Part shown: piece by piece, positions 1-64,000 of the stretch
How the letters are laid out: each line of letters starts with the position of its first letter
How positions within the stretch are numbered: position 1 is the first letter of the stretch
Assembly (NCBI RefSeq): GCF_042685085.1
Contig: NZ_JBHUMM010000007.1
Span: 177,846 to 241,845, forward strand
DNA length: 64,000 nucleotides
Reading direction: 5' to 3'
Source of the DNA: Marinicrinis sediminis
GTDB lineage: Bacteria; Bacillota; Bacilli; Paenibacillales; KCTC-33676
Program-made: the position numbers and the translations under genes
Notes under the pieces: generated by a model
What the model saw: only the letters and a program-made list of their open reading frames with translations
What the model was told of the DNA's origin: nothing
Database searches by the model: none

Positions 1-220
1 TCACGATCGGGTAGTTTGAGCCCATCCCCATAATTAGCGTCCCGATGATACTGGCGAATATGGTCGCCATAAACACCCCTTCAAAATCCATGCCTGCCTG
101 ACCTAGTACACCCGGGTTTACGATAACGATATACACCATGGTAAAAAAGGTTGTAATCCCGGCCATCACTTCCGTCTGTACGGTCGTGCCGCGCTCCTTC
201 AGTGCAAACCATCTGTTCAT
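1..220 (-). CDS. NCS2-family purine permease (PbuG/AzgA-like), N-terminal 73 codons; gene runs off the window start
   Basis: Minus-strand translation from an ATG near 220 gives MNRWFALKERGTTVQTEVMAGITTFFTMVYIVIVNPGVLGQAGMDFEGVFMATIFASIIG..., typical of hypoxanthine/guanine permeases. A GGGAGG RBS sits about 8 nt upstream. It is absent from the ORF track because it is truncated by the window edge. Confidence 0.6.
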   Translation of the reverse strand, partial: MNRWFALKERGTTVQTEVMAGITTFFTMVYIVIVNPGVLGQAGMDFEGVFMATIFASIIGTLIMGMGSNYPIV

Positions 221-234
221 AAGATGCTGCCTCC

Positions 235-390
235 CTTGCCTTTCTTTCTATTGTTTTCTGTTCAAACAAATAAATCCTACCTATTCGTACAGGAGCCGTT
301 TTAGATAGACGGATCCCGTACTCGTAGTTAGGATCGCTTGGCTCCTTGTAGAAACCCTCAAACCATCTTTATGAGGATATACGAGTGAAT
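235..390 (-). promoter_or_regulatory. Candidate purine (G-box) riboswitch in the 5' leader of the permease gene
   Basis: Minus-strand RNA reads CUCGUAUAUCCUCAUAAAGAUGGUUUGAGGGUUUCUACAAGGAGCC...GAUCCUAACUACGAG. It has P1 pairing (CUCGUA/UACGAG), an L2-like GAUGG loop and the conserved J2/3 GUUUCUAC. A C immediately precedes the 3' strand of P1, which suggests the guanine type. The context is classic: upstream of a pbuG-like gene. Confidence 0.5.
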
Positions 391-609
391 GTTCTATGCG
401 TGATGATAGGTGATGATACGTGCGTGATTCATTTTGCCTTTCATAGATTATCTGAACACGGTGGAAAAGTCAATCCGTTTTTCGTGGATTTCTCTCTTCT
501 TTCCGAACAATTGCATTTTATGTACCGACATCGTTCGTTTATGATAGATATCGGTGCAAATGAAAGACCCCTTTTCACAAGGGGCCTTTCACCTTCGGAT
601 ACAGTTTGC

Positions 610-3600
610 TTAGATCAAGTTGGCTTTACTTAGCAGCTGCCGAATCATCACGGCTGCTTCTGCACGGGTTACCATCGCTTTTGGAGCCAGTTCATGCTTG
701 GATCTGCCAGCAATCACGCCGGCCTGCAAGCTGTTGGACACACTTTGCCATGCCCAATCGGACACCGCCTTCCCATCCTCGAAGACAGCCAGCATACGCT
801 CCGCATCAGCCGCAGCGACTTCTATCTGCAGGTCGGTCAGCTTCATCGCTCCATTCAGCATGACCATCGCCTGCTCTCTCGTTACCGGTTCACCGGGACG
901 GAAGGTCTCGTCTTCAAATCCCTGCACCAGCCCTTTCTGATAGGCGGTTTCGATTCCATCCTGATACCATCTGTCCGCTGTGACATCCGTAAAGGAGGAA
1001 TCCGCTTCACGCTCCAGCCTCATGCCAAGGGCTCGAACGAGCATCGCTGTGAATTCAGCACGGGTGACAGATTGGTCAGGTCGATAAGTCTGATCTTCAA
1101 ATCCGCTTGTCACCAGTCTGCCGCCTAGATCCTCAACCGATTCCTTCGCCCAATGATTCTCCATATCCTCAAATTCGGTCGAATGCCAGATCAAGCCATA
1201 GGTGCTATTGGTAAGACTGTGAATGACGGCGACCATTTCACCCTCCACCTGGGTGATCTGGGTTGGTACATGTCGAAGCAGTCCATCATTATCCATAACC
1301 ACAGCTGTAGAAACCTGATTATTGCTAAAATCTAATGGCATGGGGATGCTTCTCGATACGAAGCGACTGAAATCTGTAATGGAGTTCATCCGGTCTCCCA
1401 CCGAGGCCGTAATCGTAAAATCAACAGGATTGGCGGCCAGCGAAACCCCTTGCTGAGCAACCGCCAGTTCCAGAAGCTGAATGGTCTGCTCCTCCGGTTT
1501 TGAAATTTGAAGTTCAATCTTTACCTCAGACGGACTCACTTCAGTGCCAAACTGTTTCATCAACGTCTCTATATTCAATTGCTGAGCGGGAAGGGTATAT
1601 TGGGCCTGATTCGTTTGAACATCCAGCACAGCCGTTCTGGCGCTCATGTTCTGCACCATCTGCCCATTTAACTGCGCAACCGTCCGATCAGCATCTTGAT
1701 CCATCACGACAGAAATACGGGCTCCATCTCCCTCTTCCTGCAGACGCTTATCCAGCACCTGCTGGTCTAAAATGAGTGTAGCGGTCGTTCTTCCTGAATG
1801 GTTCTCTAGCTTGACTTTCCCTGCTTGAATCGGCTTGCCGTTCACGAGCACTTCTGCACGTTCGTCCGCAGGCACATTCACACTTCCAGCCGGATCACGC
1901 GGAATGACGGATTGAGATGGCGAGGAAGCCAGGCCCGTCCCCGCTTCATTGATGGCGCGAACGGTAAAGGAATAACTCTGAAAAACATCCAGGTTCTCTA
2001 CGACAATCGGACTGCTCGTTCCTGTCGCCTGCAGCCCTCCTGGCGAAGCGGTCACTTCATAACCCGTAATCGGTCTTCCTCCATCATCCTCCGGTGCGGT
2101 GAAATACACCGTCGCTTTGCGATGCGCCGCATTCGCTCTTACCTCAGTCGGGGCGCCTGGAACAGCCTTGGGTGAGGCACTCACCTGAGTCGCATAGGGG
2201 CTGTCTCCCATCTGATTGGATGCGACGACCGTATAATAATACGTCGATCCATTGGTTAATCCGCTAGCCTCATACGCATACACCGATCCGGTCACAGTCG
2301 CAATGGCGTCCCCGTAGGTCGCTTCTGTGACACTTTGATAGATCTGATAGCGATCCGCTCCATATACCGGATTCCAGCGCACCGTCACCTGACGGTCTGC
2401 TTCCTCCGCGGCTGTGATCACCGGTTTATTCGGAGCTTCATACCATTGGGTGATCCCCAGAAAGAGATTGCCGCTCTCATCTTCAAATGCCTGCGCGTCT
2501 ATATCGAGATAATACACCTCTCCATCCTCAAGCGGGACATCCAGCGTGACGGTCACGATCAGCCCTGTTGCCACGATACGCGGGTCCGTAAGCTCCAGCT
2601 GCTGATGCACCGACTGATCGCTTGCCTTTCGAATGGTCAAATAGGTGCCCGCAACAGGCGTCACATACTCATCCATGACGATTTGAACCTGATTTCTCAT
2701 CGCAGCATGTCCGTCCGTTTGAAAGTGCAGACTTTCCACCGCTGGCGTTGAGATATCTGCGGGCTGAATTTTACGAATGACATCATTCGTCTTGTCCGCG
2801 ACATACATGATCCCCTTGCTGTTAAACGCAACGCCTGTCGGATAATTAAACGTGGCATCCTTGGCATTGTTGCCGTCTCCACTGTATCCATTTACCCCTG
2901 TTCCAGCCACATGGGTGATATAGCCGGATTGCATATCGATCTTACGGATCATAAAGCCGTCTCTCTCCACAACATACAGGTCTCCCTGTGCATCAAACTC
3001 AACAGACCACGGCCGGTTTATAGCCGCATCGATTGCCAATCCGTCGGTGCCGCTTGTCATTTTCACGCCCGTTCCGGCAATAGTCGTGATGATACCGGTG
3101 TTCACATCGACCTTGCGAATCTGGTTACCCGTTTCCTCCGCAATATAGATATGTCCATCGGGTCCCACTTCCACATCATAGGTTCCTCTTAACAAAGCCT
3201 CTACCGCAGGCCCATTGTCTGCATCCGTACCCACCAGGCTGCCACCGCCCGCAAAGGTCTCGATGTTGCCCGTCTGTGCATCCACTTTGCGGATTCGACC
3301 GTTCATGCCATCTGCGATGTACATATCCCCATTGGCGGCAAAATCAACCGCATAAGGAAGAGCCATCCGCGCTTCCGTGGCCGGTCCTCCGTCTCCATCA
3401 AAGCCCCAGCCTGTGACACTTCCAGCTACGGTCTGGATGATGCCGGTATTTGCATCAATTTTCCGAATGCGATCATTATAGGAATCGACCACGTACAGAT
3501 TGCCTTGCGGATCAAATTGAAGATTTCCAGGGTTGTTCAGTTGCGCTTGTATAGCCGGTCCTCCATCTCCACTAAAACCTGGCGTGCCCGTACCCGCGAT

Positions 3601-3903
3601 GGTGGTTATGATCCCCGTCCGGTAATTCAATTTGCGAATTCGGTGATTTTGTTGATCGGCAATATAGAGATTGTCTTCTCCATCTATCACCATATTAAAT
3701 GGATTGGCCAGTCCGGCTGACTTCGCCGAAATGCCGTCCCCGATATAGCTAGCAAAGCCCGTTCCTGCAACGTGATGAATGGTCAGTGGCTCAGCTGGAC
3801 CTGGCAAGATATCGATCGCCATCGCCCTGCCCGGCAGCCCTGTACTGATCGCCATGATCACGAGTAATAAAATAGAAAGTCCTTTCTTGTAGATACGTGT
3901 CAT
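610..3903 (-). CDS. Large cell-surface protein: signal peptide, NHL-repeat beta-propeller region, Fn3-like domains, C-terminal triple SLH (S-layer homology) domains
   Basis: 1097-aa ORF. N-terminal signal MTRIYKKGLSILLLVIMAISTGLPGRAMA. Repeated NHL-like motifs (YIAD/YVVD...IRKI/IRKV). Fn3-like segments (YTVVASN, FTVRAIN). C-terminal SLH-like repeats (FEDQTYRPDQSVTRAEFTAMLVRALG..., FEDETFRPGEPVTREQAMVML...). Confidence 0.85.
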   Translation of the reverse strand: MTRIYKKGLSILLLVIMAISTGLPGRAMAIDILPGPAEPLTIHHVAGTGFASYIGDGISAKSAGLANPFNMVIDGEDNLYIADQQNHRIRKLNYRTGIITTIAGTGTPGFSGDGGPAIQAQLNNPGNLQFDPQGNLYVVDSYNDRIRKIDANTGIIQTVAGSVTGWGFDGDGGPATEARMALPYAVDFAANGDMYIADGMNGRIRKVDAQTGNIETFAGGGSLVGTDADNGPAVEALLRGTYDVEVGPDGHIYIAEETGNQIRKVDVNTGIITTIAGTGVKMTSGTDGLAIDAAINRPWSVEFDAQGDLYVVERDGFMIRKIDMQSGYITHVAGTGVNGYSGDGNNAKDATFNYPTGVAFNSKGIMYVADKTNDVIRKIQPADISTPAVESLHFQTDGHAAMRNQVQIVMDEYVTPVAGTYLTIRKASDQSVHQQLELTDPRIVATGLIVTVTLDVPLEDGEVYYLDIDAQAFEDESGNLFLGITQWYEAPNKPVITAAEEADRQVTVRWNPVYGADRYQIYQSVTEATYGDAIATVTGSVYAYEASGLTNGSTYYYTVVASNQMGDSPYATQVSASPKAVPGAPTEVRANAAHRKATVYFTAPEDDGGRPITGYEVTASPGGLQATGTSSPIVVENLDVFQSYSFTVRAINEAGTGLASSPSQSVIPRDPAGSVNVPADERAEVLVNGKPIQAGKVKLENHSGRTTATLILDQQVLDKRLQEEGDGARISVVMDQDADRTVAQLNGQMVQNMSARTAVLDVQTNQAQYTLPAQQLNIETLMKQFGTEVSPSEVKIELQISKPEEQTIQLLELAVAQQGVSLAANPVDFTITASVGDRMNSITDFSRFVSRSIPMPLDFSNNQVSTAVVMDNDGLLRHVPTQITQVEGEMVAVIHSLTNSTYGLIWHSTEFEDMENHWAKESVEDLGGRLVTSGFEDQTYRPDQSVTRAEFTAMLVRALGMRLEREADSSFTDVTADRWYQDGIETAYQKGLVQGFEDETFRPGEPVTREQAMVMLNGAMKLTDLQIEVAAADAERMLAVFEDGKAVSDWAWQSVSNSLQAGVIAGRSKHELAPKAMVTRAEAAVMIRQLLSKANLI

Positions 3904-4071
3904 TCTTTACCCTCCTGTAGTTGGCATTTATCCTGTGATGTGGCTCATGATGCGTTCGTCATGTTGGTTATGTATGGGATTGCATATATTCCACACTTGG
4001 TAAAAAATTCGACAAATTGTACGGAACTCCTTGTTTATTATCACAGTCCGTTCCCGCGACTTGCCGACAAA

Positions 4072-4106
4072 TAAACCCCTCTGTCAGCTTTCCGACAGAG
4101 GGGTTT
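4072..4106 (-). terminator. Rho-independent terminator hairpin at the 3' end of the DUF1232 gene
   Basis: The stem CCCCTCTGTC/GACAGAGGGG has an AGCTTTCC loop. It is followed on the minus strand by a U-rich tract (UUUAUUUGUC). Confidence 0.45.
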
Positions 4107-4611
4107 CGTCTTCACCGATATGTTCCGCGTCTCCAAATAATTCATCTACTCTCTGCCTGGCCTTGTCTTTCATCTCCTGACTGATATTCATAGCGACCAT
4201 CCCGATTGCCCAGGCAAGAGCTGACAAATCATCGGTGTAGCCGACCGCAGGAATCAAATCCGGAATGAGATCGAGCGGGAGAATAAAGTAGCCGAGCGCG
4301 CCATAAATTTGAATCTTGGCTTTCAGCGGTGTATGGGGGCTTTGCAGAGCGTAATAGAGCAACAGTCCGCTGTATACGGTTTTCTTACCGGCCTTTTTGC
4401 CTTTCTTCCGTACTTTGCGCCAGAACCCTTCATCGGAATAATAGGCCTGATAGCTTTCTGACTCTTCATTCATATGGGATCTTACTTCCAGCTCCTTGCC
4501 CATGTTGGATGTTAGTTCATGATGCTTTTTTGTGTTGGATGTTCCTTCCTGCTGCTTGTCGGTGTTGTTGTTGTGTTCCTCATCTATATTCGACTGGCTT
4601 GTCATTTCCAT
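4084..4611 (-). CDS. DUF1232 (YkvA-like) membrane protein
   Basis: 175 aa. The motif GALGYFILPLDLIPDLIPAVGYTDDLSALAWAIGMV is characteristic of DUF1232. The N-terminal part is charged and low-complexity. Confidence 0.7.
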   Translation of the reverse strand: MEMTSQSNIDEEHNNNTDKQQEGTSNTKKHHELTSNMGKELEVRSHMNEESESYQAYYSDEGFWRKVRKKGKKAGKKTVYSGLLLYYALQSPHTPLKAKIQIYGALGYFILPLDLIPDLIPAVGYTDDLSALAWAIGMVAMNISQEMKDKARQRVDELFGDAEHIGEDETPLSES

Positions 4612-4774
4612 TCCTCCTTGCGCGTTTGTGCCTTCTTTATACCCTCATTTCTTCGCGCTGACACCCGTAATCTCCTCTTCCCCAATTCTGGATGATTGCA
4701 TAACTTTCATCCAAGGAGAGGGAGGAATTTCCTTTCTTCTGGCGTATTCATTATATTTGGCAAAAAAATCGAAA

Positions 4775-6418
4775 ATGGATGGTGAACCCACATTGCGCAA
4801 AACCATGACCGCAAGCTTTATGACATTCGTATTATGGGTCAGTATGATTGGCATGGCCGTCACACCGGCCGCCGCGACCGCTCATGCTGACCAGACAGCT
4901 CAACCCGTAGTAGCCGATGAGAAATTGGCGGAGTGGATACACAGCGAGCTTTTACTCCCTGCAGACGCACCGGTTACGACAGATGATATCGCGATTTTGA
5001 CGGAGCTTCATATCGACGAGACGATGAACGTTGCCTCGTTGTCTGGGCTGGAGAACGCTACATTTCTGCAAGAACTGACCGTGCGTGGAAATAGGATCAG
5101 CCGTCTCACACCCCTAGCCCATCTGACAAATCTGCGTGTGCTGGATGTATCCGATAATCCGGTTCAGGATCTGAGTCCGCTATTGCAAATGCCCGCGCTG
5201 GAAACGGTACATATGAGCAGCGATATGATCTCTGATTCAGCTGACACGGTCAAACAATTGAGAGACAAGGGCATTCGGATTGTGGAACCTGTTAACGAAC
5301 CTGAGCATCCTTCCCGTCCCGCAATCCAGGTTTTCAACAATACCGAACCTGTTTCCTTCACCAAAGATCCTGTCATCATGAAGGGGACCACGATGGTGCA
5401 GTTCCGTCCTTTGTTTGAAACCTTCGGGATGGACGTTGAATGGGACGCTGCAACCCGCACCGTAACCGGAAAAAAGGAACAGCTCCTGATTGAGCTCACC
5501 ATGGACAGTCGCACTGCGAAAGTTAATGGCCAGCTTGTCTCCCTGCCGGTTGCCCCCCTTCTTCTTGACGGACATACGATGATTCCGCTTCGCTTCGTTG
5601 GAGAAGCAACGGGTCGCCGGGTGCTGTGGGACGGCGAGACGCAAACCATTGACATCTACACGAGCATTACCTCCATTAATCTCGAAATCCTGTACGCCGA
5701 TGATACCCGATACGAGGGTGAGAGACGGGACGGGGTTCCGCATGGGAAAGGAACCTTTACGCATAAAGGACAGATTTTCTATGAAGGCGAAGTCAGAGAC
5801 GGGATGATTGAAGGCCAAGGTAAAATGTATGATGTCATCTACCCCGCCTCCTACTATGAAGGAACTTTTGTGAACAACCGTTATCACGGTGAAGGGAAGC
5901 TCGTATACGGCAATGGACATTATTATATCGGTCCGTTTGTAGATGGAAACCGGGAAGGCGAAGGCAAGATGTATGACGATACGGACACCCTGCTCTATTC
6001 CGGCATGTTTCATGAAAATGCCTATAGTGGAAGCGGCATCGGTTATATGAACAACTACATGTATGAGGGAATGTATGCGAAAGGGACCTTCGAAGGATCA
6101 GGCAAGATGTATTATCAGGGGCGTCTGGTCTTTGAAGGAGAGTGGTCTCAGGGTGAGCGCAAGAACGGGAAGATGTATTTCTTCGGCAGCCTTATTTATG
6201 AAGGCAGCTTCGAAAATGATTACCAGCACGGCTTCGGTGTATTCTATGATGAGTCCGGCACCGTCCTCTATCGCGGACAAGTCGTACAAGGGGAGAAAAC
6301 CGGTGTTGGCATCCTTTATTATGAGAATAGGGACCGCTACATCGGCGAAGTCTTGAAGGGCGAACCCGTTGGACAAGGAGTACGGAAATCGGCAGATGGT
6401 ACGATCAAGTCACACTAG
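4775..6418 (+). CDS. Secreted multi-domain protein: signal peptide, leucine-rich repeats, copper-amine-oxidase-N-terminal-like domain, C-terminal MORN repeats
   Basis: The ORF track starts at 4532, but the plausible start is the internal ATG at 4775 (MDGEPTLRKTMTASFMTFVLWVSMIGMAVTPAAATAHA is a signal peptide). LRR (LTNLRVLDVSDNPVQDLSPL). CuAO-N-like stretch (KGTTMVQFRPLFETFGMDVEWDAATRTVTGKK...IPLRFV). Many MORN-like YEGE/YxGxxxxGxxxGxG repeats. Confidence 0.7.
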   Translation: MDGEPTLRKTMTASFMTFVLWVSMIGMAVTPAAATAHADQTAQPVVADEKLAEWIHSELLLPADAPVTTDDIAILTELHIDETMNVASLSGLENATFLQELTVRGNRISRLTPLAHLTNLRVLDVSDNPVQDLSPLLQMPALETVHMSSDMISDSADTVKQLRDKGIRIVEPVNEPEHPSRPAIQVFNNTEPVSFTKDPVIMKGTTMVQFRPLFETFGMDVEWDAATRTVTGKKEQLLIELTMDSRTAKVNGQLVSLPVAPLLLDGHTMIPLRFVGEATGRRVLWDGETQTIDIYTSITSINLEILYADDTRYEGERRDGVPHGKGTFTHKGQIFYEGEVRDGMIEGQGKMYDVIYPASYYEGTFVNNRYHGEGKLVYGNGHYYIGPFVDGNREGEGKMYDDTDTLLYSGMFHENAYSGSGIGYMNNYMYEGMYAKGTFEGSGKMYYQGRLVFEGEWSQGERKNGKMYFFGSLIYEGSFENDYQHGFGVFYDESGTVLYRGQVVQGEKTGVGILYYENRDRYIGEVLKGEPVGQGVRKSADGTIKSH

Positions 6419-6461
6419 AACGTTTAGAAGAGATCGACGTATTTAAGCGAATCTGCCATAA

Positions 6462-6499
6462 AACAAACCCGACCATGCGGTAGCTGGTCGGGTTTGTTC
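6462..6499. terminator. Bidirectional terminator between convergent genes
   Basis: A 13-bp stem AACAAACCCGACC/GGTCGGGTTTGTT with an 11-nt loop. T-rich on both sides. Confidence 0.55.
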
Positions 6500-6507
6500 G
6501 TTCCATG

Positions 6508-7863
6508 TTATTTATATTTATGCTGATCTTTCACACTGACTCTTCGTTGTCCGGCAAGTCGTCTTGCTGCCGGGACAATGATCGGTTCGGGTTCACCCGC
6601 TTCAGTCATCTTGGCTATCAGCCGTGTCCTCAGTTCTTCCAGTACGGGCTGATAAGGGTCCATGCCAATCAAATTCACCAACTCATACGGATCTGAATGA
6701 AGATCGTACAAGAATAACTCCTCATACTGATTCGATCCTGCATCCATGACGGGATCTTTGTCCGGCGCATGAACCGCATATTTCCAACGCTCTGTCCGGA
6801 TCGCTCGGCCAACTTGTGTTTCACTGATTTGAACCAGCACTTCTGATGGCCAGTCGCAGGACTTCCTTTGAACAAGGGGCAGCAGGGAGTGACCCTGCAT
6901 CTGCTCCGGAACGGGAATGCCCGCTGCATCCAGCAAAGTTGGGGGAAGATCAATCAGGCTGACCAGTTCATTGACCTGCCCTCCCCGATTAAAGACGGAG
7001 CCGCAAATCGCGGCAGGAATACGAATGGAGCTTTCATGACAGGAGCGTTTATACTCGGTATTTCTCGTCTTGAAATGACACCCGTGGTCCGATGTAAACA
7101 AGAGGATCGTGTTCTCCGACAATTGCAAGCTTTTCAGTGCATCTCGTATGCGGCCCAATGCTTCATCCAGTCTCTTCACCATGCCATAATAACCGCCCAA
7201 GTGCTGATGGCTGGTTCCTCCCAAAGCCGCCAGATCTGGCGGACACCAACGTCCGGTATACGACTCTTCATAACCCTCAGGAGCCGGATAATGATCGGAA
7301 TGATTCTGATGATGCGGCTCCAGATAGGATACCATGAGGAAAAACGGATCATCCTGATGCTGATCGATATATCGGATCGCTGCATCGGTCATCGCATCTA
7401 CCCGATAACCAGCCAATTTAATGGATTCGTTGCGATGATTGTATAGAACCGTATCATATGCATCCGATGAAAACTCCAACACGTTGGCCGCCAGCCAATC
7501 CTCGTATCCCCCTCGCTTTCGCTCAGGAACAGGTTCCTCATCTGCCAGGTGCCACTTGCCAATATAGCCCGTCCGATAACCCGCTTCCTTGAAATAGTGG
7601 GCCATCGTCTTGCTTTCTTTTGGCAACGGAATCGCGTTGCGATAGCAGCCTGTGGTGGTGGCATACTGTCCCGTTTGCAGACAGGACCTGGCGGGGCCAC
7701 AGACGGGCTGACTGGTGAAGGTATGGGCAAGATGCGTCCCCTGCCGGGCCATGCGGTCAAAGTTCGGTGTCAGATTCAACGGGTTGCCATGTACACCCGT
7801 TGTGTCCCACCGCTGCTGATCGGTAAAAAATACGATCACGTTTGGTTGCTGCTGTTTATTCAA
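6508..7863 (-). CDS. Formylglycine-dependent sulfatase (arylsulfatase family)
   Basis: 451 aa. N-terminal NVIVFFTDQQRWD. The CxPxR signature is at PVCGPARSCLQTGQY. GTHLAHTFTS is also present. Confidence 0.85.
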   Translation of the reverse strand: MNKQQQPNVIVFFTDQQRWDTTGVHGNPLNLTPNFDRMARQGTHLAHTFTSQPVCGPARSCLQTGQYATTTGCYRNAIPLPKESKTMAHYFKEAGYRTGYIGKWHLADEEPVPERKRGGYEDWLAANVLEFSSDAYDTVLYNHRNESIKLAGYRVDAMTDAAIRYIDQHQDDPFFLMVSYLEPHHQNHSDHYPAPEGYEESYTGRWCPPDLAALGGTSHQHLGGYYGMVKRLDEALGRIRDALKSLQLSENTILLFTSDHGCHFKTRNTEYKRSCHESSIRIPAAICGSVFNRGGQVNELVSLIDLPPTLLDAAGIPVPEQMQGHSLLPLVQRKSCDWPSEVLVQISETQVGRAIRTERWKYAVHAPDKDPVMDAGSNQYEELFLYDLHSDPYELVNLIGMDPYQPVLEELRTRLIAKMTEAGEPEPIIVPAARRLAGQRRVSVKDQHKYK

Positions 7864-7974
7864 GCTGATCCTCTCCTCTACTGCCTCTCTTATCCACGGG
7901 ATTGCGATCCTGATCCCAGGGTCTGTCTGGTTATTGCACCTGCATGGTCATGGCTTCCATGCCATTCATGCGTT

Positions 7975-9429
7975 CTATGGGCTCAGCGTCCACTGTACAT
8001 TGGACCCGACCCAGCCCGTGGAGCCCAGGTCTACATTGCCCGTAACAGGGTCGTAATGCAGTCTTCCACTCGAACCTGCTCCGAGATTGTCGATGTAATA
8101 TTTGCCGTTCCCTGCGGCATACAGTCTCCACTTGACGTTATTGCCGGTTTTGGTCGTTGAAACGGTGTCTACATTGCCCGTAGCAGGGTCGTAATGCAAA
8201 CGTCCTGACGTACCACCAGCATCATTATCAAGATAGAAATACATATCGTGTTCGGTGCTTTTCAGCTTCCAGGTCACCTGAGTACCTGACATCGTAACGG
8301 AAACGGTATCGACATTTCCTGTCCCGGCATCCCGGTTCATTCGTCCATTCGCTGCGCCGCCTACACTATCTACGGTCTTGGAACTTTGTCCGGTACTCCA
8401 TTGTCCAGTCGCCGCATCTAGTTGGAAAGAATCATAGTAATCCAGATAGATGGAGCTGCCACTGAATTGAATCGGCAGCCATACGTACGTGGAATCTCCC
8501 AGATAATTGGAATCGTGACGGTCGCCCACATAAATGTAAGAGGTCGTGGCACTGCCGTTCACGACAAGAATGTCGCTAGGCTGGGACTCATACGTAACTG
8601 AATTTCCGATATTTTGCATGGCACTCCAGCCACTCTGCACCGAACTGGAGGTCGCATATTTCATTTGATTGGCATTCCAGCCTGTCACACCCGATGTAAG
8701 CAGATAGTAGGTGGAGTTGGCTTTGAACATGACCGGTGCTTCTCTTCCTTCCAAGGCACGCGAACCACTTACAGAGCTTAGATAATCACTGGATAATTGA
8801 TCGATACAGATCGAACGTCCGGAATGGCCGTTTGCATTGACATTTTCTGCATAGACGAGGTAGGCCGTTCCGTCATCGTCCTGGAACAACGATAAATCTG
8901 CCGCTTCTCCACCCCACGGGGTCAGGTATTTCTCAAATGTAAAGTGCCCATCGATCGTATCGCTCGTCGCGATGGCAGCATATTTGGCGCCATTGACTTT
9001 GCGTTTCATGTACATGACGTATTTGCCGGTGCTCTGATTATAAATAACACTTGGTCTGGAGCCCGTTCCTCCGCTCGCAGCATCCGGCATGTCGTTGATA
9101 GTCAGTGCATCATTTACGTATTCCCAGTTCTTCAAAACGGTAGATCGATAGCTTTTGATCGTCCGGAAGACATTGTCATATACCCCTGTGCCATTCTCTC
9201 TCTGAGTACCAAATACATAATAATAACTGCCTACCTTGATGAAGCTCATCCCATGTGCGTCGATCGTATTGTTCGTGGTGTCATACCATGGAATGCCATT
9301 CGTCTTTGTTTCCACCTGGGCGGCCTGTACCATCAACGTACCAAACAGGGACATCACCAGCAGTAGCGACAGCACGACTTTGAATCCTTTTCTGGTTGTC
9401 GTTGTTTTGCTTGCATTGTGCAACATCAA
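7975..9429 (-). CDS. Secreted glycoside hydrolase, GH43-like five-bladed propeller (family uncertain), with C-terminal ricin-B/CBM13-like QxW repeats
   Basis: 484 aa. Signal peptide (KVVLSLLLVMSLFGTLMVQAAQV). N-terminal furanosidase-propeller-like motifs (DAHGMSFIKVGSYYYVFGT). Three C-terminal repeats of GRLHYDP(A/V)TGNVD...(QVTW/NVKW/NVQW). Confidence 0.65.
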   Translation of the reverse strand: MMLHNASKTTTTRKGFKVVLSLLLVMSLFGTLMVQAAQVETKTNGIPWYDTTNNTIDAHGMSFIKVGSYYYVFGTQRENGTGVYDNVFRTIKSYRSTVLKNWEYVNDALTINDMPDAASGGTGSRPSVIYNQSTGKYVMYMKRKVNGAKYAAIATSDTIDGHFTFEKYLTPWGGEAADLSLFQDDDGTAYLVYAENVNANGHSGRSICIDQLSSDYLSSVSGSRALEGREAPVMFKANSTYYLLTSGVTGWNANQMKYATSSSVQSGWSAMQNIGNSVTYESQPSDILVVNGSATTSYIYVGDRHDSNYLGDSTYVWLPIQFSGSSIYLDYYDSFQLDAATGQWSTGQSSKTVDSVGGAANGRMNRDAGTGNVDTVSVTMSGTQVTWKLKSTEHDMYFYLDNDAGGTSGRLHYDPATGNVDTVSTTKTGNNVKWRLYAAGNGKYYIDNLGAGSSGRLHYDPVTGNVDLGSTGWVGSNVQWTLSP

Positions 9430-9476
9430 CTCATCACCTCTTCATTAAAATTCGTGACGCCTCATGCAATCCTCTA

Positions 9477-10955
9477 TTATGCATGCGAAAGCTGTTCGGG
9501 CTTCTTGTTCTCTGTCAGGATGACTTCACAGAGCAACTGATGCCTCAGGCTTTCGATCACGGCTTGGTTTTCAGGAAGGCAACTTCTGTTTTGCCTTTCC
9601 TCAGGGTCGAGCTTCAGATCTGTCAATTCACAGGCCCCATGGCCATACTGGACGAGCTTCCAGCGGTCGGTCACAATCGCTTTGGAATCGGTATCGGTCT
9701 GCCCGAATCCCGGTCTGTATTCGATGATGCAGCGATCCCGTACGACCTCATCCGGTTCGATCAAGTGTCTGTTTAAGGAAAGGCCATCGATATCGTCTGG
9801 CGGAGAAATACCTGCCAACTCACATAAAGTAGGGAAAATATCGACGGAGGAAGCCAGGTGATTAGTGACGCGGGCACCCAGGGTGCCTTTGGCTGAAACA
9901 AGCAGCGGAACATTCATCAGTCCTTCATAGAAGAAAGGCCCCTTGTACCATAGACCATGATCCCCCAGCAATTCGCCATGATCGGAGGTAAAGACGATCA
10001 CCGTGTCCTCCGCCAGCCCCGATTCCTCGAGTGAATCCAGCATTCTCCCGATGTTCTGATCGATAAGTTCCACCATGGCATACGTATTTCGAATGCGTTC
10101 CTTGATCTGTGTATCTGTCATTTCATCGGGGTAGTCCGGTTCAATCTCTCCCTTGCGATGCCATCTTCCTTCATAATGCATCTGGTAATGATCCGGTCTT
10201 GTTTGCAGGTCCTGTTTGCTTCCAACAGGTTCCTTGACCGGCTTGTCCCGATAGCGAGCGGCGGTCTCTTCTGGCGGATCAAATGGATGATGGGGATCAG
10301 GAAAGCTGGCAACGAGGAAAAAGGGCTTGTCCTCTTGCCGCTGTGTCTTCAAATACTGAATCGTCCGGTCTGCGATAAAGGTCGAATCATGTAATTTCTC
10401 TGGCAATCCGCGTGCTCCCGTATCCGCAATCCCGGACAAGGGGGTTCGGCTTAACATCTCAGGCGTTCCGCCGTTTTCACGAAACCAGCGCCCATAATGA
10501 GCAATGGGATTGGTGTGGCCAATGGTCAGTTCGACATGATCGAATCCGCAATAGGGCCCATTCCAGTCGAAATCGTCCGAAAACGATCTCCACCTGTCTG
10601 CTGACTCCAGGCTCCCACTGTCTGCCTTTGCGCTATACGGAGCAAAATGCAATTTTCCAATCGAAGCCGTCTGATAGCCGGCCTGGGCAAACCAGTCTGC
10701 GGCTGTAGCTGGTTGCCGATCCAGCAGCAGCCCATTCGTCCACATGCCATGACTGCGCGGATATCTCCCGGTAAAGATAGACATGCGGTTGGGCATGCAT
10801 ATCGGATTGGCTACATAGCACCGTTCAAATTTTACACTTTGTGCGGCAAGCCGATCGAGATGAGGAGTATGGGCATACGGATTCCCATAACAGCCCATGG
10901 AATCTTTTCGCTGCTGGTCGGTCAAAATCAGGAGTACGTTTTTGTGAGTGGTCAT
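9477..10955 (-). CDS. Formylglycine-dependent sulfatase
   Basis: The ORF track starts at 10991. The internal ATG at 10955 (MTTHKNVLLILTDQQRKDSMG) has an AAGGAGGAG RBS 9 nt upstream. CxPxR signature at PICMPNRMSIFTGRYP. Confidence 0.85.
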   Translation of the reverse strand: MTTHKNVLLILTDQQRKDSMGCYGNPYAHTPHLDRLAAQSVKFERCYVANPICMPNRMSIFTGRYPRSHGMWTNGLLLDRQPATAADWFAQAGYQTASIGKLHFAPYSAKADSGSLESADRWRSFSDDFDWNGPYCGFDHVELTIGHTNPIAHYGRWFRENGGTPEMLSRTPLSGIADTGARGLPEKLHDSTFIADRTIQYLKTQRQEDKPFFLVASFPDPHHPFDPPEETAARYRDKPVKEPVGSKQDLQTRPDHYQMHYEGRWHRKGEIEPDYPDEMTDTQIKERIRNTYAMVELIDQNIGRMLDSLEESGLAEDTVIVFTSDHGELLGDHGLWYKGPFFYEGLMNVPLLVSAKGTLGARVTNHLASSVDIFPTLCELAGISPPDDIDGLSLNRHLIEPDEVVRDRCIIEYRPGFGQTDTDSKAIVTDRWKLVQYGHGACELTDLKLDPEERQNRSCLPENQAVIESLRHQLLCEVILTENKKPEQLSHA

Positions 10956-11050
10956 GGATCCATTCTCCTCCTTGAAAAAAGGTTCGCCCATTGATTTATC
11001 ATAATGTGATGTGCTAGGATAACATCACACGAAGTTCAAGGGGGCTCTAT

Positions 11051-12505
11051 ATGCATAAGGGATTAAGTGAATATGCCGGCGAATACTCGACCCGCTGGTT
11101 TTTGAATCCGTCTTCCTTTGACAAACAGGGGGGCATCTGGATTATGCGCGCGGGTAAAAAGATAGCCAAACCTCATTTTCGCATTCCACCTCGCATGCTG
11201 GCCTATTACAGTCTTCATTTCGTGTTTGAAGGACAAGGAACTTTTCGATTTGATTCCGAATCCTATAGGTTGGAGAAAGGGGATATTTTCGCCGTCTTTC
11301 CTCATCACATTCATAGTGTGGAGACAAGTCCAGACGCTCCGATTCAAACGTTCTGGATTTCTTTTGGCGGCATGCAGTCCGAAAGCCTGCTTCAGCAGAT
11401 TGGACTTACCCCATTTCAACCATTCCAGGCCACTCGCATGAATGAAAGCGTTGTCAAGCGTGTGGAGGAGTTTGAGGAGATCGTCAGCACGCGGGAACGC
11501 CATTCTCATCTGTCGGCTCTCGGCATCTTCTTCCTCCTCATGGCCGAGCTCAGGAAAGAGACTGAAGATCATCCTCATCAAGTGGTGGGTGAAGTCGGCT
11601 GGCTGCGCAAGGCCGTGGAATTTATGAATACGCATTACCTGAATATTTCGGTACAGGATGTGGCCGACTTTCTGGGCATCAGCCGCTCTCACTTCTCCAA
11701 CACATTCAGTCAATCGCTATCCATGAGCCCCAAAAAATACCTGGACAGCATCAAGATGAAAAAAGCAGCTTCCATGCTTGAACATGCGGATCTTTCCATT
11801 TCGGATATCGCCCTTTTTTTAACCAAGGATATATTTGCGTTTTCCAGAGCCTTCAAAAATCATTTCGGCATGTCGCCCAGCGAGTATCGGAAAAACCTTG
11901 TTTCAGGTATATCTCAGGCGACAACCCAGACCCCTCTCAAATTTGGTGCCCTGATCATCAACGATACGTTTGACGATCAGCCTGCTGGTGGCACGCCTCG
12001 GGATTATGCGATTTTCGGATCTGAGATTACGGTGGAGAAAGCGCCTGATCTGATTGGACATGCCCTGTTTTTCTCCAAGCAGGACACGGGCTCCCTGTTC
12101 GCGGAAAGAACATTTTCACCGGTGACGGGTCGCCTGCGACTAACGTTTCGGGTCATGGTCCAGCAAACCACTTCACCGATGGCCATTCATTTCATCAATG
12201 TCTTAAATGCGCCCGTCATGCGTATCAGTCTGAATCACTCCGGCACGCTTTCCTATACGGAAGCCAGCATCTGGACGCAATCCAGGATCGAATATCAAAC
12301 AGACATCTGGCATCATGTTGAAATAGAGCTGGATTTGGATACCGAGCGCTACTCCGTTCATTTCAACCATGTTCTCGCGGTCCATCATGCCCGGATTGAA
12401 TCCTCTTCTCATCCGGTTTCCAAGTTGAGAATCGGGATGCAAGGAACGGGTTCTGCCTATTTTGACGATCTTTCCCTCATGTGGATGATGAACGAATGGG
12501 GATAG
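11051..12505 (+). CDS. AraC-family transcriptional regulator with N-terminal cupin-like sensor, central HTH_AraC, and an extra ~200-aa C-terminal domain
   Basis: 484 aa. AAGGGGG RBS. AraC HTH (VQDVADFLGISRSHFSNTFSQSLSMSPKKYLDSIKMKKAASML...FKNHFGMSPSEYRKN). The C-terminal half has no HTH motif and is predicted to be beta-rich. Confidence 0.8.
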   Translation: MHKGLSEYAGEYSTRWFLNPSSFDKQGGIWIMRAGKKIAKPHFRIPPRMLAYYSLHFVFEGQGTFRFDSESYRLEKGDIFAVFPHHIHSVETSPDAPIQTFWISFGGMQSESLLQQIGLTPFQPFQATRMNESVVKRVEEFEEIVSTRERHSHLSALGIFFLLMAELRKETEDHPHQVVGEVGWLRKAVEFMNTHYLNISVQDVADFLGISRSHFSNTFSQSLSMSPKKYLDSIKMKKAASMLEHADLSISDIALFLTKDIFAFSRAFKNHFGMSPSEYRKNLVSGISQATTQTPLKFGALIINDTFDDQPAGGTPRDYAIFGSEITVEKAPDLIGHALFFSKQDTGSLFAERTFSPVTGRLRLTFRVMVQQTTSPMAIHFINVLNAPVMRISLNHSGTLSYTEASIWTQSRIEYQTDIWHHVEIELDLDTERYSVHFNHVLAVHHARIESSSHPVSKLRIGMQGTGSAYFDDLSLMWMMNEWG

Positions 12506-12517
12506 ACCGTTGCCTCG

Positions 12518-14029
12518 TTATGAGTCGGTTCCTGCCGGCTTCATCCGTTTTTGTGATTTGCGGTGCATGTTGATGGTGAGATAGATGAAAAAGACGGCGG
12601 CAATCAAAATGCCGAGTGTAATAGGACGGGTGTACAGGAATGACAGATCGCCACCCGTGGTCGCCACCGATCTCAGGAAATTCCGTTCAATGATGGGGCC
12701 CAGAATCAATCCGAGAAGCAGCGGTGGAACGGGATAGCCAAAACGGTGCATGGCAAAACCGATCAATCCAAACAGCAGCGTGACCCAAACGGTAAAGATG
12801 CTGTTTTGCAGCGCAAAGGTTCCGGTTACGATCAGAACGATAATGATCGGAAACAAGAATTGGGTGGGCACCTTGGCGATTTTCGCAATGTAAATGGAAC
12901 CATACCAGCCTACAATGAGCACGATAATCTCCAGGATCAGAATGCCCAGGAAAAGACTGCTCACCATTCCCCCGGAATGTTCAAACAGTTGGGGACCTAC
13001 CTGAATCCCATGCAGAATCATGGCACCCAGTATGATCGCGGTCGATACATCCCCCGGAATACCGAAGGTTAACAGCGGAATGACGGAGGATGCTTCAGTT
13101 CCACCTGCACCGGATTCGACGGCTGCGACGCCATCCAGCTCCCCTTTGCCGTAATTCTCAGGTGTTTTCGATGATCGAATCGCTTCATTGTAACTGAGAA
13201 AAGAGGCAATGACGGCGCCTGAACCAGGCAAGATGCCGATGAAAACCCCGATAAATCCACCCTTGATCATCGTTTTGAATGAACGTCTGAATTCTTTGAA
13301 AGTCAGGGCTTCGCCTGTGACCTCAATTTTCTGGTTCTGCTGTTGCGAGTGATGACCAGACAAAAATTTCTTCAGCACTTCTGAGATGGCGAATAATCCA
13401 ATGAGTGCGGCTACAAGGGGCACGCCATCTTCCAGGTACGGACTTCCGAAGGTAAAACGGGCTACACCGGTCACCGGATCTCGACCGATCAAGGAAATAA
13501 ATACACCGATCGCAGCAACAAAAAGCGCTTTGGATAATGATTTGCCTGCTACACTTGCCACGACTGACAAACCGAAGATCCCGAGGGCAAAGTACTCGCT
13601 GGGGCCAAAGTTCATGGCCACTTTTGACAGTAACGGCGCAAACAGAACCAGGGCAAGGACAGAAATGAAGGCACCGATAAATTCGGAGATGGCCGACATT
13701 TGCAAGGCTTTTCGAGATTGTCCTTTCAGGGTTAGCGGATATCCATCGAGCGCCGCTGCGGCACCGGCGTTCGTACCCGGTGTATTGATCATAATGGCGG
13801 TAATGGCGCCCGCATATACCGCCCCAAAATAAATCCCAAACAGCAGCAGAATAGCCTGCATCGGCTCCATGGTGAACGTAAGCGGAATGGCAATACCGAG
13901 GGCCATCGGTCCGGTCAGACCCGGTATGGCCCCTACAATGGTTCCGGTCAATACGCCCAGGATCATAAACAGAATCAGCGTTGGATCTGCTAGGGTTTGT
14001 ATGGCTGTGAGGATATCCACGTTGTTCAA
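12518..14029 (-). CDS. tctA: Tripartite tricarboxylate transporter large permease TctA
   Basis: 503 aa, polytopic. The N-terminus DILTAIQTLADPTLILFMILGVLTGTIVGAIPGLTGPMALGIAIPLTFTM is TctA-like. Confidence 0.85.
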   Translation of the reverse strand: MNNVDILTAIQTLADPTLILFMILGVLTGTIVGAIPGLTGPMALGIAIPLTFTMEPMQAILLLFGIYFGAVYAGAITAIMINTPGTNAGAAAALDGYPLTLKGQSRKALQMSAISEFIGAFISVLALVLFAPLLSKVAMNFGPSEYFALGIFGLSVVASVAGKSLSKALFVAAIGVFISLIGRDPVTGVARFTFGSPYLEDGVPLVAALIGLFAISEVLKKFLSGHHSQQQNQKIEVTGEALTFKEFRRSFKTMIKGGFIGVFIGILPGSGAVIASFLSYNEAIRSSKTPENYGKGELDGVAAVESGAGGTEASSVIPLLTFGIPGDVSTAIILGAMILHGIQVGPQLFEHSGGMVSSLFLGILILEIIVLIVGWYGSIYIAKIAKVPTQFLFPIIIVLIVTGTFALQNSIFTVWVTLLFGLIGFAMHRFGYPVPPLLLGLILGPIIERNFLRSVATTGGDLSFLYTRPITLGILIAAVFFIYLTINMHRKSQKRMKPAGTDS

Positions 14030-14035
14030 CTCCTT

Positions 14036-14524
14036 TTATAAAAACCAGGGTAATGCCGGCAAATTCACATTCAGTACGACGGCAAAAGGATACCAGATGG
14101 CGAAGGTCACCAGAATCGAAAACAAGATGACCTTATATCCTTTTGCGCTCCCCAGCAAATAAGCAGCCACATTGATGACGATACACGTTGTAATCAGGTA
14201 ACCCAATCCTTGCATGCTCACCACGTAGAACAGCAGCAGCAAAATGCCGGCAATGAGATTCCGATTCATTTTTAGTGCAGGATTGGTCCCTGTCTCTTCT
14301 ACTTTCTTGGTGATCAAGAACATGACAATCCGAATGATCGTAATGCCAATCATGATACATGCAAGTAAACTGGGGAACAGCTTCGTGTTCTGCGGCTCAT
14401 TCAGCAGGGATCGTCCGGTTTCAACATGATATGGAATCATGATCCAGAGGATGATCCCTACGAGCGCCGGAAACACATAATGCAAAACTGTGTAGATTTG
14501 CTTGGCTTCTATTTTCTTATGCAT
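14036..14524 (-). CDS. tctB: TctB-like small membrane subunit
   Basis: The track ORF starts at 14620 and overlaps tctC. The internal ATG at 14524 (MHKKIEAKQIYTVLHYVFP...) has an AGGTG RBS. About 160 aa with 4 TM segments, immediately upstream of tctA. Confidence 0.65.
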   Translation of the reverse strand: MHKKIEAKQIYTVLHYVFPALVGIILWIMIPYHVETGRSLLNEPQNTKLFPSLLACIMIGITIIRIVMFLITKKVEETGTNPALKMNRNLIAGILLLLFYVVSMQGLGYLITTCIVINVAAYLLGSAKGYKVILFSILVTFAIWYPFAVVLNVNLPALPWFL

Positions 14525-14600
14525 GATAACCACACCTGTCTCATTATGGTTGTAAGCCCTGTTCGAGGGATGAAGGAAAGAGGATCTTTTCTCGTTGCTT

Positions 14601-15665
14601 TTAGTTCTGCAACTCGCCAATCACGGACTTGGCATTGGTCACATCGGATTGAATTTCTGCAGAGATTTCCTCCGGTGTCATTCTGGCCTCTAGCAGATTG
14701 GATTTGGTTGCGAAATCCTGGAATTTATCCGAATCCATCACTTGATGAAAGACTTCATTCAGTTTGGTCTGAAGCTCTGCCGGCATTTGTCCAGGTCCAT
14801 AGATCGAAAAGGTGGAACGCAATGCAACATCTATTCCTTGTTCTTTCAACGTCGGCGCATCCGGCAAATTGCTGTAGCGTTCATTGGCTGGCACCCCTAA
14901 TATTTTGAGATTGCCCGCTTCCAGCTGAGCGGAAACATTCGTCAAATTGACAATGGCAAGGTCAAGATTCCCTCCCATTAAAGCCAGTGTCGCTTCATTG
15001 CCTCCATCGAAGGAAACGTGATTGATCTTGATACCCGTTTTCTGTGACGTCAGCACTGCATTCATGTGGGCAAAGTTGTTTGCACCCGGTGTTCCGACAC
15101 GGATCGGGTCTTCCAGATCCGCATAGTGATCTGCCATCTCTTTCATGGTGTTGTACGGCGCATCTGATTTTACGGCGAATACCATTTCAAAATCCCCAAC
15201 GCCAATGATGGGCTTGAAGTCGTCCGGATACGTAAAGGCTACATCCATGAAGATAGGACGCAAGCTCATCACTCCGCTGGCAATCATGCCGATGGTATAC
15301 CCGTCAGAATCAGATTCCACCAGTTTTTGTGTACCAATGACCGCCGCCCCGCCTGGATGATTCTCTACAACGAGTGGCTGTCCGGTAATCTCACGAAAAG
15401 CCGGCTGCATCGCTCTGGCAACGAGATCAAGTACTGAACCGGGCGGATTCGGAATAATCATGGTGACGGGCCCTTCCGGATAGGTATCGGCCATTCCTTC
15501 TGATCCTTGGTCATTAGACGAACCGGCTTGATTGGATGATTGGTTTGCCTCTTTGTTCGAATTGGCCTGATTATCGGAAGCGCTTCCACAACCGGCAAGA
15601 GAAATAGCAAGCAATACGATCAACAGGCAAGTGAAGCCCTTCCATTTTACTGATTTGTTTAGCAT
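14601..15665 (-). CDS. tctC: TctC/Bug-family tricarboxylate-binding lipoprotein
   Basis: The internal start MLNKSVKWKGFTCLLIVLLAISLAGCGS is a lipoprotein signal with a lipobox. An AAAAGGGG RBS is present. The body matches the Bug/TctC periplasmic-binding fold (GGNLDLAIVNL, PDAPTLKEQGIDV). Confidence 0.75.
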   Translation of the reverse strand: MLNKSVKWKGFTCLLIVLLAISLAGCGSASDNQANSNKEANQSSNQAGSSNDQGSEGMADTYPEGPVTMIIPNPPGSVLDLVARAMQPAFREITGQPLVVENHPGGAAVIGTQKLVESDSDGYTIGMIASGVMSLRPIFMDVAFTYPDDFKPIIGVGDFEMVFAVKSDAPYNTMKEMADHYADLEDPIRVGTPGANNFAHMNAVLTSQKTGIKINHVSFDGGNEATLALMGGNLDLAIVNLTNVSAQLEAGNLKILGVPANERYSNLPDAPTLKEQGIDVALRSTFSIYGPGQMPAELQTKLNEVFHQVMDSDKFQDFATKSNLLEARMTPEEISAEIQSDVTNAKSVIGELQN

Positions 15666-15814
15666 ATGATCAGCCCCTTTTTTCATTTGTTTGGATGCTC
15701 TATCCTGATCATAGGTCAATGAAGGAGTTTGTCCCATACCATATTGTATGAAATTCATTTATCATTTTGTGTGATGGATCTCATAGCGATCTTCCGCAAG
15801 TTTCATTACCCCGA

Positions 15815-15848
15815 ATGAAAAAAGGTTTCGCCCGAGGAGCGAAACCTC
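15815..15848 (-). terminator. Rho-independent terminator after the NUDIX gene
   Basis: Stem AGGTTTCGC/GCGAAACCT with loop CCGAGGA. It is followed on the minus strand by UUUUUUCAUUC. Confidence 0.6.
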
Positions 15849-15861
15849 TATTTTTCATAAA

Positions 15862-16266
15862 TCAGGCTTCTGGCAACCGGCTCTGACTTGCAGCGAGCGC
15901 CGATACAAATGGACGATCCGCCGGGGCAAACAGATAGTGAGTCAGCGCTATGGGTTCTACCCAATCACACGCATCATGATCAACTAACTCTATTTCTCCC
16001 GCTATATATTTGGCCGTGTATGCGATCAGGCGTATGGCTGTATCCCCTTCCGCATGCTTCTGCATCCCGAAAAAAGCAACAGGTTCAATCTGTATATTCA
16101 TTTCTTCTAGCAGTTCTCTCTTCAAGCAAGCCTCTACCGATTCCCCCTGCTCGATCTTCCCGCCAGGAAATTCCCATAGCCCCCCCTGCGCCTTTCCTGC
16201 CTTTCGCCTCGCAATCAGCACGTCTCCTTGTTCATTCGTAACAATGGCTGCCGCTACATCGATCAT
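15862..16266 (-). CDS. NUDIX hydrolase (MutT-like)
   Basis: 134 aa. Nudix box GGKIEQGESVEACLKRELLEEMNI. Confidence 0.8.
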   Translation of the reverse strand: MIDVAAAIVTNEQGDVLIARRKAGKAQGGLWEFPGGKIEQGESVEACLKRELLEEMNIQIEPVAFFGMQKHAEGDTAIRLIAYTAKYIAGEIELVDHDACDWVEPIALTHYLFAPADRPFVSALAASQSRLPEA

Positions 16267-16278
16267 AACCGATCCTCC

Positions 16279-19200
16279 CTATATGATTGCCTTATTTGCA
16301 GCAGGCAACATCGCAGGAGGCATCTCTTCCTTGAGTCTCCATACGAAGTTGACTGGTTTATTTCCATCGTGTTGCACGTATTCCGCTTCTCCCAAAAAGA
16401 CATAGGGAGCGGTGAACTTGTTCTCTTCCTTATAGGCTCTCACAAATAGCGCTACTCCTGTTCCCCTCTCTTGATGATGAATATATCTCTGAGCGGTGTT
16501 GGACTCTACAGATGTTCGACTCTGCGTTTGCCAATGAAACAAATGTTCATTTATCGCATAATCTTCATATTGTGTCGATGGTGAAAAATCCTTGTCCGAT
16601 TTATTCAAGGTAATGAAGAATAGATCCGTTTTTTTATCCGCCATGTACTTCACTCCTTCCCGAAAAGCAGGCGCACGCTCCTCATTCCAATATCCAAATG
16701 CAGCCAGAATCTGATCGACGGAATACGTGCAGTGCACTTCCAAAGGACAAGTGTACGGAAATTCATTTGGTTTACTTACGAAGTCAAGCTTTGACAATGT
16801 ATAAGAAAAAATATCGATGATTTCCTGTTTGAATGATTCTGCATCGAATATATGTTTCAAGGCCTCTTCTACATGGCTGTATCCTAGCTTGGCAGGCTCT
16901 GTGCGATAAAATGTATAATACAATATCTGTAGCATTAGCTGCTGTTCTTCCGTTGCTGGTTTTGTTCCCTGCTTCAAGTAGGACAGCAAGAATTGAAGGA
17001 GTCTTCTGGAGTTAAGATGTAGCAGAGCAGGGATTCGTTTAACCAAATCTGGACGGGTTTGTTCTGGTGTGGCCAACTCATAGAGCCCTGCTTCCGCTTT
17101 CAATCCATAAAAACTTCGTTGACCCATACGACCACCATAAAATTCATGCACACTTATCGCTTCGACTTGCAAAAAATGAGCCAACGTCAACGTAAAACCC
17201 GTATCGGACTCGAAATATTTCATTCTCTGAATCAGATTTCGACGTGTGATGGCGGCTCCTTGTACATTCGCCAGGATATACTGCCTCGCTTGCTTCTCCA
17301 GTTGAATAAAACTACCCCGAGGAAGATGAAAAAAGCCATGTTGAACATAATGTTTAATAGAGTGCCTCGTTTTTCCGGTTAAGGCCCTGAATTTATCCTG
17401 GAAGCGATACTTGTGATGAGCCTGTCCAATAAAATCAAGAACCGTTAAGCACTCCTTGTCCTCATGTAGACGCAGACCTCTGCCGAGCTGTTGCAGGAAG
17501 ACGGTCAAACTGTCCGTCGGGCGTAAAAATAAAAGTGTATTTACGCTTGGAATATCTATGCCTTCGTTATATAGATCAACGACGAAAATCATGCGTAATG
17601 CTCCATTTTCCAGCCTCGTTTTCGCCTGATGACGCTCTACTGCCGTTGAGTTTCCGTGCAATGCCACAGAAGGGATATCTGCTTCATTAAACATTTTCGC
17701 CATATACTTAGCATGATCTACCCCTACACAAAAACCTAATCCCTTCACCTGCTGCATATCGGTCGCATATTTTTCCATACTCTTTATAATTTGTATGACT
17801 CTTCGCTTGTTACGGGTGTATACATTCTCAAGCTCATTTAAATCGTAACCTTTTCTTGTCCACTTTATTTTGGATAAATCTACTTCATCCGTGACTGCAA
17901 AGTATTGAAAAGGGCAAAGCAACTTGCGATCAATCGCATCCGTTAGACGGATTTCTGCTGCAAAACTATCTCCAAAATAGGACAAAATTTCTTTACCATC
18001 CATTCGTTCAGGTGTAGCCGTTAGCCCTAGTAAAATGCTGGGTTGAACGAAAGCAAGCAGCTTTTGATAGGAAGGAGCAGCCGCATGATGAAACTCATCG
18101 ACAACGATGTAATCGTAAAAGGTCGGGGAGATTTTCTCTGTGAGATTCAGTGCGTTCATGCTTTGGATACTTATAAAAAGATGATCTATCGAATCGGCTT
18201 GATACTGGCCAACATGAAGTTCTCCAAAATTCAGGTCTTTCAATATGTAGCGAAAAGTATCTAAACTCTGTCTTAAAATCTCTTCTCGGTGAGCAACAAA
18301 CAGTAGTTTAGCATGAGGCTTTTGTTGGATAAAACGCTTATAATCAAAGGCAGAAACGACCGTCTTCCCTACTCCTGTTGCGGCAACGACGAGATTTCTG
18401 TTACGACCGTATATCTCCCGTTCCGCTTGCAACTTATCTAATATCTCTTTCTGATAGTCATAGGGCTTAATATCAAAAGGGAAAATCTTTGAGGAAGAAT
18501 CTATGGAATGGTCACACTGTAGGGCACTGCGTAGCTTATGATGTTCAGTCTCGTCTGCGGCACGAAATAATTTAAATTCACGGTCATTCCAATAACTTTC
18601 AAATGATGCCTCCATTTTCTTTAGAACATCACAAGCATCCTTTTCCGTTACTTTCAAATTCCATTCGAGTCCACTCGTCAGCGCAGGATTAGACAGATTT
18701 GATGAACCCACGTAAGCTGTGCTGAACCCCGTTTCCCTGTAAAACAAATAGGCTTTCGCATGCAACCTTGTGCGTTTTGTATCGTAAGAAATTTTCAATT
18801 CCGTATTGGACAACTTGCTTAACTCCATAATCGCCTTATAATCTGAAGCGTTCATGTAAGTCGTCGTAATCACTCTCAGCTTGCCACCCTCTGATGTAAA
18901 GCTCTCCAATTGATCCATGAGACAGCGTAATCCACTCCACTTGATAAATGATATCAAAAAATCGATTCGATCTGATGTCATAATCTCTCTCTTTAATTCA
19001 AACAGCATATTGGGTTCATAGTGAGATCCTGTAAATAAGGAGCTTTGAGAAAGTGGCGTGGTAGGACGAATAACCTCTTCATCCCGTACGGATCGAATAT
19101 GATTCAGTCTTGTATAAATATATGTGAGGATTTCTCCCTGTTCATCAAGTCTTAATTGCTCACATTCCTCTGGCCCAAGTGCATGCTTCAATGTCGCAAT

Positions 19201-19434
19201 CATGTCGTTGCAAGTTTGTACTTGAGCAAGCGTTAACGCTTCGTCACTACCGGGCTGTTCGCGAACCATCTTCAGGGCGCGTCGAGTCACAGTCGCAATG
19301 TAGTTGGACAAAAGTTTTCTTGCTTCCTCAACGTTCAATGGCTCTCTGCCAATCTGGTATTCATCTTCGTTTAGCATTAACAACTGCTGTGCGGTCAGTT
19401 TATTGATGACTTGCTCATAGATTCCTTGTTTCAT
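16279..19434 (-). CDS. PLD-family nuclease / SF2 DEAH helicase / C-terminal DUF3427 fusion protein
   Basis: 1051 aa. PLD HxK motif (HAKAYLF...YVGSSNLS). Helicase motif I VVAATGVGKTV, motif II VVDEFHHAAA, motif III GLTATPER. The helicase C-terminal region is followed by a ~300-aa C-terminal domain typical of DUF3427 helicases. Confidence 0.8.
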   Translation of the reverse strand: MKQGIYEQVINKLTAQQLLMLNEDEYQIGREPLNVEEARKLLSNYIATVTRRALKMVREQPGSDEALTLAQVQTCNDMIATLKHALGPEECEQLRLDEQGEILTYIYTRLNHIRSVRDEEVIRPTTPLSQSSLFTGSHYEPNMLFELKREIMTSDRIDFLISFIKWSGLRCLMDQLESFTSEGGKLRVITTTYMNASDYKAIMELSKLSNTELKISYDTKRTRLHAKAYLFYRETGFSTAYVGSSNLSNPALTSGLEWNLKVTEKDACDVLKKMEASFESYWNDREFKLFRAADETEHHKLRSALQCDHSIDSSSKIFPFDIKPYDYQKEILDKLQAEREIYGRNRNLVVAATGVGKTVVSAFDYKRFIQQKPHAKLLFVAHREEILRQSLDTFRYILKDLNFGELHVGQYQADSIDHLFISIQSMNALNLTEKISPTFYDYIVVDEFHHAAAPSYQKLLAFVQPSILLGLTATPERMDGKEILSYFGDSFAAEIRLTDAIDRKLLCPFQYFAVTDEVDLSKIKWTRKGYDLNELENVYTRNKRRVIQIIKSMEKYATDMQQVKGLGFCVGVDHAKYMAKMFNEADIPSVALHGNSTAVERHQAKTRLENGALRMIFVVDLYNEGIDIPSVNTLLFLRPTDSLTVFLQQLGRGLRLHEDKECLTVLDFIGQAHHKYRFQDKFRALTGKTRHSIKHYVQHGFFHLPRGSFIQLEKQARQYILANVQGAAITRRNLIQRMKYFESDTGFTLTLAHFLQVEAISVHEFYGGRMGQRSFYGLKAEAGLYELATPEQTRPDLVKRIPALLHLNSRRLLQFLLSYLKQGTKPATEEQQLMLQILYYTFYRTEPAKLGYSHVEEALKHIFDAESFKQEIIDIFSYTLSKLDFVSKPNEFPYTCPLEVHCTYSVDQILAAFGYWNEERAPAFREGVKYMADKKTDLFFITLNKSDKDFSPSTQYEDYAINEHLFHWQTQSRTSVESNTAQRYIHHQERGTGVALFVRAYKEENKFTAPYVFLGEAEYVQHDGNKPVNFVWRLKEEMPPAMLPAANKAII

Positions 19435-19470
19435 GTGATGCCTCCCCGACGAGATCCTTACCCCATCTCA

Positions 19471-20349
19471 TTATGCTTCATACCTGCGCGCATTTCCCCG
19501 AAACACTTCACGCACATGCCATTCCAGGTACAGATCTCCAGGTGCATACTCAGATCGAACCGGCTCCATGATGGCTTTTCCATGATAACGAAGAAGCCAC
19601 TCTTCAAAACCTCGGGTACCGTGCGCTTCCTCCGACACCCATAACCGATGTTGGTCTGTCACTGTAAATACACCGCGATCAAACAGTTTATGATGAAGCG
19701 AGCATAGTGCAAGACCGTTCTCTTCCCTGTCCGGTCCTCCCGATTGATGCCAGCGGATATGTGCCGCTTCCACGCCAACAAGTTGATGTCCCAGTCGCAC
19801 ATGAAACCCGCATACCGCGCAGGAATAAGCATACGCTCGAAGCACCCGCTCTCGAAATTTTGGATCTCGTGCCTTCTTCCGATAAGTATGGACGTGAAGG
19901 GCTAGACCGACAGCCTGTAAAATGTCTTCATGGATACTTTCAGGAAAATGATCCTCCAAAATATAGATAGCAGACTGACTAATCAGGGCCGGGTCTTGCT
20001 GCAACAACTCTTCAACCTCTGGCGTAAACTGTCCCTTGATGCCCTGATTTCGCAGTTGTTTATCCGTGAAGCTACTCCGATCCACTGTAGCACTAAGTTC
20101 CCAAATCCCATCCGTCGCAAGCCGAACAAAAGGCTCCTCAGGGTGATAGGAACGTCTTGGGGGGCCAAATTCTTTGAGCAATTGAGTCAGGGGCCCCTTT
20201 GCCTCTTCATAGGATACGACGATATTCTCTCCGCGTTGAAATCTGCCCAGTGCATAAAGGATGAACAGTGGCTTATGAGGAGCTCGCTGCCCATGTTTTT
20301 TCCATATCGATAAGTGTGACAGACGCCGCAACCATTCGTGTTTATCCAT
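19471..20349 (-). CDS. HNH endonuclease-family protein (predicted restriction-endonuclease-like, COG3440-type)
   Basis: 292 aa. C-terminal HNH (CAVCGFHVRLGHQLVGVEAAHIRWHQSGGPDREENGLALCSLHHKLFDRGVF). The N-terminal ~150 aa is a separate domain (QRAPHKPLFILYALGRFQRGE...). The gene lies 37 nt upstream of the helicase gene on the same strand. Confidence 0.7.
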   Translation of the reverse strand: MDKHEWLRRLSHLSIWKKHGQRAPHKPLFILYALGRFQRGENIVVSYEEAKGPLTQLLKEFGPPRRSYHPEEPFVRLATDGIWELSATVDRSSFTDKQLRNQGIKGQFTPEVEELLQQDPALISQSAIYILEDHFPESIHEDILQAVGLALHVHTYRKKARDPKFRERVLRAYAYSCAVCGFHVRLGHQLVGVEAAHIRWHQSGGPDREENGLALCSLHHKLFDRGVFTVTDQHRLWVSEEAHGTRGFEEWLLRYHGKAIMEPVRSEYAPGDLYLEWHVREVFRGNARRYEA

Positions 20350-20455
20350 GTTAATCCACTCAGCTGGAATTCAGTTCATTCAACCTACAACTGCATTCGC
20401 CATATCTTCCTCTATTTCCTTCTGCATCCATCATCCAGGCGGGTTATTCGATCCT

Positions 20456-21472
20456 TTACATGATGACATATACCATAAACGCGGCATATCCGATCACGAG
20501 CAAGATCCCTTCGATTCGTCCAACTTTGTACTGGGTTCTGGATACGATCAACAGCAGCAGCGTGAGAAAGATCAGCATCCACACATCGGTTCCGATCTTC
20601 GCCTCAGGCTCCATAGGTGTGATCATAGAGGAGACGCCGACGACGAATAAGAGGTTGAATATATTGCTCCCAACCACATTGCCTACCGCGATTTCATTCT
20701 GTTTCTTAAGCGCAGCGGCCACTGATGTCACCAGCTCCGGCAAGGAGGTACCCAGAGCGACGATGGTCAGGCCAACCATCGTTTGGGTCATACCTAATTC
20801 CAGGGCAATGGTCGTACTGTTCGTCACAACCAGCTGCCCACCGAAAATAATGGCAGCCAGTCCGACCACGCTGATCAGGGTATATTTCATCCAGGATGCC
20901 TTGGTTCCGGTCTCTTGCTCAACCGTATTGGCTTCACGGCTGTTCTTTGCCGCTTCGAAGATGTAATACATGAAGATGCTAAACAAGAGCAGCAACAGAA
21001 TCCCGTCTCCACGGGTAATGACATTGACATCGTGACCTTGCAGGGTTCTATCGCTAATCATGACAAGCAGAGCGGTCGTAGCCAGCAAAGTGAAGGGGAT
21101 CTCTTTCCTGATGGTCTCACTTTCCACCCGAATGGCCATGATGATTGCGGTCACGCCAATAACCAGGGTCGTGTTGAACACATTACTGCCAATCACATTC
21201 CCGAGTGACATCCCCGCATTTCCCTCAATCGCAGCCATAATACTCACCATTGCTTCAGGCGAACCGGTACCAAAAGCCACAATAGTAAGACCGATGAGAA
21301 TAGGAGGGACACGGAGAAACGCTGCAATTTTCGATGAACCGTCCACAAAATAATTGGCTCCAGCAATAAGCAAAATGAATCCGGCACTCAACCATATGTA
21401 TGCCATTCGATTCGTATAGCCTCCTCGCTCCTGTTTTTCATACCTTTTCCGAATTTCATCAAGCTGATACAA
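20456..21472 (-). CDS. Na+/Ca2+ exchanger (CaCA/YrbG family)
   Basis: 338 aa with two internal alpha-repeat halves (GSPEAMVSIMAA.. / GTSLPELVTSVAA). Confidence 0.85.
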   Translation of the reverse strand: MYQLDEIRKRYEKQERGGYTNRMAYIWLSAGFILLIAGANYFVDGSSKIAAFLRVPPILIGLTIVAFGTGSPEAMVSIMAAIEGNAGMSLGNVIGSNVFNTTLVIGVTAIIMAIRVESETIRKEIPFTLLATTALLVMISDRTLQGHDVNVITRGDGILLLLLFSIFMYYIFEAAKNSREANTVEQETGTKASWMKYTLISVVGLAAIIFGGQLVVTNSTTIALELGMTQTMVGLTIVALGTSLPELVTSVAAALKKQNEIAVGNVVGSNIFNLLFVVGVSSMITPMEPEAKIGTDVWMLIFLTLLLLIVSRTQYKVGRIEGILLVIGYAAFMVYVIM

Positions 21473-21619
21473 AGGTTCAGAAGGAAATGATCATTTGTAT
21501 GGTTTTATTCAGTATAACAAAAAAAGCACTTCGCTTATGAAGTGCTTACGTCGTTCATTTCAGTCCGTTTCACATTTTATATTACACGATTCACACTGCA
21601 TGGAAGGAAAGCATGCATG

Positions 21620-21976
21620 CTAGGTATACCAGGTATAGCCCTCTGCCTCCAGTCTCTCCTTCCATATCTCAAGCAGTAGTTCCAGTTCGGCTGAGTAATC
21701 TTCCTTGGTTTCGTCCTTGTCATACTCCAGCTTTTCCAGGATCACGATTTCGATTCCATCTTCTCCATATGTTGACCAATCCTGCTGCAAAGCCTGGTTA
21801 GGGTGCAGGTTCATTCCTAGGGTAAACGTTAATCTGTTTATCTTTCCCTTCAGGTTGGCTGATGCCTCAATGAATGCACGCTTCTCCGTCTTGGGACGGA
21901 TCATGTACACCCCCATATCCGGCTTCATGTTTTTATATTGCATCTGCAATTCCTTACGTCGATCCATGGTCCTCAC
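21620..21976 (-). CDS. Small hypothetical protein with a weak GIY-YIG-like N-terminal motif
   Basis: 118 aa. GVYMIRPKTEKRAFIEASANLKGKINR loosely fits GIY...YIG...R spacing. The C-terminus is acidic. The call is uncertain. Confidence 0.35.
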   Translation of the reverse strand: MRTMDRRKELQMQYKNMKPDMGVYMIRPKTEKRAFIEASANLKGKINRLTFTLGMNLHPNQALQQDWSTYGEDGIEIVILEKLEYDKDETKEDYSAELELLLEIWKERLEAEGYTWYT

Positions 21977-22001
21977 TCCTCTTCCTTCTTCACTTACCCG
22001 A

Positions 22002-22481
22002 TCAATAGCCCATTTCCCTTAAAATACCGGATAAGATGCGCAGACGTTCTGCAATAATTTCTCCATCCTCACTGAGCGCCTGATTAAACAACTGGATGTC
22101 CGATAAGATCTGTTCATTTTCTGTACAAACGGCTACATTCATCGCATCCCCTTGTAAACCCACCCGATCGATCGCCGGTTGCTCCGGATCATACAAGTTG
22201 TCATAGCGATAGGCCTCACGAAAATGTTGCAGGGTGCGACTGATTAAAATGGTCAGATCCAATACGCGATGCAACGGCAGTTCCTCAGACTGTCTGGACC
22301 ACTTTCCACCTGTATGACGCCATACCTTCGCAGAAATATCTACTCTTCCACGGTCATTCCACTGTGCCAGTCCAAGTGACAGGCCTTTGGCATCCGAATC
22401 CTGCGAGAATCGGCCATCTACTTTCTCATAGTCCTCCGATACGATCACAGGTTTATGCTTGAGGTTTGTTGGAATTTTCAT
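22002..22481 (-). CDS. Hypothetical protein
   Basis: 159-aa ORF with no recognisable motif. Same strand as, and downstream of, the small gene above. Confidence 0.45.
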   Translation of the reverse strand: MKIPTNLKHKPVIVSEDYEKVDGRFSQDSDAKGLSLGLAQWNDRGRVDISAKVWRHTGGKWSRQSEELPLHRVLDLTILISRTLQHFREAYRYDNLYDPEQPAIDRVGLQGDAMNVAVCTENEQILSDIQLFNQALSEDGEIIAERLRILSGILREMGY

Positions 22482-22595
22482 GAACTAATCGCCACCTTTT
22501 TATTTTAGTTGTTTACTCATTTACTAAATGACTAGATTCAGTGATCCCTTGGTCACATGCATTCCATGATCCTCAGATCACATGGTCCATTGATT

Positions 22596-22668
22596 CACCG
22601 GTTTTTGAGCTGGTCATCTTTCACTTACTCATTTACTAATTTACTAATTTACTAATTTACTAAATTCA
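22596..22668. repeat. Short tandem repeat (ATTTACTAA-like 8-9-mer, about 5 copies)
   Basis: TCACTTACTCATTTACTAATTTACTAATTTACTAATTTACTAAATTC. A related copy GTTTACTCATTTACTAAATGACTAG lies at 22511-22535. Confidence 0.8.
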
Positions 22669-22728
22669 ATTATATACATTCTACACTCCTGTATGGAACG
22701 ATGTCAACTTCCCCCTGATACCTCTATG

Positions 22729-23148
22729 TCATACAAGCATTATGACCAAAATAGAAAGGCCGATAAATAGACAGAGTGGCGTGAACAGATTGGTATCCCA
22801 CTTGGCAAACAGGGTGCCGTGCTGTTTTTTAAACAATCCCATGAATTTTCCGTCACCTATCGCACGAAGAAGAAACAAAAGCACCAGCAGCCAACCTCCG
22901 TACACATGAAGCCTTTCTGGAATCCAAAGCGCGTCTTCCCTCTTTCCGAGTTCCAGCACAAATACACTGGCAAGCAGCAATCCGACCGCTACTGCACCCG
23001 TCGCCATTTTTCCAGGACGAAAGAGAGGGGTTGTATCCTGACTGGGGATGGCCGCTGCTACCCCACGTGTACCTCCACACAGCCAATAAACATGTACCAA
23101 ACCAAGCAAACCTAATAATCCACTTATCGTCCAGGTCCATATCATCAT
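22729..23148 (-). CDS. Small integral membrane protein (4 TM)
   Basis: 139 aa, hydrophobic, no catalytic motifs. Confidence 0.5.
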   Translation of the reverse strand: MMIWTWTISGLLGLLGLVHVYWLCGGTRGVAAAIPSQDTTPLFRPGKMATGAVAVGLLLASVFVLELGKREDALWIPERLHVYGGWLLVLLFLLRAIGDGKFMGLFKKQHGTLFAKWDTNLFTPLCLFIGLSILVIMLV

Positions 23149-23164
23149 CGTTGATTTCCTCCTG

Positions 23165-23330
23165 TGGCTTCTGTCATGTTACTTATTTCTCTCTTCTCTA
23201 TGATCTCTATCTTCATTATCTTCTCTAGCTTCTTGAACTTCACTATCTTCTATGTATTTTTTGTGTCTTTGTATTCACTATCTTCTCTGTGTTCACTATC
23301 TTCTCTATTAGTCTATCGCTGCTGGGCATA
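23165..23330. repeat. CT-rich low-complexity region with reiterated CACTATCTTCTCT-like units
   Basis: Direct inspection shows tatcttctct / cactatcttctat / cactatcttctctgtgttcactatcttctctatt repeats. Non-coding. Confidence 0.6.
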
Positions 23331-23655
23331 GCGCCCTCTCGCGCCTATCCTCTAGGCGAACCTTTCCGCTTCCCGTCAGTTCAGCGGAACATGGATTCGA
23401 TTGGCAATCTGCCTGCATTTAGTATAGCGGATAATGCCTTGCCTTGTCCAAGCATTTGACACGATGAAGCTACAGCACGCTTTTCCTCGGTCAGGATCAT
23501 ACGCACTTCGACTCTGACTGACAACATCTCTTATATTTCGCTATGGAGAGGTCATGTAAAATATGGTAACATTAGCAAAGATCATCAACTAAAGGAGGAA
23601 TAGACTTTTGCCGGGTTCATCCCGGTGCACGAAGAAAAAATGAAAATGAGGTGAA

Positions 23656-24813
23656 ATGATGAAGAATATCGCCCTGTATCCATTCAACAAAATTACGAAG
23701 GGTTTGATCAAATTCAGAGATTTGATCGATGCACGAATTGGTGCGGTCATCGACTTTACGATTGATTCTCGCGATCATGTGGAATGGAAACTATTACAAG
23801 AAGATAGTCTTGGTATTTTCCTTACGAACAATCTGGAGGAAGGACTGGAAGGGATCGATACCCTGATTTTGAATGATACGGGTACCCCTTTTGGCAATAG
23901 CCAATCTGCCTATCAGAAATTTGACCTGACCCAGATGTGGAGAAAGCTGGTCCTATACGCTGCCCATCGCGGCATTACCGTCATCAGCGTGCATGAAATT
24001 ACGGATGCGGATACCCGGCGCTGGCTGCAAGCACATGATATTGAACTGCATGTGGATCAGCAACTGAATGCAGACATGTTAAGTGAAATGAGCCAACATT
24101 ATAACCTGCAGGATGATACAGAAATCGGTACCTATCTCAAACACTTTGAGCTTGATCAACGACTGCTGGACAGCTCCCCTTCCATTTTAAAAGTAGCCAT
24201 TTTCGCAACGAGAGGTTGTTTAGGCAAATTCACGACCCAGATGAGCATATACCGGGAATTAACCCACAGGGGCAGGGCGACTACCGCGATTATCACGGAA
24301 CCGACTGCCTTTTTATTTCAGCAGCCCGGAGCAGATATTATGAAGTTTCTGTCTCAGCAAACCCTGGCCCAATACCCCTACTACATTCATGCACTCGTGC
24401 AAAAAGCCGAGCAAGCCGGAGCGGAGATTGTCCTGATGGCCGGACAGGGATCGTTGCTGCCAAACCATAACTTTATCATTGCTTCTACCAAACTCGCATA
24501 TCTGAGTGCCTATCAGCCGGATGTTACCTTGCTTGTCGTTGGCTATGATGACGACGATCGAATACAAGATTGCCTCGACGTGTTGCGAATCTATGGCAAT
24601 CAGAAAAAACCGCACAGGCTGCTGCTGCCTAATCGAATTGAAATTGGATTCGGGGAGTACGATATCCGATCTGAGGCAGAAATGAACGAACGGAAACAGG
24701 AACTTGAACGCAAATTCAATATAGAGGTGGAATTTGTCCTGCATGCAGACAAGGTTGTCGATGAGATGGAGGCATTAATCGATGAAAAAAAGATCACGGT
24801 CTCCGTTTCATAG
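23656..24813 (+). CDS. Uncharacterised-family protein, paralog A (tentatively DUF1611/DgcN-like; Rossmann-like N-terminal domain plus degenerate P-loop-like C-terminal domain)
   Basis: 385 aa. GAGGTG RBS. Conserved blocks shared with the downstream paralog: ALYPFNKITKGLIKFRDL, IFATRGCLGKFTTQMSIYRELTHRGR, ITEPTAFLFQQPGADIMKFL. Confidence 0.7.
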   Translation: MMKNIALYPFNKITKGLIKFRDLIDARIGAVIDFTIDSRDHVEWKLLQEDSLGIFLTNNLEEGLEGIDTLILNDTGTPFGNSQSAYQKFDLTQMWRKLVLYAAHRGITVISVHEITDADTRRWLQAHDIELHVDQQLNADMLSEMSQHYNLQDDTEIGTYLKHFELDQRLLDSSPSILKVAIFATRGCLGKFTTQMSIYRELTHRGRATTAIITEPTAFLFQQPGADIMKFLSQQTLAQYPYYIHALVQKAEQAGAEIVLMAGQGSLLPNHNFIIASTKLAYLSAYQPDVTLLVVGYDDDDRIQDCLDVLRIYGNQKKPHRLLLPNRIEIGFGEYDIRSEAEMNERKQELERKFNIEVEFVLHADKVVDEMEALIDEKKITVSVS

Positions 24814-24879
24814 CGATTTCCATGCGATCGTCTGCGCTCACATGACAATGCCGTCACCTAATTCAGGAAAAAGAGGTGA

Positions 24880-26025
24880 ATGCAAGGGATGTTGAATCAG
24901 GTTGCCTTGTACCCGTTTGATAAAATTACGCGTGGTCTCATCCGGTTTCGCGATTTGTTGCAGGTCGAGATTCGTTCCGTTATCGATTTTACATGTGACC
25001 ACACAGAGGATATTGGATCACGGCTAGGCGGTGAAACGACCGGCATTCCGATGACGAACGACATCGAAAAAGGCTTACAGCAAGTCGATATCCTGATTGT
25101 AAATGATCTGGGGAACAACCCTTTTGCCGATCCTGCCCATAACCTGGCGGAAAAATGGCGAACACTCGTCAAATGTGCGTATGAAAAAGGCATAACCATC
25201 ATCAGCCTGCATGAGATTGTGGAACCGGGAACGAAGCAATGGCTGCGTGCCCATGAGATTTCCCTTCAATTTGATGACCAGCTGGATCATGAGCTGCTGG
25301 CGGATATGGACATGCATCCTCTGCGTGGCAAGACAGAACTGGAAAGGTACTTTCGGCATTTGGAAGCGGATCATACGGGTTACACCTCGTCTCCTTCTTC
25401 CCTGCGTGTCGGAATTTTTGCCACCCGAGGTTGTTTGGGCAAATTCACGACTCAGATGAGTCTGTTTCGCCAATTGAAAAAAAGAGGAAGATCCGCTACC
25501 TCTATCATTACAGAACCGACCGCCTTTCTGTTCCAGCAGCCGAGTGCAGATATTTTCAAGTTCTTGGCTACCCAGACCATAGACCAATATCCCTATTATA
25601 TTCAAACCGTTGCGAAAAAAGCTGAGCAAGCCGGTTCGCCATATATTCTACTGGCCGGACAGGGCGCGCTGCTGCCTCACCATGACTTCCTGATTACCTC
25701 TAATCAGGTTGCTTATCTGAAAGCTTTCGATCCAGACGCCATATTGCTAGTGGTCGAATATGAGGATGATCAGAAAATTCGGGACAGTCTCGATTTCTTG
25801 CGTATATATGGCTATGAAAAGCCGATTCAACTGCTTCTTCCTGATCGAATGGAAACCGGTTTATCTGAGATTGTCTTTAAGACCCCCGCAGAGATGGCGC
25901 AGCGAAAACAGCAATTGGAAAGCCAGTTTGACATTCCCGTCGTTTATATCAAGCAGCCGGATCAAATAGCAGACCGTCTGGAACAATTGCGGGAACAGAA
26001 AGAACATGCCGCTGTCATGCTCTAG
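24880..26025 (+). CDS. Uncharacterised-family protein, paralog B of the upstream gene
   Basis: 381 aa. About 50-60% identical to paralog A by eye (ALYPFDKITRGLIRFRDL, IFATRGCLGKFTTQMSLFRQLKKRGR, ITEPTAFLFQQPSADIFKFL). The start may be the ATG at 24889. Confidence 0.7.
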   Translation: MQGMLNQVALYPFDKITRGLIRFRDLLQVEIRSVIDFTCDHTEDIGSRLGGETTGIPMTNDIEKGLQQVDILIVNDLGNNPFADPAHNLAEKWRTLVKCAYEKGITIISLHEIVEPGTKQWLRAHEISLQFDDQLDHELLADMDMHPLRGKTELERYFRHLEADHTGYTSSPSSLRVGIFATRGCLGKFTTQMSLFRQLKKRGRSATSIITEPTAFLFQQPSADIFKFLATQTIDQYPYYIQTVAKKAEQAGSPYILLAGQGALLPHHDFLITSNQVAYLKAFDPDAILLVVEYEDDQKIRDSLDFLRIYGYEKPIQLLLPDRMETGLSEIVFKTPAEMAQRKQQLESQFDIPVVYIKQPDQIADRLEQLREQKEHAAVML

Positions 26026-26104
26026 GAGCGTACAAGTTGCGATCTTGCCATGTATCGATTCGCACATCTCATGAAGGGATAGGAGAAGGAAGAGGTGAAG
26101 ATGA

Positions 26105-27322
26105 ATGTCTTTTATGACCTTGTACAGGGATATTATTGAGCCTGACTTATGCACATCTTGCGGTTTATGTGAAGCAGTCTGTCCGAAAGACGTGGTAGGC
26201 TTTCATGCAACAGATTCCATTCCCCTTCCCTGGTTCAAGGGGGAGATGAATGAAGTGCTGGACGTCTGTCAGGACTGCACCCTTTGTTCAGACATTTGTC
26301 CAGGCTATGATACCGGTGTGCCGCAGACGGAAGAGCGGATGTTTGCGCGCACCCGATCGGAAGAGGAACGATGGACCGGCATCTATCGTTATGCCTGCCA
26401 ACTTACAGCGTCTTCGCCGGACATTTTGCAAAAAGCTTCGGCAGGAGGGGCTGGCACAACCCTTGCCATCACAGCCCTGACGGAAGGCTTGGCTGATGCC
26501 GTTATTGTGGTGGGCAGAGATGAGGAAGAGCCCTGGAGACCCCGTGCCTTTCTAGCGGACTCTGTCGATCAGATCATAGAGAGTGCGCAGTCCAGCTATT
26601 GCATTACCCCAAATCTGCATCTGTTAAAAGAAACTCACTATGAGAAAATCGGCTTGATCGGGGTGCCCTGCCAAATTCAGGGAATTCAAAAGTTGCTGAA
26701 CCATGGCGAGCAGGAAGCACTGAAAACACTCGCCGATCGCATTCAGTTTACGATTGAACTCGGCTGTGCTTCTAGTACCGCCATTGCAGGCACCGAGCAT
26801 ATCATTACCGATCTGCTGCATCTCTCCCTCGACGAGGTGCAAGAGATGAAGTATCGGGACGGGGGCTACCCGGGTGAATTCAAGGTCATAACGAAAGCCG
26901 GCGAAGAACACCGCCTGCCGTTCTTCAGGCTGGTCGAGGAGTTCAAGGCGCACAAGACGTTCCGCTGTCTCACGTGCCCAGACTGGTGGTCCGGTGTGGC
27001 TGACATCTCCATTTCGGACGGAGATCCCAACATATTCGAATCCAGTAAATTCGGTGGCAATCACGCTCCTTCCTCCACAGTGCTGGTGCGAACCGAGATG
27101 GGGGAACAACTCATGAACCTGGGCCTTGCAAAGGGGCATTTCACGTTAAAGGACTATACCTTTATCAACAATCTTGGCCTGGAGAGAAAGAGACAGCGTT
27201 ACCGCCACTATGAAACAAATTCAGCACGGAAAATCCCCTTGCCACCTGTACATGAATCATTTAGCGGAGATATTTTATCTGACGATGAGGTGATCGCGGT
27301 TGGAATCCGTAATAAGACATAA
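26105..27322 (+). CDS. FrhB/FdhB-like Fe-S flavoprotein (coenzyme F420 hydrogenase beta-subunit family) with an N-terminal 2x[4Fe-4S] ferredoxin domain
   Basis: 405 aa. CTSCGLCEAVCP and CQDCTLCSDICP ferredoxin motifs. FrhB-type blocks (ASAGGAGTTLAI, IGLIGVPCQIQGIQKL). Confidence 0.75.
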   Translation: MSFMTLYRDIIEPDLCTSCGLCEAVCPKDVVGFHATDSIPLPWFKGEMNEVLDVCQDCTLCSDICPGYDTGVPQTEERMFARTRSEEERWTGIYRYACQLTASSPDILQKASAGGAGTTLAITALTEGLADAVIVVGRDEEEPWRPRAFLADSVDQIIESAQSSYCITPNLHLLKETHYEKIGLIGVPCQIQGIQKLLNHGEQEALKTLADRIQFTIELGCASSTAIAGTEHIITDLLHLSLDEVQEMKYRDGGYPGEFKVITKAGEEHRLPFFRLVEEFKAHKTFRCLTCPDWWSGVADISISDGDPNIFESSKFGGNHAPSSTVLVRTEMGEQLMNLGLAKGHFTLKDYTFINNLGLERKRQRYRHYETNSARKIPLPPVHESFSGDILSDDEVIAVGIRNKT

Positions 27323-27383
27323 TACGGCATCTGTTTCCAGTTTGCCTGAACAATTTGATCTGGCTATCCGGCGAAAGCCGCTG

Positions 27384-28679
27384 ATGAGCCAAACGGTATT
27401 TGAACAGATATCGACAGACAAATCCATCTCGCAAAGAGCAATCGTATGGAGCGCACTCACAGAAGGCACTTCGAGAATCTGCGGAGTATTGCAATCGGAC
27501 GACATTTTCCACTGTATCGAGGCTTTGAAGCAGCTCGGTGTACATATCGAGTGGGATCAGGCTGATGTCATCGTGAAAGGGGTGGGGCTGACGGGATTGA
27601 AACAGCCCCGCTCTGACCTCTATATCGGAAATTCGGCGACTGCGACAAGGCTGATCATGAGCCTGATCGCAGGCAGTTCGCTGGATGTGGTCATCAGAGG
27701 AAATGCCTTGCTTTCCAGACGACCGATGGATTGGGTGGTAGAGCCGCTCCGTCAAATGGGCGCCGCGATTACGTATTTGGGCGAGGAAGGTTTTCTGCCT
27801 GTGCGAGTACAAGGGGCATTTCCGCTAAAGCCCATCCACTGGAACGCCACCGTTGCCAGTGCCCAGCAAAAATCGGCCGTATTGACAGCCGCCTTGTTTG
27901 CGAATGGGGTCACCGCTTTCCGGCAGCAATGTCAGAGCCGCAATCATACAGAACTCATGCTCCAAGACATGGGGGCTCACGTTAAGATGGTAAGCGAGCA
28001 GGTGACTGAGCTTCAAGGGTGTATGCCGCTGAAAGCGCAAGACAGGCATGTCCCGGGCGACATATCCTCTGCCGCATTTTTGATGGCTGCCTATTTGCTT
28101 CGCGGGGAGGAGATGCCGCCTCTCGTCCTGAAAAAAGTGGGGGTCAATCCGACCCGCACCGGGTTTGTGCAAGTGTTGCAGGCCATGGGAGCGGATATCA
28201 GCTATAGCGAGGAAACTTTATGGGGGAGTGAACCGGTAGCGGACCTTCATATTCAACCTGCTCGTCATCTGCAGCCTGTCCGGATCGAAGGGATGGCCTT
28301 TGTGCAAAGCTTGATTGATGAAATCCCCCTGCTTGCTGCCATCAGCACGGTAATCCATGGAGATACGACCATCATCGATTGCATGGAGTTGAAGGACAAG
28401 GATACGAATAGGATCGATACGACAGCGGATGTGCTGAGGCGATTCGGAGCGGAGCTGCGAACTTGTTCAAAGGGAATGATCATCATCGGGGGCAAGTCGT
28501 TGCAGGCGTGCCACACGCATAGCCATGGCGACCATCGCATTGCTATGACCGCCGCGATTCTGGCAAGCAGCCTGCCTGAGGCGTCGGTTATTGAGGATGC
28601 GGCATGTCTCAAAGTCTCTTATCCGACCTTTTTGGAGGATCTGGCTCATTTTGCGGATATTCGCATCATACCGAAATAA
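27384..28679 (+). CDS. EPSP-synthase-family enolpyruvyl transferase (AroA-like)
   Basis: The ORF track starts at 27300, but that is a TTG start overlapping the upstream gene. The ATG at 27384 is the likely start. EPSPS motifs: DKSISQRAIVWSALTEGTS, GNSATATRLI (GNAGTAxRxL), RRPMDWVVEPLRQMGAAI, HVPGDISSAAFLMAAYLL, DHRIAMTAAILAS. Confidence 0.75.
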   Translation: MSQTVFEQISTDKSISQRAIVWSALTEGTSRICGVLQSDDIFHCIEALKQLGVHIEWDQADVIVKGVGLTGLKQPRSDLYIGNSATATRLIMSLIAGSSLDVVIRGNALLSRRPMDWVVEPLRQMGAAITYLGEEGFLPVRVQGAFPLKPIHWNATVASAQQKSAVLTAALFANGVTAFRQQCQSRNHTELMLQDMGAHVKMVSEQVTELQGCMPLKAQDRHVPGDISSAAFLMAAYLLRGEEMPPLVLKKVGVNPTRTGFVQVLQAMGADISYSEETLWGSEPVADLHIQPARHLQPVRIEGMAFVQSLIDEIPLLAAISTVIHGDTTIIDCMELKDKDTNRIDTTADVLRRFGAELRTCSKGMIIIGGKSLQACHTHSHGDHRIAMTAAILASSLPEASVIEDAACLKVSYPTFLEDLAHFADIRIIPK

Positions 28680-28729
28680 ACTGTAAGAGGATGGTTCATC
28701 ATTTGCATGTTCATCAAAGGGAGTGAGCG

Positions 28730-29992
28730 TTGTTGGAAGCCAACTTGTCTATGCAGCCTAATCGCCAGGTGCTGTCACATCCATCATTGTGGAAAAACAA
28801 GACATTCAAGTGGATTTTGCTCGGATATATTTTCTCTGTGCTCGGAGACCGGTTCCATAGCGTCGCCATCAGTTTTTGGGTGTTGAAGGAAACCGGAAGC
28901 GCCAGGCTGATGTCCATTGTGCTGCTCATTCATATATCAATGAGCCTTTTTTTCGGAGCGTTTGCGGGCACAATTGCAGACCGAACGGATCGCAGAAAAC
29001 TGATGTACCGGATGGACTTTATTCGCGTTCTGTTTGTTGTCGGGATCGCTTGCATGCTGCTGTTTCCATTTCAAGAATTCCGGTTTGGTGTGATCATCCT
29101 CCTGATTAGCCTCACCGCTTTTGCAGGCTTGTTCCAGGCCCCCGCTTCACAGGCTTCTCTCATCAATATCGTGGGAAAAGACCAAATTCAAAAAGCGACC
29201 GGCGCACTCAGCTTTGCAGACAATATTGCCGGTATTACAGGCTTGTCTATGGCTGGCTTTGTCGTGGCTGCATTAGGCGGGGCTTCCGCGATCTTTATCG
29301 ATGCGCTTACGTTTCTGATCTCGGGATTGTGCGTGCTGGCTGCCGGAAAATTCCCGAGTCCCATTCATCAAAACAAGGAACGCAAGTCTTTTCTGTCCGA
29401 TTTAAAAGAAGGCATCCAGTACATTTTCAAAAATCGTTTTGTCAGATGTGTAGCTTTGATCAACCCGCTGCTGATCTTGTTTTATCTCACTTCTCTGCTG
29501 CTCATTCAGGTGCTGGCGGTCAAGGAATGGCGAGTCAGTTCCATTGAATTCGGTATGCTTGAAGCTTGTGTACCGCTCGGATACATGCTGGGGGCATTCA
29601 TGATTATGCGTATCGATCAGAGGCTTAGAAAACGGGGCTGGTTGATTCTCGGCAGTATGGCCTTGCTCGGCCCTCTCTTTATCGCGATTTCTTTCGTTCA
29701 ATCTGTTTGGGTGGGATTGTTTTTTGTCCTGTGCCACGGCTTTATTTTTTCCTATTGTACGTTGCTCGTTATGGTCATCATTCGCTTGAAGGTCGAAGAG
29801 AGCATCCAGGGCAGAGTGTTTGCCACTCTGGGATCGATCACCTCGGTTGTTCCGCCCCTCGGTCTGATCATTGCCCCTTTCTTCGCGGATGCCTACAGTG
29901 CATCTTCGGTATTGGGTGTGACCGGTATCTTGTTCTTCATCGTGGCGCTCTGCTTCCTGTTATGGCTGAAACCCGTCCGGCAATTTGAATGA
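28730..29992 (+). CDS. MFS transporter (12 TM, efflux type)
   Basis: 420 aa with an MFS-type hydrophobicity pattern. Probable TTG start with an AGGGAG RBS. Confidence 0.75.
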   Translation: MLEANLSMQPNRQVLSHPSLWKNKTFKWILLGYIFSVLGDRFHSVAISFWVLKETGSARLMSIVLLIHISMSLFFGAFAGTIADRTDRRKLMYRMDFIRVLFVVGIACMLLFPFQEFRFGVIILLISLTAFAGLFQAPASQASLINIVGKDQIQKATGALSFADNIAGITGLSMAGFVVAALGGASAIFIDALTFLISGLCVLAAGKFPSPIHQNKERKSFLSDLKEGIQYIFKNRFVRCVALINPLLILFYLTSLLLIQVLAVKEWRVSSIEFGMLEACVPLGYMLGAFMIMRIDQRLRKRGWLILGSMALLGPLFIAISFVQSVWVGLFFVLCHGFIFSYCTLLVMVIIRLKVEESIQGRVFATLGSITSVVPPLGLIIAPFFADAYSASSVLGVTGILFFIVALCFLLWLKPVRQFE

Positions 29993-30016
29993 CGATCCCT
30001 GCTGCTTCATTCGGCT

Positions 30017-31075
30017 TCAACCCAGTTCCACCCGATTTCGCCCCTGCTCCTTGCTCGTATACAGCGCTTGGTCCGCCCGTTGCAGCAGAGTATTCGCATC
30101 ATCGCCTTCCTTGTACTCGGCAATTCCGAAACTGGCCGTGACGGGACCGGAAGGAAGATCATGGGCCTCCAGCCTGCTGCGTATCTGTTCTGCCCACGCA
30201 TTGGCCTGTTCCGCATGGAGTGGCATCACAATCAGAAATTCCTCTCCACCCCACCGGCCAAATGAAATGGGCTCCCGCAGCAGTTCCCGTAACAGCAGGG
30301 AGATTTCGATCAGGACCGCATCTCCCGCCTGATGTCCATAAGTATCATTGATTTGTTTGAAATGATCGATATCCATCATCATCACACTGAGATGGTTCCC
30401 GCTCTGCTGTGCCTCCGACAGTTGTTTGGTGAATTGCAGTTCGATGGCTCTGCGATTCGGAATGTTCAGTAAAAAGTCCGTACTCGCCATCTGTTCCATG
30501 TCTCCCGCGGACTTCTGCGCATCGAGATAATACCGTTTCAGTCTGGCATACAGCGCCATGAATACAATCAGAATCCCCTGTGCCACATACGTCTGAATGA
30601 ATACACTCAGCAGTTCACTTTTCTCTGCCAGTTCCTGGTCATGCTGTATGATCACATAGATGCCACTTTGCAGGACCCATCCGGAAAACACGACCGAAGA
30701 GACCACCGTTGCCTTTCGGTGGCCGCCATAGATGAGGAATGGTAGTACGTACTGGATATACATCCAGGGCGAAAGCTGAACGAACTGACTGTACAACCGA
30801 TCATCACTGACAAACAGGACATAGCCGAGCTTTACACTAATGCCAACGGTCATGAACCAGTACATGCCCTGTAATACCCTGCCAATCACATGAGGCTTTC
30901 GCCATAAAGTCACTGCCAGAAAAACCTCTACACAGATGGCAATGGGGCCTCCGTAGTACTCGATCACGTCACCAGTTCCATTGGAAACCGCCAATATCCA
31001 GCGAGCCGTCGTCGCCATCGCTCCCACGCACAAACTGAACCATACAAATCGATACACATATTTTTCCCACGTCAT
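30017..31075 (-). CDS. Membrane-anchored GGDEF diguanylate cyclase
   Basis: 352 aa. N-terminal ~190-aa polytopic domain. GGDEF domain with an RWGGEEF active site. Confidence 0.8.
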   Translation of the reverse strand: MTWEKYVYRFVWFSLCVGAMATTARWILAVSNGTGDVIEYYGGPIAICVEVFLAVTLWRKPHVIGRVLQGMYWFMTVGISVKLGYVLFVSDDRLYSQFVQLSPWMYIQYVLPFLIYGGHRKATVVSSVVFSGWVLQSGIYVIIQHDQELAEKSELLSVFIQTYVAQGILIVFMALYARLKRYYLDAQKSAGDMEQMASTDFLLNIPNRRAIELQFTKQLSEAQQSGNHLSVMMMDIDHFKQINDTYGHQAGDAVLIEISLLLRELLREPISFGRWGGEEFLIVMPLHAEQANAWAEQIRSRLEAHDLPSGPVTASFGIAEYKEGDDANTLLQRADQALYTSKEQGRNRVELG

Positions 31076-31442
31076 GCCGTTTCCCCTCTCGGTGTCCCCG
31101 TTCCTTCAAGGGCGTTCCGATCCCACACCAGCGCTATTCTCCAAATGGCAAGAATACGCTGATTGATGGTGTATATAAGTAGATTCCGCAATCTGTGATC
31201 AAATTCCTGCTTATCTGGATGTTCGATCTGTATGGAAACGAAAGGACAATCTTCACCGCACTTGTCATTTGTCTAAGTTTAAATGGCTGGCCATTCAATA
31301 GGAATACAAGCAGGCAGAGGATTTATTTCACTGTAGACAGAGTACATCACGTATATCCTTTTGAGCCATTGATTTGACAGATAGAGATTCACTCTGCTTC
31401 GAAGGAAGGCTGCATCGGTTTAACGAAGAGAAAAGAAGCGCG

Positions 31443-32558
31443 CTATTTACGCGCCGCTTTCTTCTCCCCAATGAGAGAGTCTAGCCGATCCAGGAGATCT
31501 CCACCGCCTGTCAGGGAGATGGAACCGATTTTCTCACATATTTTCTCGAGGAATTCCAGCTCCTTCAGACGGAACAACGTCGGATTGTCTTCCATGAGTT
31601 TGGCCGTGTTTAGTAGACTTCGGGTTGAAGCTGTTTCCTCCCGGCGGGTAATCAGGTTCGCTTGCGCCTTCTTCTCTGCCAGCAGGACCGTATTCAGAAT
31701 ATCCTTCATCTCTCCTGGGAGAATGACATCCTTCACGCCCGCACTGAGGAAGTGTATCCCGAACGCTTCCCCCTTCTCTTGGAGGCGGGACAGTACAAAC
31801 GAAGCGATGTCCTCTTTTCGTTTCAACAGTTCGTCTAGTTTAAGCGTTCCAACATACTCCCGTAGAATGAGCTGAAGCTGGATGTGGATCTGCTCATCAA
31901 AGGATTTCATCTCCAGAGAGCGTATCGGATTCACAATCTTGTATTGGCAGACGAAATTCAAGCGCAGGGAGATCTTGTCTTCTGTCATGATTTCTTGCCC
32001 GCTCAGTTCCATTTGCTGCTGCCTTCCATCCACTGGCTTGACCATGACCGAGACAGGCCCCTTCCAGAAGTAGTACTTGCCAGGAGCAAGCTCCCGCTGC
32101 AGGACATGATCATAAAATACATAACCGGTCTCATAGCTGGCAATCTCCCAAGCCTGCACATGTACAGCAAGCCTCGGCAGGATTGAGCGGTCTATCTCCG
32201 CAGGCAGCTCCGGATTCCTGACGTCCGCATGCAAGAACGTATGGTTTTTCAGGATGTTCCAGTAAGCATATGTACCCGGCTTGAGCAGCTGTATAAATTG
32301 TCCGTCCTCGTAATGTAGGACATATTCGTGGTCTCGTACTTGTACGATTTCAAGTTCCCGTACAAGGTCTTCATCATGCAGAAACAATTGCAGCTCTCTT
32401 CCCTCTACGAGGAAAGGCTTCGCCATATCCATGACGACTACGGTCGTTTGCAAGCCGCTCCAATAACGATAGGTGCCCGGTTGCAGCTTTTTCATATAAC
32501 TTCCTTTTCGAAACAGCAATCCGCGCTGGTCTGCCTGTATCGTCACTTGTTTAAACAT
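31443..32558 (-). CDS. SPFH/band-7 (slipin-like) domain protein
   Basis: 371 aa. The C-terminal band-7 block is VKDVILPGEMKDILNTVLLAEKKAQANLITRREETASTRSLLNTAKLM. Confidence 0.6.
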   Translation of the reverse strand: MFKQVTIQADQRGLLFRKGSYMKKLQPGTYRYWSGLQTTVVVMDMAKPFLVEGRELQLFLHDEDLVRELEIVQVRDHEYVLHYEDGQFIQLLKPGTYAYWNILKNHTFLHADVRNPELPAEIDRSILPRLAVHVQAWEIASYETGYVFYDHVLQRELAPGKYYFWKGPVSVMVKPVDGRQQQMELSGQEIMTEDKISLRLNFVCQYKIVNPIRSLEMKSFDEQIHIQLQLILREYVGTLKLDELLKRKEDIASFVLSRLQEKGEAFGIHFLSAGVKDVILPGEMKDILNTVLLAEKKAQANLITRREETASTRSLLNTAKLMEDNPTLFRLKELEFLEKICEKIGSISLTGGGDLLDRLDSLIGEKKAARK

Positions 32559-32884
32559 GTTTGTTCCCCCTTCATATTTCGACCAGTCGATCAGAATCCT
32601 CCTGCAGCTTAGGCGGAATCACGTTTTAGACAAGCCGTTTACCAGTGTTTATGTTGGACTTGGATTCAAAGGATGACCTCGAATGTCCTCGGATATGCTC
32701 GCTACTTTCACCCTTTTGCTTCCTCTGTCCGATCACAACAACCGGATTTCCGCTTATCGGTATCCACGGATTTCATGGCCTTCCTGCAGTGTGCACGAAC
32801 GAGCCACTGAGGATTCTGTTTCTGGTCTTTCATTTAGAAGTTGTCGCTCGATCCACAGTCGAGTTTCCAAAATCGCTCCCTAGG

Positions 32885-32915
32885 CGATTGGGGAATCGAA
32901 CCCCAGTGGCGGATC
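32885..32915 (-). other. Orphan tRNA/tmRNA T-arm-like fragment (possible relic attachment site)
   Basis: The minus strand reads CUGGGGUUCGAUUCCCCAAUCGCCUA, a perfect T-stem/T-loop (GGGG-UUCGAUU-CCCC) followed by a UCGCCU string. It resembles the ssrA 3' end in this window (GGGGUUCGACUCCCCUCGCCUCCA). No complementary 5' acceptor strand or anticodon arm could be found. Confidence 0.3.
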
Positions 32916-33164
32916 TTACCGACGAGATCGTACAGGATACCATCATCCAATTGGCATGGCACTGCGGGATACTTCGACATCCCAGCCTCGTTACGACCGT
33001 CTGCATAAGAACCGATGTGTCTTACAGGTTCTATCATCACACTTTTCATTCGAATCGAACATGGCGAAAGTATTACAAGACCAAATAAAAAAACACCTCA
33101 TCGGGTGTCCTTTTCGTTACAGAAACTCAGGATTCAACTTGTACTTTTCTCGAAACGAGTGACT

Positions 33165-33965
33165 CTACTCTCGCGCTCGGGGTCGATTGTTGCTATAAGG
33201 AATACACATGGGGAACCCGTAGACGGGGTCCTGGACGATCTTGCTCTCCAAATGAAACACGTCATGGACTAATCTTTCCGTAATCACCGCTTTCGGATCA
33301 CCCTGCTCATATACCCCCTGATCTTTGATCGCAACAATATGGTCTGCATAGCGACAAGCCATATTGAGATCATGCAAAACCATCACAATCGTTCGTTGCT
33401 CTTTCTGATTCAACTGAGCGAGCAGGTCCAATATTTCGATTTGATGCGTCATATCCAGGAACGTCGTGGGTTCATCCAATAAGATCGTATCGGTATTTTG
33501 CGCCAACGTCATCGCGATCCAGGCCCGTTGCCGCTGCCCCCCGGACAATGAATCAACCGCTTGATCCGCATATTCCGTTAAATGAGTGCTCGCCAGAGCC
33601 ATTTGCACCTGCTGCTCATCCTTTTTTGACCATTGCTGTAGCCAGCTCTGATGGGGATAGCGTCCTTGTTTGACAAGCTGAAACACTGTCATGCCTTCAG
33701 GTGTAATGGGACCTTGGGGGAGTATAGCCAGTTGTTTGGCCAGCTCCTTGGTAACCATGGAAGAAATCTTTTTTCCATCCAGCATGATTGCCCCATTGCT
33801 CGGCTTCATTAAACGGGCAAGAGATCGAAGCAAGGTGGATTTCCCACAACCATTACTCCCCACAAAAACGGTTATTTTTCCTTTGGGAAGCTCTATATCC
33901 AGGTTATGAATGATTTGTTTTTCTCCATAAGTTAACGTTAATTTTTTTGTTTCCAAAGCAATCAT
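33165..33965 (-). CDS. Iron-siderophore ABC transporter ATP-binding protein (FepC/FecE-like)
   Basis: 266 aa. Walker A GSNGCGKST, signature LSGGQRQRAWIAMTLAQ, Walker B ILLDEPT. Confidence 0.85.
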   Translation of the reverse strand: MIALETKKLTLTYGEKQIIHNLDIELPKGKITVFVGSNGCGKSTLLRSLARLMKPSNGAIMLDGKKISSMVTKELAKQLAILPQGPITPEGMTVFQLVKQGRYPHQSWLQQWSKKDEQQVQMALASTHLTEYADQAVDSLSGGQRQRAWIAMTLAQNTDTILLDEPTTFLDMTHQIEILDLLAQLNQKEQRTIVMVLHDLNMACRYADHIVAIKDQGVYEQGDPKAVITERLVHDVFHLESKIVQDPVYGFPMCIPYSNNRPRARE

Positions 33966-33982
33966 GCGGCTTCACTCCTTTA

Positions 33983-35020
33983 TTAGGCATAACGATTACG
34001 ATACAGTAAATATATAAAAAATGGAGCACCGATTCCGGATACAAAAACTCCAGCAGGCAAATCTAGCGGAAGAAATGCGGTTCTCGCCACCGTATCCGCC
34101 AGGACGACGATTAGACCCCCAAGCAATGCAGATACAGGGAGCAGACTCGCAAACGATCGTCCTACCAACTTTCTAGCGATATGTGGCGCGATCAATCCTA
34201 CGAATCCAATGCCTCCTGCAAACGCTACCGCTGATCCTGCCAGTGCTACACTAATAAAAAGCAATACAAATCGATTCACTTGCACTTTAGAACCTAGACT
34301 GAGCGCCAAGTCATCTCCAAGTTCCTGCACATTTACTTTGCGAGATAACAGGAGGGATAGCGGGACGAATACAATGACCCATGGCAACATCGCATAGACA
34401 TCGTTCCAATTGGCCCCATATACGCTTCCTGTTAACCATATATAGGCCTCACTCGTGGAGTAAGTGGGACTTAGCACAATCATCATAGTCACAAGCCCTC
34501 CAGCAGCGGATTGAACCCCAATTCCGATAAGGACAAGCCTGATTGGAGAAATACCATTTTTCCATGACAAGGAATAGATGATGACAAAGACGATCCCTGC
34601 TCCTGCTATCGCGGCCACGGGTATCCACTTTAAGCTTATATCTGAAAAAAACGTCATACAACTAACCGCAGCAACTGAAGCTCCTCCCGTGATCCCGATA
34701 ATATCTGGAGAAGCCAGTGGATTGCGGACAACTCCTTGCAAGATTAATCCTGAAATAGCCAGTGATGTCCCAACAAGAAAGGCAAGCACAATTCTAGGCA
34801 GTCTGAGTGTATCGAGAATAAAGGTATATTCTCCATTTCCCAAACCAATCAAATGCTTGAGGACATCCAGGGGATTTATCCACGTACTTCCAGCGGATAG
34901 ACTGATCATAATCAGGACACCCGTGCAACATAACAAGGCTAGGAACATTTTTATCGCGAAATGATCCAGCAAAATCGATACGGTATCCGTCCGATTACGC
35001 AGGATCGTATATTTTTTCAT
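33983..35020 (-). CDS. FecCD-family ABC permease
   Basis: 345 aa, polytopic, FecCD-like. Overlaps the upstream permease gene by 4 nt. Confidence 0.85.
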   Translation of the reverse strand: MKKYTILRNRTDTVSILLDHFAIKMFLALLCCTGVLIMISLSAGSTWINPLDVLKHLIGLGNGEYTFILDTLRLPRIVLAFLVGTSLAISGLILQGVVRNPLASPDIIGITGGASVAAVSCMTFFSDISLKWIPVAAIAGAGIVFVIIYSLSWKNGISPIRLVLIGIGVQSAAGGLVTMMIVLSPTYSTSEAYIWLTGSVYGANWNDVYAMLPWVIVFVPLSLLLSRKVNVQELGDDLALSLGSKVQVNRFVLLFISVALAGSAVAFAGGIGFVGLIAPHIARKLVGRSFASLLPVSALLGGLIVVLADTVARTAFLPLDLPAGVFVSGIGAPFFIYLLYRNRYA

Positions 35021-36039
35021 TTTTGATTAACCCCCCTGCGTGCGAGATAAATAAAAAAGGGTGCGCCGATCATAGCAGTCATAACCCCAATTGGCATTTC
35101 TTCAGGCATAATGATAAACCTTGCTCCTATATCAGCCAGTAGTAACAAGCTTGCACCACAAATTGCACTATAGGGGAGGATCCAGCGATAATCGGTTCCT
35201 ACCATAGAACGAACGATGTGAGGGACAATAAGTCCCACAAAGCCAATCGAACCGCCCACAGCCACAGAGCCTCCAGCTAATATAACAATGGAAATCGACA
35301 TCCCTATTTTTACTGAGATGACTTTTTGGCCAAGTCCTTTCGCGATGTCTTCACCAGAAGTCAGTATATTAATCGAACGCGCAAGAAAAAAAGACAGTAC
35401 GCCGGCTCCCAGCATCAATGGCCAGATTGGCTGAAGCATCTCGATACTTCTGCCAGAGACTGAGCCTCCTATCCAAAATAGTACGCCCTCTAGGCTCTGC
35501 TCATTTAGCACTAATAAACCTTGTGTAAAAGAGCTGAATAATGCGGTCAATGCCGTCCCCGCTAATATGATTTTGATAGGAGACAATCTCTCTCTTCCCA
35601 ACGATCCCAGCGTAAAGACCATAACCGCCGCGATTGCCGCTCCCAGAAAAGCAAACCACATTAATTGAATCAAGGAATGAAAGGAGAAAAAAACGGTCGC
35701 AAACACAACAAAAAATAACGCACCTGCGTTAATTCCAAAGATACTTGGCGATGCAATCGGATTCCTCGTTAATGCCTGCATCAGCGCCCCTGCCACTGCA
35801 AGGCTCGCACCAATCGTTACGGCTATAACAGCTCTGGAAAGACGGCTGGTCATCATGATGATATGTTCGGTGGAATTGTCATCATAATGGAAAATGGCCT
35901 CCAAGACGGTCGCAGGAGAGGTCGTCGTCTGACCAAAAGCCATGCTGCTCCAAAAAGCGAGGAACAAGAAGCCCATTCCTAACCAAATGCCGACAATTTT
36001 ATGAGATGTTCGGATGAAGATAGGATTCATATGTATCAC
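35017..36039 (-). CDS. FecCD-family ABC permease
   Basis: 340 aa, polytopic, FecCD-like. Confidence 0.85.
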   Translation of the reverse strand: MIHMNPIFIRTSHKIVGIWLGMGFLFLAFWSSMAFGQTTTSPATVLEAIFHYDDNSTEHIIMMTSRLSRAVIAVTIGASLAVAGALMQALTRNPIASPSIFGINAGALFFVVFATVFFSFHSLIQLMWFAFLGAAIAAVMVFTLGSLGRERLSPIKIILAGTALTALFSSFTQGLLVLNEQSLEGVLFWIGGSVSGRSIEMLQPIWPLMLGAGVLSFFLARSINILTSGEDIAKGLGQKVISVKIGMSISIVILAGGSVAVGGSIGFVGLIVPHIVRSMVGTDYRWILPYSAICGASLLLLADIGARFIIMPEEMPIGVMTAMIGAPFFIYLARRGVNQK

Positions 36040-36119
36040 TCTTTTCCATCAACTTGCATGCTATGTAATCCCTAGATGCTAAAAATAGGGGGATGACTCC
36101 CCCTATGCACTTTCTACTC

Positions 36120-37166
36120 TTATTTTAATTCGTAATGTTCATAGATTTGATCGAGCATCTGATTTGCAGAGATATATCCTCCGCCCATATTCCATGCTAC
36201 CTCATCTACGATCGTGACCTGATCATTCTGAACCGCATTCAAGTTCTTCCAAAGTGGATGATTGGTCCACTCTTTATAAGTTTGCTCAATCATGGCTGCA
36301 TCCGGACTATGACCGTCCGCGTTGAAAATAAAGAATACATCTGCATCCATCGAAGGAATACTTTCTTTATCCGTTAATTTCAATACGACATTGCCATCAT
36401 CCGCTGCCTTTTGTTGCACTTCAGAACGGACAAAGCCTAGTTCACTCAGGATATCTCCGGCAAAACCAGTTACATAAATCCGCGCATGATCCGTTCTGAA
36501 ATTGAGGACGGATACTTCTAACGGCCAATTCTCACCAAGCTTGGTTGCGATTTTTGTTTTAAAATCTTCTGTCCGCTCATTCCAGTTAGACAGCAATTCA
36601 TCTGCCTTTTCCTTCTGATTGGTTGCTTGTCCAATTAACTGTACCGTATCTTTGAATTTATATACCGTTTCATGCGTCACGGTAGGTGCGATCTGTGAGA
36701 GCTGTTCATACACTTTTTCATGACGCAGCTTGGAAGCAATAATCAAATCCGGATTCAGTTTGGATATCTCCTCCAGGTTTGGTTGTGTTTCCAAGCCAAC
36801 GATAGGAACATCTTTTAGTTCATCACGCAAGTATTCATACATCGGCTGCTGTGTCCAGGACTCCACCACTCCCACTGGAATTACCCCTAAGGCTACGGCT
36901 ACATCTGTCGCCCCCTGGTAAAGGGTTACTACTCTCACTAGTGTTCCTTCCACGGTTGTTTCACCCATGGCGTGCTGGATAACGCGCACATCCTTGTTAT
37001 CACTCGTATTATTGGCAGCTGTATCATTGCTGGAACCTTCGTTATTCGTTTGATTAGTATGATTTGCAGCATGATTGGAATGGTTATTCTCCCCTGCTCC
37101 CCCACATCCTGCGATCATGACAAGCACCACCATCATCATACTCACGATCATTAACGTTTTCTTCAT
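36120..37166 (-). CDS. Siderophore/iron-complex substrate-binding lipoprotein (FhuD/FecB family)
   Basis: 348 aa. Lipoprotein signal MKKTLMIVSMMMVVLVMIAGCGG. Asn/Ser-rich linker followed by a class III SBP body. Confidence 0.85.
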   Translation of the reverse strand: MKKTLMIVSMMMVVLVMIAGCGGAGENNHSNHAANHTNQTNNEGSSNDTAANNTSDNKDVRVIQHAMGETTVEGTLVRVVTLYQGATDVAVALGVIPVGVVESWTQQPMYEYLRDELKDVPIVGLETQPNLEEISKLNPDLIIASKLRHEKVYEQLSQIAPTVTHETVYKFKDTVQLIGQATNQKEKADELLSNWNERTEDFKTKIATKLGENWPLEVSVLNFRTDHARIYVTGFAGDILSELGFVRSEVQQKAADDGNVVLKLTDKESIPSMDADVFFIFNADGHSPDAAMIEQTYKEWTNHPLWKNLNAVQNDQVTIVDEVAWNMGGGYISANQMLDQIYEHYELK

Positions 37167-37232
37167 CTTCGTGGTTTTCCTCCCTATATATGTAATGTAA
37201 TGTTATCTGTCTCTGTGAGACTTATCATTGTC

Positions 37233-37272
37233 GAAAATGATTATCATTACCTATGAAATGATAATCATTTTC
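37233..37272. promoter_or_regulatory. Palindromic Fur-box-like operator upstream of the siderophore uptake operon
   Basis: GAAAATGATTATCATTacctatgAAATGATAATCATTTTC is a perfect 16-nt inverted repeat containing TGATAATCATT. It lies 65-105 bp upstream of the SBP start codon. Confidence 0.55.
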
Positions 37273-37410
37273 AACTGAATTGTCAATCATATATTTGTTT
37301 TGTCACAATAAAGACACCCTTTCGGGTGTCTTTAGGTTATGGAACTGACCCTCGTCTGTATCATCGAGAGACCACCTGCCATAGTGCAGGCGCGAACAAA
37401 GATGCTACTC

Positions 37411-37570
37411 TAAAGTGGTTCCTTTCTTTCATGATGCGTACAGCACACAAGTAATCATCGCTAAACGCCCAGACATACCTTGCAATATCCGCTAGTATTC
37501 ACGTTCTAGCGCACGTAGGACAAGTTCCAACCGTTGAGTATGGTGTTCATTTGTTTTTATACCTCTTATC
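37411..37570 (-). pseudogene. Degenerate copy of a CMP/dCMP-type deaminase gene fragment (direct repeat of 41978-42136)
   Basis: About 80% nucleotide identity over ~160 bp with the deaminase fragment at 41978-42136. The reading frame is broken (MNTILNGWNLSYVR-stop). Confidence 0.35.
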
Positions 37571-37980
37571 TATTCGCAGCTGACCTGCTTAACGATTCAC
37601 ATCTTTTATAGTAACGTTAGGGCGGCTGGTATGTTTTAATTTAGCGTTAAGCAAATATATCGAAAATATTTTTTTAATCTGAAGATCAAATATCAAGCTA
37701 TAGATGATCCTATTTCAATTTTTGTGATTCTAATGATCTATATACAACAATATTAAAAGGTGGTATTATTTTCATGTGATTGTAACTGGGATATATACCC
37801 TATTATAATTATTTATTAAAAAAATATAAAAGAAAGGATGCGTGCTTTTCTTCGTCCATAGAAATCAACTCTTAAAATACCCTTTTTAAAAGAGCATCTT
37901 TCTAAAAAATCATCTGTAAAAAGTCAGATAGTTGAAGCATTTTTGTTCTAAAAAAGTAGGTAGATTTATAACTTCTATAG

Positions 37981-38910
37981 GTGGTGAGTGAAGTGTTTTC
38001 AAGAAAGAACGTATTATTTACCGTTGTATTGATTCTGTTATGTAGTTCATCTTATTTAATTATTAATCAAACTAAATCACACGCAGCTACTACAGTAGGA
38101 ATTACTTTATCGTATGCTTATGAATCAATTCCATCTTCTTCAGTTAATGGTTGGAATATTGTAGATTCTAATGCTCAAGTTTTATATAAAGTAACGGTCA
38201 AAGCAACAGTGTCTGGTGGCGGTTATGGTATCATCGGTAAATATCTAACATTCAGCAACCCTAATACATCTAGTATTAAAAAAATTGGCACTGAATCTTC
38301 TATCAATACTAGTTATGCTACATATGCTACTTACGAAGTTCGCGGAGTGCAGACTTTTTCTGTAACAGCTTCAATTAACGATGGGACATATATCGGTTCT
38401 GGAACAAACAACATTACCAATGTACTAACAGCAAATTATCAATCTACCTTTTATTGCACATGTTATAACACGCCAGATGAAAAAGATTTCTCAGGAAATC
38501 GAACTGCAACTGCAACTGGTATTACAGGAAAGTACAAACAATCCTTTTTAGATGCAGTAAAATTAAATGGATCTGGTTGGTCTCAGGACAGCACTTGGAT
38601 TCGCTATAATGCCTCGACCAGCAATTACTCTTTTACAGCACCTACTACTGCTTCTGGAACAACACCAGTAAAAAATAAAACGATTGCGGTAGACAGATAC
38701 TACATTCCAAGATGGGCACCAAGTGGAACATGGCAAAGAGGAACTGTTGATATAAGTGGCGTTGGAAAACGACTTGCAGAAGACGCAGGTGGTGCCATAA
38801 ATCAATACGATATCGATATTTATATGGGTGTAGGGAATGCATGGAAAACAGATCCGATCTGTAATAATAGTAATCGTTCTGTCACCTATCTTGGCAACAA
38901 CAAATGGTAA
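37981..38910 (+). CDS. Secreted 3D-domain protein (MltA-like fold; YuiC/YabE type)
   Basis: Low GC. GTG start region with a GGTGGTGA RBS. Signal peptide. The C-terminus VDRYYIPRWAPSGTWQRGTVDISGVGKRLAEDAGGAINQYDIDIYMG matches the 3D domain with its three Asp residues. Confidence 0.65.
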   Translation: MVSEVFSRKNVLFTVVLILLCSSSYLIINQTKSHAATTVGITLSYAYESIPSSSVNGWNIVDSNAQVLYKVTVKATVSGGGYGIIGKYLTFSNPNTSSIKKIGTESSINTSYATYATYEVRGVQTFSVTASINDGTYIGSGTNNITNVLTANYQSTFYCTCYNTPDEKDFSGNRTATATGITGKYKQSFLDAVKLNGSGWSQDSTWIRYNASTSNYSFTAPTTASGTTPVKNKTIAVDRYYIPRWAPSGTWQRGTVDISGVGKRLAEDAGGAINQYDIDIYMGVGNAWKTDPICNNSNRSVTYLGNNKW

Positions 38911-38925
38911 TGGAGGTTTGTTGAT

Positions 38926-39873
38926 ATGGTAAATTTCAAATCAAAAACATTATTATATTGGATAATAATTTGCTTCATATTAGCTACTTGTTCTGCGGTT
39001 ACCGTCAGTGCAATAAGTACTGATAATCTATCATTTTTCGAAATGAATTCAACAGAAGTTAATCAAAATTCTGGCACATCTAATCCATCTATCATTAATA
39101 ATCAAATTCATTTTCAAAGTAAAAAATTAACCTCCTCCAAACAGGAGAAGCTTCTTCCCGTTACTTCACCAGATGGAAATATGGTGGCGTTTGCTTATAA
39201 CTTATTTGCTAGTTCAAATCAAGATCCAAAAATCGGATTTGTAGATATTAAATCAGGAGAAACAATAGACATTCCAATTATTGATCATTTAGCAACGAGC
39301 TGGTTAAAAGTCGGATGGTTTGATAATAAAAGATTTGGTGTAGTTGGACAAATCAATCCTAGCCTTGAAGTTATAGAGATAGTAAACATTGAAAGCAAAA
39401 AAATTGAAAATACTTATTACGGTTTAGGGTTTACTTGGGATGACAAACATAACCGATTACTTTTCAATGTTCCACAACCTCACTTTGGTGAAGGAGAAAA
39501 AGGGAAAAATAAGATTGTAGATGACTTGGGTAACATTTATTATGAATCCCCAATAGATGTAGTCATTTATGGAGGTCCAAACATTGATAAAACAGGTCAA
39601 AACATCGCTTTTTTTGAAGGTAATATGACTACCAATGATATCTTTCTTGTAACAGCTACCAAATCGAATAATAAGGGATCAGTTAGCAATATAAAGAAAT
39701 CAATATGGGAACATGACATAGGTAAAATTGAGTGGAAAGATCATAAATCAATTAAAATAAATGGTCGATATAGTATTCTTGAATATGACTTAAATCAACA
39801 AGCTCTACTAACAAGAACGGACACCCCTGAAAAAATAGAATTAGATTTAAAGTTCCAAGAAAAAAATAATTGA
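38926..39873 (+). CDS. Secreted hypothetical protein
   Basis: 315 aa. GGAGGT RBS. Signal peptide (LLYWIIICFILATCSAVTVSA). Low GC. Confidence 0.5.
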   Translation: MVNFKSKTLLYWIIICFILATCSAVTVSAISTDNLSFFEMNSTEVNQNSGTSNPSIINNQIHFQSKKLTSSKQEKLLPVTSPDGNMVAFAYNLFASSNQDPKIGFVDIKSGETIDIPIIDHLATSWLKVGWFDNKRFGVVGQINPSLEVIEIVNIESKKIENTYYGLGFTWDDKHNRLLFNVPQPHFGEGEKGKNKIVDDLGNIYYESPIDVVIYGGPNIDKTGQNIAFFEGNMTTNDIFLVTATKSNNKGSVSNIKKSIWEHDIGKIEWKDHKSIKINGRYSILEYDLNQQALLTRTDTPEKIELDLKFQEKNN

Positions 39874-40008
39874 GCATTAAGTCATCAGAGAGATATGAAT
39901 TGTTGATTTTCATTCATATCTCTCCTTCTATGGTTCTATGACTGATGACCTTTCGAAACCTAACTGTTTTCAAGTGAATAATATAATTCATATAGGTGGT
40001 GAATATTT

Positions 40009-40860
40009 ATGTCAGGAAAGGTGTATTTGATAATAACGTTACTAATGATTATCCTTGTTGGTTGCGGTCAGGAAATGAATAACGATCCAGGTCAAGAGGA
40101 AAGGATACCTAATGACATTCAACAAGGAAATTTGTCTACTGTTGAAGAAATTAGTTCTCAGAAGGAATATTTAAATCTTTCTACATTACAGGTACAATGG
40201 TATGCAGACGAAGATCCTGAGCAGTTAGACATTAGCTATCGACTAAGTGATATACTTCAATTGAAAATAAAAACAACTAATGAAGAATGGGATTTGGATC
40301 TCCCTGAACTTGCTTACCCCGAGGATGTTCAAGTGATTCAATTGGAAGAAGGACAATCTGCTTTATCAATAAAACTAAATTACTATGAGCCAGAAGCAAC
40401 TATTCAAAACCCCGTCGATGAACGATGGGCTTACTTGATTTTGAGATCGCAAAACAATCGTTTTATGACATTACTAAATACGATGACGGACCAATCTCAT
40501 ACTGAAAACAATTTTAAAATTAGTTTCACCTCACCAGATCATTTCAATATTTTAGATCACAGCACCAATTTCACTGTTGATTTTAAATCTGATCTCTATT
40601 CTGAAAATCCCAATCTATCTTTGTTCAAGCCTTCGAACTGGTTTACTCAAGTGAATCTTACAACTTCACAGACAGGAAATGCTGAAATTAGTTGTACAAA
40701 AATGATTCCTGGCCTTAATAAGGAAAGTCCACTAGGGTTCTTTAAATATAATTACATTTGGATAAATGATGCATTTGTGTTAACAAAAGAGTCATTTTTC
40801 ACTTCGCCTGGTGTGTTTATGGAAAATCCGACAATCGTAAAAGAGACTTCTTACGAATAA
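40009..40860 (+). CDS. Hypothetical lipoprotein
   Basis: 283 aa. AGGTGGTGA RBS. Lipobox LIITLLMIILVGCGQ. Low GC. Confidence 0.5.
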   Translation: MSGKVYLIITLLMIILVGCGQEMNNDPGQEERIPNDIQQGNLSTVEEISSQKEYLNLSTLQVQWYADEDPEQLDISYRLSDILQLKIKTTNEEWDLDLPELAYPEDVQVIQLEEGQSALSIKLNYYEPEATIQNPVDERWAYLILRSQNNRFMTLLNTMTDQSHTENNFKISFTSPDHFNILDHSTNFTVDFKSDLYSENPNLSLFKPSNWFTQVNLTTSQTGNAEISCTKMIPGLNKESPLGFFKYNYIWINDAFVLTKESFFTSPGVFMENPTIVKETSYE

Positions 40861-40953
40861 TCCTACGAATAGGGATGCCATCCTCACATTTTTACAAAGC
40901 AATGGCTCCGACCATATGGTTGAGGTGCATTTCTGGGGTCTGTCAAGTGACAT

Positions 40954-41800
40954 TCATGGTGATGAGATAAAGCATCTATAGAAGAGCGTCATCTGTCGGT
41001 AAGATGCTCTTCCCTTGGTCACCTTCCGTAATTGGCGATGATAGCTTTCGATGATATTGGTGGTGTAGATCAGCTTTCGGATCTCGGATGGATACTTGAA
41101 GAAGGTGGCAAGCTCCTCACAGTTGTTGCACCAGGAGCGAATGATGAGGGAATGCTTGCTTCCCCAGGTTTCTTCAAACAGATCCAGTTCCATCAAAGCC
41201 ATTTCCTCTGTCGCGGCTTTATAAATGGGCTTTAGATCTGCTTCACCTTTTTCAAATCCTTGTAGGAGACATAACGGGTGGAATTGCGAATCTGGTGAAT
41301 GATGCACTTACGCCTCGGTTCTTCAAATCATTCAGTACGCTCAGCCACAACTTTGCAGATTCATTTTCGCCAATCCACATGCCCAGTACGTCCTTGATCC
41401 CATCGAGATCAATCCCGATGACCATGTAAGCTGCTTTGTTGATGATCGCGCCATCTTGCTTCACTTTAAAGTGAATGGCATCTAAATAGACCACCGCATA
41501 GATGCCCTGGAGTGGTCGGTTCTGCCATTCTTTCACTAGGGGCAGAATTTTGTTCTTGACGTTGGAAATGAAGGTGGGAGAGACTTCTACACCGTACAAT
41601 TGCTGCAAATGATCCTGAATCTCGCGGTTGTTGACTCCTTCTTTGGCATATAGGGCAACGATTTGATCTTCGATTCCGGTATGTCTTTGTAAAAACTTAC
41701 ATCGATTACTATTAAAGATTCCACTCTTATACCCAGTATTTACTACTAAGCATTCGGCTCCAAATCAGATAAGTTGCGAAATGGCTCAGTGGTCTAATTG
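40954..41800 (-). mobile_element. IS256-family (mutator-type) transposase pseudogene, frameshifted and truncated
   Basis: Two overlapping ORF fragments (41252-41608 and 40954-41307) carry IS256 transposase blocks (VYLDAIHFKV..., YTTNIIESYHRQLRKVTKG). Further N-terminal similarity (ALYAKEGVNNREIQDHLQQLYGVEVS) continues in-frame upstream to about 41800. No intact ORF and no obvious terminal inverted repeats were found. Confidence 0.7.
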
Positions 41801-41829
41801 TAATAATGATATTGGAGATCTACCATCGC

Positions 41830-42138
41830 TCAATCCGCCCAGGTATTCTCTGAGACATCGCTTACTCTATACTTAACCCCGCGTCGTTCACCCCATAGTC
41901 GATGCAGTTTCTGTGACCATATTGCCAAATCCTTATACGGCATTGCTGTTACGCATATCTTATCGAACTTATGTCTAAAATGGTTCCCTGCCTTCATGAT
42001 TCGTACAGCACCCAAGTAATCATCACTTAGAGCCCAGACGGATCTTGCTATATCCGCAAGTATTAGCGCACCTGCACACATCGGGCAAGGTTCAACTGTT
42101 GAGTACAATGTGCATTTGTTTTTGTACTTCTTGTCCAT
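41830..42138 (-). pseudogene. Truncated CMP/dCMP-type zinc deaminase (TadA-like), C-terminal two-thirds only
   Basis: 102-aa ORF containing a TLYSTVEPCPMCAGALI (PCxxC) motif. The HAE-containing N-terminal ~60 aa are missing. It abuts the IS256 fragment. Confidence 0.55.
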
Positions 42139-42394
42139 AAGTAATTGCCCAGCTTGTCTGATGACATCTATTTCAAAAATCCTTCTTCCACTAAATTGCC
42201 CAATAGCTTAGCAAGATTCACTTCATGTTACGGCCAGGTTGGTTGCTCGCCCCGTCTCTGACAGGTTCTTTCGTTGATACGCTTTACGCACAGACTTTGC
42301 CATACGCAAGTATCCAAGCTATACGGGGACTTGATTCCTCCGGCGATCGAACTTTCACCTGCTAGAAGATGCGTGCCTCTAGGCACGCATCCTA

Positions 42395-42475
42395 TAAAAA
42401 GACGCCATACCATCAAGTCTAATGGGAAAGTTCCTTCCTCATCGACGTGAACGGTATGGCGTTTTTTTGTTTTGT
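42395..42475. terminator. Long hairpin with flanking T-tracts (bidirectional terminator) downstream of the dehydrogenase gene
   Basis: AAAAAGACGCCATACC...GGTATGGCGTTTTTTTG. An inverted repeat of about 10 bp arms is flanked by A- and T-runs. Confidence 0.5.
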
Positions 42476-42487
42476 GCTACTGAAGGT

Positions 42488-43447
42488 CTAGTACCCTTTT
42501 CGATAATCCAAGGCATTTTTCATTGCATGCTCTTCGCCGTTTAGATAACGCTCTAAATTCATCACAAACAAGTTTACAAGACGCTCCCTGTTTTTCATCG
42601 TGTTTCCGCCTGAATTATGAGGTGTGAGTATGACATTCGATAGTAACCATAAAGAATGTTCTGCAGGGAGCGGTTCCTCCTCAAAAACATCCAGGCCAGC
42701 GCCTGCTATCCGACCTTCTTTAAGAGCTTTGACCAAATCTTCCGTCTTCACAGTAGAGCCTCGTCCAACATTAATAAAATATGCGCTTTTCTTCATTTGA
42801 CTAAATTTCTCGAAGTCAAACAGATAGTGCGTTTCTTCTGTCAATGGCAGAATATTAATGACGAAGTCACTTTCTTTAAGCGCATTATTTAGCGAACTCG
42901 TTGGATAAGTTAGATCTGCTTCTGGAATAGGTTCTCCGGAACGTCGAACTGCAATGACTTGCATTCCGAATGCACGACATAATCGAGCAGCCTCTTTCCC
43001 TATTTCACCTGTCCCAATGATTGATACTGTGCAGCCGTTCATTTCGGCCAATGTTACTGGACTCTCCCATTTTGCGCATTCCTGATTATGCAGTGCTGAC
43101 ACAATCCCTCTGGAAAAACCCAGCATCATCGCTAATATAGTTTCTGAAACGGATTTGGCATGGACTCCACTCGCATCGGTTACATGTATATTCCGTTCCT
43201 CAAGGAGCGAAAGAGGCAAGTATTCGATACCTGAAGACCAGCTTTGCAGCCATTTCAGCTTGGAGGGTTTGCAAAGCGTCTCGGTTTCTATTCGTGTATC
43301 CCAGCCGAAAATGATCTCTGCCTCCAAAAAAAGTCTATCCTCTATGCTTGAAGCAGTGCCGAAATGAATCTCAAGATTCGGCGCTTGTTTCCTTATCCGC
43401 TCTTTTTGTGAATCTGTCATATCTAAAAGACAAATCATCTTTCTCAT
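42488..43447 (-). CDS. D-isomer-specific 2-hydroxyacid dehydrogenase (NAD-binding)
   Basis: 319 aa. Rossmann motif IIGTGEIGKEAARLCRAFGMQV. Catalytic region (RGSTVKTEDLVKAL..., PHNSG). Confidence 0.85.
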   Translation of the reverse strand: MRKMICLLDMTDSQKERIRKQAPNLEIHFGTASSIEDRLFLEAEIIFGWDTRIETETLCKPSKLKWLQSWSSGIEYLPLSLLEERNIHVTDASGVHAKSVSETILAMMLGFSRGIVSALHNQECAKWESPVTLAEMNGCTVSIIGTGEIGKEAARLCRAFGMQVIAVRRSGEPIPEADLTYPTSSLNNALKESDFVINILPLTEETHYLFDFEKFSQMKKSAYFINVGRGSTVKTEDLVKALKEGRIAGAGLDVFEEEPLPAEHSLWLLSNVILTPHNSGGNTMKNRERLVNLFVMNLERYLNGEEHAMKNALDYRKGY

Positions 43448-44149
43448 ATATATGTCCCTCTTTTCTGGTCATTTCATCATTCAATCCGTCTTGTAATCTG
43501 AGAGCTTGCATTCCTGACCTTCAAGCCACCTATCTATTGGTTCCTGTATGCCGATAATACTCTCCGATCAGCTACATACAAGTCCTGTTGTAAACGCTAA
43601 CACTAGTTTACATGATACGCCACATTCAATCTTTATATCAACCTTACTATGTGGTACGTGCTTAAATATATTGTTTGAAAGCATTTTATTATGGCGATAC
43701 ATCAGATCCTGTGAGGATGCAATCTCAGTACATTCAGATCGTTTGACAATCCTGAAGTTTCAGCCTCCACAATGTATTTAACTGGTGAGAATGTCTATTT
43801 GCGTCAGCGCTAGCAGCATTCGCATTGCACCGTAATTTTGATTATATTCATGTTCACTGATAATTGCTTTTATGTTGACCAGAAGTCATTACTGTCTCTC
43901 CTGCATGGGTGAGGACCTTTGGCTACACCTTGACTAAAAAAAACGAGGGGCGTTTGGGGTATTCTGGGGTGAAATTTTATCTCAATATGTGCTTCCGTGT
44001 TTCAGGATGTACCACATGCGGGAACATGTGGTAGTTATTTTGGTCCTGTATTAGTTGGATAAAACCCTTGATGTATAAGGATTTTATCCAACGCATATTG
44101 TTCTATTTGTTTGAGTTTTATTGGTTGTTGATGATGTTCGTCAACAGAA

Positions 44150-45040
44150 TCAAACAGTTGTTTTGAACCAAAGTAACAAATCAAATAATGAATACACCAT
44201 TGCTTGTACAGTAAATGAGGTTGGCTGATATGCTGGATTAAGGTATGGATTATGAGCTCCGTTATCACTTGACACTTTATATACGCATTCAGAAAACACT
44301 TTAATTACTCCAGAATAATATTCAGTTTGGGTAGGTTGATGATTATTTCTCCGGTGTTTGTTTCCACCTAAATGTTTGTGAGCATCCCAAAATTTCACGT
44401 CATTATTTGGCTTGAAACAACTGTCAGGAACTATACTTTTATCTAATTTATTTATTGTCTGGAGAATTGATTCTTGAACTCTACGGATTGTTACTAAATT
44501 ACTTTTTATTTGGGATAAATCATCACTATGCATATTTTTTATTAAGTTTACTAATTCATTCTCTATCGATATATCGACATGACCTCTCTCAAAAATCTGA
44601 AATACATTAAAATACTTATTTTTTATTTTAATATTCTCAAGTTCAAGACCCTTTTGAGTAATATAATTAAATAATGCTTCGATATCTCCCGGTATTTTTT
44701 TATATAGCTTCTCCTGAGGAAACCACGTTTTCACAGTCGAGAATCCTTCTGCATCGGCTGTTAAAATTGCTCGTGGAAGTTCTTTATATTTTTCATCAAG
44801 TAATGACAAAGCTATCGTTAGAAAATCTTCACCTTCTATCGGCTGATTTGGCTCTTTCAAACACTTTATATCAAGAACAATAAGCGTTAGCTTTGATGCA
44901 ATGGATGGTAATATTACTTCCATATCTCTAAAATTGGTTTTGTGTACTATATCAATATTATGGGGGCGGGCGGATCTCTTTAGTTCTTCTGCAAATCCTA
45001 TTTTATCATCTACTAATAACACATAATTTTTAGAGGACAT
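44150..45040 (-). CDS. Response-regulator receiver (REC) domain protein with an uncharacterised ~170-aa C-terminal domain
   Basis: 296 aa. REC signature residues: VLLVDD, phospho-acceptor-like LIVLDI, AILTADA (Thr), KLYKK (Lys). No recognisable HTH. Its start abuts the stop of the upstream kinase-like gene (45040/45041). Confidence 0.55.
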   Translation of the reverse strand: MSSKNYVLLVDDKIGFAEELKRSARPHNIDIVHKTNFRDMEVILPSIASKLTLIVLDIKCLKEPNQPIEGEDFLTIALSLLDEKYKELPRAILTADAEGFSTVKTWFPQEKLYKKIPGDIEALFNYITQKGLELENIKIKNKYFNVFQIFERGHVDISIENELVNLIKNMHSDDLSQIKSNLVTIRRVQESILQTINKLDKSIVPDSCFKPNNDVKFWDAHKHLGGNKHRRNNHQPTQTEYYSGVIKVFSECVYKVSSDNGAHNPYLNPAYQPTSFTVQAMVYSLFDLLLWFKTTV

Positions 45041-47686
45041 CTACAAGTTCTCCTTTAGGGGTAAAATAAAGTGAAGTTCCATTCCACTGTCTCTTTGATT
45101 AATTTCAAGCCTGCCTGAATGTGCACCTATTACTTTGTTTATATATGCCCCACCCAAGCCCTGTCCGTTGCTTTCTCTACCTTTTTTCAAAGGTGATATA
45201 TAATCGTTTTTTGACAAATCAAATGGTCTTCCATTATTTGTGTAGATAATATTTAAAAAATCCCCGTTCTCAGTGACTTTAATTCTGATTGTATTCTTAT
45301 TTTTTTTATTATTTTTCATATCAAATGCATGCATCTCTGCATTTCTAAATAGCTGGTTAAATAGCTCACGAAAAGACACTTCATGCATGTTCAAATATAT
45401 ATTTTTCAAACAATCGACTGATATTTGATACTTGTCTTTTATCTCTCTTCTATGAATATCCACTAGTTCATTCAAAAAATCGCATAAATTCACTATTTTA
45501 AAATCACTCTTTTTTAAATCTAATTTAATAATTTTATTGGTACGATCAATATATTCCTCGAGAGTCTTTGTATATACCTCTAATCTATCAAATATACCTC
45601 TTATACTATCTCGAACAAGGCTACTCTCACTAGCAATTAATAATTCTATATCAATATCTTTAGTATTCTGTATAGGGTTTTCTACAAATTCATCTAACAT
45701 ACCTTTAGAATATAAAAATTTTCTTAAAATACTTATATTACTATGAATATAAAAAATATATGGTAATGCATTATGAGAAAGAGTACTAATTATTTCTTTT
45801 TGAGCGTCTTGTGCTGTTCTCTCTAGCTCGTTTTCTTTTTCAATACTGAAATCTCGTAGACTCTCTATCTCTATTAGGGATAACTTTTGCTCCTTTATGT
45901 ATTCCTCTTGGGACTTTAGGTCTGGAACGTTAATCACAATGTTTAAAAAATCATTTTTTTTAATTCTAGGGATGGTACCTGCTCTTAGTTTTGCTATTTG
46001 ATTTAAAACTCTCGGACTATAAAGTTGATAGTATAAATACTCAATATTAATCAACCTTACTCTGGGTACTAGTGCCAATAGGTTTTGACCTATAATTATC
46101 TCTTTTGTAGGAGAATGTTCAGTATCATAAATAGTCGGCTTTAATTTTTCTCCAAGTAATGATATAATTATTGCTTGTTTGGATAAGACTTCCTTATTTA
46201 TCAACATCCTTCTTCTTTCAATTTCATTTGTATTAATATATTTTTCTTTTATCGATTCGTTTAAGTCTCTAATTCTTACATAAGGTAATCCATGCTCATC
46301 TTCTTCTGTTTGTCTTATAAAAACATCACTTACTATCTCAAAAACATCCCTTAATTTCTTCCCTATTCCTTTTTTTAAAAGAACCTCATTTTCAATAAAA
46401 ATACTGTCATATCTATTTACATTGAGACTAAAATTGTTTTCCTGTATTTCAATTAACGAAACAACTCTTGAAGTTCCCTCTACTTCATCGTATTTCTTTA
46501 ATATTTCTGCAACTGTATCCAAACTTACATTTGACATATGTCTCTTACCATCAAAATCGGAATACCATAGGCCATTTATAAATAACACTTTGCCCGTTTT
46601 ATAAGATTCTTTATTTTTTTTCAACACTAATAATGAGAATGATTTTTTTGAAAAAGAACTTACTTTCATCGGTATTGATACTACAGCTTCTATTAAATCA
46701 TTCTCGATAATACGCCGTCTTATTTCCCTCTCATTTCCTTCACTTGCAAGAAGCCTATCATCAACAACAACAATTGCCCTACCATTTTGTTTCAAGCTCG
46801 ATATAATATGCTGTATGAATGCATAATCAGACGATTTCCGTGGTGCTAAACCATATTGAAATCTGCCATATCTGTCATGAACATACTCACTGTAGTAGTT
46901 ATCACTGCGCACTGAAAATGGAATACGGGTAATTATTTTATCGAATTGAGTTATTTGATTATCATGGATATTCCCAGGATGTAATAGTGTATCACCAAAA
47001 AAAATGTTTACATCATATTCTCCATGCATAATAAAATTCATTATGCAGATACTATGATTTTTACTGTCCTTTTCCTGTCCAAATATTGATATTCTTTTTG
47101 ATTCCACAGAGTATTCCCTTGCATTTGTAATAATTTCGGTTAAAAAACCCCCAGTACCACAAAACGGGTCATAAACTCTCTCATTTTGTTTTACATCTAG
47201 TAAATTCACAAGTAATTTTTTTATTTCATCTGGGTAAGGCCTAACTCCTAAGGAATAGAAACGTAGTCTTTGAATTAAATATTCAAAAGCAACCCCCATA
47301 TCATGATCAGAAATTTCATCTGATGAAAGTGATAGACTATCAAGGTAAGCGATTATCGCATAAATACTAGTCATGAAATTACAGTTTTCAAACTTAATTC
47401 CATGAAATAAATTATTATACTTACCTAGATATTCATCCAATTCAGAAAAAGTTTTATCTAATTCTGAAGCTACAATACGAGACTCTCTTAGGTGGGTAGC
47501 ATTATTTCTAATATGTTTCCATAATCTTTGAATATGTGGTGTATTGTCAGCAACACGTTTTAAGAAAACTAAACTCAAGACATACAAATCAAGATCATAA
47601 TTTCTTACAGAGATATCACTTCTAACGATATCAAGAATACGAGAGAGCCTATGTTTGAAGATCTCTATTTTATCATAATCATACAT
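45041..47686 (-). CDS. Fusion protein: HsdM-like N6-adenine methyltransferase-fold domain (degenerate catalytic motif) plus C-terminal histidine-kinase/GHKL ATPase domain
   Basis: 881 aa. Motif I VYDPFCGTGGFL. HsdM-like blocks (ICIMNFIMHGEY, FIQHIISSLKQNGRAIVVVDDRLL...EIRRRIIENDLIEAVVSIP). The position equivalent to NPPF reads FDKIITRIPFSV. The C-terminus has HATPase_c N/G1/G2 boxes (RNAEMHA, NNGRPF, GQGLGGAYI) and a possible H-box (ISTLSHNALPY). Confidence 0.65.
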   Translation of the reverse strand: MYDYDKIEIFKHRLSRILDIVRSDISVRNYDLDLYVLSLVFLKRVADNTPHIQRLWKHIRNNATHLRESRIVASELDKTFSELDEYLGKYNNLFHGIKFENCNFMTSIYAIIAYLDSLSLSSDEISDHDMGVAFEYLIQRLRFYSLGVRPYPDEIKKLLVNLLDVKQNERVYDPFCGTGGFLTEIITNAREYSVESKRISIFGQEKDSKNHSICIMNFIMHGEYDVNIFFGDTLLHPGNIHDNQITQFDKIITRIPFSVRSDNYYSEYVHDRYGRFQYGLAPRKSSDYAFIQHIISSLKQNGRAIVVVDDRLLASEGNEREIRRRIIENDLIEAVVSIPMKVSSFSKKSFSLLVLKKNKESYKTGKVLFINGLWYSDFDGKRHMSNVSLDTVAEILKKYDEVEGTSRVVSLIEIQENNFSLNVNRYDSIFIENEVLLKKGIGKKLRDVFEIVSDVFIRQTEEDEHGLPYVRIRDLNESIKEKYINTNEIERRRMLINKEVLSKQAIIISLLGEKLKPTIYDTEHSPTKEIIIGQNLLALVPRVRLINIEYLYYQLYSPRVLNQIAKLRAGTIPRIKKNDFLNIVINVPDLKSQEEYIKEQKLSLIEIESLRDFSIEKENELERTAQDAQKEIISTLSHNALPYIFYIHSNISILRKFLYSKGMLDEFVENPIQNTKDIDIELLIASESSLVRDSIRGIFDRLEVYTKTLEEYIDRTNKIIKLDLKKSDFKIVNLCDFLNELVDIHRREIKDKYQISVDCLKNIYLNMHEVSFRELFNQLFRNAEMHAFDMKNNKKNKNTIRIKVTENGDFLNIIYTNNGRPFDLSKNDYISPLKKGRESNGQGLGGAYINKVIGAHSGRLEINQRDSGMELHFILPLKENL

Positions 47687-47762
47687 TACTTAACCTCCAA
47701 TCTTTTATATATTTAGTAATAGAGGCTAGTTTGTAACATTTCGAAACAAACTAGCCTATAAT

Positions 47763-50700
47763 TTAGTTATGGTTAGATATTAATCCAGTCACATTATTTA
47801 AATTCTCGATTGATAAAAAAGGTACTTGCCCAAATATTAACCCACTTTCCCCTTGAAGCCTTGCAGCCAAATGTCCCTTTCCGAGTAGCTTCTCCGCACC
47901 TTTTTCCCCAAGGGAAATCTCAGAGGTTCCTACGCTCTCAACCCGCAGGATTAGTCGATTACCTAAGTTATCCCTCAATTGGACCGGTAAAACATTTGCA
48001 TCTGGCCGTTGAGCTGCAAAGATCAAATGAATTCCTGCCGCACGTGCCTTTACCCCGAGCCGCTGTACGATGGAAGAAACAGCACTCTTGTATTCATCGA
48101 CAAGCATCCATTCAGCGAATTCATCGTGTATTAAAAATATTAGGGGAAGCTTCTCAGCATCAGCCACCTTAGAATTATAATCCTTTAAGTTGTTTACTTT
48201 GAACTCTTTAAACTTAAGGTACCTATCGTTCATTTCACCGACAAGATCCTCTAGTATCTGGGTTGCTTTATTCTGGTCATCGATAATACCTTCAACAAGA
48301 TGTGGTATATCCTCAAGATGCATATAATCGACACCATATTTAGGGTCAATTAAGTAAATATGCGCCAGATTCTTGCTATTCGTTACGCAGATATCAAGTA
48401 TTAGATTTTGTAGTAAGACGGATTTTCCACTTCCGGTAGCACCCGCAATAAGTGTATGTGGAGCATGCTGAGCCCCGCCTTCGAACTCGCCACCTAAATT
48501 TAGATAGAGCAGTTCCCCATCGATTTCTTTGACACCGATAACAAAGCTCATGTTTAACCCAGATGCATTGTTTTGGACCTTCCTTACCTTCCATACATCT
48601 GCTAATGATATGCTCTGCCTATGCGGGCGTGCTAAGGAAACAATTATTTCTCCAGGCCGAGCCATGATGTTTATGACATCAAGAGCATGTGTCGTAAGAA
48701 GGATGGATCTCCTCTTATCGATATCATCAACTTTTAACTGGTCCGATCCCTTAAGCCTTATGACAACAGCATTAGGCGTCAATCGATGGCCAATTACTTT
48801 CGCCTGCAAGTTATAGCTAATCAAAGCCATTCTGAGTTTATTTACTATTTCACTAACCCACGATTGATCTTCACTGGTTTCTTCAGTACTTTGAGCATTC
48901 TGTAATATCCACGTTGCTAACTGAGCATTCGCCCAAGGAATTTCACCGCTCATTTTGACGATGGCTTCCATTCCCTCTGGGTCTACCGATTCTGTTGCTT
49001 TCCCCTTGTTCAAGGGATCAGCTCCCTCATTCTCTCCTTGAGTTTCATCTCTCACAAAGTTCAACTCAATTTGATCGTCATCGGAATTATTAGGGGTATT
49101 ACTTTGTCCCGTAGCAAGTCCATTATTGCTCGCAGCAACAAAATTAATTCTTGGAGCGGGTAATGTAGCATCGCTTAATTCCCATGGCTTACTATCATCA
49201 AGCTTCTCTCTGATTTCGATGATGGATTTTCCCTGATGATAGGCTAAGACTAATTCTCTCACAAGATCCCTAGTAAAAACTTCCTGATGAGAATTCTTAG
49301 CATTTGTAATAGGATTTCTTTCACTGTCTAAAGATGTATCGGGAAACGTTGATATAAATACATGGGAATATCCCTTAATTTCAATTGGAATTTCCCCTGC
49401 CCGAATCCCCTCTCGCAACTCTTCAACAGTGAACGGAGAATTCGGGGCTAATTCAATACCATCATTTAACATATCACTAAATCTAGATAGCCATAGGTCA
49501 CGGTCAAGTCTACCAGGATCGCCAAAAAGTGCATTATGCATTCTCGAGACGGTATCGCGCAGCTGCTTTGAAGAATTCTTTCTCGCCTCGGACACACCTT
49601 TGGCATCAACATACTTAGCTTCAGAAACAAATACTTGTAGACGCGGCTTGTTTTCAACCATTTTGGGTGCAAGCGCTAATATATCTGCGATCTGCTCTTC
49701 CTTTTGTCCAAGCCAACTTGCGTAATCATCAAGGAAAAACCACCCTACAGCCTGTTCTGTTTCCATCTCGGATTGAAGGATCATCTTACTTAGTACAACA
49801 CCTATCAATTCACCAGCAAACACACCGCGTTTCGCAGCACGAAGAACGATGTCGCCTGATATTGCATTGGCATCCTCAATATACCGCTCCGTTAGCTGCA
49901 CTAATTCCGATTCAGATAATCCCAGACCTAAAGCATTCAACCTTCTTTTGACGAGGACATGTAACAAATTTAATTGAGATTTAGACGAAACAACAACGTT
50001 TGAGCCATGGGACTTATTGTGTTGGTACTTTATCACCTTTACCCCAAGGTTCCTAAGTTGTCTACGTTCTAACAATTCATCATAGTTGACTACCCACTCG
50101 CCGAGCTTGTGTGCCTCATCAAAAATGGCCTTCACTTTGTCATTCTGGAACGAAATTTGTCTTGCTGGTAAATAAAAAGCACCTGGGTTAACGTCTTTCC
50201 CCTTAACAACTGAATAAACGGACGTTAAGTAAGCCCAACCCACAGAAGGTTGACTTGGGCATGTCAAGTACACAGTAGATTTAAGTTCGTCCTTCGCCGT
50301 CGATCTTCTTTTAGCCCACCGCGGAGGATAATGGTTAAGCAATTCTGGCATCTGCCTCACTTGAACCTCATCCCATTCAAGATTGGCTTGCCTCGAGATG
50401 ACATCTTGTAAAAATACAATATCAGCTAGTTTTCCCTCTTTGGGGTCAGTTACAGTAGCCTCATGCGCCATCACTCCTACTCGAAGGCGTGCCATAAAAT
50501 CACGGGTGACCTCACTCGCAACAAAGGAGTCGGCGTCGCTATCTGCACTCTCTATCATCTTCATATATAATTCATTCAACTTATTCGTATCACGATGCCT
50601 TAGAATCACCTGACAGCGAATTTCATCTTCAATTTCATGCATTGCTGCTAGCGAGTTTACAATTGTCTCCGGAAGTCTAGTGGAATCACAGTTGTACAAA

Positions 50701-53105
50701 ACAAGGCTTAAGTTCGTTTTTTCATGAGGTTGAAGATCCAAATAACGTTCTACCAGACTGAGAAGTTTACTACTTGCTTCTTTCGGGTCTTCATTCGTCT
50801 GCACTTCTTCTTCAGTACGTACCGGACTTTCCATTAAGGTGTAATCATTCTTAGCATCTGTAATTGAAAGAAGCACCGGTTCAAGCCCCTTATACCCTAT
50901 AGCAACTTCTGGATAGTATGGGCTTACTATTTCTTCTTTGAGATCCGTAAAGAACAAACGCTGATCGCCAAAATCAATTTGGTCCGATGTTAATAGATAG
51001 TTTATTAAACCAATGACTTGTCTCGCCTTAACTACCTTTGCCGCCATTCGCATGGGGTGCCAAGGAGTCACAATAGTCATGGGTTTATTCTTTTCTCCAT
51101 CTACCCTGACATTCCCGATATCCATAACAGGCTGGGCAATCTGGACTCTATTCATATCGCCCAAGGCATGCTCTTGGAGAACTCGTAAAAACTTATCGTA
51201 CAGCTCGCTTTGTTCAATCATTGAATCTGAACTGATTCCATCTATTAGCCAATCATTGATAGATTGTTTATATTTAGTTGAAAAATTAGCCCATGCTTCT
51301 TTTAGAGTTTCATAGTCGTTCTGAGTTAGTCTTGCATCCTCAAGCAACTTCTTCAGATTATTTAAGACTGTTTTCTGTAAATCAGTGGTTTTTGCATAGA
51401 CACCGACTAGAGACCCTCTATCTTGTCCGAATACTGCTTGGATTGTACCGACATCGCTCAATGATAATCCCTGTAGCTTACCTTTCTTACTAACAGGATT
51501 TTGTGAAACACTGGAGTAAGAGAAAGGGTTATCAGCAAGTCTCCTTAAATCATCATGAAGTTCTAGTCCAATCTCATTAGGATTACCTTGCCATACCAGT
51601 TTCACTTCATTTTTTTGCTTTGACCCCTGTAAATCAAGGTAACTAAGCTCGATATAGAATGCGATTTGAATGGCCGCTTTGGCCGTTGATGTATTCTTTT
51701 TGAAGCCTTTCTTCTGTCTAGATTCTAATACTAACTGATCGTATTTAAACAAATGGTAAGTTTCCCAGTTTACTTGCCAATTGGTTAACTTCTCAAGCCC
51801 CCTGTAAGCATTACAGAAAGCTAGCCCCACATCTTCATTTATATCCAACCAAGCTTTTTTACTAGTGGTCTTCTGAGTGCGAATCCTAAGAGTCTTCTTT
51901 CCAATGAAACTATCACATTGGGCAAATAGACGCTCTGTTGCCTCTAATAAACCAACCAAAAAGTCTGTGCATTCAATTGCCTTACCATAAACAAAACGAT
52001 CCCACTCTGCTTTAAGAGCCTTCTCTGTCTCTAGATTGTGACGGTGCTTGTCGTAAAATTCTTTATCTTCTTCCGTGGCTTCCTTTGCTTTCTTCTTTTT
52101 AAAGAGTTCATTTAAATTATCAAGATAGATAATTTCCTCATCCATTAGAGTATCTGGAAACTCGTCATCAAATAACTGCCTAGTTTTTTCTGCTAGGTTT
52201 ATTTTCATTGGCTTCAATTCAAAAAATAGAAGGTTGACTTTATCTGTTTCCCATTCTAGTTCTGAAAGATTATCCGAAGCCGTGGACCAACTCACATTGG
52301 ATTCAATGAACAATTCCATGATTGGCTGAACAGAAGGATCAATTTGACTTTTCACTTTATCGTAAGAATCCCGAATTTCATTGTTTTCAATGATTTGACG
52401 ATTCGGATGCTGCTTATATAGATAACAAGCACGTTTATTATATGCATCTGTAAAAAACTTCTTCCATTTGCTTGCATGGCCCAAAGCATTCTCTGGGATT
52501 CCATCAAAAAAATAAGAATCACGTGGAATGCGAAGTGCTGGTAGCGCCCAGCCAAGTGCTCTAACAACCGGAATACCATTCTCTGCAATTGTTTCACGCA
52601 CTTTAACAGTAAATTCACTGAACTCTTCAAGGCTGCATTCATTTGCCTCTTGCAAACCTTTTAACGCTTGCTGCCAATGTCTTTTTTGATCATCACTTAG
52701 AGGAAGATCACTACTAGCCACTTGAACCCATATATCAGGTTGACTTTTCAGATCCGCTGCACCAACCCTTGCGATATCTCTTAACGATTGTCCTTGATCA
52801 TCATTCGTGTTCGCCAGTAAGATAGCGGGCTTATCACAAGAAGCATTCCTCCAATATGTTGTCTTTTCATCAGTAACCATATCAGAAGATAGCCCGCCTC
52901 CCTCAACTAATTTCCGAGGAACCTTAATGACCATTGTGGAAACTAACGTCGTATCTTGGCTTATCGTTTTACATATATAAGTGACCTGATCCCCAGTAAG
53001 ACGATCCAATAAAAAACGGGCAATCCCCTCCTCAGACTGGCTATTCTGTAATTGCCGACGAAGATATTCAGTTGCTACCCTTCCTATTAACTCTAGTTGA
53101 TTCAT
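47763..53105 (-). CDS. Giant (~1780 aa) protein with C-terminal FtsK/HerA-like P-loop ATPase; DndH/DptH-like by size and position
   Basis: The track ORF starts at 53153. The start at 53105 (MNQLELIGR...) gives an ATGA overlap with the upstream gene. The C-terminal FtsK-like Walker A is LIAGATGSGKSVLLQNLILDIC, with Walker B LIFLIHDEFAE. The ~1300-aa N-terminal region has no recognisable motifs. Confidence 0.65.
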   Translation of the reverse strand: MNQLELIGRVATEYLRRQLQNSQSEEGIARFLLDRLTGDQVTYICKTISQDTTLVSTMVIKVPRKLVEGGGLSSDMVTDEKTTYWRNASCDKPAILLANTNDDQGQSLRDIARVGAADLKSQPDIWVQVASSDLPLSDDQKRHWQQALKGLQEANECSLEEFSEFTVKVRETIAENGIPVVRALGWALPALRIPRDSYFFDGIPENALGHASKWKKFFTDAYNKRACYLYKQHPNRQIIENNEIRDSYDKVKSQIDPSVQPIMELFIESNVSWSTASDNLSELEWETDKVNLLFFELKPMKINLAEKTRQLFDDEFPDTLMDEEIIYLDNLNELFKKKKAKEATEEDKEFYDKHRHNLETEKALKAEWDRFVYGKAIECTDFLVGLLEATERLFAQCDSFIGKKTLRIRTQKTTSKKAWLDINEDVGLAFCNAYRGLEKLTNWQVNWETYHLFKYDQLVLESRQKKGFKKNTSTAKAAIQIAFYIELSYLDLQGSKQKNEVKLVWQGNPNEIGLELHDDLRRLADNPFSYSSVSQNPVSKKGKLQGLSLSDVGTIQAVFGQDRGSLVGVYAKTTDLQKTVLNNLKKLLEDARLTQNDYETLKEAWANFSTKYKQSINDWLIDGISSDSMIEQSELYDKFLRVLQEHALGDMNRVQIAQPVMDIGNVRVDGEKNKPMTIVTPWHPMRMAAKVVKARQVIGLINYLLTSDQIDFGDQRLFFTDLKEEIVSPYYPEVAIGYKGLEPVLLSITDAKNDYTLMESPVRTEEEVQTNEDPKEASSKLLSLVERYLDLQPHEKTNLSLVLYNCDSTRLPETIVNSLAAMHEIEDEIRCQVILRHRDTNKLNELYMKMIESADSDADSFVASEVTRDFMARLRVGVMAHEATVTDPKEGKLADIVFLQDVISRQANLEWDEVQVRQMPELLNHYPPRWAKRRSTAKDELKSTVYLTCPSQPSVGWAYLTSVYSVVKGKDVNPGAFYLPARQISFQNDKVKAIFDEAHKLGEWVVNYDELLERRQLRNLGVKVIKYQHNKSHGSNVVVSSKSQLNLLHVLVKRRLNALGLGLSESELVQLTERYIEDANAISGDIVLRAAKRGVFAGELIGVVLSKMILQSEMETEQAVGWFFLDDYASWLGQKEEQIADILALAPKMVENKPRLQVFVSEAKYVDAKGVSEARKNSSKQLRDTVSRMHNALFGDPGRLDRDLWLSRFSDMLNDGIELAPNSPFTVEELREGIRAGEIPIEIKGYSHVFISTFPDTSLDSERNPITNAKNSHQEVFTRDLVRELVLAYHQGKSIIEIREKLDDSKPWELSDATLPAPRINFVAASNNGLATGQSNTPNNSDDDQIELNFVRDETQGENEGADPLNKGKATESVDPEGMEAIVKMSGEIPWANAQLATWILQNAQSTEETSEDQSWVSEIVNKLRMALISYNLQAKVIGHRLTPNAVVIRLKGSDQLKVDDIDKRRSILLTTHALDVINIMARPGEIIVSLARPHRQSISLADVWKVRKVQNNASGLNMSFVIGVKEIDGELLYLNLGGEFEGGAQHAPHTLIAGATGSGKSVLLQNLILDICVTNSKNLAHIYLIDPKYGVDYMHLEDIPHLVEGIIDDQNKATQILEDLVGEMNDRYLKFKEFKVNNLKDYNSKVADAEKLPLIFLIHDEFAEWMLVDEYKSAVSSIVQRLGVKARAAGIHLIFAAQRPDANVLPVQLRDNLGNRLILRVESVGTSEISLGEKGAEKLLGKGHLAARLQGESGLIFGQVPFLSIENLNNVTGLISNHN

Positions 53106-54646
53106 GATAAAGTTTCCTCCTGAATCCCAAAGGGATTTTCTACATATGCACATGCATCAGATAATCTACGTAGTAACCCCATACTTGCCAATCTTTGCTC
53201 AAGGCGCCTTGCATTATCTGAGAATGCTTCTAAATCTGCTCTTCCTGCCTCCGTCAATTCTAGAGCCTGTTTATCTCCTATAATAAAGCCGTATTTCTCA
53301 TATAGTTTGTCTAAGAAGTCTTGGAATTCCATTCTTTCCGGAACAACGCACAATACTAAAGATTTCAAAAGCATGTCTTGAGGAGCATAGCGAAGTCTAC
53401 GAGCGCCTCTTCTTGACGAAAGGCCAATTTCCTTTCCCCAAACACCGTGAAACTTATCTACGTGCTGCTTATGTCTATTCATTGCTGCATTAACAAACTT
53501 ATTAATTAAATCATCCGGTGAATTTGCTGATTCTGCTTCACTCTCTTTGTTATCTCTTGGCCAAGCATATTCATGTTGTAGTAATGCTATTGCCTCATGT
53601 ATGTCCGTAACTTGTTTCCATGCCTCAGTGTTAACAACCTGTCTAATATATGCCTCTACTGCTCTCCGAGACATATTGTTGTGCTCAATAAAAGATCCAG
53701 AAGAAAGATCCCTGATAATTGTCTTCTTTGGAGAAACAATTTCTAATATAAAGGTTAATTTATTCGTATCACCTAAAATGAACTTTGCTCGATTTAAACT
53801 GTACATGAGCAAATGAAGTCCGGTCATGTTCACTAGATGCGGGATGACATCGTAATTCGGAATATTACTTTTTAACAATCGCAACCAATCATCTGCAAGC
53901 AGTTTGTAGTCATTCAACTTTTGGTAAGGCAAATAAACACCTGTTCGAATAGGGGATGAGCTTAGAGCGTCTTTCGGTTCTAGTGCTGCAACTAAACGAT
54001 TAAACTTATTCAATGGATTTAAAACACTCTTCTGAAGACTTGAGATTATCTGACTTCCTTTGCCGCTTCTAGTCAACATTAAATATAACAATTCACCTGT
54101 TCTACCAAAAAACCTTCGGTCATTAGTAAAGCCATTATCTTTCACTTTAAGGTCTTCATACAAACAGTCCGGACCGTATGGAAAAATAAATTGTGAACTC
54201 CAACGTTTATTATTCTCCCCCTCTATTGTCGTTTCTCGAAGAAACTGAACTACTGACGCAAAATCAACAAAATTCGCAAATCGCCCCTCTAAATAGTTGA
54301 AGTCTGCATTGATGATACCCGCTTGTCCCTTGCCCATAACTTCGTACCACTGCAGCCAAGCTTCTTTATCATCGTATCTATACTTACTTGATATAAGTGT
54401 TAATTGTGGGTTGTTAAATAAGATGTTTCTTAGATAAAGTCTTGACTTGGGTGAATAGGCCAGTTTATTAGGTTCCGTTTCACTAAATGCCCTGCCTTCT
54501 TCAAATTCAGACTGAAGAACATTTAAAAATTCCATAAAACAAAGCCATGGTGTTTGCTCATCATACAACCTGTGCCCCCAAATAGCCTCATCAACCCACA
54601 TGTCTGCGTCAATCTTTGTCGGACGCGGAAGTCTTTCATTATTCAT
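53102..54646 (-). CDS. Hypothetical protein, DndG/DptG-like by position
   Basis: The ATG at 54646 (MNNERLPRP...) has a perfect GGAGGT RBS and an 8-nt overlap with the upstream gene. 514 aa, no obvious catalytic motif. Confidence 0.5.
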   Translation of the reverse strand: MNNERLPRPTKIDADMWVDEAIWGHRLYDEQTPWLCFMEFLNVLQSEFEEGRAFSETEPNKLAYSPKSRLYLRNILFNNPQLTLISSKYRYDDKEAWLQWYEVMGKGQAGIINADFNYLEGRFANFVDFASVVQFLRETTIEGENNKRWSSQFIFPYGPDCLYEDLKVKDNGFTNDRRFFGRTGELLYLMLTRSGKGSQIISSLQKSVLNPLNKFNRLVAALEPKDALSSSPIRTGVYLPYQKLNDYKLLADDWLRLLKSNIPNYDVIPHLVNMTGLHLLMYSLNRAKFILGDTNKLTFILEIVSPKKTIIRDLSSGSFIEHNNMSRRAVEAYIRQVVNTEAWKQVTDIHEAIALLQHEYAWPRDNKESEAESANSPDDLINKFVNAAMNRHKQHVDKFHGVWGKEIGLSSRRGARRLRYAPQDMLLKSLVLCVVPERMEFQDFLDKLYEKYGFIIGDKQALELTEAGRADLEAFSDNARRLEQRLASMGLLRRLSDACAYVENPFGIQEETLS

Positions 54647-56477
54647 CGTAGTTAACCTCCACGATTCTGTCGTCAATTAGACCATCTTGATTAAGACGAA
54701 TGATTCTAAAGGATAAATCACCTTCATCATCCGGATCTTCTTCATCTATTCTACGGCGTTTCTCTAGTTGTTTAAGGAGTTTGCTTTTAAAACCCAAGAT
54801 ATCTTCGTAACATTCCCTAGAAAAACTCCCCGGTAACGCACCCTCGGCTACCCGCGAAAGAAATTCATAGCGAACTAATTGTAGTGGCAATTCAACTGTA
54901 GTTACTGAAGTTGACAGTTTCACTTCAATTACAAGCTTGTCGTTTGCATTCATTCGTATTTGCATGCTTTCACCACGCTTTTTCGGTACAGAAATACTCT
55001 CCTCAAAAATTCTACTAACTTTAGCCTGAGAGTGACTTCCAGACGTAGCCAAGATTAATTCAGCGTTGTTCTTTGCTAGAAGTCCCGTAAAAATGCGGTT
55101 TAATCCTTGGGCAATACGCGAAGTAATTTGAGTGGCTACTTTACCATCTTTAGCAATTCTGTAAACGTTAGATAAAAATTCTCCAGCATATTGGAATGTT
55201 GTAAGATGCCAAAATTTAAGCTCATCCTCTTTTTCCCTAGGGATTACGAAAAACAGCCTTTGTCTTTGGGATCGAAGAGATTCTAAAAAGTTTTCACCAC
55301 TATCCATTAAACCCTCTAAGTATTCTTTTTGATTTGCACGAAAATTCTGATCAGCACCGTAGTATGTATCACTTAGCACAAGCTCTTCGTACAAAGGACG
55401 AAGCTCAGGGTCATCCTCACCAAAAATTAGAACGTTATCGATCGTATTGCTTGTCTCGTAACCTATTCCAAATTTACCAAGTGCAGCGAATACATCAGTA
55501 GACTCACGTCGCCTTTCCGTGAGGTTCTCACCCAAAACATTTCGGTAAATACTTGCGAAGAATGTTTTATTCTCCTCAGCTAATTTGGTAGCATCAGAAC
55601 AGGACATAAGTCGATCTTTAGCTTCTGGATGGCCAAGTAGCATATTTGATACTAATAGAAGTAATTGCCTTATTGGAAGGTGAAGACCATTTAATTCACA
55701 CAACTCCAAAAGATCAGTGACTCTTGATCGAATCAGTTGTCCATCTTTATTCCCTTCAAGACGATTTCGGTTCTCCCATATAGGACATATCTTGCCCGTT
55801 TGATCATTTTCTCTCAGAGAGCATTGATTACAATCATTCCACCCTGGATGCTGCAATACAACATCCACAATCTGAGGAAATAGTCTAGCTGCACTTATTT
55901 GACTTAAATTATATAATCTAAGATTGAATCCGCTCTTTTCTTTAATCTCAGTAACCAACAAATCTTCAATGCACTGTTTAACTAAAACAGTCTGTGAGTC
56001 AGTACCAATGTTCTTCCATGCCTCAATCAGCTGCCCGTCGTTTGCTGCAATTAAAAATACATTGTTATCATTTGGAGTAAGGACCGAGTTAACGAACTTA
56101 CTTAAAATGGCCCTCTCCTCATCCCTCAGCTCACTTAAATCTTTAATAACATATAGTTTCTTAGAATTGGGCAAATCCAATTCCTTTACCTTATCATCAC
56201 TCTGCCATACCTGTAGCGAACCGTTTAATGCTAACCAAACTTCTCTACAGTTATATGTCTTACCGTCCCCAGCCGTTCCCGTCAGTATTACAGATTTAGG
56301 ACTAGGAGATTTAAAATTTTCAAGTAGTTCCTCTAAATAAACCGAATCGACAATTATGGGTTGGATATTTTTCCGCTTTATGATTCTATGAATTGCTTCA
56401 TCATACATGTTATCGTTACGAGGAATTGGTCCATACTGTCGTAGAAAACTAATCCATTGCGATTGAACTGTAGTCAT
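54639..56477 (-). CDS. P-loop NTPase, DndF/DptF-like by position
   Basis: 612 aa. Walker A VILTGTAGDGKT. Walker-B-like LYVIKDLSE. CNQCSLRENDQTGKICP is a possible metal-binding cluster. Confidence 0.5.
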   Translation of the reverse strand: MTTVQSQWISFLRQYGPIPRNDNMYDEAIHRIIKRKNIQPIIVDSVYLEELLENFKSPSPKSVILTGTAGDGKTYNCREVWLALNGSLQVWQSDDKVKELDLPNSKKLYVIKDLSELRDEERAILSKFVNSVLTPNDNNVFLIAANDGQLIEAWKNIGTDSQTVLVKQCIEDLLVTEIKEKSGFNLRLYNLSQISAARLFPQIVDVVLQHPGWNDCNQCSLRENDQTGKICPIWENRNRLEGNKDGQLIRSRVTDLLELCELNGLHLPIRQLLLLVSNMLLGHPEAKDRLMSCSDATKLAEENKTFFASIYRNVLGENLTERRRESTDVFAALGKFGIGYETSNTIDNVLIFGEDDPELRPLYEELVLSDTYYGADQNFRANQKEYLEGLMDSGENFLESLRSQRQRLFFVIPREKEDELKFWHLTTFQYAGEFLSNVYRIAKDGKVATQITSRIAQGLNRIFTGLLAKNNAELILATSGSHSQAKVSRIFEESISVPKKRGESMQIRMNANDKLVIEVKLSTSVTTVELPLQLVRYEFLSRVAEGALPGSFSRECYEDILGFKSKLLKQLEKRRRIDEEDPDDEGDLSFRIIRLNQDGLIDDRIVEVNYDE

Positions 56478-56571
56478 TATGTACTACCACCTTTTCAGGA
56501 AATGGTCCCTCTGATTCATTCGACATCTTCCAACTATTTTCCTGTTTATTATCAATTTCAACATTTTATTG

Positions 56572-57471
56572 TTAATCAACATTAAGGAAACTATCACTAT
56601 TATTCGACAAATTAAGAATTAAGTGTGTGTATTTACTCATTACTAATTCATTATAAGCTACAGTATAAATTCTTGGGTCCGGAATACTGCACTCTACAAT
56701 ATGGTAATGGATCCCGCGGCACGAAGTTCTTATTTTTATGTATACAGGAACTATTTCAATGTTCTTTGGGACACTACTTGCAATCCCTAATACAGGATAC
56801 AGCAGCTTATGCTTAGCCAATGACTTATGACTAGTATCGCTTTTTGCTTCTAGAACAAATAACGTCTCCTTATTATTCCGTTTTTCTATAAACATAGCAT
56901 CTATTTCGACTTGACCTCTGTTGTGAATAAACACATCACTTATCGAACTATGTGGCCTAAATTCAAAGGTGTATGTCGAGTTACAACTTGCTGGTGGGAA
57001 TATCGGTTTTATATGATCTATACCAAGAGCATAACTTATTAAACCGGACGAGAATCCTAAATTAACATAAGACTTCTCAGTTAAAGATGGCAAAATAGAA
57101 AAGATCTTTAATTGCTCAACATTAACTGCAGGGACATACTCCGTTCCTACGGAATTAAAAATCATATCATCTATTAAGAAGAAATCATCGAGTTTATCCT
57201 GGACCTTTACTAATGCAAATTGAGTTCCCGAACCACCTTTCGTTTGCCCTAATCTCATTACCATTGCAGAATTACTTTTGATAGATTGATGTAATCGTTC
57301 ATACGAATCAATAGATATTGCGGCGGCCGCACCCATCTTGGGATATCCGTTACTTTTTAAGTAATCTATGAATGAAATTGGTCCAAAGGTAGCAACTGGC
57401 TTGTCCTTTATTGTGCTAAGGGCTGCTTCAAACACCTCACTGATTCCTTCCTGCTTGTCATTTTTCCTCAT
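56572..57471 (-). CDS. Hypothetical protein with a possible PD-(D/E)xK nuclease motif
   Basis: 299 aa. VEIDAMFIEKRNNKETLFVLEAKSD gives D...ExK spacing compatible with a restriction-endonuclease-like fold. Weak evidence. Confidence 0.4.
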   Translation of the reverse strand: MRKNDKQEGISEVFEAALSTIKDKPVATFGPISFIDYLKSNGYPKMGAAAAISIDSYERLHQSIKSNSAMVMRLGQTKGGSGTQFALVKVQDKLDDFFLIDDMIFNSVGTEYVPAVNVEQLKIFSILPSLTEKSYVNLGFSSGLISYALGIDHIKPIFPPASCNSTYTFEFRPHSSISDVFIHNRGQVEIDAMFIEKRNNKETLFVLEAKSDTSHKSLAKHKLLYPVLGIASSVPKNIEIVPVYIKIRTSCRGIHYHIVECSIPDPRIYTVAYNELVMSKYTHLILNLSNNSDSFLNVD

Positions 57472-57550
57472 GATTCCCCCTACTTTCTTACAAATATCTT
57501 AACAAAAACGCAAAATCGCCGGAATATCTCCGGCGAAAATGAAAGTTATT

Positions 57551-58426
57551 TTATGAAAATGAACACACACAAGGAATATCTGCATCTGCTTTGAATAAAA
57601 ACTTTTCAAAACCCTCCGCTTCCATCACTTGGCGAAACTGTTTCATCGTATAGGACCCACCGTTCTTTTTCAGAATCGAAACATCCTTTTGAAGGCTAGT
57701 CCTGAATCTCTCTTCCATCTCTTCTTGTTCACGATAACGTTCTGGCCATATTGCATATAGTAGAGCATAATGCTGGTAACCTCCACGCACACACCTTCCC
57801 GCACAGTTTGCGTGGGAAAATCCTTTAATCCCATTCCTTAAAGCAATCTGGGCATTTTCATTTCCTTCATCCGCTAGCTGTTCAGCAATATTATACATTC
57901 GAGGCAATTCAATACCCCATTCATCACGTATGATTCCCTTGGCGTCCAGATCCTCCCTGAACAAATCGATCAGTGGAAACCGAGTCTCAATTGTTTCTAA
58001 TGGAAAATGAGCATAAAAGTCCTTTAAGTTGTCAGCCCGATGCTTCTCATGAGGACCAATCCCAAAATACAAAATAGGCTCTAGGTTTCTCTCATTTCTT
58101 AATTCTTCTTCCAAAAAGATAATGGTTTGTCTCACTTTCAGCTCTTCCGAGCACTTGGCCAAACGTGCATTTCCCAGAAATCGCTCATCGTAAAACACTT
58201 CTTCAGGAGTTCTTCCATCAAGTCTTTCTGTAATTTCCAAACCAATATGATTTGAAACCTCCTCCATAAACCGGTAATTATCTTCATCTTCCCATAAAGT
58301 GTTTGTAAAAAACAAAATGCAGTTATCTTTCCCATACGTTTGCACCATATGGTAAGCAACATAAGCACTTCCAGCTCCACCGCTAAACATTGCTACATGT
58401 ACAACCTTTTTATCTTGGGTGCTCAT
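57551..58426 (-). CDS. PAPS-reductase-family PP-loop ATP pyrophosphatase (DndC/SspD/BrxP-like)
   Basis: 291 aa. PP-loop HVAMFSGGAGSAYVAY near the N-terminus. Confidence 0.7.
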   Translation of the reverse strand: MSTQDKKVVHVAMFSGGAGSAYVAYHMVQTYGKDNCILFFTNTLWEDEDNYRFMEEVSNHIGLEITERLDGRTPEEVFYDERFLGNARLAKCSEELKVRQTIIFLEEELRNERNLEPILYFGIGPHEKHRADNLKDFYAHFPLETIETRFPLIDLFREDLDAKGIIRDEWGIELPRMYNIAEQLADEGNENAQIALRNGIKGFSHANCAGRCVRGGYQHYALLYAIWPERYREQEEMEERFRTSLQKDVSILKKNGGSYTMKQFRQVMEAEGFEKFLFKADADIPCVCSFS

Positions 58427-58430
58427 CTAA

Positions 58431-61400
58431 TCACTCCGCTTTTATTACGTAATTTTCAAATAACTGATAGATAAGGTACTCGAGTTCTTGCCGAGGTACA
58501 TTCTTACCTGCCGCATTGATCATTCTTTCTAAATTTGAATAGACCGTCGCCGACTTAACAGACAGATCGACCTTATTAATCAATTTCCTGCTATTGTTCA
58601 GTTGAACTGAAACCATATTCAAGTTGTTTTGTTCAATTTCCTGTTCAGTAAGCCTTAGCTCCTCTAGATCGTGATTTAGTTGCGAAAAGAATAAATCATA
58701 AGTGGTATCAGACCAATCCTCCACTCTGACCCCTACGTATTCTTTAGCAAATTGCTCTATCCATAAATCTCCTTTCTCACTAGATAGCGAATTTTTAATT
58801 CTTTCCGACAGCTTATTAACCGAATAAGACCCGTTGGCCCGCTGTTCTTCAACCCAATTGTTTAAGTTTTTGTAATTGCTGAGTTCCATAACCTGTAACA
58901 ATTTCTCTGCTAGTTCGTTCTTTAGCAATACAGTGAAATTCTCTGCGTATTGCTTAATACCTATCAACTTATCTATATTATTTTGGTAGAGTCTTATTAG
59001 CTGTGCGACCGATTGTTGAGGATCTACCTCTGACCTTTTTATGAGATCCCTAAACTCGCCAAATTCCTTATCTACGTTAATAGAAGTTTGCGCAATCCTA
59101 GGAAGCGACCGCAGCCACTTCAATAAAGTGCCGCAAATAAATATTAGTCTAGATTGGTTGTTCAAACGCGTTTCAAGTGAATCAACAAAGCACTTCTCAA
59201 TACTATTAAAAAATTCAACATAGCTATCACTAATGTGCTCATAAGCGTACTGATAGTAATCCGCTCCAGTCTCCACTATGATTTCGAAAAGCGTAGATCC
59301 ATCTATGCCTGGAACAAACATACCATTGCGGTACAGCATAAACTCGTTCCAACGATCCCTAAGCAATGCAACAAATAGTATAGGGATCAACGGCTTCCTA
59401 ATTCCAAACGGCGGAGCCGAGCACAGCTCTACTAAATCTTTGAAATTACCCTTCGGGTTACTCTCTAAAACCTCGATTAATCTTGCTCTAAGAGCAGCAA
59501 ATGACTCGTTTAATATGTTTGAGTAGTCTAAATTATTGACATTCACATCAAGCCTGCCATTGTTTTTGAAGATAGTAGCAAACAATGCATAATCAGGACC
59601 ATTTCCTTCAATGCCAAACTGCTGTGTGCTTGGCTCCTCAATCATTTTATCAATAAGCTTAATCGCCGCATTTCTTTGCACTCTCGAAACCGTATTCCTA
59701 TTGAAGGAGTCATTCAAGATCACAGGTGTGCACTTAAACAGTTCATAGCATTTATCAGATAATTTTTCTGATACCTCAAGTTCGGAGTGCATCGTCATTT
59801 TATTGCCATCAATATACCAGGTCTTCTGATCTTCATATGAGATTATTTCGGATAGATACTGAGAGATTCTGTATCTAGTCTCATTGAATAAGACCTCTAG
59901 TTCTTCCTTAATTCCCTTATCTTCCGCAAGTAGAGCCTTGTTTCTTCTTAGTGAGTCCAAACCTAAATAATTATAAACATCTGGTATAATTTCCAGTAGA
60001 GGTTTGGAGTGTAAGAAAAATAGCTTTCTATCATATTCCTTACTCAAACTTCGTAAAATGAGATCAAGTGAATCGTATGACTCTAAATTTTCTGCTAAAA
60101 CATAATAGACTGTTAGATCAGACTGTTTATTCTCCTGAATCATTTTCCGATCCATTATTTCTTTTCCATACACAATTCTCACTTCAGAGAATCTTGTCAT
60201 TCCCTTGTCATCATTGTACCGTTCAGGAAAATAAAATTTCTTAACGAGATTATTGTGTAGAACTTCTATTTCCTTAGCTTGATCTGCTTTTATTACATGC
60301 TTTTCATGTTCTAGGCGTTCATGCATATCGACTGAACTGCCTGCAAATAACTCCCAGTAATCATTCACTCTATTAAACCTAATTACTTTATGTTTGCTGA
60401 GTACAGGTAAAATATCTGAGAGTTCATCTTCTGTAATTTGTGTTGCAAACCGTAAGAAATCTGAATTAAGCTTCTGTTCGTTTTGTACCGAGCACAAGTT
60501 CCAAAGAGTTATGAACTTCACTAGGTTCGTTGCCGACTGGTTATTTAGAAGTTCCTCAGGAAAACGGGCCATTGCTTTTTTATATAAAAGGATATGTTCG
60601 GATACATCATCATTCCCAAAATCATTCGAGTAGGAAAAGAAAAAATCAAACAGCTGGTAGCCTAAATAATATTCGTTACATTTGCTTATATGATTTAACA
60701 ACCCACCCGTTTCTTGACTTTCTAGAAAAGTAAATAACGTTCTCTCATTTTGTCCAAACACTCGGGTTAGATGTGGCAGAAGGAAAATCGAAACCGGATG
60801 AAGCGGGTACATACCTCGAACTACCAACTCATCTCGTTCCGTCTGATTGATACTCGGAAAGAGCGGGTACTTTCTCAGCATTTTACGTGTTGTAGAGAAA
60901 GCTACCTCACTAATAATTGGCTTCTGGTCAATATTCTCTGTAAGAATTAACTCCGAGATTCTGAGAAAGGTCGCTTGATCACTTTTCACCAAGTATTGAT
61001 TAAACCTCTTCTCAATACGTTGAAATTCCCTAGCTATCTCTTCATTCGAAGCATTAAAATAGGAACGCAAACTTCTATGGGTAATTAACAATAAGTGTAT
61101 TGAACTCATTCTGTTTGCAAGTTCCGCAAGATCTTGCATATCTTGCATAGCCTCATTAAATTCATTCGCATTCAGGCCCTGCAAAAACCTAGCAAATTCA
61201 TCATACACGATAAATATCCCCAAGTTGTTATCTTGTAGGATTGCTGCCAGATATTCCATCTGTGATAAAAAACTATAGTCATAATCAATATCAAACGATG
61301 CACCAGCGGTCATAAGGGGGTAGATTTCCGAAAAATACTTTATCTCGGTTTCATTCTGCTTTTTAATTTCTTCAACCCACCGCTTCAGCTCTTTTCCATC

Positions 61401-61907
61401 TTTATCTAATTGGACACAAAACTTGTCATACGTATCTTGGAAATCTTTCTCCCATAATTTTATGGAACTAATTATTTTTGCTGCCAATCCGGGTAATACA
61501 ACATCAATGCCATTTTCTTTAAGTATCTTTACAACACTAGCTATAATTGAGTGTCTAAACCTGCCTGCGTTACCACTTAACAAAATTGGCAGGTAAGGTA
61601 TCGGTAGTTCACTTGCATTTTTTATCATTCCTGGAATGTAATCATCGACTTGTTCAAACTTTTCAGCTAACGTATGAACTTCAGAAAGAGTACTCATTTT
61701 TGATACAATACTCCCAATTATATTGGCCAAAAACGATTTCCCAGTACCATATGGACCTATAATAATATGAGATCGGTTAGACCCTACAGCAAATCCATCC
61801 ATTATTCCTTTCATAGCTTCAGCGTGAGAAGGCGTAGGAATATAGCTTTTAAACAACTCTGCATTTCCAATATCTAATTTGATGTTAACACTTGATTTGA
61901 ATGCCAT
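58431..61907 (-). CDS. Large P-loop ATPase (SspC/BrxC-like candidate)
   Basis: 1158 aa. Walker A IIIGPYGTGKSFLANII at the N-terminus. Walker-B-like GIFIVYDEFARF. Long helical C-terminal region. Confidence 0.65.
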   Translation of the reverse strand: MAFKSSVNIKLDIGNAELFKSYIPTPSHAEAMKGIMDGFAVGSNRSHIIIGPYGTGKSFLANIIGSIVSKMSTLSEVHTLAEKFEQVDDYIPGMIKNASELPIPYLPILLSGNAGRFRHSIIASVVKILKENGIDVVLPGLAAKIISSIKLWEKDFQDTYDKFCVQLDKDGKELKRWVEEIKKQNETEIKYFSEIYPLMTAGASFDIDYDYSFLSQMEYLAAILQDNNLGIFIVYDEFARFLQGLNANEFNEAMQDMQDLAELANRMSSIHLLLITHRSLRSYFNASNEEIAREFQRIEKRFNQYLVKSDQATFLRISELILTENIDQKPIISEVAFSTTRKMLRKYPLFPSINQTERDELVVRGMYPLHPVSIFLLPHLTRVFGQNERTLFTFLESQETGGLLNHISKCNEYYLGYQLFDFFFSYSNDFGNDDVSEHILLYKKAMARFPEELLNNQSATNLVKFITLWNLCSVQNEQKLNSDFLRFATQITEDELSDILPVLSKHKVIRFNRVNDYWELFAGSSVDMHERLEHEKHVIKADQAKEIEVLHNNLVKKFYFPERYNDDKGMTRFSEVRIVYGKEIMDRKMIQENKQSDLTVYYVLAENLESYDSLDLILRSLSKEYDRKLFFLHSKPLLEIIPDVYNYLGLDSLRRNKALLAEDKGIKEELEVLFNETRYRISQYLSEIISYEDQKTWYIDGNKMTMHSELEVSEKLSDKCYELFKCTPVILNDSFNRNTVSRVQRNAAIKLIDKMIEEPSTQQFGIEGNGPDYALFATIFKNNGRLDVNVNNLDYSNILNESFAALRARLIEVLESNPKGNFKDLVELCSAPPFGIRKPLIPILFVALLRDRWNEFMLYRNGMFVPGIDGSTLFEIIVETGADYYQYAYEHISDSYVEFFNSIEKCFVDSLETRLNNQSRLIFICGTLLKWLRSLPRIAQTSINVDKEFGEFRDLIKRSEVDPQQSVAQLIRLYQNNIDKLIGIKQYAENFTVLLKNELAEKLLQVMELSNYKNLNNWVEEQRANGSYSVNKLSERIKNSLSSEKGDLWIEQFAKEYVGVRVEDWSDTTYDLFFSQLNHDLEELRLTEQEIEQNNLNMVSVQLNNSRKLINKVDLSVKSATVYSNLERMINAAGKNVPRQELEYLIYQLFENYVIKAE

Positions 61908-61909
61908 CT

Positions 61910-62797
61910 TTAGTAGGTCATCCTTTCAAAAAACTCGCCTTTTATATAATCAATAGATGAAACCATCGGCAATCTAATATAGTCTAAATTATTTGTTCTA
62001 ATATACTCAATCGGGTACTTGTCATGGGTCGTTAGAATATTTAAGGCTTCGACAACCTTATTTCGAGTTAAATTAAATATTCTTCCCCATAGATTTTCTG
62101 CATTCACAATCTCATCGACACCAATAAGTCGATCCTCTGATATCTGGTCATAATCGAGTAGAACGTAATAAAGAGCCGGGATACCTATCGTAGAGATTTT
62201 AGAAGCCACTTTTCTGATTGTGTCATCCCGTTCTCCCGAATGTTCACTTTTCATTAATGATAATCTTGAAAAAGGACAGAATAAAACGTCTTCCGGATCA
62301 TTCACATCAGGTACCTTCGTATAAAATTGAATCAAACAATCAATGTCTCTTTTGAGAGAATTCTTCGATACTGCTTTCGCTTCATTTTGGCTTACCCAAG
62401 TGATAAATGAATTGAATAAATCGCGTTTACCAACTATCGTTTCTCTATATTTATTAAAGTACCAATCGAAAACAGTCGAAAGATCATTCCCATTTCTTAC
62501 CAAATGGTAGTGAAGTATGGACAGTGATTCATTCCTTTGAAGGAGTCGATCACTCTCGAACAAAATATCTCCTATTTCAGATAACGCATGTACACGCTGA
62601 CCATCTTCTGTTCTTTCTTCAAGTACGTTGAAAGCAAGTAACCAATATTTTAAGGACTCAAGCATGTTTTTGCCCAAGCCAACTGTTTCAAAAGCATATT
62701 CATCAAAAAAGAATCTTTTATCTTGCTTTACTGCCCTTAACCCCTTACTAAACCATTTATCTCTTATATAAAAGCTTTGATGTCTAGCATAGGCCAT
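61910..62797 (-). CDS. DUF4007-like protein (SspB-like candidate, DNA-phosphorothioation-associated family)
   Basis: 295 aa. The N-terminus MAYARHQSFYIRDKWFSKGL matches the ARHE(S/T)F..R.GWL.KG opening recalled for DUF4007 proteins. It is tightly coupled (2-nt gap) to the large ATPase gene. Confidence 0.55.
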   Translation of the reverse strand: MAYARHQSFYIRDKWFSKGLRAVKQDKRFFFDEYAFETVGLGKNMLESLKYWLLAFNVLEERTEDGQRVHALSEIGDILFESDRLLQRNESLSILHYHLVRNGNDLSTVFDWYFNKYRETIVGKRDLFNSFITWVSQNEAKAVSKNSLKRDIDCLIQFYTKVPDVNDPEDVLFCPFSRLSLMKSEHSGERDDTIRKVASKISTIGIPALYYVLLDYDQISEDRLIGVDEIVNAENLWGRIFNLTRNKVVEALNILTTHDKYPIEYIRTNNLDYIRLPMVSSIDYIKGEFFERMTY

Positions 62798-62936
62798 ATA
62801 TAGATCTTCCTCTCTTGAAATGAAAAATTACTCCTGGAGAGATACCTCCAGCAGTAATTATACATCAGTGCGCCAAAAAAAAACACCCTATTATCGGAAC
62901 GCACGTTCCTATTATTTTAGTTCATTTCCTCTTAAG

Positions 62937-63598
62937 ATGCATTAGGATAAGATCGAATCTTTATTTAACTTGCCTGCGAAAGCTATCCTTGATGACTACC
63001 TTAGTGGTGGATTATGATGCCGTGCTCCTTCGCTCCGCTTCGTCCGCGCGGGACTGAACCCCTACCGTCCGTTTTTCGGACTCCCTATTGATTCCACTCC
63101 ATTCAACTTCTGTAGCAATAAAAAAGACACCCTTACGGGCGCCTTTTTTATTCCTATGGAGACGAGGGGAGTATCACAATCTTTATTTAATCTGCCTGCG
63201 GAAGTCTATCCTCGATGACTACTTTAGCGGTAGATTATGATGCCGTGCTCCTTCGCTCCGCTTCGTCCGCGCGGGACTGAACCCCAGGGTTCGCCTCCCT
63301 TCTTCACACCTTTACAAGACAAGAGCCCCGACCTATTAGGCCGGAGCTCTTGTCTTGTATGGAGGCGAGGGGAGTATCACAATCTTTATTTAATCTGCCT
63401 ACGGAAGTCTATCCTCGATGACTACCTTAGCGGTGGATTATGATGCCGTGCTCCTTCGCTCCGCTTCGTCCGCGCGGGACTGAACCCCTACCATCCGATT
63501 TTCGGACTCCCGATTGATTCCACTCCATTCAACTTCTGTAGCAATAAAAAAGACACCCTTACGGGCGCCTTTTTTATTCCTATGGAGGCGAGGGGAGT
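62937..63598. repeat. Three tandem ~200-230-bp modules, each a conserved ~110-bp element plus a terminator-containing spacer plus an 18-nt copy of the ssrA 3' end (att-core duplications)
   Basis: The core tatggag(a/g)cgaggggagt occurs at 63155-63172 (1 mismatch), 63358-63375 and 63581-63598. The last copy is the authentic 3' end of tmRNA. The conserved ~110-bp element (atcacaatctttatttaatctgcctgcggaagtctatcctcgatgactac...gggactgaacccc) occurs at 62941-63060 (diverged), 63173-63286 and 63376-63490. Spacers 1 and 3 are identical in layout, and spacer 2 differs. Confidence 0.8.
63546..63578 (-). terminator. ssrA rho-independent terminator (a duplicate copy lies at 63125-63153)
   Basis: The minus strand reads AAGGCGCCCGUAAGGGUGUCUUUUUUAUUGC immediately after the tmRNA 3' end. 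Confidence 0.7.
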
Positions 63599-63946
63599 CG
63601 AACCCCTGTCCGAAGATATCGCCACACCAGCTTCTACGGGTGTAGTGACTTGTGGGTGTTTCGCCTAAGCTGCTGCCAAGTCACCCACCACAGCCTAGAC
63701 TAGTCTGATTGTCTTCTTCCGTTAGCCCCAGACGGAGACTAAACGGCGTATCCCACTAAATGTGAGCCCCTGTCTCGGCACATGGGCGATGCAGAGGAGG
63801 AGCACGCTAGCAGGTTATTAAGCTGCTAAAGCGTAGTTAGTTTGTTGTTTGCCAGTTATTATTGGCTTTAGCGTTTTAGAGTGGACGCGTCCCCACTACC
63901 CGCTACTCATGCTCGAACTATCCCCGTCGAATCCATAAACGCCCCC
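63583..63946 (-). ncRNA. ssrA: tmRNA (SsrA), 364 nt
   Basis: On the minus strand the 5' end reads GGGGGCGUUUAUGGAUUCGACGGGGAUAG and the 3' end reads GGACAGGGGUUCGACUCCCCUCGCCUCCA (tRNA-like domain, discriminator A). The internal tag ORF GGC AAA CAA CAA ACU AAC UAC GCU UUA GCA GCU UAA UAA encodes (A)GKQQTNYALAA with a double stop. Confidence 0.85.
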
Positions 63947-64000
63947 GTGTTTGGAAGAGCCGCGAACGACTCTTCTCTATCATCAGCGCTCCCTGATTAA

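What the first reader, a model, noticed from the sequence alone, without database searches (positions are those of the whole stretch)
15862..20349. HNH endonuclease, then PLD-nuclease/DEAH-helicase/DUF3427 giant, then NUDIX hydrolase: a co-directional trio resembling a defense operon
A 1051-aa protein combines an NgoFVII/PLD-type nuclease motif, a complete SF2 helicase core and a DUF3427 C-terminal domain. It is preceded (37-nt gap) by a COG3440-like HNH endonuclease with an extra N-terminal domain and followed (13-nt gap) by a Nudix enzyme. Helicase-plus-nuclease fusions with a separate HNH partner are typical of anti-phage systems (compare Hna, Hhe and Mokosh-like logic). The inclusion of a Nudix hydrolase, possibly acting on a nucleotide signal or cap, is unusual. 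The trio sits between housekeeping transporters with its own terminator.
Basis: inference. Interest (0 to 1): 0.55.

Follow-up and report, generated by a model that had tools for sequence, protein, structure and literature searches.

The report
Two modification-dependent nucleases plus Nudix
This three-gene cluster holds two already-known kinds of restriction enzyme that cut foreign DNA carrying chemical marks (sulfur on the backbone, methyl on cytosine), plus a small nucleotide-cleaning enzyme whose long-noticed pairing with the second nuclease is still unexplained.

Summary
The three minus-strand genes are real and intact: A (20349..19471), B (19434..16279) and C (16266..15862). They form one compact transcription-like unit ending in a strong terminator, and they are not a new three-part system.

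A is a member of the curated phosphorothioate-DNA restriction endonuclease family (SBD-HNH, SprMcrA/EcoWI type). NCBI already names it so in Marinicrinis sediminis.

[quoted passage not shown] It keeps 5 of the 6 modelled 5mC-pocket residues of SauUSI.

C is a MutT/NudG-clade Nudix. Its closest solved relative is E. coli NudG, a 5-methyl-dCTP pyrophosphatase.

Across 80 genomes, B is adjacent to such a Nudix in 34, in several gene orders and in unrelated flanks. A is nearby in only 10, on either side of the pair, and stands without a B-like gene in 10 of 11 A-centred contexts.

The SauUSI-Nudix linkage was noted in 2011 and the Nudix was shown dispensable for restriction in 2012. Its role is still open.

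My best inference is that it removes modified dCTP so the host does not mark, and then cut, its own DNA. In support, an unrelated MazG-like NTP pyrophosphatase is paired with a paralogous PLD-helicase.

Verdict: new members of known kinds, of moderate interest.

The parts
19471..20349 (-). Gene A: SBD-HNH phosphorothioate-DNA-dependent restriction endonuclease (292 aa)
   Evidence: NCBIfam NF045808 scores 377.9 bits against a cutoff of 180, full length. A 100% identical protein is named 'phosphorothioated DNA-binding restriction endonuclease [Marinicrinis sediminis]', with precomputed Pfam PF26340 and PF13391. PF26340 is named DNA-SBD_ScoMcrA.
19960..20349 (-). A, N-terminal sulfur-binding domain (about residues 1-130) with RAPHKP (22-27) and SYHPExPF (67-74)
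   Evidence: Residues 5-101 match the SprMcrA SBD structures 7cc9/7ccj/7ccd at E 3e-5. The motifs are invariant in 17 family members. They correspond to the HK and xP sulfur-cavity residues described in PMC6224610 and PMC7461809.
19660..19821 (-). A, HNH nuclease domain (residues 177-230)
   Evidence: Pfam HNH_2 47.6 bits. It matches the TagI structure 6ghs. C177, C180, H197, N211, C216, H219 and H220 are invariant.
19441..19447 (-). Shine-Dalgarno GGGGAGG, 6 nt before the ATG of B, inside the 36-nt A-B gap
   Evidence: Read directly from the sequence. No terminator-like site lies in the gap.
16279..19434 (-). Gene B: SauUSI-family ATP-dependent Type IV (modified-cytosine-dependent) restriction enzyme (1051 aa)
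   Evidence: PADLOC mREase_IV PDLC03659, E 1.8e-224, residues 121-1041 against profile 14-934 of 945. PDB 7CLG (SauUSI), E 3.2e-87, residues 145-1022 against 42-919.
19015..19434 (-). B, N-terminal extension (about residues 1-140), absent from SauUSI and from the PADLOC profile; predicted helical, function unknown
   Evidence: The alignments to SauUSI and to the PADLOC profile begin at residues 145 and 121. AF2 gives four helices (5-114) at pLDDT below 55, then a disordered segment 115-140. The segment is conserved in homologues, starting MKQG[LI]YEQ.
18589..18927 (-). B, PLD-family nuclease domain (residues 170-282; H225, K227)
   Evidence: Pfam PLDc_2 43.3 bits and RE_NgoFVII 40.4 bits. H225 and K227 are invariant.
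17467..18471 (-). B, SF2 helicase-like ATPase (ResIII 322-477, Helicase_C 560-656; GVGKT 354-358, DEFH 446-449, QQLGRGLR 648-655)
   Evidence: Pfam ResIII 125.4 bits and Helicase_C 45.8 bits. The motifs are invariant.
16309..16884 (-). B, DUF3427 / SRA-like target-recognition domain (residues 851-1042) with pocket residues Y930, F940, I941, D958, W968
   Evidence: Pfam DUF3427 106.9 bits. These residues align to SauUSI Y831, F841, I842, D858 and W868 (alignment; residues defined in PMC7913695). M829 aligns to V928. In the 9-sequence alignment A1 all are invariant. In the 45-sequence alignment A3, Y930 drops out of the >=90% lists while the others stay invariant or nearly so.
16273..16279 (-). 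Shine-Dalgarno GGGAGGA overlapping the stop codon of B, 6 nt before the ATG of C (12-nt gap)
   Evidence: Read directly from the sequence.
15862..16266 (-). Gene C: MutT/NudG-clade Nudix hydrolase (134 aa); Nudix box at residues 36-58, APAD at 114-117
   Evidence: Pfam NUDIX 76.2 bits. The best solved relative is E. coli Orf135/NudG, 2RRK, E 1.3e-18. PADLOC PDC-S07 matches at E 6.1e-43 over the full length. APAD and the catalytic E/R residues are invariant in the SauUSI-linked Nudix proteins and in NudG.
15821..15849 (-). Intrinsic terminator (13-bp stem, 3-nt loop, T-run) closing the unit

Best explanation
The locus is a horizontally acquired mini defence islet in Marinicrinis sediminis (Paenibacillaceae). 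It combines two autonomous modification-dependent restriction enzymes with one accessory enzyme, probably transcribed together.

Gene A is an SBD-HNH enzyme. Its N-terminal sulfur-binding domain docks on Rp-phosphorothioate links in incoming DNA, and its HNH domain cuts nearby.

Gene B is a SauUSI-type motor nuclease. Its C-terminal SRA-like DUF3427 domain flips out and reads 5-methyl- or 5-hydroxymethyl-cytosine. This switches on the SF2 ATPase, which translocates along the DNA, and the PLD nuclease domains then cleave the modified DNA.

Together A and B cover backbone-modified and base-modified invaders. ScoMcrA covers the same two marks in one polypeptide.

Gene C is the conserved Nudix partner of SauUSI-like enzymes and is not part of the cutting machinery. 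My inference, at about 0.4 probability, is that it hydrolyses modified pyrimidine dNTPs (5-methyl-dCTP, 5-hydroxymethyl-dCTP). These would be made by phage enzymes or recycled from shredded foreign DNA. Removing them stops their incorporation into the host chromosome, where they would create targets for B.

Shown here: the family identities, the domain and motif integrity, the operon-like layout and the comparative linkage pattern. Inferred: the substrates of A and B (by homology), co-transcription, and the role of C.
For: Identity
- A: NF045808, 378 bits against a cutoff of 180. SBD and HNH structure matches. Invariant HK / xP and HNH residues.
- B: PADLOC mREase_IV, E 1.8e-224. SauUSI 7CLG, E 3e-87, over 878 residues. 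Five of the six modelled 5mC-pocket residues are identical.
- C: the best solved relative is NudG. NudG is a CTP/dCTP/5-methyl-dCTP pyrophosphatase with kcat/Km 3e5 M-1 s-1.

Layout
- The gaps are 36 and 12 nt, with strong SD sites. There is no internal terminator, and a strong terminator follows C.
- G+C is 0.41-0.445 across 16-19 kb, against about 0.48-0.52 in the flanks.

Linkage of B and C
- A Nudix lies within the locus in 34 of 80 B loci. In 25 it is directly downstream on the same strand, with small gaps (3-25 nt in the 24 measurable cases).
- Other arrangements occur in other clades: upstream on the same strand, downstream on the opposite strand, +2 and +3. The Nudix is upstream in metagenome loci L097 and L108 and in S. 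aureus.
- The flanks are different in nearly every locus and never those of the window.

A is independent
- A is found in 10 of 80 B loci, on either side of the pair.
- 10 of 11 A-centred contexts lack a B-like gene.

Role of C
- Deleting the Nudix next to sauUSI did not relieve restriction in S. aureus.
- An unrelated all-alpha NTP pyrophosphatase (PRA-PH/MazG-like) immediately precedes a paralogous 815-aa PLD-helicase in 16 of 17 cases. The same gene also precedes HNH_4 nucleases and two A homologues. A HIT hydrolase precedes a third A homologue.
- C matches the PADLOC defence-candidate model PDC-S07.
Against: - There is no experimental evidence for this organism.
- No convincing sigma-70 promoter was found upstream of A, so co-transcription is unproven.
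- C scores below the NCBIfam cutoffs for both NudG (105.7 against 156) and MutT (86.9 against 97.9), so its substrate cannot be assigned by homology.
- Two of the four NudG residues that I recall as important for 5-methyl-dCTP (R72, R77; not verified here) are not conserved in C.
- 46 of 80 B loci have no Nudix in the locus.
- The closest metagenomic Nudix (L081, 63% identity) stands alone.
- Only 2 of 41 adequately flanked Nudix loci have a B-like neighbour. The linkage is therefore one-directional and dispensable.
- The S. aureus Nudix deletion was viable, with no reported toxicity.
- The same window carries an Ssp-type phosphorothioation locus. That would conflict with A unless the specificities differ.
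Confidence: 0.75

Rival explanations
1. One integrated three-component defence system. The HNH protein and the PLD-helicase act together as sensor and effector, and the Nudix processes a nucleotide signal or cap.
For: The packing is tight and the terminator is shared. The exact A-B-C order recurs in non-sister loci L004, L013 and L014 and, truncated, in L002. B-C-A occurs in L017, L019, L025 and L048. An independent A / PLD-helicase-DUF3427 / Nudix cluster exists in Ammoniphilus resinae (L168).
Against: A is absent from 70 of 80 B loci and changes side relative to the pair. 10 of 11 A-centred contexts lack a B-like gene. Both families contain enzymes that restrict on their own, SauUSI and EcoWI/SprMcrA. 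The S. aureus Nudix is not needed for restriction. There is no PADLOC match to Hna, Hhe or Mokosh.
Confidence: 0.08
2. The Nudix is itself an anti-phage effector. It destroys phage-specific modified dNTPs (for example 5hm-dCTP). This starves modified-DNA phages, or forces them to make unmodified DNA that other systems can cut. On this view it does not protect the host from B.
For: C matches the PADLOC single-gene defence candidate PDC-S07 at E 6e-43. Close orthologues occur without B (L081). It shares the predicted biochemistry of the NudG relative.
Against: This does not explain why the gene is so often adjacent to SauUSI-like genes specifically, in several gene orders. Lowering phage modification would also reduce the targets for B. 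No anti-phage phenotype for PDC-S07 was found in the papers read.
Confidence: 0.2
3. The Nudix is an ordinary MutT-type antimutator (8-oxo-dGTPase) that merely hitch-hikes next to B.
For: C scores close to the MutT models (TIGR00586 86.9 bits; 1MUT E 1.5e-12). Most related Nudix genes are not next to B.
Against: Adjacency occurs in 34 of 80 B loci with unrelated flanks and several orientations. The residue aligned to MutT N119 (own knowledge of MutT) is Asp, as in NudG, and the APAD motif is invariant in all linked copies. An unrelated NTP pyrophosphatase fold is paired with the paralogous PLD-helicase.
Confidence: 0.12
4. The Nudix supports catalysis by B, by removing pyrophosphate or nucleotide products of ATP/dATP hydrolysis (the suggestion of Xu et al. 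2011).
For: This was proposed in PMC3141236. SauUSI needs ATP or dATP.
Against: SF2 ATPases release phosphate; the SauUSI ATPase assay measured released inorganic phosphate. Nudix enzymes are not inorganic pyrophosphatases (established knowledge). Deleting the Nudix did not relieve restriction in S. aureus. Purified SauUSI works alone in vitro.
Confidence: 0.03
5. B is a housekeeping repair helicase (RadD/XPB-like) with conserved synteny, not a defence gene.
For: There are weak NCBIfam matches to RadD (94 bits) and XPB (28 bits) over the helicase core only.
Against: Those scores are far below the cutoffs (720 and 610). The full-length match is to SauUSI and to the Type IV REase models. The flanks are not conserved. 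G+C is lower than in the flanks. Neighbours elsewhere are defence genes: Mrr_cat, NERD, a Schlafen-type helicase and HNH.
Confidence: 0.02

Closest known systems
SauUSI of Staphylococcus aureus (Type IV, ATP-dependent; PDB 7CLG) with its neighbouring Nudix gene
   Same: The order PLD nuclease, SF2 ATPase, helical coupler, SRA-like DUF3427 is collinear over residues 145-1022. HxK, Walker A, DExH and 5 of the 6 modelled 5mC-pocket residues are conserved. There is no adjacent methyltransferase. A MutT/Nudix gene is linked.
   Different: B has an extra conserved N-terminal segment of about 140 residues, predicted helical at low confidence, which SauUSI and the PADLOC profile lack. M829 of SauUSI is V928 in B. 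The Nudix is downstream of B here but upstream of sauUSI in S. aureus. The sequence specificity (S5mCNGS in SauUSI) cannot be inferred for B.
SBD-HNH phosphorothioate-dependent endonucleases (SprMcrA, EcoWI, Bsp305I and relatives), and ScoMcrA
   Same: The two-domain SBD plus HNH architecture of about 290 aa. A scores above the curated NCBIfam cutoff. The sulfur-cavity HK and P residues and the HNH zinc/catalytic residues are invariant.
   Different: A lacks the SRA domain of ScoMcrA. In this locus 5mC reading is supplied by the separate protein B. The residue equivalent to ScoMcrA Y164 is E72 and is variable (E/H/Q) in the family, so the PT sequence context recognised is unknown. A is only distantly similar to the solved SBDs (E 3e-5). 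A possible PT writer (Ssp) lies in the same window. Lutz et al. (PMC7461809) reported dnd clusters near such enzymes in under 3.6% of cases.
E. coli NudG (Orf135), the CTP/dCTP/5-methyl-dCTP pyrophosphohydrolase; PDB 2RRK
   Same: It is the best solved relative of C (E 1.3e-18, full length). They share the Nudix box, the LWEF-GGK segment and the C-terminal APAD motif.
   Different: C scores 105.7 bits, below the NudG equivalog cutoff of 156. It aligns at 35% identity. NudG R72 and R77 are not conserved in C. I am not aware that nudG is linked to a Type IV enzyme in E. coli (own knowledge, not tested).
Pool-sanitising or pool-reshaping NTP pyrophosphatases: human DCTPP1 (all-alpha, acts on 5-methyl-dCTP) and phage T4 gp56 dCTPase
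   Same: The logic is the same: controlling which cytosine nucleotide enters DNA by hydrolysing the unwanted triphosphate. DCTPP1 and 5-methyl-dCTP appear in PMC4491611, listed. T4 gp56 is own knowledge. The MazG-like partner of the 815-aa PLD-helicase paralogue is also an all-alpha NTP pyrophosphatase (Pfam PRA-PH). Placing it in the same superfamily as DCTPP1 is own knowledge.
   Different: This is an analogy of function only. No activity has been measured for C or for the MazG-like proteins, and C has a different fold (Nudix).

Membership tests
SauUSI-family Type IV restriction enzyme | N-terminal PLD-family nuclease domain with the HxK catalytic motif | tested here: met
   PLDc_2 43.3 bits and RE_NgoFVII 40.4 bits at residues 170-282. 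H225 and K227 are invariant in 45 homologues.
SauUSI-family Type IV restriction enzyme | SF2 helicase-like ATPase (Walker A, DExH, motif VI) | tested here: met
   ResIII 125.4 bits and Helicase_C 45.8 bits. GVGKT 354-358, DEFH 446-449 and QQLGRGLR 648-655 are invariant.
SauUSI-family Type IV restriction enzyme | C-terminal DUF3427 / SRA-like target-recognition domain with a 5mC-binding pocket | tested here: met
   DUF3427 106.9 bits. Y930, F940, I941, D958 and W968 align to SauUSI Y831, F841, I842, D858 and W868, and M829 aligns to V928. The SauUSI pocket itself is a model in the source paper.
SauUSI-family Type IV restriction enzyme | Collinear full-length similarity to SauUSI and to the REBASE-derived Type IV profile | tested here: met
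   7CLG, E 3.2e-87, residues 145-1022 against 42-919. PDLC03659, E 1.8e-224, residues 121-1041.
SauUSI-family Type IV restriction enzyme | No cognate methyltransferase (modification-dependent, not R-M) | tested here: met
   The neighbours are A, C, TctC and a Na/Ca exchanger. The only DNA methyltransferase found among the window ORFs that were scanned is an N6-adenine type at 45041-47686, in a separate island.
SauUSI-family Type IV restriction enzyme | ATP-dependent cleavage of 5mC/5hmC DNA | not testable with these tools
   This needs biochemistry or an in vivo restriction assay.
SBD-HNH phosphorothioate-dependent restriction endonuclease (NF045808) | Score above the curated family cutoff over the full length | tested here: met
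   377.9 bits against a cutoff of 180, residues 5-284 against profile 2-284 of 284.
SBD-HNH phosphorothioate-dependent restriction endonuclease (NF045808) | Sulfur-binding domain with the conserved cavity residues (His, Lys/Arg, Pro) | tested here: met
   H25, K26 and P73 are invariant. These are the residues called the most conserved in PMC6224610 and PMC7461809. Precomputed Pfam PF26340 is listed for the identical protein and is named DNA-SBD_ScoMcrA. It matches the SBD structures 7cc9/7ccj/7ccd. The equivalence of H25/K26 to ScoMcrA H116/R117 rests on the motif, not on a structural superposition.
SBD-HNH phosphorothioate-dependent restriction endonuclease (NF045808) | Intact HNH nuclease | tested here: met
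   HNH_2 47.6 bits. C177, C180, H197, N211, C216, H219 and H220 are invariant.
SBD-HNH phosphorothioate-dependent restriction endonuclease (NF045808) | Host lacks a PT-writing system of the same specificity | tested here: inconclusive
   An Ssp-type locus (SspB, SspC, a PP-loop SspD-like protein, SspF, SspG, SspH) lies at 47.7-62.8 kb in the same window. No SspA was seen. The specificities are unknown.
SBD-HNH phosphorothioate-dependent restriction endonuclease (NF045808) | PT-dependent DNA cleavage | not testable with these tools
   This needs assays on dnd+/ssp+ DNA.
NudG (pyrimidine dNTP / 5-methyl-dCTP pyrophosphatase) equivalog | Score above the NCBIfam PRK10546 cutoff | tested here: not met
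   105.7 bits against a cutoff of 156. MutT TIGR00586 also fails, at 86.9 against 97.9. C is therefore filed only as a member of the MutT/NudG clade.
NudG (pyrimidine dNTP / 5-methyl-dCTP pyrophosphatase) equivalog | Nudix box catalytic residues and the C-terminal APAD motif | tested here: met
   G36, E42, R50, E51, E54 and E55, and A114-P115-A116-D117, are invariant across the linked Nudix proteins and NudG.
NudG (pyrimidine dNTP / 5-methyl-dCTP pyrophosphatase) equivalog | Preference for 5-methyl-dCTP | not testable with these tools
   This needs enzyme kinetics.
PADLOC candidate PDC-S07 | Full-length match to the candidate's HMM | tested here: met
   E 6.1e-43, residues 1-127 against profile 6-131 of 135. 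The candidate has no demonstrated function in the papers read.
   None of the 25 PADLOC families matched by B at E <= 0.01, nor those matched by A or C, is Hna, Hhe or Mokosh. That these models are in PADLOC-DB v2.0.0 is my recollection, not checked.

The most novel reading that the evidence does not exclude
Modification-dependent nucleases are recurrently paired with a small nucleotide hydrolase of varying fold. A Nudix accompanies SauUSI-like enzymes. An all-alpha MazG/PRA-PH-like enzyme accompanies a paralogous PLD-helicase, HNH_4 nucleases and some SBD-HNH enzymes. A HIT enzyme accompanies another SBD-HNH enzyme.

These hydrolases would form a general 'pool-sanitising immunity' layer. They would destroy modified nucleotides (5m/5hm-dCTP, thio-nucleotides) that come from phage enzymes or from shredded foreign DNA. 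That would stop the host writing the foreign mark into its own chromosome and then being cut by its own Type IV enzyme. In this window the Nudix C would play that role for B, and conceivably for A as well.
Probability: 0.35. Interest if true: 0.7.

Novelty: new member of a known kind. Interest (0 to 1): 0.38.

Why it matters
For annotation: a 'DUF3427 domain-containing protein' can be renamed a SauUSI-family Type IV restriction enzyme. The trio should be read as two independent modified-DNA barriers, which is relevant to anyone trying to transform Paenibacillaceae with Dcm+ or dnd+ DNA.

For biology: the only open element is the Nudix. Its linkage to SauUSI-like genes has been unexplained since 2011. 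The comparative pattern here turns that into a concrete, cheap test of whether Type IV restriction needs nucleotide-pool hygiene to avoid autoimmunity. The pattern has three parts: several gene orders, unrelated flanks, and an unrelated NTP pyrophosphatase fold on a paralogous nuclease.

If true, this would add a self-protection principle for defence systems that have no methyltransferase. It would also explain why such small hydrolases turn up in defence islands (PADLOC PDC-S07).

Tried and rejected
1. Structure of B (AF2, 45-sequence alignment). Mean pLDDT was 62.5 and pTM 0.35, and the N-terminal extension scored below 55. I judged it too poor for a fold search, so none was run, and the extension remains uncharacterised.

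2. Promoter scan. There is no convincing sigma-70 site in the 106-nt region upstream of A. Read-through from the Na/Ca exchanger gene or a weak promoter cannot be distinguished.

3. Reciprocal linkage test seeded with the Nudix. Only 3 of 80 metagenome loci (2 of 41 with adequate flanks) carry a B-like gene, so the idea that this Nudix family is dedicated to SauUSI-like enzymes is rejected. The link runs from B to the Nudix only.

4. Shared synteny. No related locus shares the window's flanking genes, so vertical inheritance of the neighbourhood is rejected.

5. Reading the MazG-like plus 815-aa PLD-helicase pair as part of this window: tblastn shows it is absent.

6. MADS as the identity of the 45-63 kb island: the NCBIfam MADS2 and MADS7 scores are far below the cutoffs, while the PADLOC SspF, SspG and SspH matches are full length.

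7. Literature searches for a resolved function of the SauUSI-linked Nudix or of PDC-S07. Nothing was found beyond the 2011 note and the 2012 deletion.

8. The specificity residues of NudG (E33, R72, R77, D118) come from my memory of Iida et al. 2005 and could not be checked in the library. They are used only as a lead.

Full report
OBSERVATION

The three ORFs exist on the minus strand exactly where stated: A at 20349..19471 (292 aa), B at 19434..16279 (1051 aa) and C at 16266..15862 (134 aa). The gaps are 36 nt and 12 nt.

- A: HNH_2 at residues 177-230.
- B: PLDc_2/RE_NgoFVII 170-282, ResIII 322-477, Helicase_C 560-656 and DUF3427 851-1042.
- C: NUDIX.

The flanking genes are a TctC tricarboxylate-transporter receptor and a Na/Ca exchanger. 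G+C drops to 0.41-0.445 across 16-19 kb, against about 0.48-0.52 on either side. That fits horizontal acquisition.

WHAT EACH GENE IS

Gene A scores 377.9 bits on NCBIfam NF045808, 'phosphorothioated DNA-binding restriction endonuclease', where the cutoff is 180, and the match is full length. The identical protein is already named that way for Marinicrinis sediminis and carries precomputed Pfam PF26340 plus HNH_2. PF26340 is named DNA-SBD_ScoMcrA. Its N-terminus matches the solved SprMcrA sulfur-binding domains, and its C-terminus matches the TagI HNH domain. In 17 family members the motifs RAPHKP (22-27) and SYHPExPF (67-74) are invariant, as are the HNH/zinc residues C177, C180, H197, N211, C216, H219 and H220. 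The His-Lys pair and the Pro are the sulfur-cavity residues that the ScoMcrA and EcoWI papers describe as the most conserved. The Tyr164 position is variable there and here.

Gene B matches the PADLOC Type IV methyl-directed REase model PDLC03659 at E 1.8e-224 over residues 121-1041. It matches the SauUSI crystal structure 7CLG at E 3.2e-87 over residues 145-1022. The SauUSI paper shows that its DUF3427 domain has an SRA fold. The paper models a 5mC pocket of Y831, F841, I842 and W868, with D858 hydrogen-bonding the base and M829 filling the gap in the helix. In the alignment these correspond to Y930, F940, I941, W968, D958 and V928 of B. Five of the six are identical. All are invariant in the 9-sequence alignment. 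In the 45-sequence alignment all but Y930 remain invariant or nearly so. HxK, Walker A, DEFH and motif VI are also invariant. B has one difference from SauUSI, a conserved N-terminal extension of about 140 residues. AF2 predicts it as four helices, but at low confidence.

Gene C is a MutT/NudG-clade Nudix. Its best solved relative is E. coli Orf135/NudG (2RRK, E 1.3e-18). NudG is a CTP/dCTP/5-methyl-dCTP pyrophosphatase. C scores below the NCBIfam equivalog cutoffs for both NudG and MutT, so its substrate is not assigned by homology. It matches the PADLOC single-gene defence candidate PDC-S07 at E 6e-43.

LAYOUT

Strong Shine-Dalgarno sequences precede B (GGGGAGG) and C (GGGAGGA, overlapping the stop codon of B). 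No hairpin separates the genes. A 13-bp hairpin with a T-run follows C. No convincing promoter was found upstream of A. Co-transcription is therefore likely but not shown.

COMPARATIVE GENOMICS

I fetched 80 genomic loci encoding B homologues at 58-71% identity. They come from Paenibacillaceae, Bacillaceae, Clostridium and one methanogen.

B-centred view:
- A C-like Nudix is present in 34 loci. In 25 it lies directly downstream on the same strand.
- An NJ tree shows that the downstream arrangement dominates one Paenibacillaceae clade, so those counts are not independent. Other clades show the Nudix upstream on the same strand (L068, L075), downstream on the opposite strand (L032, L058, L061), or two to three genes away (L062, L077).
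- Clustering of all neighbouring ORFs shows that the flanks are almost all unique. None matches the window's flanks. The pair therefore moves as a unit.

A is different:
- It occurs in only 10 of 80 loci.
- It lies upstream of B in L004, L013 and L014, and truncated in L002.
- It lies downstream of C in L017, L019, L025 and L048.
- It is seven genes away in L001, and is divergent and on the opposite strand in L071.

A-centred view, 11 homologues at 58-61% identity:
- Ten have no B-like gene within 4-6 kb.
- They sit among housekeeping genes or next to other defence genes: GmrSD_N, JetD_C, pPIWI_RE and NERD-UvrD.
- One (Ammoniphilus resinae, L168) rebuilds the trio with a 937-aa SauUSI-like gene and a Nudix on the opposite strand.

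Nudix-centred view, 80 metagenome loci at 33-63% identity:
- Only 3 have a B-like neighbour, or 2 of the 41 loci with at least 1.5 kb on both sides.
- The closest Nudix (L081) stands alone.

Taken together, B recruits a Nudix often and in many ways. A is an independent gene that sometimes lands beside the pair. The Nudix family is not dedicated to B.

LITERATURE

- Xu et al. 2011 noted that a MutT/Nudix gene is linked to SauUSI and to at least 60 SauUSI-like genes. They left its function open.
- Monk et al. 2012 deleted the Nudix gene upstream of sauUSI in S. aureus Newman. The strain did not become transformable, so the Nudix is not required for restriction.
- I found no later paper that resolves its role. 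A 2025 review of restriction biology does not mention it.
- PDC-S07 appears only in surveys.

MECHANISM

For A and B the mechanisms follow from their families and are inferred by homology. A binds Rp-phosphorothioate through the SBD and cuts with the HNH domain. B reads 5mC or 5hmC through the SRA-like domain, which activates the SF2 motor, and the dimeric PLD nuclease then cleaves the DNA. Together they cover backbone-modified and base-modified invaders. ScoMcrA covers the same two marks in a single protein.

For C, I favour a pool-sanitising role, at about 0.4 probability. It would hydrolyse 5-methyl- or 5-hydroxymethyl-dCTP so that these are not incorporated into host DNA, where they would create targets for B. 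Five observations support this.
- The nearest characterised relative is a 5-methyl-dCTP pyrophosphatase.
- The Nudix is dispensable for restriction.
- The linkage recurs in several gene orders.
- The APAD motif shared with NudG is invariant in the 16 SauUSI-linked copies aligned. It appears in only 10 of 80 of the wider Nudix set.
- There is a convergent case. In 17 of the related loci a second PLD-SF2 protein of about 815 aa lies nearby. It is 33% identical to B and has a different C-terminal domain. In 16 of those 17 cases it is immediately preceded by a 108-aa PRA-PH/MazG-type all-alpha NTP pyrophosphatase. The same small gene also precedes HNH_4 nucleases and two A homologues, and a HIT hydrolase precedes a third A homologue.

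Four observations count against it.
- 46 of 80 B loci lack a Nudix.
- A close Nudix orthologue stands alone.
- C is not a NudG equivalog.
- No toxicity was reported for the S. aureus deletion.

RIVALS

- An integrated three-part system: about 0.08.
- The Nudix as a direct anti-phage effector on modified dNTPs: about 0.2.
- A hitch-hiking MutT-type antimutator: about 0.12.
- A helper for catalysis by B: about 0.03.
- B as a housekeeping helicase: refuted.

COMPARISON AND NOVELTY

A and B pass every sequence-level membership feature of their families that could be tested. Activities could not be tested. C fails the NudG and MutT equivalog cutoffs, so it is filed only at clade level. None of the PADLOC families matched is Hna, Hhe or Mokosh. 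The locus is therefore made of new members of known kinds, in a combination that recurs in a minority of genomes. The only open question is the role of the Nudix. The convergent MazG-like and HIT pattern is, as far as my searches show, undescribed.

SIDE OBSERVATIONS

- The same window carries an Ssp-type phosphorothioation/defence island at about 44-63 kb, beside the tmRNA gene. The 3' region of the tmRNA gene is repeated three times. SspABCD writes single-stranded PT (PMC8092258). A PT writer and a PT-dependent nuclease in one genome is a potential conflict that deserves a check.
- A methanogen, Methanimicrococcus blatticola, carries a B homologue at 58% identity.

Noticed in passing
window 44150-62797 (minus strand): A low-GC island (0.29-0.43) with an Ssp-type phosphorothioation/defence locus. 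PADLOC matches:
- SspB / DUF4007, 61910-62797, 166 bits
- SspC, 58431-61907, 373 bits
- a PP-loop SspD-like protein with the motif FSGGAGS, 57551-58426, 36 bits
- SspF, 54639-56477, 773 bits
- SspG, 53102-54676, 650 bits
- SspH, 47763-53153, 2261 bits

A DUF6997 protein lies at 56572-57471. The SspH gene is followed by an N6_Mtase + Methylase_S + HATPase_c fusion (45041-47686) and a 296-aa unknown protein.

No SspA is encoded in the locus. A PT writer 27 kb from the PT-dependent nuclease A is a possible self-targeting conflict unless the motifs differ.
   Followed up: partly
window 62932-63946: A tmRNA gene lies at 63583-63946 on the minus strand. Three direct copies of a 131-195-nt segment, spaced about 203-223 nt apart, run from 62932 to 63598 and overlap the 3' end of the tmRNA gene. 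They look like att remnants of serial island integration at ssrA, next to the Ssp island.
   Followed up: partly
Related loci, for example L012:~5200-8000, L016, L027, L055:15801-18239 (not in the window): A two-gene module recurs near B homologues. It consists of a 108-aa PRA-PH/MazG-like all-alpha NTP pyrophosphatase directly followed by an ~815-aa PLD + SF2 protein. That protein is 33% identical to B and has a C-terminal domain that is not DUF3427. The pyrophosphatase precedes it in 16 of 17 cases. In L008, L012, L016 and L027 the module sits directly upstream of B, and in the last three the Nudix follows B, giving a four-gene cluster.
   Followed up: partly
L164:3939-5197, L162:5687-6870, L165:5608-6873, L058 and L069: Small nucleotide hydrolases also sit immediately upstream of other modification-dependent or HNH nucleases. 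A MazG-like gene precedes A homologues in L164 and L162. A HIT-family gene precedes an A homologue in L165. A MazG-like gene precedes a 330-aa HNH_4 protein in L058 and L069.
   Followed up: partly
L168:1195-8206 (Ammoniphilus resinae): An independent version of the trio: a 722-aa PLD-helicase without DUF3427, then an A homologue, then a 937-aa PLD-helicase-DUF8090-DUF3427 protein of SauUSI size that lacks the N-terminal extension, then a Nudix on the opposite strand.
   Followed up: no
window 19015-19434 (B residues 1-140): A conserved N-terminal extension (starting MKQG[LI]YEQ) is absent from SauUSI and from the PADLOC Type IV profile. It is predicted as four helices plus a disordered linker, at pLDDT below 55. 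Its function is unknown.
   Followed up: partly
L079 (Methanimicrococcus blatticola DSM 13328): A methanogenic archaeon carries a full-length B homologue at 58% identity, with no adjacent Nudix. This suggests recent inter-domain transfer.
   Followed up: no
window 37981-40860 (plus strand): A very low-GC stretch (0.32-0.36) holds three ORFs of about 300 aa. They have no Pfam family at E <= 1e-4 apart from a sub-threshold 3D-domain match. Their origin and function are unknown.
   Followed up: no
window 22002-22481 and 23656-26025: A DUF6530 protein matches its Pfam model over the full length (275 bits). Two adjacent ORFs of similar length and visibly similar sequence follow (385 and 381 aa). 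Only the first was scanned, and it has a weak DUF1611 P-loop match. These were not examined further.
   Followed up: no

Follow-up and report, generated by a model that had tools for sequence, protein, structure and literature searches.

What might be made by the five genes that lie one after another at positions 23656-29992 of a 64-kb stretch of Marinicrinis sediminis DNA (the window)? An ORF check found all five to be intact and co-directional on the + strand. Two DUF1611-like paralogs, A (23656-24813, 385 aa), the first gene of the cluster, and B (24880-26025, 381 aa), are followed by genes for an FrhB-like Fe-S flavoprotein (26105-27322, 405 aa), an EPSPS-family enolpyruvyl transferase (27300-28679, 459 aa, TTG start) and an MFS_3 (EntS-like) transporter, the presumed product exporter (28730-29992, 420 aa, TTG start). 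The original prediction of short gaps and of an overlap between the third and fourth genes was confirmed by the coordinates, with successive spacings of 66, 79, -23 and 50 nt. The 23-nt overlap looks real, because 7 nt 5′ of the TTG codon at 27300 there is a ribosome-binding site, GAGGTG. Pfam and NCBIfam profiles also matched the FrhB-like, EPSPS-family and MFS identities assigned beforehand.

The upstream intergenic region (23149-23655, + strand), presumed to be the promoter or leader of the operon, was read for signals. It contains a TCT-rich repeat array with a 9-nt period (23177-23308), a weak sigma-70-like site (23508-23537, 9/12 matches, such sites being no commoner than in shuffled sequences) and an AGGAGG at about 23594. 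No Rfam family matched this region, and a look for small ORFs or precursor peptides in it gave no convincing candidate. On either side of the operon lie unrelated genes of the opposite strand (DUF3995 upstream, GGDEF downstream), and no aromatic-pathway genes were found within the window.

A neighbourhood search bore out the idea of a compact conserved cluster. The genes of the four-enzyme core (paralog A, paralog B, FrhB-like, EPSPS-like) follow one another identically in M. sediminis and no fewer than eight species of Paenibacillus, core flanks and exporters differing between the Paenibacillus loci. Recurrence of this order in differing surroundings indicates that the arrangement is not due to chance. 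A decayed cluster remnant in P. monticola (L020) shows, in addition, that the cluster is dispensable. The five genes are a conserved accessory operon with the traits of a biosynthetic cluster: conserved synteny, variable flanks, a patchy distribution and an exporter.

The MFS protein matched MFS_1 (104 bits), MFS_3 (85 bits) and TIGR00900 (187 bits); it is EntS-like, yet falls far under the EntS equivalog cut-off. In six Paenibacillus loci, orthologues sharing 38-42% identity are encoded upstream of the cluster in divergent orientation, and in P. macerans a MatE gene replaces them. An exporter gene accompanies every cluster, its type varying between MFS_3 and MatE, consistent with the export that had been suggested from the MFS gene of the window.

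The M. sediminis operon is the Paenibacillaceae version of a much wider cluster family. Over 50 loci were found in which an FrhB-like gene stands next to an EPSPS-like gene, overlaps it or is joined to it in an in-frame fusion. They come from Firmicutes, Actinobacteria, Proteobacteria and metagenomes, including Bacillus cereus, Streptomyces, Agrobacterium vitis and soil and sediment samples, and in practically all of the loci whose length allows both to be seen the FrhB-like gene comes first. One locus (L046) encodes an 862-aa in-frame fusion in which both domain sets were matched in Pfam. The pair is the invariant unit, its members being obligate partners across phyla. The five-gene set had been put forward as the novelty; it stands as a conserved cluster, but is not self-contained, belonging to a wider family with the pair as its core.

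The company kept by the pair varies. Genes for SDRs, class-III aminotransferases, ATP-grasp enzymes, NRPS/PKS, GNATs and exporters abound in the pair loci. The B. cereus neighbours encode an L-amino-acid-ligase-type ATP-grasp enzyme, an MFS protein, an SDR, a creatininase-family protein, a class-III aminotransferase and a GNAT, and here the EPSPS-like gene was found on only about 20 contigs, indicating that it is strain-variable. In Streptomyces the neighbours are a DAHP synthase, a TrpE/PhzE-like chorismate-binding enzyme with a GATase, PhzF, a FemAB-like enzyme and an ATP-grasp enzyme, while other loci carry NRPS A-T/C modules and PKS, and cluster types II-IV contain orphan SBP_bac_5 binding proteins. 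Additional DAHP synthases in L025 (together with an FMN reductase) and L030 point to a shikimate-pathway precursor.

The EPSPS-like protein matched PF00275 (298.9 bits, cut-off 22.8), passed the aroA equivalog TIGR01356 (337.2 bits, cut-off 287.25) and scored 289 bits against the S. pneumoniae EPSPS 1RF4; at its N terminus it has an extension, some 35 aa long, that is conserved. It was rejected as a MurA (TIGR01072, 76.8 bits vs. a cut-off of 392.7). In support of the original reading, the gene belongs on sequence criteria to a distinct clade apart from ordinary aroA: members score 409-477 bits vs. at most 332 outside, a gap of about 80 bits, and are only 37-44% identical to housekeeping AroA. 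The clade is marked by the changes H26Q, G96A, R128W, V339D and E341D (E. coli numbering), and both Ala113 (position 96) and Asp368 (position 341) of the window protein are present in all 18 clade members. In 45/45 distinct partnered sequences position 96 is Ala or Ser, position 128 Trp or Glu and position 339 Asp, Gly or Phe; within the main group, position 341 is Asp and position 96 Ala. By comparison, the 102 closest non-cluster AroA sequences, presumed to be housekeeping enzymes, have Gly96, Arg128, Val339 and Glu341 in 92-99% of cases (99% for Gly96 and Glu341).

The PEP and S3P ligands K22, S23, R27, R124, Q171, D313, K340, R344, H385 and R386 are kept in the window protein and the Firmicute clade, and the PEP ligands are retained in the EPSPS-like subfamily. 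Positions aligned with the S3P ligands S23 and S197 are Ala in an actinobacterial/environmental group, suggesting that the acceptor may differ between cluster types. It should be noted that a true EPSPS, that of Agrobacterium CP4, likewise has Ala at position 96, so that G96A alone is no proof of a new function.

The FrhB-like partner consists of an N-terminal 2x[4Fe-4S] ferredoxin domain followed by FrhB_FdhB_N (PF04422, 75.3 bits) and FrhB_FdhB_C (PF04432, 88.4 bits). Its 12 invariant cysteines fall into three groups of four (16/19/22/26, 55/58/61/65 and 189/221/288/291), an arrangement that suggests three [4Fe-4S] clusters. The best Foldseek match of the structure model (pLDDT 91) was 8RIU_B (E 1e-25, TM 0.70/0.76), followed by FrhB, Fsr and HCAR. 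Assignment as an F420-reducing hydrogenase/dehydrogenase beta subunit was rejected (107.9 vs. 331.5 bits for TIGR03289, 96.9 vs. 475 for FpoF). No hydrogenase or formate dehydrogenase genes were found among the neighbours of the FrhB-like gene, whose constant neighbour is the EPSPS-like gene.

Paralogs A and B match each other with 51% identity across 379 aa (E 3e-142) and both contain the motif GCLGKFTTQMS, as the original prediction of a tandem duplication had it. Their tentative placement in DUF1611 was upheld by structure: paralog A has a Rossmann-like N-terminal domain and a BioD-like P-loop domain bearing TRGCLGKFTTQ (the DgcN/TM0796 fold), and the two-domain DUF1611/DgcN fold of the paralogs has BioD and CTP synthase as its next structural neighbours. 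The sequence match is marginal, with Pfam DUF1611_C at 32.8 and 33.4 bits, barely above the cut-off of 25, and DUF1611_N undetected; in a PDB search with a profile of the paralog clade, 2G0T was the sole match (E 3.6e-5). Neither paralog matched the DgcN equivalog NF041892 (D-glutamate N-acetyltransferase) at E<=0.01, so that they were rejected as DgcN; a canonical DUF1611 protein encoded in the B. cereus cluster reached 188.8 bits vs. a cut-off of 480. Compared with DgcN and other DUF1611 proteins (7XRJ, 2G0T, 2OBN), the paralogs differ in being only 15-21% identical and tandem-duplicated.

The clade to which they belong is tiny (18 representatives at E<=1e-30). It includes a tandem-fused double protein, and the A and B lineages are each kept separately in Paenibacillus. 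The paralogs occupy the place held in other cluster types by ATP-grasp ligases, FemAB-like enzymes or NRPS modules, and are a lineage-specific accessory of the Paenibacillaceae clusters rather than part of the core. Elsewhere the clade is linked to GH13 α-glucan enzymes, a GT2/CBM53 fusion, NRPS genes and Peptidase_S8 fusions.

The explanation we prefer, and to which we give about even chances, is that the five genes are an accessory biosynthetic operon for an exported small molecule, built on the FrhB-like/EPSPS-like module. This module would combine a PEP-binding EPSPS paralog, with what appears to be a remodelled active site, and a putative 3x[4Fe-4S]/flavin oxidoreductase, probably translationally coupled to it here and fused to it elsewhere. 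We infer the chemistry, with its acceptor, electron donor and product, as follows. The EPSPS-like enzyme would move the enolpyruvyl (1-carboxyvinyl) group of PEP onto a hydroxyl of a phosphorylated hydroxy-acid, possibly shikimate-3-phosphate or a close mimic, all S3P contacts being retained in the Paenibacillaceae/Bacillus group. The FrhB-like enzyme, receiving electrons via its ferredoxin-like domain, would then turn the vinyl ether by reduction into a 1-carboxyethyl (lactyl) ether. Paralogs A and B probably act as a pair and would either build amide or acyl bonds onto this intermediate or couple it to a sugar-derived partner, and the MFS_3 protein would send the product out of the cell. The GH13, GT2/CBM53 and NRPS connections of the paralog clade are unexplained by this role and count against the preferred reading, as does the lack in the M. 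sediminis cluster of the SDR and aminotransferase genes common in other pair clusters.

Enolpyruvyl transfer followed by reduction is the established chemistry of MurA and MurB, and obligate pairing is what consecutive or coupled chemistry of this kind would predict; a MurA/MurB-like sequence ending in a lactyl ether would, by analogy, fit the observed partnership. Both systems bring together an EPSPS/MurA-superfamily transferase and a reductase that uses, or here is predicted to use, a flavin, and in the logic proposed here a vinyl ether would likewise be made and then reduced, leaving a carboxylate that ligases could extend. The transferase is, however, of the AroA type, the reductase belongs to the Fe-S FrhB family and not to the NADPH/FAD MurB fold, and the acceptor is probably not a UDP-sugar. 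BciB and HCAR are FrhB-family reductases that depend on ferredoxin, and FbiB reduces dehydro-F420-0. BciB and HCAR share the FrhB fold with the enzyme studied here and, as is predicted for it, combine Fe-S clusters with a flavin in organisms without F420, and the reduction of a vinyl C=C by BciB is the reaction type we propose. HCAR, although among the structural matches, is only about 17-18% identical, acts on an unrelated substrate and lacks the extra N-terminal 2x[4Fe-4S] domain, which is found here as in FpoF and Fsr. The FrhB-like enzyme could instead reduce another substrate, or take part in a flavin-dependent reaction, for instance an elimination of the chorismate-synthase type.

A bolder form of the proposal, which we regard as doubtful, is that the pair is a widespread module installing a lactyl ether on shikimate-3-phosphate or a mimic (giving a 'dihydro-EPSP'), with the Fe-S/flavin enzyme replacing MurB. 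If true, it would define a class of building blocks, reduced chorismates or lactyl ethers, that has so far gone unrecognised and serves ATP-grasp, NRPS, PKS and DUF1611-type ligases in several phyla, and the Paenibacillaceae operon would be the minimal exported form of the lactyl-ether module.

Since the EPSPS-like protein passes the TIGR01356 threshold, it could simply make EPSP, which counts against the preferred reading. A true EPSP synthase might feed a chorismate-derived pathway, the DUF1611-like enzymes modifying the product, and the FrhB-like protein might keep flavin reduced for, or itself perform, the elimination of EPSP to chorismate or an isomer, in an S3P-to-chorismate channel. We know of no FrhB-family member that is a chorismate synthase, and this weighs against such a role. 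The idea draws on the full set of S3P and PEP ligands in the Firmicute group, on the chorismate-related enzymes of Streptomyces (DAHP synthase, chorismate-binding enzyme with GATase, PhzF) and the DAHP synthase and FMN reductase of L025, and on the AroA copies known in asukamycin and phenazine clusters (PMC4943196). It gives no evident reason for the invariant G96A/S, R128W/E, V339D and E341D changes across phyla or for the fusion of a supply copy to an Fe-S flavoprotein, and most pair clusters have no chorismate-using enzyme; we consider it unlikely. Less likely still is an ordinary housekeeping aroA lying by chance beside unrelated genes, to which we give very little credence: the GenBank annotation as aroA agrees with the NCBIfam result, but the conservation of its neighbours across genera and phyla already contradicts it, as do the bit-score gap, the low identity to housekeeping AroA, the variability among B. 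cereus strains and the decayed P. monticola copy.

Two further possibilities strike us as improbable. The cluster could make an inhibitor of EPSP synthase or another PEP-using enzyme, with the EPSPS-like protein as an insensitive target copy. Gly96 is replaced by Ala throughout the main group, the substitution classically linked to glyphosate insensitivity, and the gene lies inside an accessory cluster that always has an exporter. A resistance copy would not, however, be expected to be coupled or fused to one biosynthetic enzyme in every cluster type, the catalytic Glu341 is changed too, and the clusters' other enzymes differ so greatly that the clusters would not share one inhibitor as their product. 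Equally improbable is salvage in the reverse direction, in which a lactyl (1-carboxyethyl) ether would be imported and oxidised by the FrhB-like enzyme, giving an enolpyruvyl ether that the EPSPS-like enzyme would phosphorolyse to PEP and an alcohol, for sugar or α-glucan use. The transporters are of efflux-type families (MFS_3/EntS-like, MatE, EamA), and the ATP-grasp, NRPS, PKS, FemAB-like and GNAT partners are typical of biosynthesis. The LacI regulators, maltodextrin-type ABC importers and GH13 genes adjoining the Paenibacillus clusters would suit such a pathway, but no sugar genes adjoin the M. sediminis cluster; the orphan SBP_bac_5 proteins of types II-IV, and the reversibility of the AroA reaction (Zhang and Berti 2006, as cited in PMC4943196), would also be in keeping with it.

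The B. cereus relative resembles a bacilysin-type bacABCDEFG cluster, with a shikimate-derived step, an SDR, an aminotransferase, a LAL-type ATP-grasp ligase and an MFS exporter. Prephenate decarboxylase and BacB-type genes are absent, and the M. sediminis cluster, besides lacking SDR and aminotransferase genes, has no ligase. No description of the FrhB-like/EPSPS-like pair, nor of any pathway with this gene set, was found in the searched literature, in line with the original prediction. The partnership appears not to have been described before; a recruited AroA paralog in a biosynthetic cluster is of a known kind. Such paralogs, present also in Streptomyces arseno-organic clusters (arsenoenolpyruvate synthase), sit alongside a housekeeping copy, in clades recognised by phylogenomics as repurposed enzymes (PMC4943196), and like them the gene studied here is a diverged AroA copy in an accessory biosynthetic cluster. 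The text of PMC4943196 does not contain the term 'F420' and mentions no FrhB-like partner for the recruited paralogs. Whereas a PEP-mutase-like enzyme is what the AroA of the arseno-organic cluster is coupled to (PMC4943196), the subfamily here is set apart by its FrhB-like neighbour or fusion partner and by its own substitution signature.

The five open reading frames of the originally predicted operon are all present at their assigned positions, on the forward strand of the window: paralog A (23656-24813, 385 aa) and paralog B (24880-26025, 381 aa), both DUF1611-like, the FrhB-like Fe-S flavoprotein (26105-27322, 405 aa), the EPSPS-like enolpyruvyl transferase (27300-28679, 459 aa) and a presumed exporter (28730-29992, 420 aa). 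Pfam and NCBIfam profiles identified a 2x[4Fe-4S] domain, FrhB_FdhB_N and FrhB_FdhB_C in the third protein, EPSP_synthase (299 bits) in the fourth and MFS_1/MFS_3 in the fifth. The fourth gene also passed the NCBIfam aroA equivalog threshold (337 vs. 287); its TTG start codon lies 23 nt within the FrhB-like gene, 7 nt 3′ of a GAGGTG site. The paralogs are 51% identical to each other (E = 3e-142) and match Pfam DUF1611_C at a barely significant 33 bits. The operon is flanked by unrelated genes on the opposite strand, encoding DUF3995 upstream and GGDEF and SPFH proteins downstream. An Rfam scan upstream of the operon revealed no riboswitch, T-box or leader near the cluster, promoter-like sites were no more frequent than in shuffled sequences, and the many predicted terminators were distrusted because of their positions inside genes. 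The upstream region was also searched for a small precursor-peptide ORF, following a weak match to TIGR04066 ('peptide maturation'), with no convincing candidate. TCT-rich direct repeats with a 9-nt period (23177-23308; ATCTTCTCT / CACTATCTTCTCT..., eight overlapping copies) occur in the 500-bp intergenic stretch that separates paralog A from the DUF3995 gene.

The paralogs have few homologues, with 36 clusters in a search of 5.8 billion proteins and only 18 sequences at E ≤ 1e-30 in an exhaustive HMMER search of 1.84 billion representatives. The four enzyme genes occur in identical order, with varying flanks, in eight Paenibacillus species or strains (P. macerans, P. herberti, P. fonticola, P. 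jilunlii, P. helianthi and strains DS2015, HW567 and 22594), while only a remnant of the cluster is left in P. monticola. The EPSPS-like gene thus has conserved neighbours, and the original prediction is partly borne out; the chemistry, acceptor and product attached to it, a possibly lactyl- or enolpyruvyl-modified small molecule, stay hypothetical. The exporter is interchangeable among Paenibacillaceae clusters: the MFS_3 orthologue is divergent and upstream, beside a LacI regulator, at six Paenibacillus loci, and is replaced by a downstream MatE gene in P. macerans. Some Paenibacillus clusters have three further genes between paralog B and the FrhB-like gene, encoding a CGTase-like GH13 protein, a 147-aa protein lacking any Pfam match and a GT4 glycosyltransferase (12306-15998 in locus L010; also in L006, L009 and L011, and without the GH13 gene in L008). 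The GH13 protein has TIG and CBM20 domains and no signal peptide. The insert suggests glycosylation of the product in the species that carry it.

Beyond this family, homologues of the EPSPS-like protein split sharply into 18 clusters scoring 409-477 bits, of 438-463 aa with a common N-terminal extension, vs. ordinary AroA proteins at ≤332 bits. At E ≤ 1e-20, the relatives of the FrhB-like protein number 141 and span Firmicutes, Streptomyces, Kitasatospora, Amycolatopsis, Mycobacteroides, Rhodococcus, Nostoc, Brenneria and Agrobacterium vitis. The high-scoring EPSPS-like group extends to clusters of quite different gene content: in B. cereus, the FrhB-like and EPSPS-like genes are accompanied by genes for SBP_bac_5, an L-amino-acid-ligase-type ATP-grasp protein, MFS, SDR, a creatininase-family protein, a class-III aminotransferase, a canonical DUF1611 protein and GNAT; the metagenome contig L025 adds DAHP synthase, PTE, FMN reductase and EamA to the same core. 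The Streptomyces cluster combines the pair with SDR, creatininase-family, aminotransferase, PhzF, FemAB-like, ATP-grasp and SBP_bac_5 genes, and adjoins a DAHP synthase and a chorismate-binding/GATase pair, whereas in A. vitis the partners are an aminotransferase, NRPS A-C and A-T proteins, EamA and GNAT. When plasmids were queried with this protein from A. vitis, its FrhB-like member, no match was obtained. A further 58 loci came from scanning metagenomes with FrhB-like motifs as seeds, and the EPSPS-like gene directly follows the FrhB-like gene in essentially all of these that are sufficiently long. The invariant unit is therefore the FrhB-like/EPSPS-like pair.

Indeed, the two proteins are fused in frame at two loci from freshwater or sediment metagenomes, L046 (9980-12568, 862 aa, with both domain sets) and L050 (9695-12568, 957 aa). 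Shorter fusions of FrhB to a partial EPSPS (P0175, P0196, P0234, P0237 and P0243) were set aside as possible contig ends or frameshifts, and the full-length L046 fusion, flanked by genes for an FMO-like monooxygenase, an SDR, a SIS-domain protein and a sulfotransferase, was checked in their place. In P0255 (Breoghania sp., 701 aa), a creatininase-family domain is fused to the FrhB-like protein, which would tie the creatininase-family gene of the L025, B. cereus and Streptomyces clusters functionally to the pair. Among 80 same-strand neighbours at 12 loci, the dominant Pfam families include SDR, AMP-binding/PP-binding, Aminotran_3, PKS domains, GNAT, MDR dehydrogenases and exporters; this census drew on unannotated loci and counted only their same-strand ORFs, because ORF calling at high-GC loci had also yielded long antisense ORFs that were spurious. 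Given this census and the diversity of cluster types, we read the Marinicrinis operon as the Paenibacillaceae version of a broad, biosynthetic-type cluster family built around the pair. The operon anatomy and the cross-phylum conservation of the pair are solid, and they are new.

The EPSPS-like protein aligns end to end with S. pneumoniae EPSPS (289 bits) and keeps K22, S23, R27, N94, T97, R100, R124, Q171, D313, K340, R344, H385 and R386 (E. coli numbering). Its clade was compared with the 102 closest AroA sequences outside the clusters, presumed to be housekeeping, at positions 92-99% conserved in the latter. In the clade, His26 is replaced by Gln, Gly96 by Ala, Arg128 by Trp, Val172 by Glu or Gln, the IPR motif before D313 by VQS, Val339 by Asp and Glu341 by Asp. 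None of 45 distinct partnered sequences has Gly96 (Ala in the main group, Ser in a subgroup with an aminotransferase gene ahead) and none has the housekeeping Arg at 128; Asp341 is found in the main group. Together, the substitutions make the surroundings of the active site more negative, with two positive charges lost and two negative ones gained, which suggests an acceptor or transition state different from that of S3P + PEP. In the actinobacterial and environmental group, Ala also replaces S23 and S197, and the acceptor may therefore vary from one cluster type to another. The group to which the window protein belongs retains the S3P ligands, and two cluster types carry extra DAHP synthases, an indication of a shikimate-pathway precursor; our best guess for the acceptor is thus S3P or a close mimic.

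Twelve Cys residues, in three groups of four, are invariant among 18 diverse members of the FrhB-like family. The AlphaFold model (pLDDT 91) matched FrhB-family subunits first, followed by F420-dependent sulfite reductase and HCAR. The protein scored far under the frhB and FpoF equivalog thresholds, and its gene has no hydrogenase neighbours. FrhB-family enzymes of organisms that lack F420, such as BciB and HCAR, depend on ferredoxin for the reductions they catalyse, in the case of BciB that of a vinyl group; it would therefore be chemically reasonable for the FrhB-like protein to reduce an enolpyruvyl C=C bond. Since the protein is obligately coupled to the transferase, the simplest reading is that it acts on the transferase product, reducing its enolpyruvyl double bond.

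How well do other readings account for the pair? That the fourth gene is a housekeeping aroA lying beside unrelated genes can be dismissed almost with certainty, being contradicted by both the conservation and the clade data. A supply copy feeding a chorismate-type pathway would match the Streptomyces cluster, but it fits poorly with the invariant active-site changes, the FrhB/EPSPS fusion and the many clusters that have no chorismate-using enzyme, and we consider it unlikely. The Gly96Ala change is what a resistance copy might show; such a copy would hardly be fused to a flavoprotein, making this reading very improbable. We give equally little credence to a catabolic pathway running in reverse, which the sugar-uptake neighbours in Paenibacillus would suit, since the efflux-type transporters and the ligase, NRPS and PKS partners do not agree with it. 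We retain a biosynthetic cluster with a transferase and a reductase acting in succession as the preferred reading.

In this biosynthetic scheme, the paralogs would form acyl or amide bonds, a proposal based on position, as their place in other pair clusters is taken by canonical DUF1611, ATP-grasp, FemAB-like or NRPS enzymes. Literature on DUF1611 and D-glutamate N-acetyltransferase yielded nothing useful. The TRGCLGKFTTQ motif is kept in both copies, the A and B copies of Paenibacillus fall into separate orthologous lineages whereas the two from Marinicrinis group together, and a 728-aa protein is a fusion of two DUF1611-like units; these observations suggest that A and B act together. Outside Paenibacillaceae, the DUF1611-like clade is single-copy, occurs without the FrhB/EPSPS pair and always adjoins a gene for a GH13_20-type α-glucan hydrolase, usually with an NRPS of about 3,200 aa. 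In Clostridia/Lachnospiraceae (L005/L013, L014, L015/L022, L016, L018 and L021, each matching at about 10001-11065), the order is a GH13_20-type glycosidase (about 588 aa), a single DUF1611-like gene and an NRPS (about 3,220 aa), followed in L005 and L021 by a second NRPS (about 1,970 aa), the L021 copy having no BtrH_N match. L023/L024 have NRPS-PKS genes upstream instead, and Halonatronum (L019) has GH13, an A-T protein, a BtrH_N protein, the DUF1611-like gene and an MFS_3 exporter. The Clostridia/Lachnospiraceae arrangement seems to represent a separate, uncharacterised cluster family. The links of the clade to α-glucan enzymes are consistent, yet find no explanation in the proposed role. 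The next tier of relatives consists of Peptidase_S8 fusions, which probably lie behind the weak TIGR04066 match. These fusions (about 235 representatives, roughly 600 aa) are far commoner than P0297 (771 aa), where the DUF1611-like domain is fused to CBM53 and GT2.

AroA paralogs have been recruited into natural-product clusters, as for asukamycin and phenazines, and the arsenoenolpyruvate synthase of a Streptomyces arseno-organic cluster is another (PMC4943196). We class the Marinicrinis operon as a biosynthetic cluster with a repurposed AroA, and such recruitment is documented; unlike the pair here, however, no FrhB-like partner is mentioned for those enzymes (PMC4943196). No description of the pair or of the five-gene set was found in the literature covered, which is absence of evidence only, most subscription journals lying outside that coverage. 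The most interesting element is this undescribed Fe-S flavoprotein/EPSPS module. EPSP synthase is among the best-studied enzyme targets (glyphosate), and a cross-phylum subfamily predicted to keep PEP binding, devoid of Gly96 and tied to an Fe-S flavoprotein, would represent new enzymology. Because its members are now annotated as plain aroA, routine annotation overlooks them, as cluster-mining tools probably do too. With the pair as a signature, searches can reach dozens of uncharacterised clusters in Bacillus cereus, Streptomyces, Agrobacterium vitis, Paenibacillus and soil metagenomes, and the five-gene operon of Paenibacillaceae offers the most compact setting for identifying the pair's product. 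Should the enzymes still make EPSP, they would also be candidates for EPSPS variants with natural insensitivity to glyphosate.

Some 3 kb downstream of the cluster is an iron-siderophore-type ABC uptake set (33165-37166, reverse strand), comprising an ABC ATPase, a FecCD permease and two more ORFs. A siderophore role for the operon, which rested solely on the EntS-like MFS protein and the Fe-siderophore ABC genes at 33-37 kb, was rejected because other species have a MatE exporter and no such ABC neighbours. On the other side, the reverse-strand genes at 16279-20349, encoding a 1051-aa protein with PLD nuclease, ResIII helicase and DUF3427 domains, followed by an HNH_2 endonuclease, look like a defence island. 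The block from 44000 to 62800 (reverse strand) is low in GC (31-42%, vs. about 50% in the first half of the window) and contains very large ORFs (1796, 1158, 881 and 612 aa). Rfam matches, all on the reverse strand, comprise a purine riboswitch (305-404), a group II intron D1-D4 domain (42223-42364) and a tmRNA with the tag GKQQTNYALAA (63580-63946).

Follow-up and report, generated by a model that had tools for sequence, protein, structure and literature searches.

Is the AT-rich block of genes next to ssrA in Marinicrinis sediminis (Paenibacillaceae) a single new variant of phosphorothioate-dependent defence, or does it combine a known system with genes of other kinds? The original prediction favoured an undescribed variant, in which sspBCD-like genes were joined by a dndFGH/dptFGH-like trio and by extra components. 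We conclude that the locus is a known system with two uncharacterised add-ons. The region is probably a mosaic defence island that lies 3' of ssrA and contains three functionally separable modules: an Ssp core, a DUF6997 gene, and a gene pair encoding a methylase-TRD-kinase fusion and a response regulator (REC-X).

Composition and boundary of the island

Nine genes occupy 44.1-62.8 kb of the window (the whole stretch of 64,000 nt that was analysed), all of them on the minus strand, to which all features described below also belong. ORF calling returned proteins of 295, 1158, 291, 299, 612, 524, 1796, 881 and 296 aa, in agreement with the gene order and sizes first reported; ATG-based lengths are 514 aa for the 524-aa ORF and 1780 aa for the 1796-aa ORF (ATG at M17). 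The GC content of the island was 0.30-0.41 compared to ~0.49 elsewhere, and in a 2-kb profile it was ~0.49-0.52 at 1-14 kb, 0.30-0.32 at 44-48 kb and 0.36-0.42 at 48-63 kb. Gene by gene, GC was 0.35-0.41 for the seven ssp and DUF6997 genes and 0.30-0.32 for the fusion and REC genes, against 0.485 for bases 1-35000. The island is thus markedly AT-rich, as had been claimed, and both measures divide it into two compositional blocks with a step at ~47.7 kb. The AT-rich stretch is foreign DNA.

The block had also been described as one minus-strand operon. The strand was correct, but a single operon is not supported: a terminator-like hairpin with a T-run, recognised by consensus match only, lies directly 3' of sspD (57516..57536; 9-bp stem with 6 GC pairs, TCGCCGGAGATATTCCGGCGA then TTTTGCGTTT), and the promoter/terminator scan placed a promoter-like site upstream of sspF. 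Since the totals of such sites in the region showed no excess over shuffled sequence, only the hairpin after sspD was used, and with caution.

The island is anchored by ssrA, the tmRNA gene (63583..63946), which was found by ARAGORN and matched Rfam RF00023 over its full length with 198.9 bits; its tag peptide is GKQQTNYALAA. A search of the window that allowed up to 3 mismatches found the 16-nt 3' end of ssrA, TGGAGGCGAGGGGAGT, at two further places only, 63360 (exact) and 63157 (1 mismatch). Using the 16-mer matches, the repeat families D1/D2 and alignment, we delimited three tandem scar units (62920..63598), namely A (63376-63598), B (63173-63375) and C (62920-63172). Each unit is 200-250 nt long and begins with the last 16 nt of ssrA, then has a terminator hairpin and then a conserved element of ~110 nt, and the aligned units have a mean column identity of 81%. 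The predicted tandem duplications of the ssrA 3' end are therefore present at the island edge, in three copies. All three lie at the ssrA-proximal end, with no distal copy in the window, and neither an integrase nor an integrase-sized unexplained ORF was found in 43.5-63 kb, so the repeats at both ends and the tyrosine or serine integrase of an integrase-borne ssrA-targeting island were not found. When ssrA was sought in the flanks of related Paenibacillus ssp cassettes, none was there.

The Ssp core

To identify the core genes, their products were compared with profile models. SspB (61910..62797; 295 aa) matched PADLOC SspB (2.6e-49) and Pfam DUF4007 (1.4e-67, 228 bits with a cutoff of 27). 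It is followed after 2 nt by sspC (58431..61907), which encodes a 1158-aa P-loop ATPase of the DUF499/BrxC-related type with a Walker A motif (GPYGTGKS at residue 51), a PADLOC SspC match of 7e-112 and weaker PADLOC matches to BrxC/PglY. SspD (57551..58426; 291 aa) carries SGGAGS at residue 15 and is a PAPS-reductase-like PP-loop ATP pyrophosphatase, though its matches to PADLOC SspD (1.7e-9) and Pfam PAPS_reduct (3e-4, slightly under cutoff) were weak; PHROG 424, a PAPS reductase, matched residues 3-290 with 3.8e-27, and orthologues occupy the same place in Paenibacillus ssp clusters (~1e-185). These results confirm the first three genes as sspB-sspC-sspD.

The profile-HMM searches proposed with the original prediction gave full-length PADLOC matches for the three large genes. 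SspF (54639..56477; 612 aa) matched with 3.4e-233 (residues 9-608 against profile positions 1-599 of 600) and has a Walker A motif, GTAGDGKT, at residue 67. SspG (53102..54646; 514 aa) matched with 5.4e-196. SspH (47763..53105; 1780 aa) matched over its full length with E=0 and 2260 bits, and its C-terminus is an FtsK/HerA-type ATPase, with GATGSGKS at residue 1555 and Pfam FtsK_SpoIIIE (7.5e-36) at residues 1562-1717 of the 1796-aa ORF; the FtsK-like giant was thus correctly foreseen. The three genes, which adjoin sspBCD, overlap (8 nt between the sspG start and the sspF stop, ATGA at the sspG/sspH junction) and are preceded by ribosome-binding sites. The predicted succession of an ATPase, an unknown protein and a giant ATPase stands; its assignment to DndFGH/DptFGH was rejected, as PADLOC returned SspF, SspG and SspH. 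In the same scan (E<=0.01), no Dnd or Dpt model was matched, and the three proteins gave Ssp models and weak mad7, mad8 and HerA matches.

Judged from these sequence matches, the core is a canonical SspBCD-SspFGH phosphorothioate restriction-modification system. Since this system was described and tested in 2021 (PMC8092258), the core is not new, and the claim of an undescribed variant fails in this respect. No aminotransferase class-V match, as expected for the cysteine desulfurase SspA, was found in the nine island genes and 20 other window ORFs scanned; published work accepts IscS as a substitute for SspA (PMC8092258; also PMC12914056). By homology to characterised systems, sulfur would be supplied by a housekeeping cysteine desulfurase encoded elsewhere, SspB, SspC and SspD would together place single-strand phosphorothioates on host DNA, and SspFGH would damage unmarked DNA and stop phage DNA replication. 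The motif in the characterised systems is 5'-CpsCA-3' (PMC8092258), and that of M. sediminis may differ. The SspABCD-SspFGH locus of Vibrio anguillarum FF-93 (PMC8092258) shares the same six full-length families in the order sspB-C-D then sspF-G-H and the FtsK-like SspH C-terminus; its cluster likewise has neither sspA nor sspE, and IscS supplies the sulfur in FF-93. In contrast, M. sediminis is a Firmicute, whereas the 2021 survey named Proteobacteria genera (PMC8092258), its SspD is weak against the single PADLOC SspD model, and a DUF6997 gene is inserted between its modification and restriction halves. Taken alone, the core contributes little beyond a further SspBCD-SspFGH locus, situated at an ssrA hotspot of a Paenibacillaceae genome.

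The DUF6997 protein, the fusion and REC-X

The DUF6997 gene (56572..57471; 299 aa) was characterised by motifs, a structure model and fold matches. It lies between sspD and sspF, from which gaps of 79 nt and 94 nt separate it, and its product has a 100%-identical NCBI entry. The N-terminal half (~150 aa) gave weak winged-helix matches only. The C-terminal half contains GQVEID (186-191), EAK (208-210) and HKLLYP (221-226), and the pattern GQVEID...EAK...HKLxYP was invariant across 19 diverse DUF6997 homologues. A confident structure model showed the alpha-beta-beta-beta-alpha-beta core with D...(D/E)xK on strands 2 and 3, with fold matches to PD-(D/E)xK, and the C-terminal half is accordingly a predicted PD-(D/E)xK nuclease (D191, E208-x-K210). 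Foldseek against the PDB gave nothing at E<=0.001, PHROGs gave no match, and a literature search for DUF6997 found no paper. Nuclease genes directly 3' of Dnd modification genes have been reported (wHTH/SBD-SRA-HNH and HARE-HTH-REase; PMC9646914; PMC10853773), and the DUF6997 gene likewise follows straight after phosphorothioate-modification genes, as do those for SspE and the Dnd-linked nucleases; the DNA-binding N-terminal region that those proteins feature may or may not have a counterpart in the N-terminal half of DUF6997.

The first gene of the pair (45041..47686) encodes an 881-aa protein in which Pfam recognised N6_Mtase (9.3e-63, 213 bits), Methylase_S (1.6e-6; one TRD at ~440-600) and HATPase_c (1.9e-5; 25.5 bits, 0.9 under the Pfam cutoff); together with motif alignments, this confirms the predicted fusion of an MTase-like domain with a histidine kinase. 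Motif I of the N6-adenine methylases is kept (DPFCGTGG, 173-180) and motif IV is degenerate (TRIPFS, 253-258). With 104.6 bits against HsdM TIGR00497 (cutoff 242.75), the protein has neither the score nor the motif IV of an HsdM. Motif IV read RIPF, QIPF, QIPL, HIPF, LVPF, ALPT or [DE]LPL in each of the 15 pair-associated fusions with sequence across this region, whereas canonical HsdM proteins, including those encoded next to fusion genes, keep NPPF. There are methylases that tolerate deviations in motif IV. Of 12 pairwise comparisons, 11 showed a higher conservation of the TRD than of the methylase domain, the opposite of real R-M enzymes. On these motifs the methylase is apparently catalytically dead, and its degeneracy throughout the family, together with the better conserved TRD, suggests a sensor module of a two-component system. 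A degenerate motif IV like that of the pair-associated fusions was also seen in P0132, which was left out of the set of 15. Separately, the possibility that the TRD copies the specificity of a neighbouring HsdS was rejected, as no significant similarity was found (best E 0.004, over 82 aa of a conserved region).

The kinase core has an H-box histidine in the DHp helix (His638) and the N (781-786), G1 (NNG, 816-822) and G2 (GQGLGG, 841-846) boxes of a CA domain, with partial NCBIfam matches to EnvZ and PhoR. Among 18 family members, the H-box (SHNxLP or HELRP), N-box (NAExH) and G2 box (GxG[LI]GG) were conserved and G1 was the variant NNG. Because G1 is NNG and not DxGxG, and HATPase_c scored under its cutoff, ATP binding is uncertain. 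As in the type I R-M methyltransferase (M2S1), a gamma-class N6-adenine methylase fold precedes a Methylase_S-type TRD, and as in DndH, for which an inactive methylase and a TRD have been reported (PMC10853773), the methylase looks catalytically dead and its role would be to recognise, not to modify. Unlike type I R-M and DndH, the fusion carries a DHp/CA histidine kinase, not HsdS and HsdR or REase/FtsK partners. A literature search for the combination of N6_Mtase and HATPase_c found no paper.

The second gene (44150..45040; 296 aa) has its start codon immediately next to the fusion gene's stop codon. Its product has a REC fold with an acidic pocket, phospho-acceptor Asp, Thr and Lys (D11, D12, D57, T94, K115), which confirms the REC protein of the original prediction; in 49 diverse members, D11, D12 and D57 were at least 90% conserved and K115 was invariant. 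The remainder, helical domain X (~130-296), carries conserved R186, E190, H263 and W291; the Arg was invariant and the Glu and His nearly so. We infer that this pattern would suit a catalytic site better than an HTH. Searches of Pfam (E<=10), NCBIfam and PDB profiles found no credible match to domain X, full-length REC-X had no match in PHROGs, and no relative of REC-X was found in the plasmid collection.

Relationship of the modules and proposed roles

If the add-ons belonged to the Ssp system, they should be found with it. In 15/15 other loci for which upstream sequence was available and scorable (L001, L002, L054, L055, L058-L065, L067, L068 and L070), REC-X was preceded by the fusion, and ssp was found in none of them; type I R-M genes adjoined the pair in seven, and its other neighbours were Zorya-like, GmrSD, McrBC-like and Mrr. 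The 15 loci without ssp, and the distinct base composition, indicate that the pair is self-contained and not an extension of Ssp: fusion and REC-X are an independent, translationally coupled pair. The prediction had grouped the extra genes as one Ssp extension; DUF6997 does recur with ssp, but the pair is separate. A reading in which all nine genes form one extended Ssp variant, with the methylase-kinase and REC proteins regulating or extending phosphorothioate restriction, would account for nine co-directional, tightly packed genes with only 76 nt between sspH and the fusion gene, and the inactive methylase and TRD of SspH-/DndH-type proteins (PMC10853773) make a thematic link to the fusion conceivable. 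However, no fusion gene lies within ~1 kb after sspH in the three closest Paenibacillus ssp cassettes, which have the order sspBCD-DUF6997-sspFGH, and the sharp composition step at 47.7 kb is matched by GC3 (0.23 for the pair, 0.31-0.365 for ssp genes), which together with the 15 loci makes one extended variant improbable. Alternatively, the fusion could be a working DNA methyltransferase, orphan or type-IIG-like, that its kinase part regulates, or the pair an ordinary transcription two-component system unrelated to defence. The largely kept SAM-binding loop of motif I and the N6_Mtase score speak for the former, and the latter is favoured by at least one X-family member that pairs with an ordinary membrane kinase without a methylase, and by the chance that X is a DNA-binding output domain. 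We regard both as unlikely, because (N/D)PP(F/Y) is lost in every pair-associated member while adjacent HsdM proteins keep it, the pair is consistently in defence islands, and the Arg/Glu/His pattern of X would be less typical of an HTH than of a catalytic site.

The DUF6997 gene had been predicted to lie outside the described layouts; no description was found, but it recurs with ssp clusters. Within 10 kb of ssp genes lay 23/51 species-level loci (45%), from 12 genus-level lineages of Bacillota, Planctomycetota, Gammaproteobacteria and Bdellovibrionota, and the placement of DUF6997 varied: in some loci it stood between sspD and sspF, in others it followed sspH, preceded sspF or, where sspBCD occurred alone, was convergent with it. 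Against a genome-wide sspBCD frequency of 3.0% (PMC12914056), the binomial tail was 8e-22 by species and 5e-10 by genus, for loci that are not independent, as 13 of the 23 positive ones are from Pseudoalteromonas. The other 28 loci had no ssp gene in the fetched flank, so the tie to ssp is not obligatory, and neighbours included BREX (PglX/BrxHII), type IIG/DISARM-like, Mokosh-like, GmrSD, Mrr-STAND or housekeeping genes and, on Bacillus megaplasmids, hypothetical proteins. The link may thus reflect a general preference for defence islands, and DUF6997 could be an unrelated stand-alone restriction-like nuclease that accumulates there and has hitch-hiked, uncoupled, into its position, as the hairpin and the gaps on either side of the gene would also allow. 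We give this explanation appreciable weight, short of an even chance; against it stand the co-localisation of nearly half of the loci with a system present in ~3% of genomes and a linkage that outlasts rearrangement in four phyla. The whole block could also be what remains of a prophage, or of an integrative conjugative element, inserted at ssrA, with the FtsK-like and P-loop giants as transfer or packaging proteins. tmRNA genes are classic integration sites, the three ssrA 3'-core copies sit at the boundary, and the FtsK domain weakly matches TraB, TraD and EccC models. These matches are, however, far under the family cutoffs (TraB 49 bits compared to 800), the giant matches SspH end to end, neither a distal att copy nor genes for an integrase, a relaxase, capsid or tail were found, and PHROGs matched only generic methylase, kinase and PAPS-reductase families for the four proteins tested. 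An assignment to a conjugative or prophage module, which the original prediction had named as its refutation, did not result, since PADLOC assigned Ssp families, and an element of this kind is hardly credible.

The domains, motifs, paired genes and genomic neighbourhoods were observed directly; from them we propose enzymatic activities, a ligand and a defence role for the two add-ons. DUF6997 is a candidate Ssp-linked accessory nuclease; its recurrence beside ssp clusters suggests an accessory or alternative restriction nuclease that would act alongside the phosphorothioate mark. The pair would be an independently acquired two-gene His-Asp phosphorelay, in which the degenerate methylase domain and unusually conserved TRD form the kinase input. 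Binding of a conserved ligand, either some feature of DNA or a phage protein that mimics DNA, would trigger autophosphorylation on His638, the phosphate would pass to Asp57 of REC-X, and helical domain X would perform the output. That the pair is a new class of defence-island two-component system and that DUF6997 is also a new phosphorothioate-linked restriction nuclease is, as a joint proposal, tentative and rather doubtful. Here, a dead type-I-like methyltransferase dimerised through the DHp bundle of the kinase would mimic the M2S1 complex and sense either a conserved feature of nucleic acid or an anti-restriction protein that imitates DNA, phosphorylation would then activate the effector domain, and the pair would guard, or back up, adjacent systems based on modification, namely type I R-M in other loci and Ssp in M. 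sediminis.

Known systems resemble the pair in part. Detocs (defensive two-component system, Rousset et al. 2023) reportedly comprises three genes, which encode a REC-PNP effector in addition to a kinase and a buffer receiver. It shares with the pair a His-Asp phosphorelay in defence islands and a response-regulator output domain that does not look transcriptional; the M. sediminis pair has two genes and no buffer receiver, its sensor is a methylase/TRD module, and no Pfam family is related to its output domain. In MADS, eight genes form an operon that includes an active methylase (10.1101/2023.03.30.534895); partial domain-level HMM matches to this system were found (methylase to mad2, SspG C-terminus to MAD7, SspH FtsK domain to mad8). 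The scores were far under the equivalog cutoffs (MAD7 47 compared to 410; MAD2 57.9 compared to 720), PADLOC found no counterparts of mad1 and mad3-6 in the island, and the Ssp proteins match Ssp models end to end; identity with MADS was thus rejected on scores and gene content. A predicted system with HATPase and REC domains drawn in a 2026 paper (PMC13092281) may be the same as the pair.

The value of the locus lies in its add-ons. As no restriction partner is known for ~84% of sspBCD clusters (PMC8092258) and DUF6997 is found near ssp in 12 independent lineages, the family is a testable candidate for one missing restriction partner or helper. Hundreds of sequence clusters make up the family of the pair, in which the pairing is strictly conserved, the catalytic methylase motif is systematically lost, and the output domain has no Pfam, PADLOC or PDB assignment. 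If it is a phosphorelay triggered by DNA or anti-restriction proteins, it would represent a new way in which bacteria couple the recognition of foreign DNA to a response.

Composition of the island beside ssrA

The low-GC island that the original prediction placed beside ssrA, the tmRNA gene (63583-63946, minus strand), was borne out by the GC profile. GC was about 49-52% across the first 14 kb of the window, 0.30-0.32 at 44-48 kb and 0.36-0.42 at 48-63 kb, and the composition of the island was thus heterogeneous along its length. The stretch 44150-62797 contains nine long ORFs, every one of them on the minus strand, and their sizes (295, 1158, 291, 299, 612, 524/514, 1796/1780, 881 and 296 aa, in order) matched the predicted gene order and lengths. 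These genes had been taken for a single minus-strand operon; their common direction holds, but a single operon was not supported, a terminator-like hairpin lying directly 3' of sspD and a promoter-like site ahead of sspF, both being consensus matches only in a region where the totals of such sites were not above the shuffled expectation. On the left, the island ends in an intergenic stretch of 700 bp (43448-44149) that adjoins a 2-hydroxyacid dehydrogenase gene with a GC of 0.43, and no integrase gene was found within 43.5-63 kb.

Tandem duplications of the ssrA 3' end, which had also been proposed, were present. The 16-nt 3' terminus of ssrA has two more copies just past the gene, an exact one at 63360 and one with a single mismatch at 63157. 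No further copy of this core was found elsewhere in the window, including the far end of the island; all three copies lie on the ssrA side. They belong to three tandem units of about 200-250 nt each (62920-63598), in which the ssrA core is followed by a terminator hairpin and then by a conserved element of ~110 nt starting GGGGTTCAGTCCCGCGCGGACGAAGCGGAGCGAAGGAGCACGGCATCATAATCCACC. The terminator is common to units A and C, and a different one is found in unit B. With the sequence downstream of the core duplicated as well, these units resemble scars left by recurrent insertion or excision at a tmRNA hotspot. In related Paenibacillus species, ssrA was not found adjoining the ssp cassette within the fetched flanks, and cassettes away from ssrA are consistent with horizontal cassette movement.

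Several other features were observed in the window. A possible second restriction-like module, in a stretch of lowered GC (0.42-0.44), lies on the minus strand at 16279-20349; it comprises a 1051-aa protein with PLD nuclease, SNF2/ResIII helicase and DUF3427 domains and, next to it, a 292-aa HNH_2 endonuclease. GC also falls to 0.34 at about 37.6-41.9 kb, within 37409-42364. This second low-GC patch looks like another insertion and is flanked by direct repeats of 199 nt (37409-37607 and 41974-42172; 75% identity). Two of its three large ORFs had no Pfam match. After the patch come fragments of a cytidine/MafB19-like deaminase (41830-42138) and of a group II intron (D1-D4, 42223-42364; Rfam, 57.6 bits). 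In addition, a purine riboswitch aptamer (305-404, minus strand; Rfam RF00167, 50.8 bits) lies downstream, in the direction of transcription, of the gene for a 1097-aa SLH/NHL-repeat surface protein (610-3903), and the gene that it controls would lie beyond the left edge of the window.

The Ssp core and the DUF6997 gene

PADLOC profiles matched SspB (2.6e-49), SspC (7e-112), SspD (1.7e-9), SspF (3.4e-233; residues 9-608 against profile positions 1-599 of 600), SspG (5.4e-196) and SspH (E=0, 2260 bits, end to end), while no Dnd/Dpt model was among the matches of these genes, so the assignment to Ssp made in the original prediction was right. MADS was also considered over matches to mad2, mad7 and mad8, and was ruled out by scores and gene content. 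In Pfam, SspB corresponded to DUF4007 (228 bits) and the C-terminus of SspH to FtsK_SpoIIIE. SspD is the weakest assignment of the set; it carries the PP-loop SGGAGS at residue 15, matched a PAPS-reductase PHROG over its full length (3.8e-27), and has clear orthologues at the equivalent position in Paenibacillus ssp clusters. The Walker A motifs of SspC, SspF and SspH are intact. Furthermore, sspF overlaps sspG by 8 nt and sspG overlaps sspH by 4 nt, with ribosome-binding sites ahead of all three genes. No cysteine desulfurase gene was found among the nine island genes and 20 other window ORFs scanned; another part of the genome must provide this function.

SspABCD-SspFGH has been described and tested (Wang et al., 2021; PMC8092258), and the core of the island was therefore already known. 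As here, sspA and sspE are missing from the cluster of Vibrio anguillarum FF-93, in which IscS provides the sulfur and the phosphorothioate (PT) site is 5'-CpsCA-3' (PMC8092258). The same work showed that protection requires each of sspF, sspG and sspH, that in the absence of PT SspFGH is toxic and gives a positive TUNEL signal, and that it suppresses T4 DNA replication; 196 sspBCD-sspFGH loci were counted (PMC8092258).

The 299-aa ORF between sspD and sspF (56572-57471, minus strand) encodes a DUF6997 protein (Pfam, 1.7e-14), which had no match in PADLOC or PHROGs, and a literature search on DUF6997 found no paper mentioning the family. Its homologues (n=113) range from Bacillota to haloarchaea, and GQVEID (186-191)...EAK (208-210)...HKLxYP was invariant in their alignment; on the basis of this motif, DUF6997 is predicted to be a nuclease of the restriction-endonuclease fold, with its first 150 or so residues unassigned. 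We scanned DUF6997 neighbourhoods using one genome per species (51 loci), searching the flanks by comparing six-frame ORFs with the Ssp proteins of the window and then with iterated profiles. The ssp genes occurred within 10 kb of DUF6997 in 23 of the 51 species-level loci, and these positive loci covered 12 genus-level lineages and four phyla. The genome-wide frequency of sspBCD, 3.0% of representative genomes (PMC12914056), was used as a generous background, and against it the binomial tails were 8e-22 by species and 5e-10 by genus. The exact order of the window, sspBCD-DUF6997-sspFGH, was found in three Paenibacillus species, with sspCD-sspFGH-DUF6997 in Gottfriedia and DUF6997-sspFGH-sspBC in Oceanobacillus. 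DUF6997 stood beside sspBCD only in Pseudoneobacillus, a Gemmataceae MAG, a Halobacteriovoraceae MAG and one Pseudoalteromonas, and in many Pseudoalteromonas it was about 9 kb from sspB, with PbeA-like helicase, MzaB-like, PLD-like and SspE-like proteins encoded in between; a planctomycete had a comparable set comprising the PbeA-like helicase and the MzaB-like protein.

The other 28 of the 51 loci, in which no ssp gene was found in the fetched flanks, count against a strict link to Ssp. The neighbours of DUF6997 in ssp-negative loci included BREX (PglX/BrxHII), a type IIG enzyme with a DISARM-like helicase, Mokosh-like and PDC-M09 genes, and GmrSD or Mrr-STAND, with unrelated genes elsewhere; on Bacillus megaplasmids, DUF6997 was surrounded by hypothetical proteins. 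We read DUF6997 as a predicted defence-island nuclease with a strong, non-exclusive affinity for phosphorothioate systems. Nucleases downstream of dnd modification genes have been proposed as the real restriction components (Rakesh et al.; PMC10853773), and DUF6997 is likewise placed directly after modification genes. The chances that it reads the PT mark are evenly balanced. No description of DUF6997 as an Ssp companion was found in the sources searched.

A common gene set between sspBCD and DUF6997 was also observed in two distant phyla, at 10804-19469 of a Pseudoalteromonas locus (L024) and 1084-8457 of a Schlesneria MAG locus (L020). It consists of a PbeA-like helicase, a MzaB-like protein and then a protein of ~300 aa, which resembles PLD/DrmC in L024; the 337-aa counterpart in L020 had no PADLOC match. 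L024 additionally encodes an SspE-like DUF262 protein. This set may be another undescribed SspBCD restriction partner.

The methylase-kinase/REC-X pair

The last two genes of the island encode an 881-aa methylase-TRD-histidine kinase fusion (45041-47686, minus strand) and a 296-aa response regulator, REC-X (44150-45040, minus strand), in which X is the C-terminal helical output domain (about 130-296). The fusion matched N6_Mtase (9.3e-63), one Methylase_S TRD (1.6e-6) and HATPase_c (1.9e-5), with partial matches to EnvZ and PhoR. Searching 1.84 billion representative proteins with a profile of X recovered 441 clusters (E<=1e-3), of which 193 reached E<=1e-10. In nearly all of them, X lies in the C-terminal half of a protein of about 300 aa; ten distant members likewise had no Pfam match. 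In 49 diverse members, K115 and R186 were invariant, and D11, D12, D57, E190, H263 and W291 were at least 90% conserved.

In each of the 15 other loci whose upstream sequence could be scored, a fusion of this kind was encoded immediately upstream of REC-X, and the two genes abut or overlap in loci with called genes. The only exception seen was at L056 (84-3150) and L057, loci in which a more distant REC-X member lies beside a 664-aa membrane histidine kinase without a methylase; X is therefore not confined to methylase-type sensors. Type I R-M genes adjoin the pair in seven loci (L002, L054, L055, L061, L062, L063 and L064). In L002, L054, L055 and L061, hsdM directly follows REC-X (12-167 nt apart in the three of these loci that have called genes), which suggests that the pair and type I R-M form a five-gene unit in these genomes. 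Other neighbours were Zorya-like ZorC/D and GmrSD (L002), and McrBC-like genes with Mrr (L001).

No ssp genes were present in the other pair loci examined, the fusion gene was not found in roughly 1 kb after sspH in the three Paenibacillus sspBCD-DUF6997-sspFGH cassettes, and GC3 was 0.23 in the pair versus 0.31-0.365 in the ssp genes. These results collectively show that the pair is separate from Ssp, being an independently mobile module that landed beside it. Thus, of the single undescribed Ssp variant originally envisaged, the Ssp identity stands, whereas the novelty of a core published in 2021 and the membership of the pair do not.

Detocs is a defensive phosphorelay of three genes. The pair shares with it the idea of a defensive phosphorelay but differs in gene number and in its input and output domains, and no PADLOC match in the island proteins supported Detocs. 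A reappraisal of PT systems by the Aravind group mentions no histidine kinase or receiver (PMC10853773), and a combined literature search with the domain names N6_Mtase and HATPase_c found no paper. A 2026 machine-learning survey draws an unvalidated predicted system that has HATPase and REC domains and might correspond to the pair (PMC13092281). As a family, the pair appears to be uncharacterised.

Motifs and proposed working of the pair

Methylase motif IV was RIPF, QIPF, QIPL, HIPF, LVPF, ALPT or [DE]LPL in 15 of 15 pair-associated fusions covering this region, and P0132, a related fusion outside the examined neighbourhoods, had the same degenerate motif. NPPF was kept in canonical HsdM, including the HsdM encoded immediately beside the pair, and motif I (DPxxGxG) was mostly retained in the fusions. 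The Asn/Asp-Pro-Pro-aromatic catalytic tetrad holds the flipped adenine; because it is systematically lost, the motif pattern argues for a non-methylating, ligand-binding domain. The kinase boxes were found in 18 of 18 sequences, namely the H-box (SHNxLP or HELRP; His638 in the window protein), the N-box NAExH, a variant G1 box NNG and the G2 box GxG[LI]GG.

Conservation was higher in the TRD than in the methylase domain in 11 of 12 comparisons (53% vs 39%, 96% vs 69% and 35% vs 22% in three of them), which is the reverse of the pattern in genuine R-M enzymes, where TRDs are hypervariable. The fusion TRD had no significant similarity to the TRDs of adjacent HsdS. We infer that the input of the pair is a conserved ligand, not a strain-specific DNA sequence; candidates would be some general feature of DNA or an anti-restriction protein that mimics DNA and targets type I methyltransferases. 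Since histidine kinases are homodimers, a fusion dimer would join two copies each of the methylase domain and the TRD around a helical bundle, a geometry that may, by analogy, recall the M2S1 type I methyltransferase.

In the proposed working, binding of the ligand by the input domain of the fusion would be followed by autophosphorylation of His638, transfer of the phosphate from His638 to Asp57, and activation of X. The conserved Arg, Glu and His suggest catalysis by X, a domain of unassigned fold that may instead have a regulatory DNA-binding role. Taken together, the Ssp core is ordinary, and the recurrent linkage of DUF6997 to ssp genes and the pair of an apparently dead-methylase kinase with REC-X provide concrete, testable leads.
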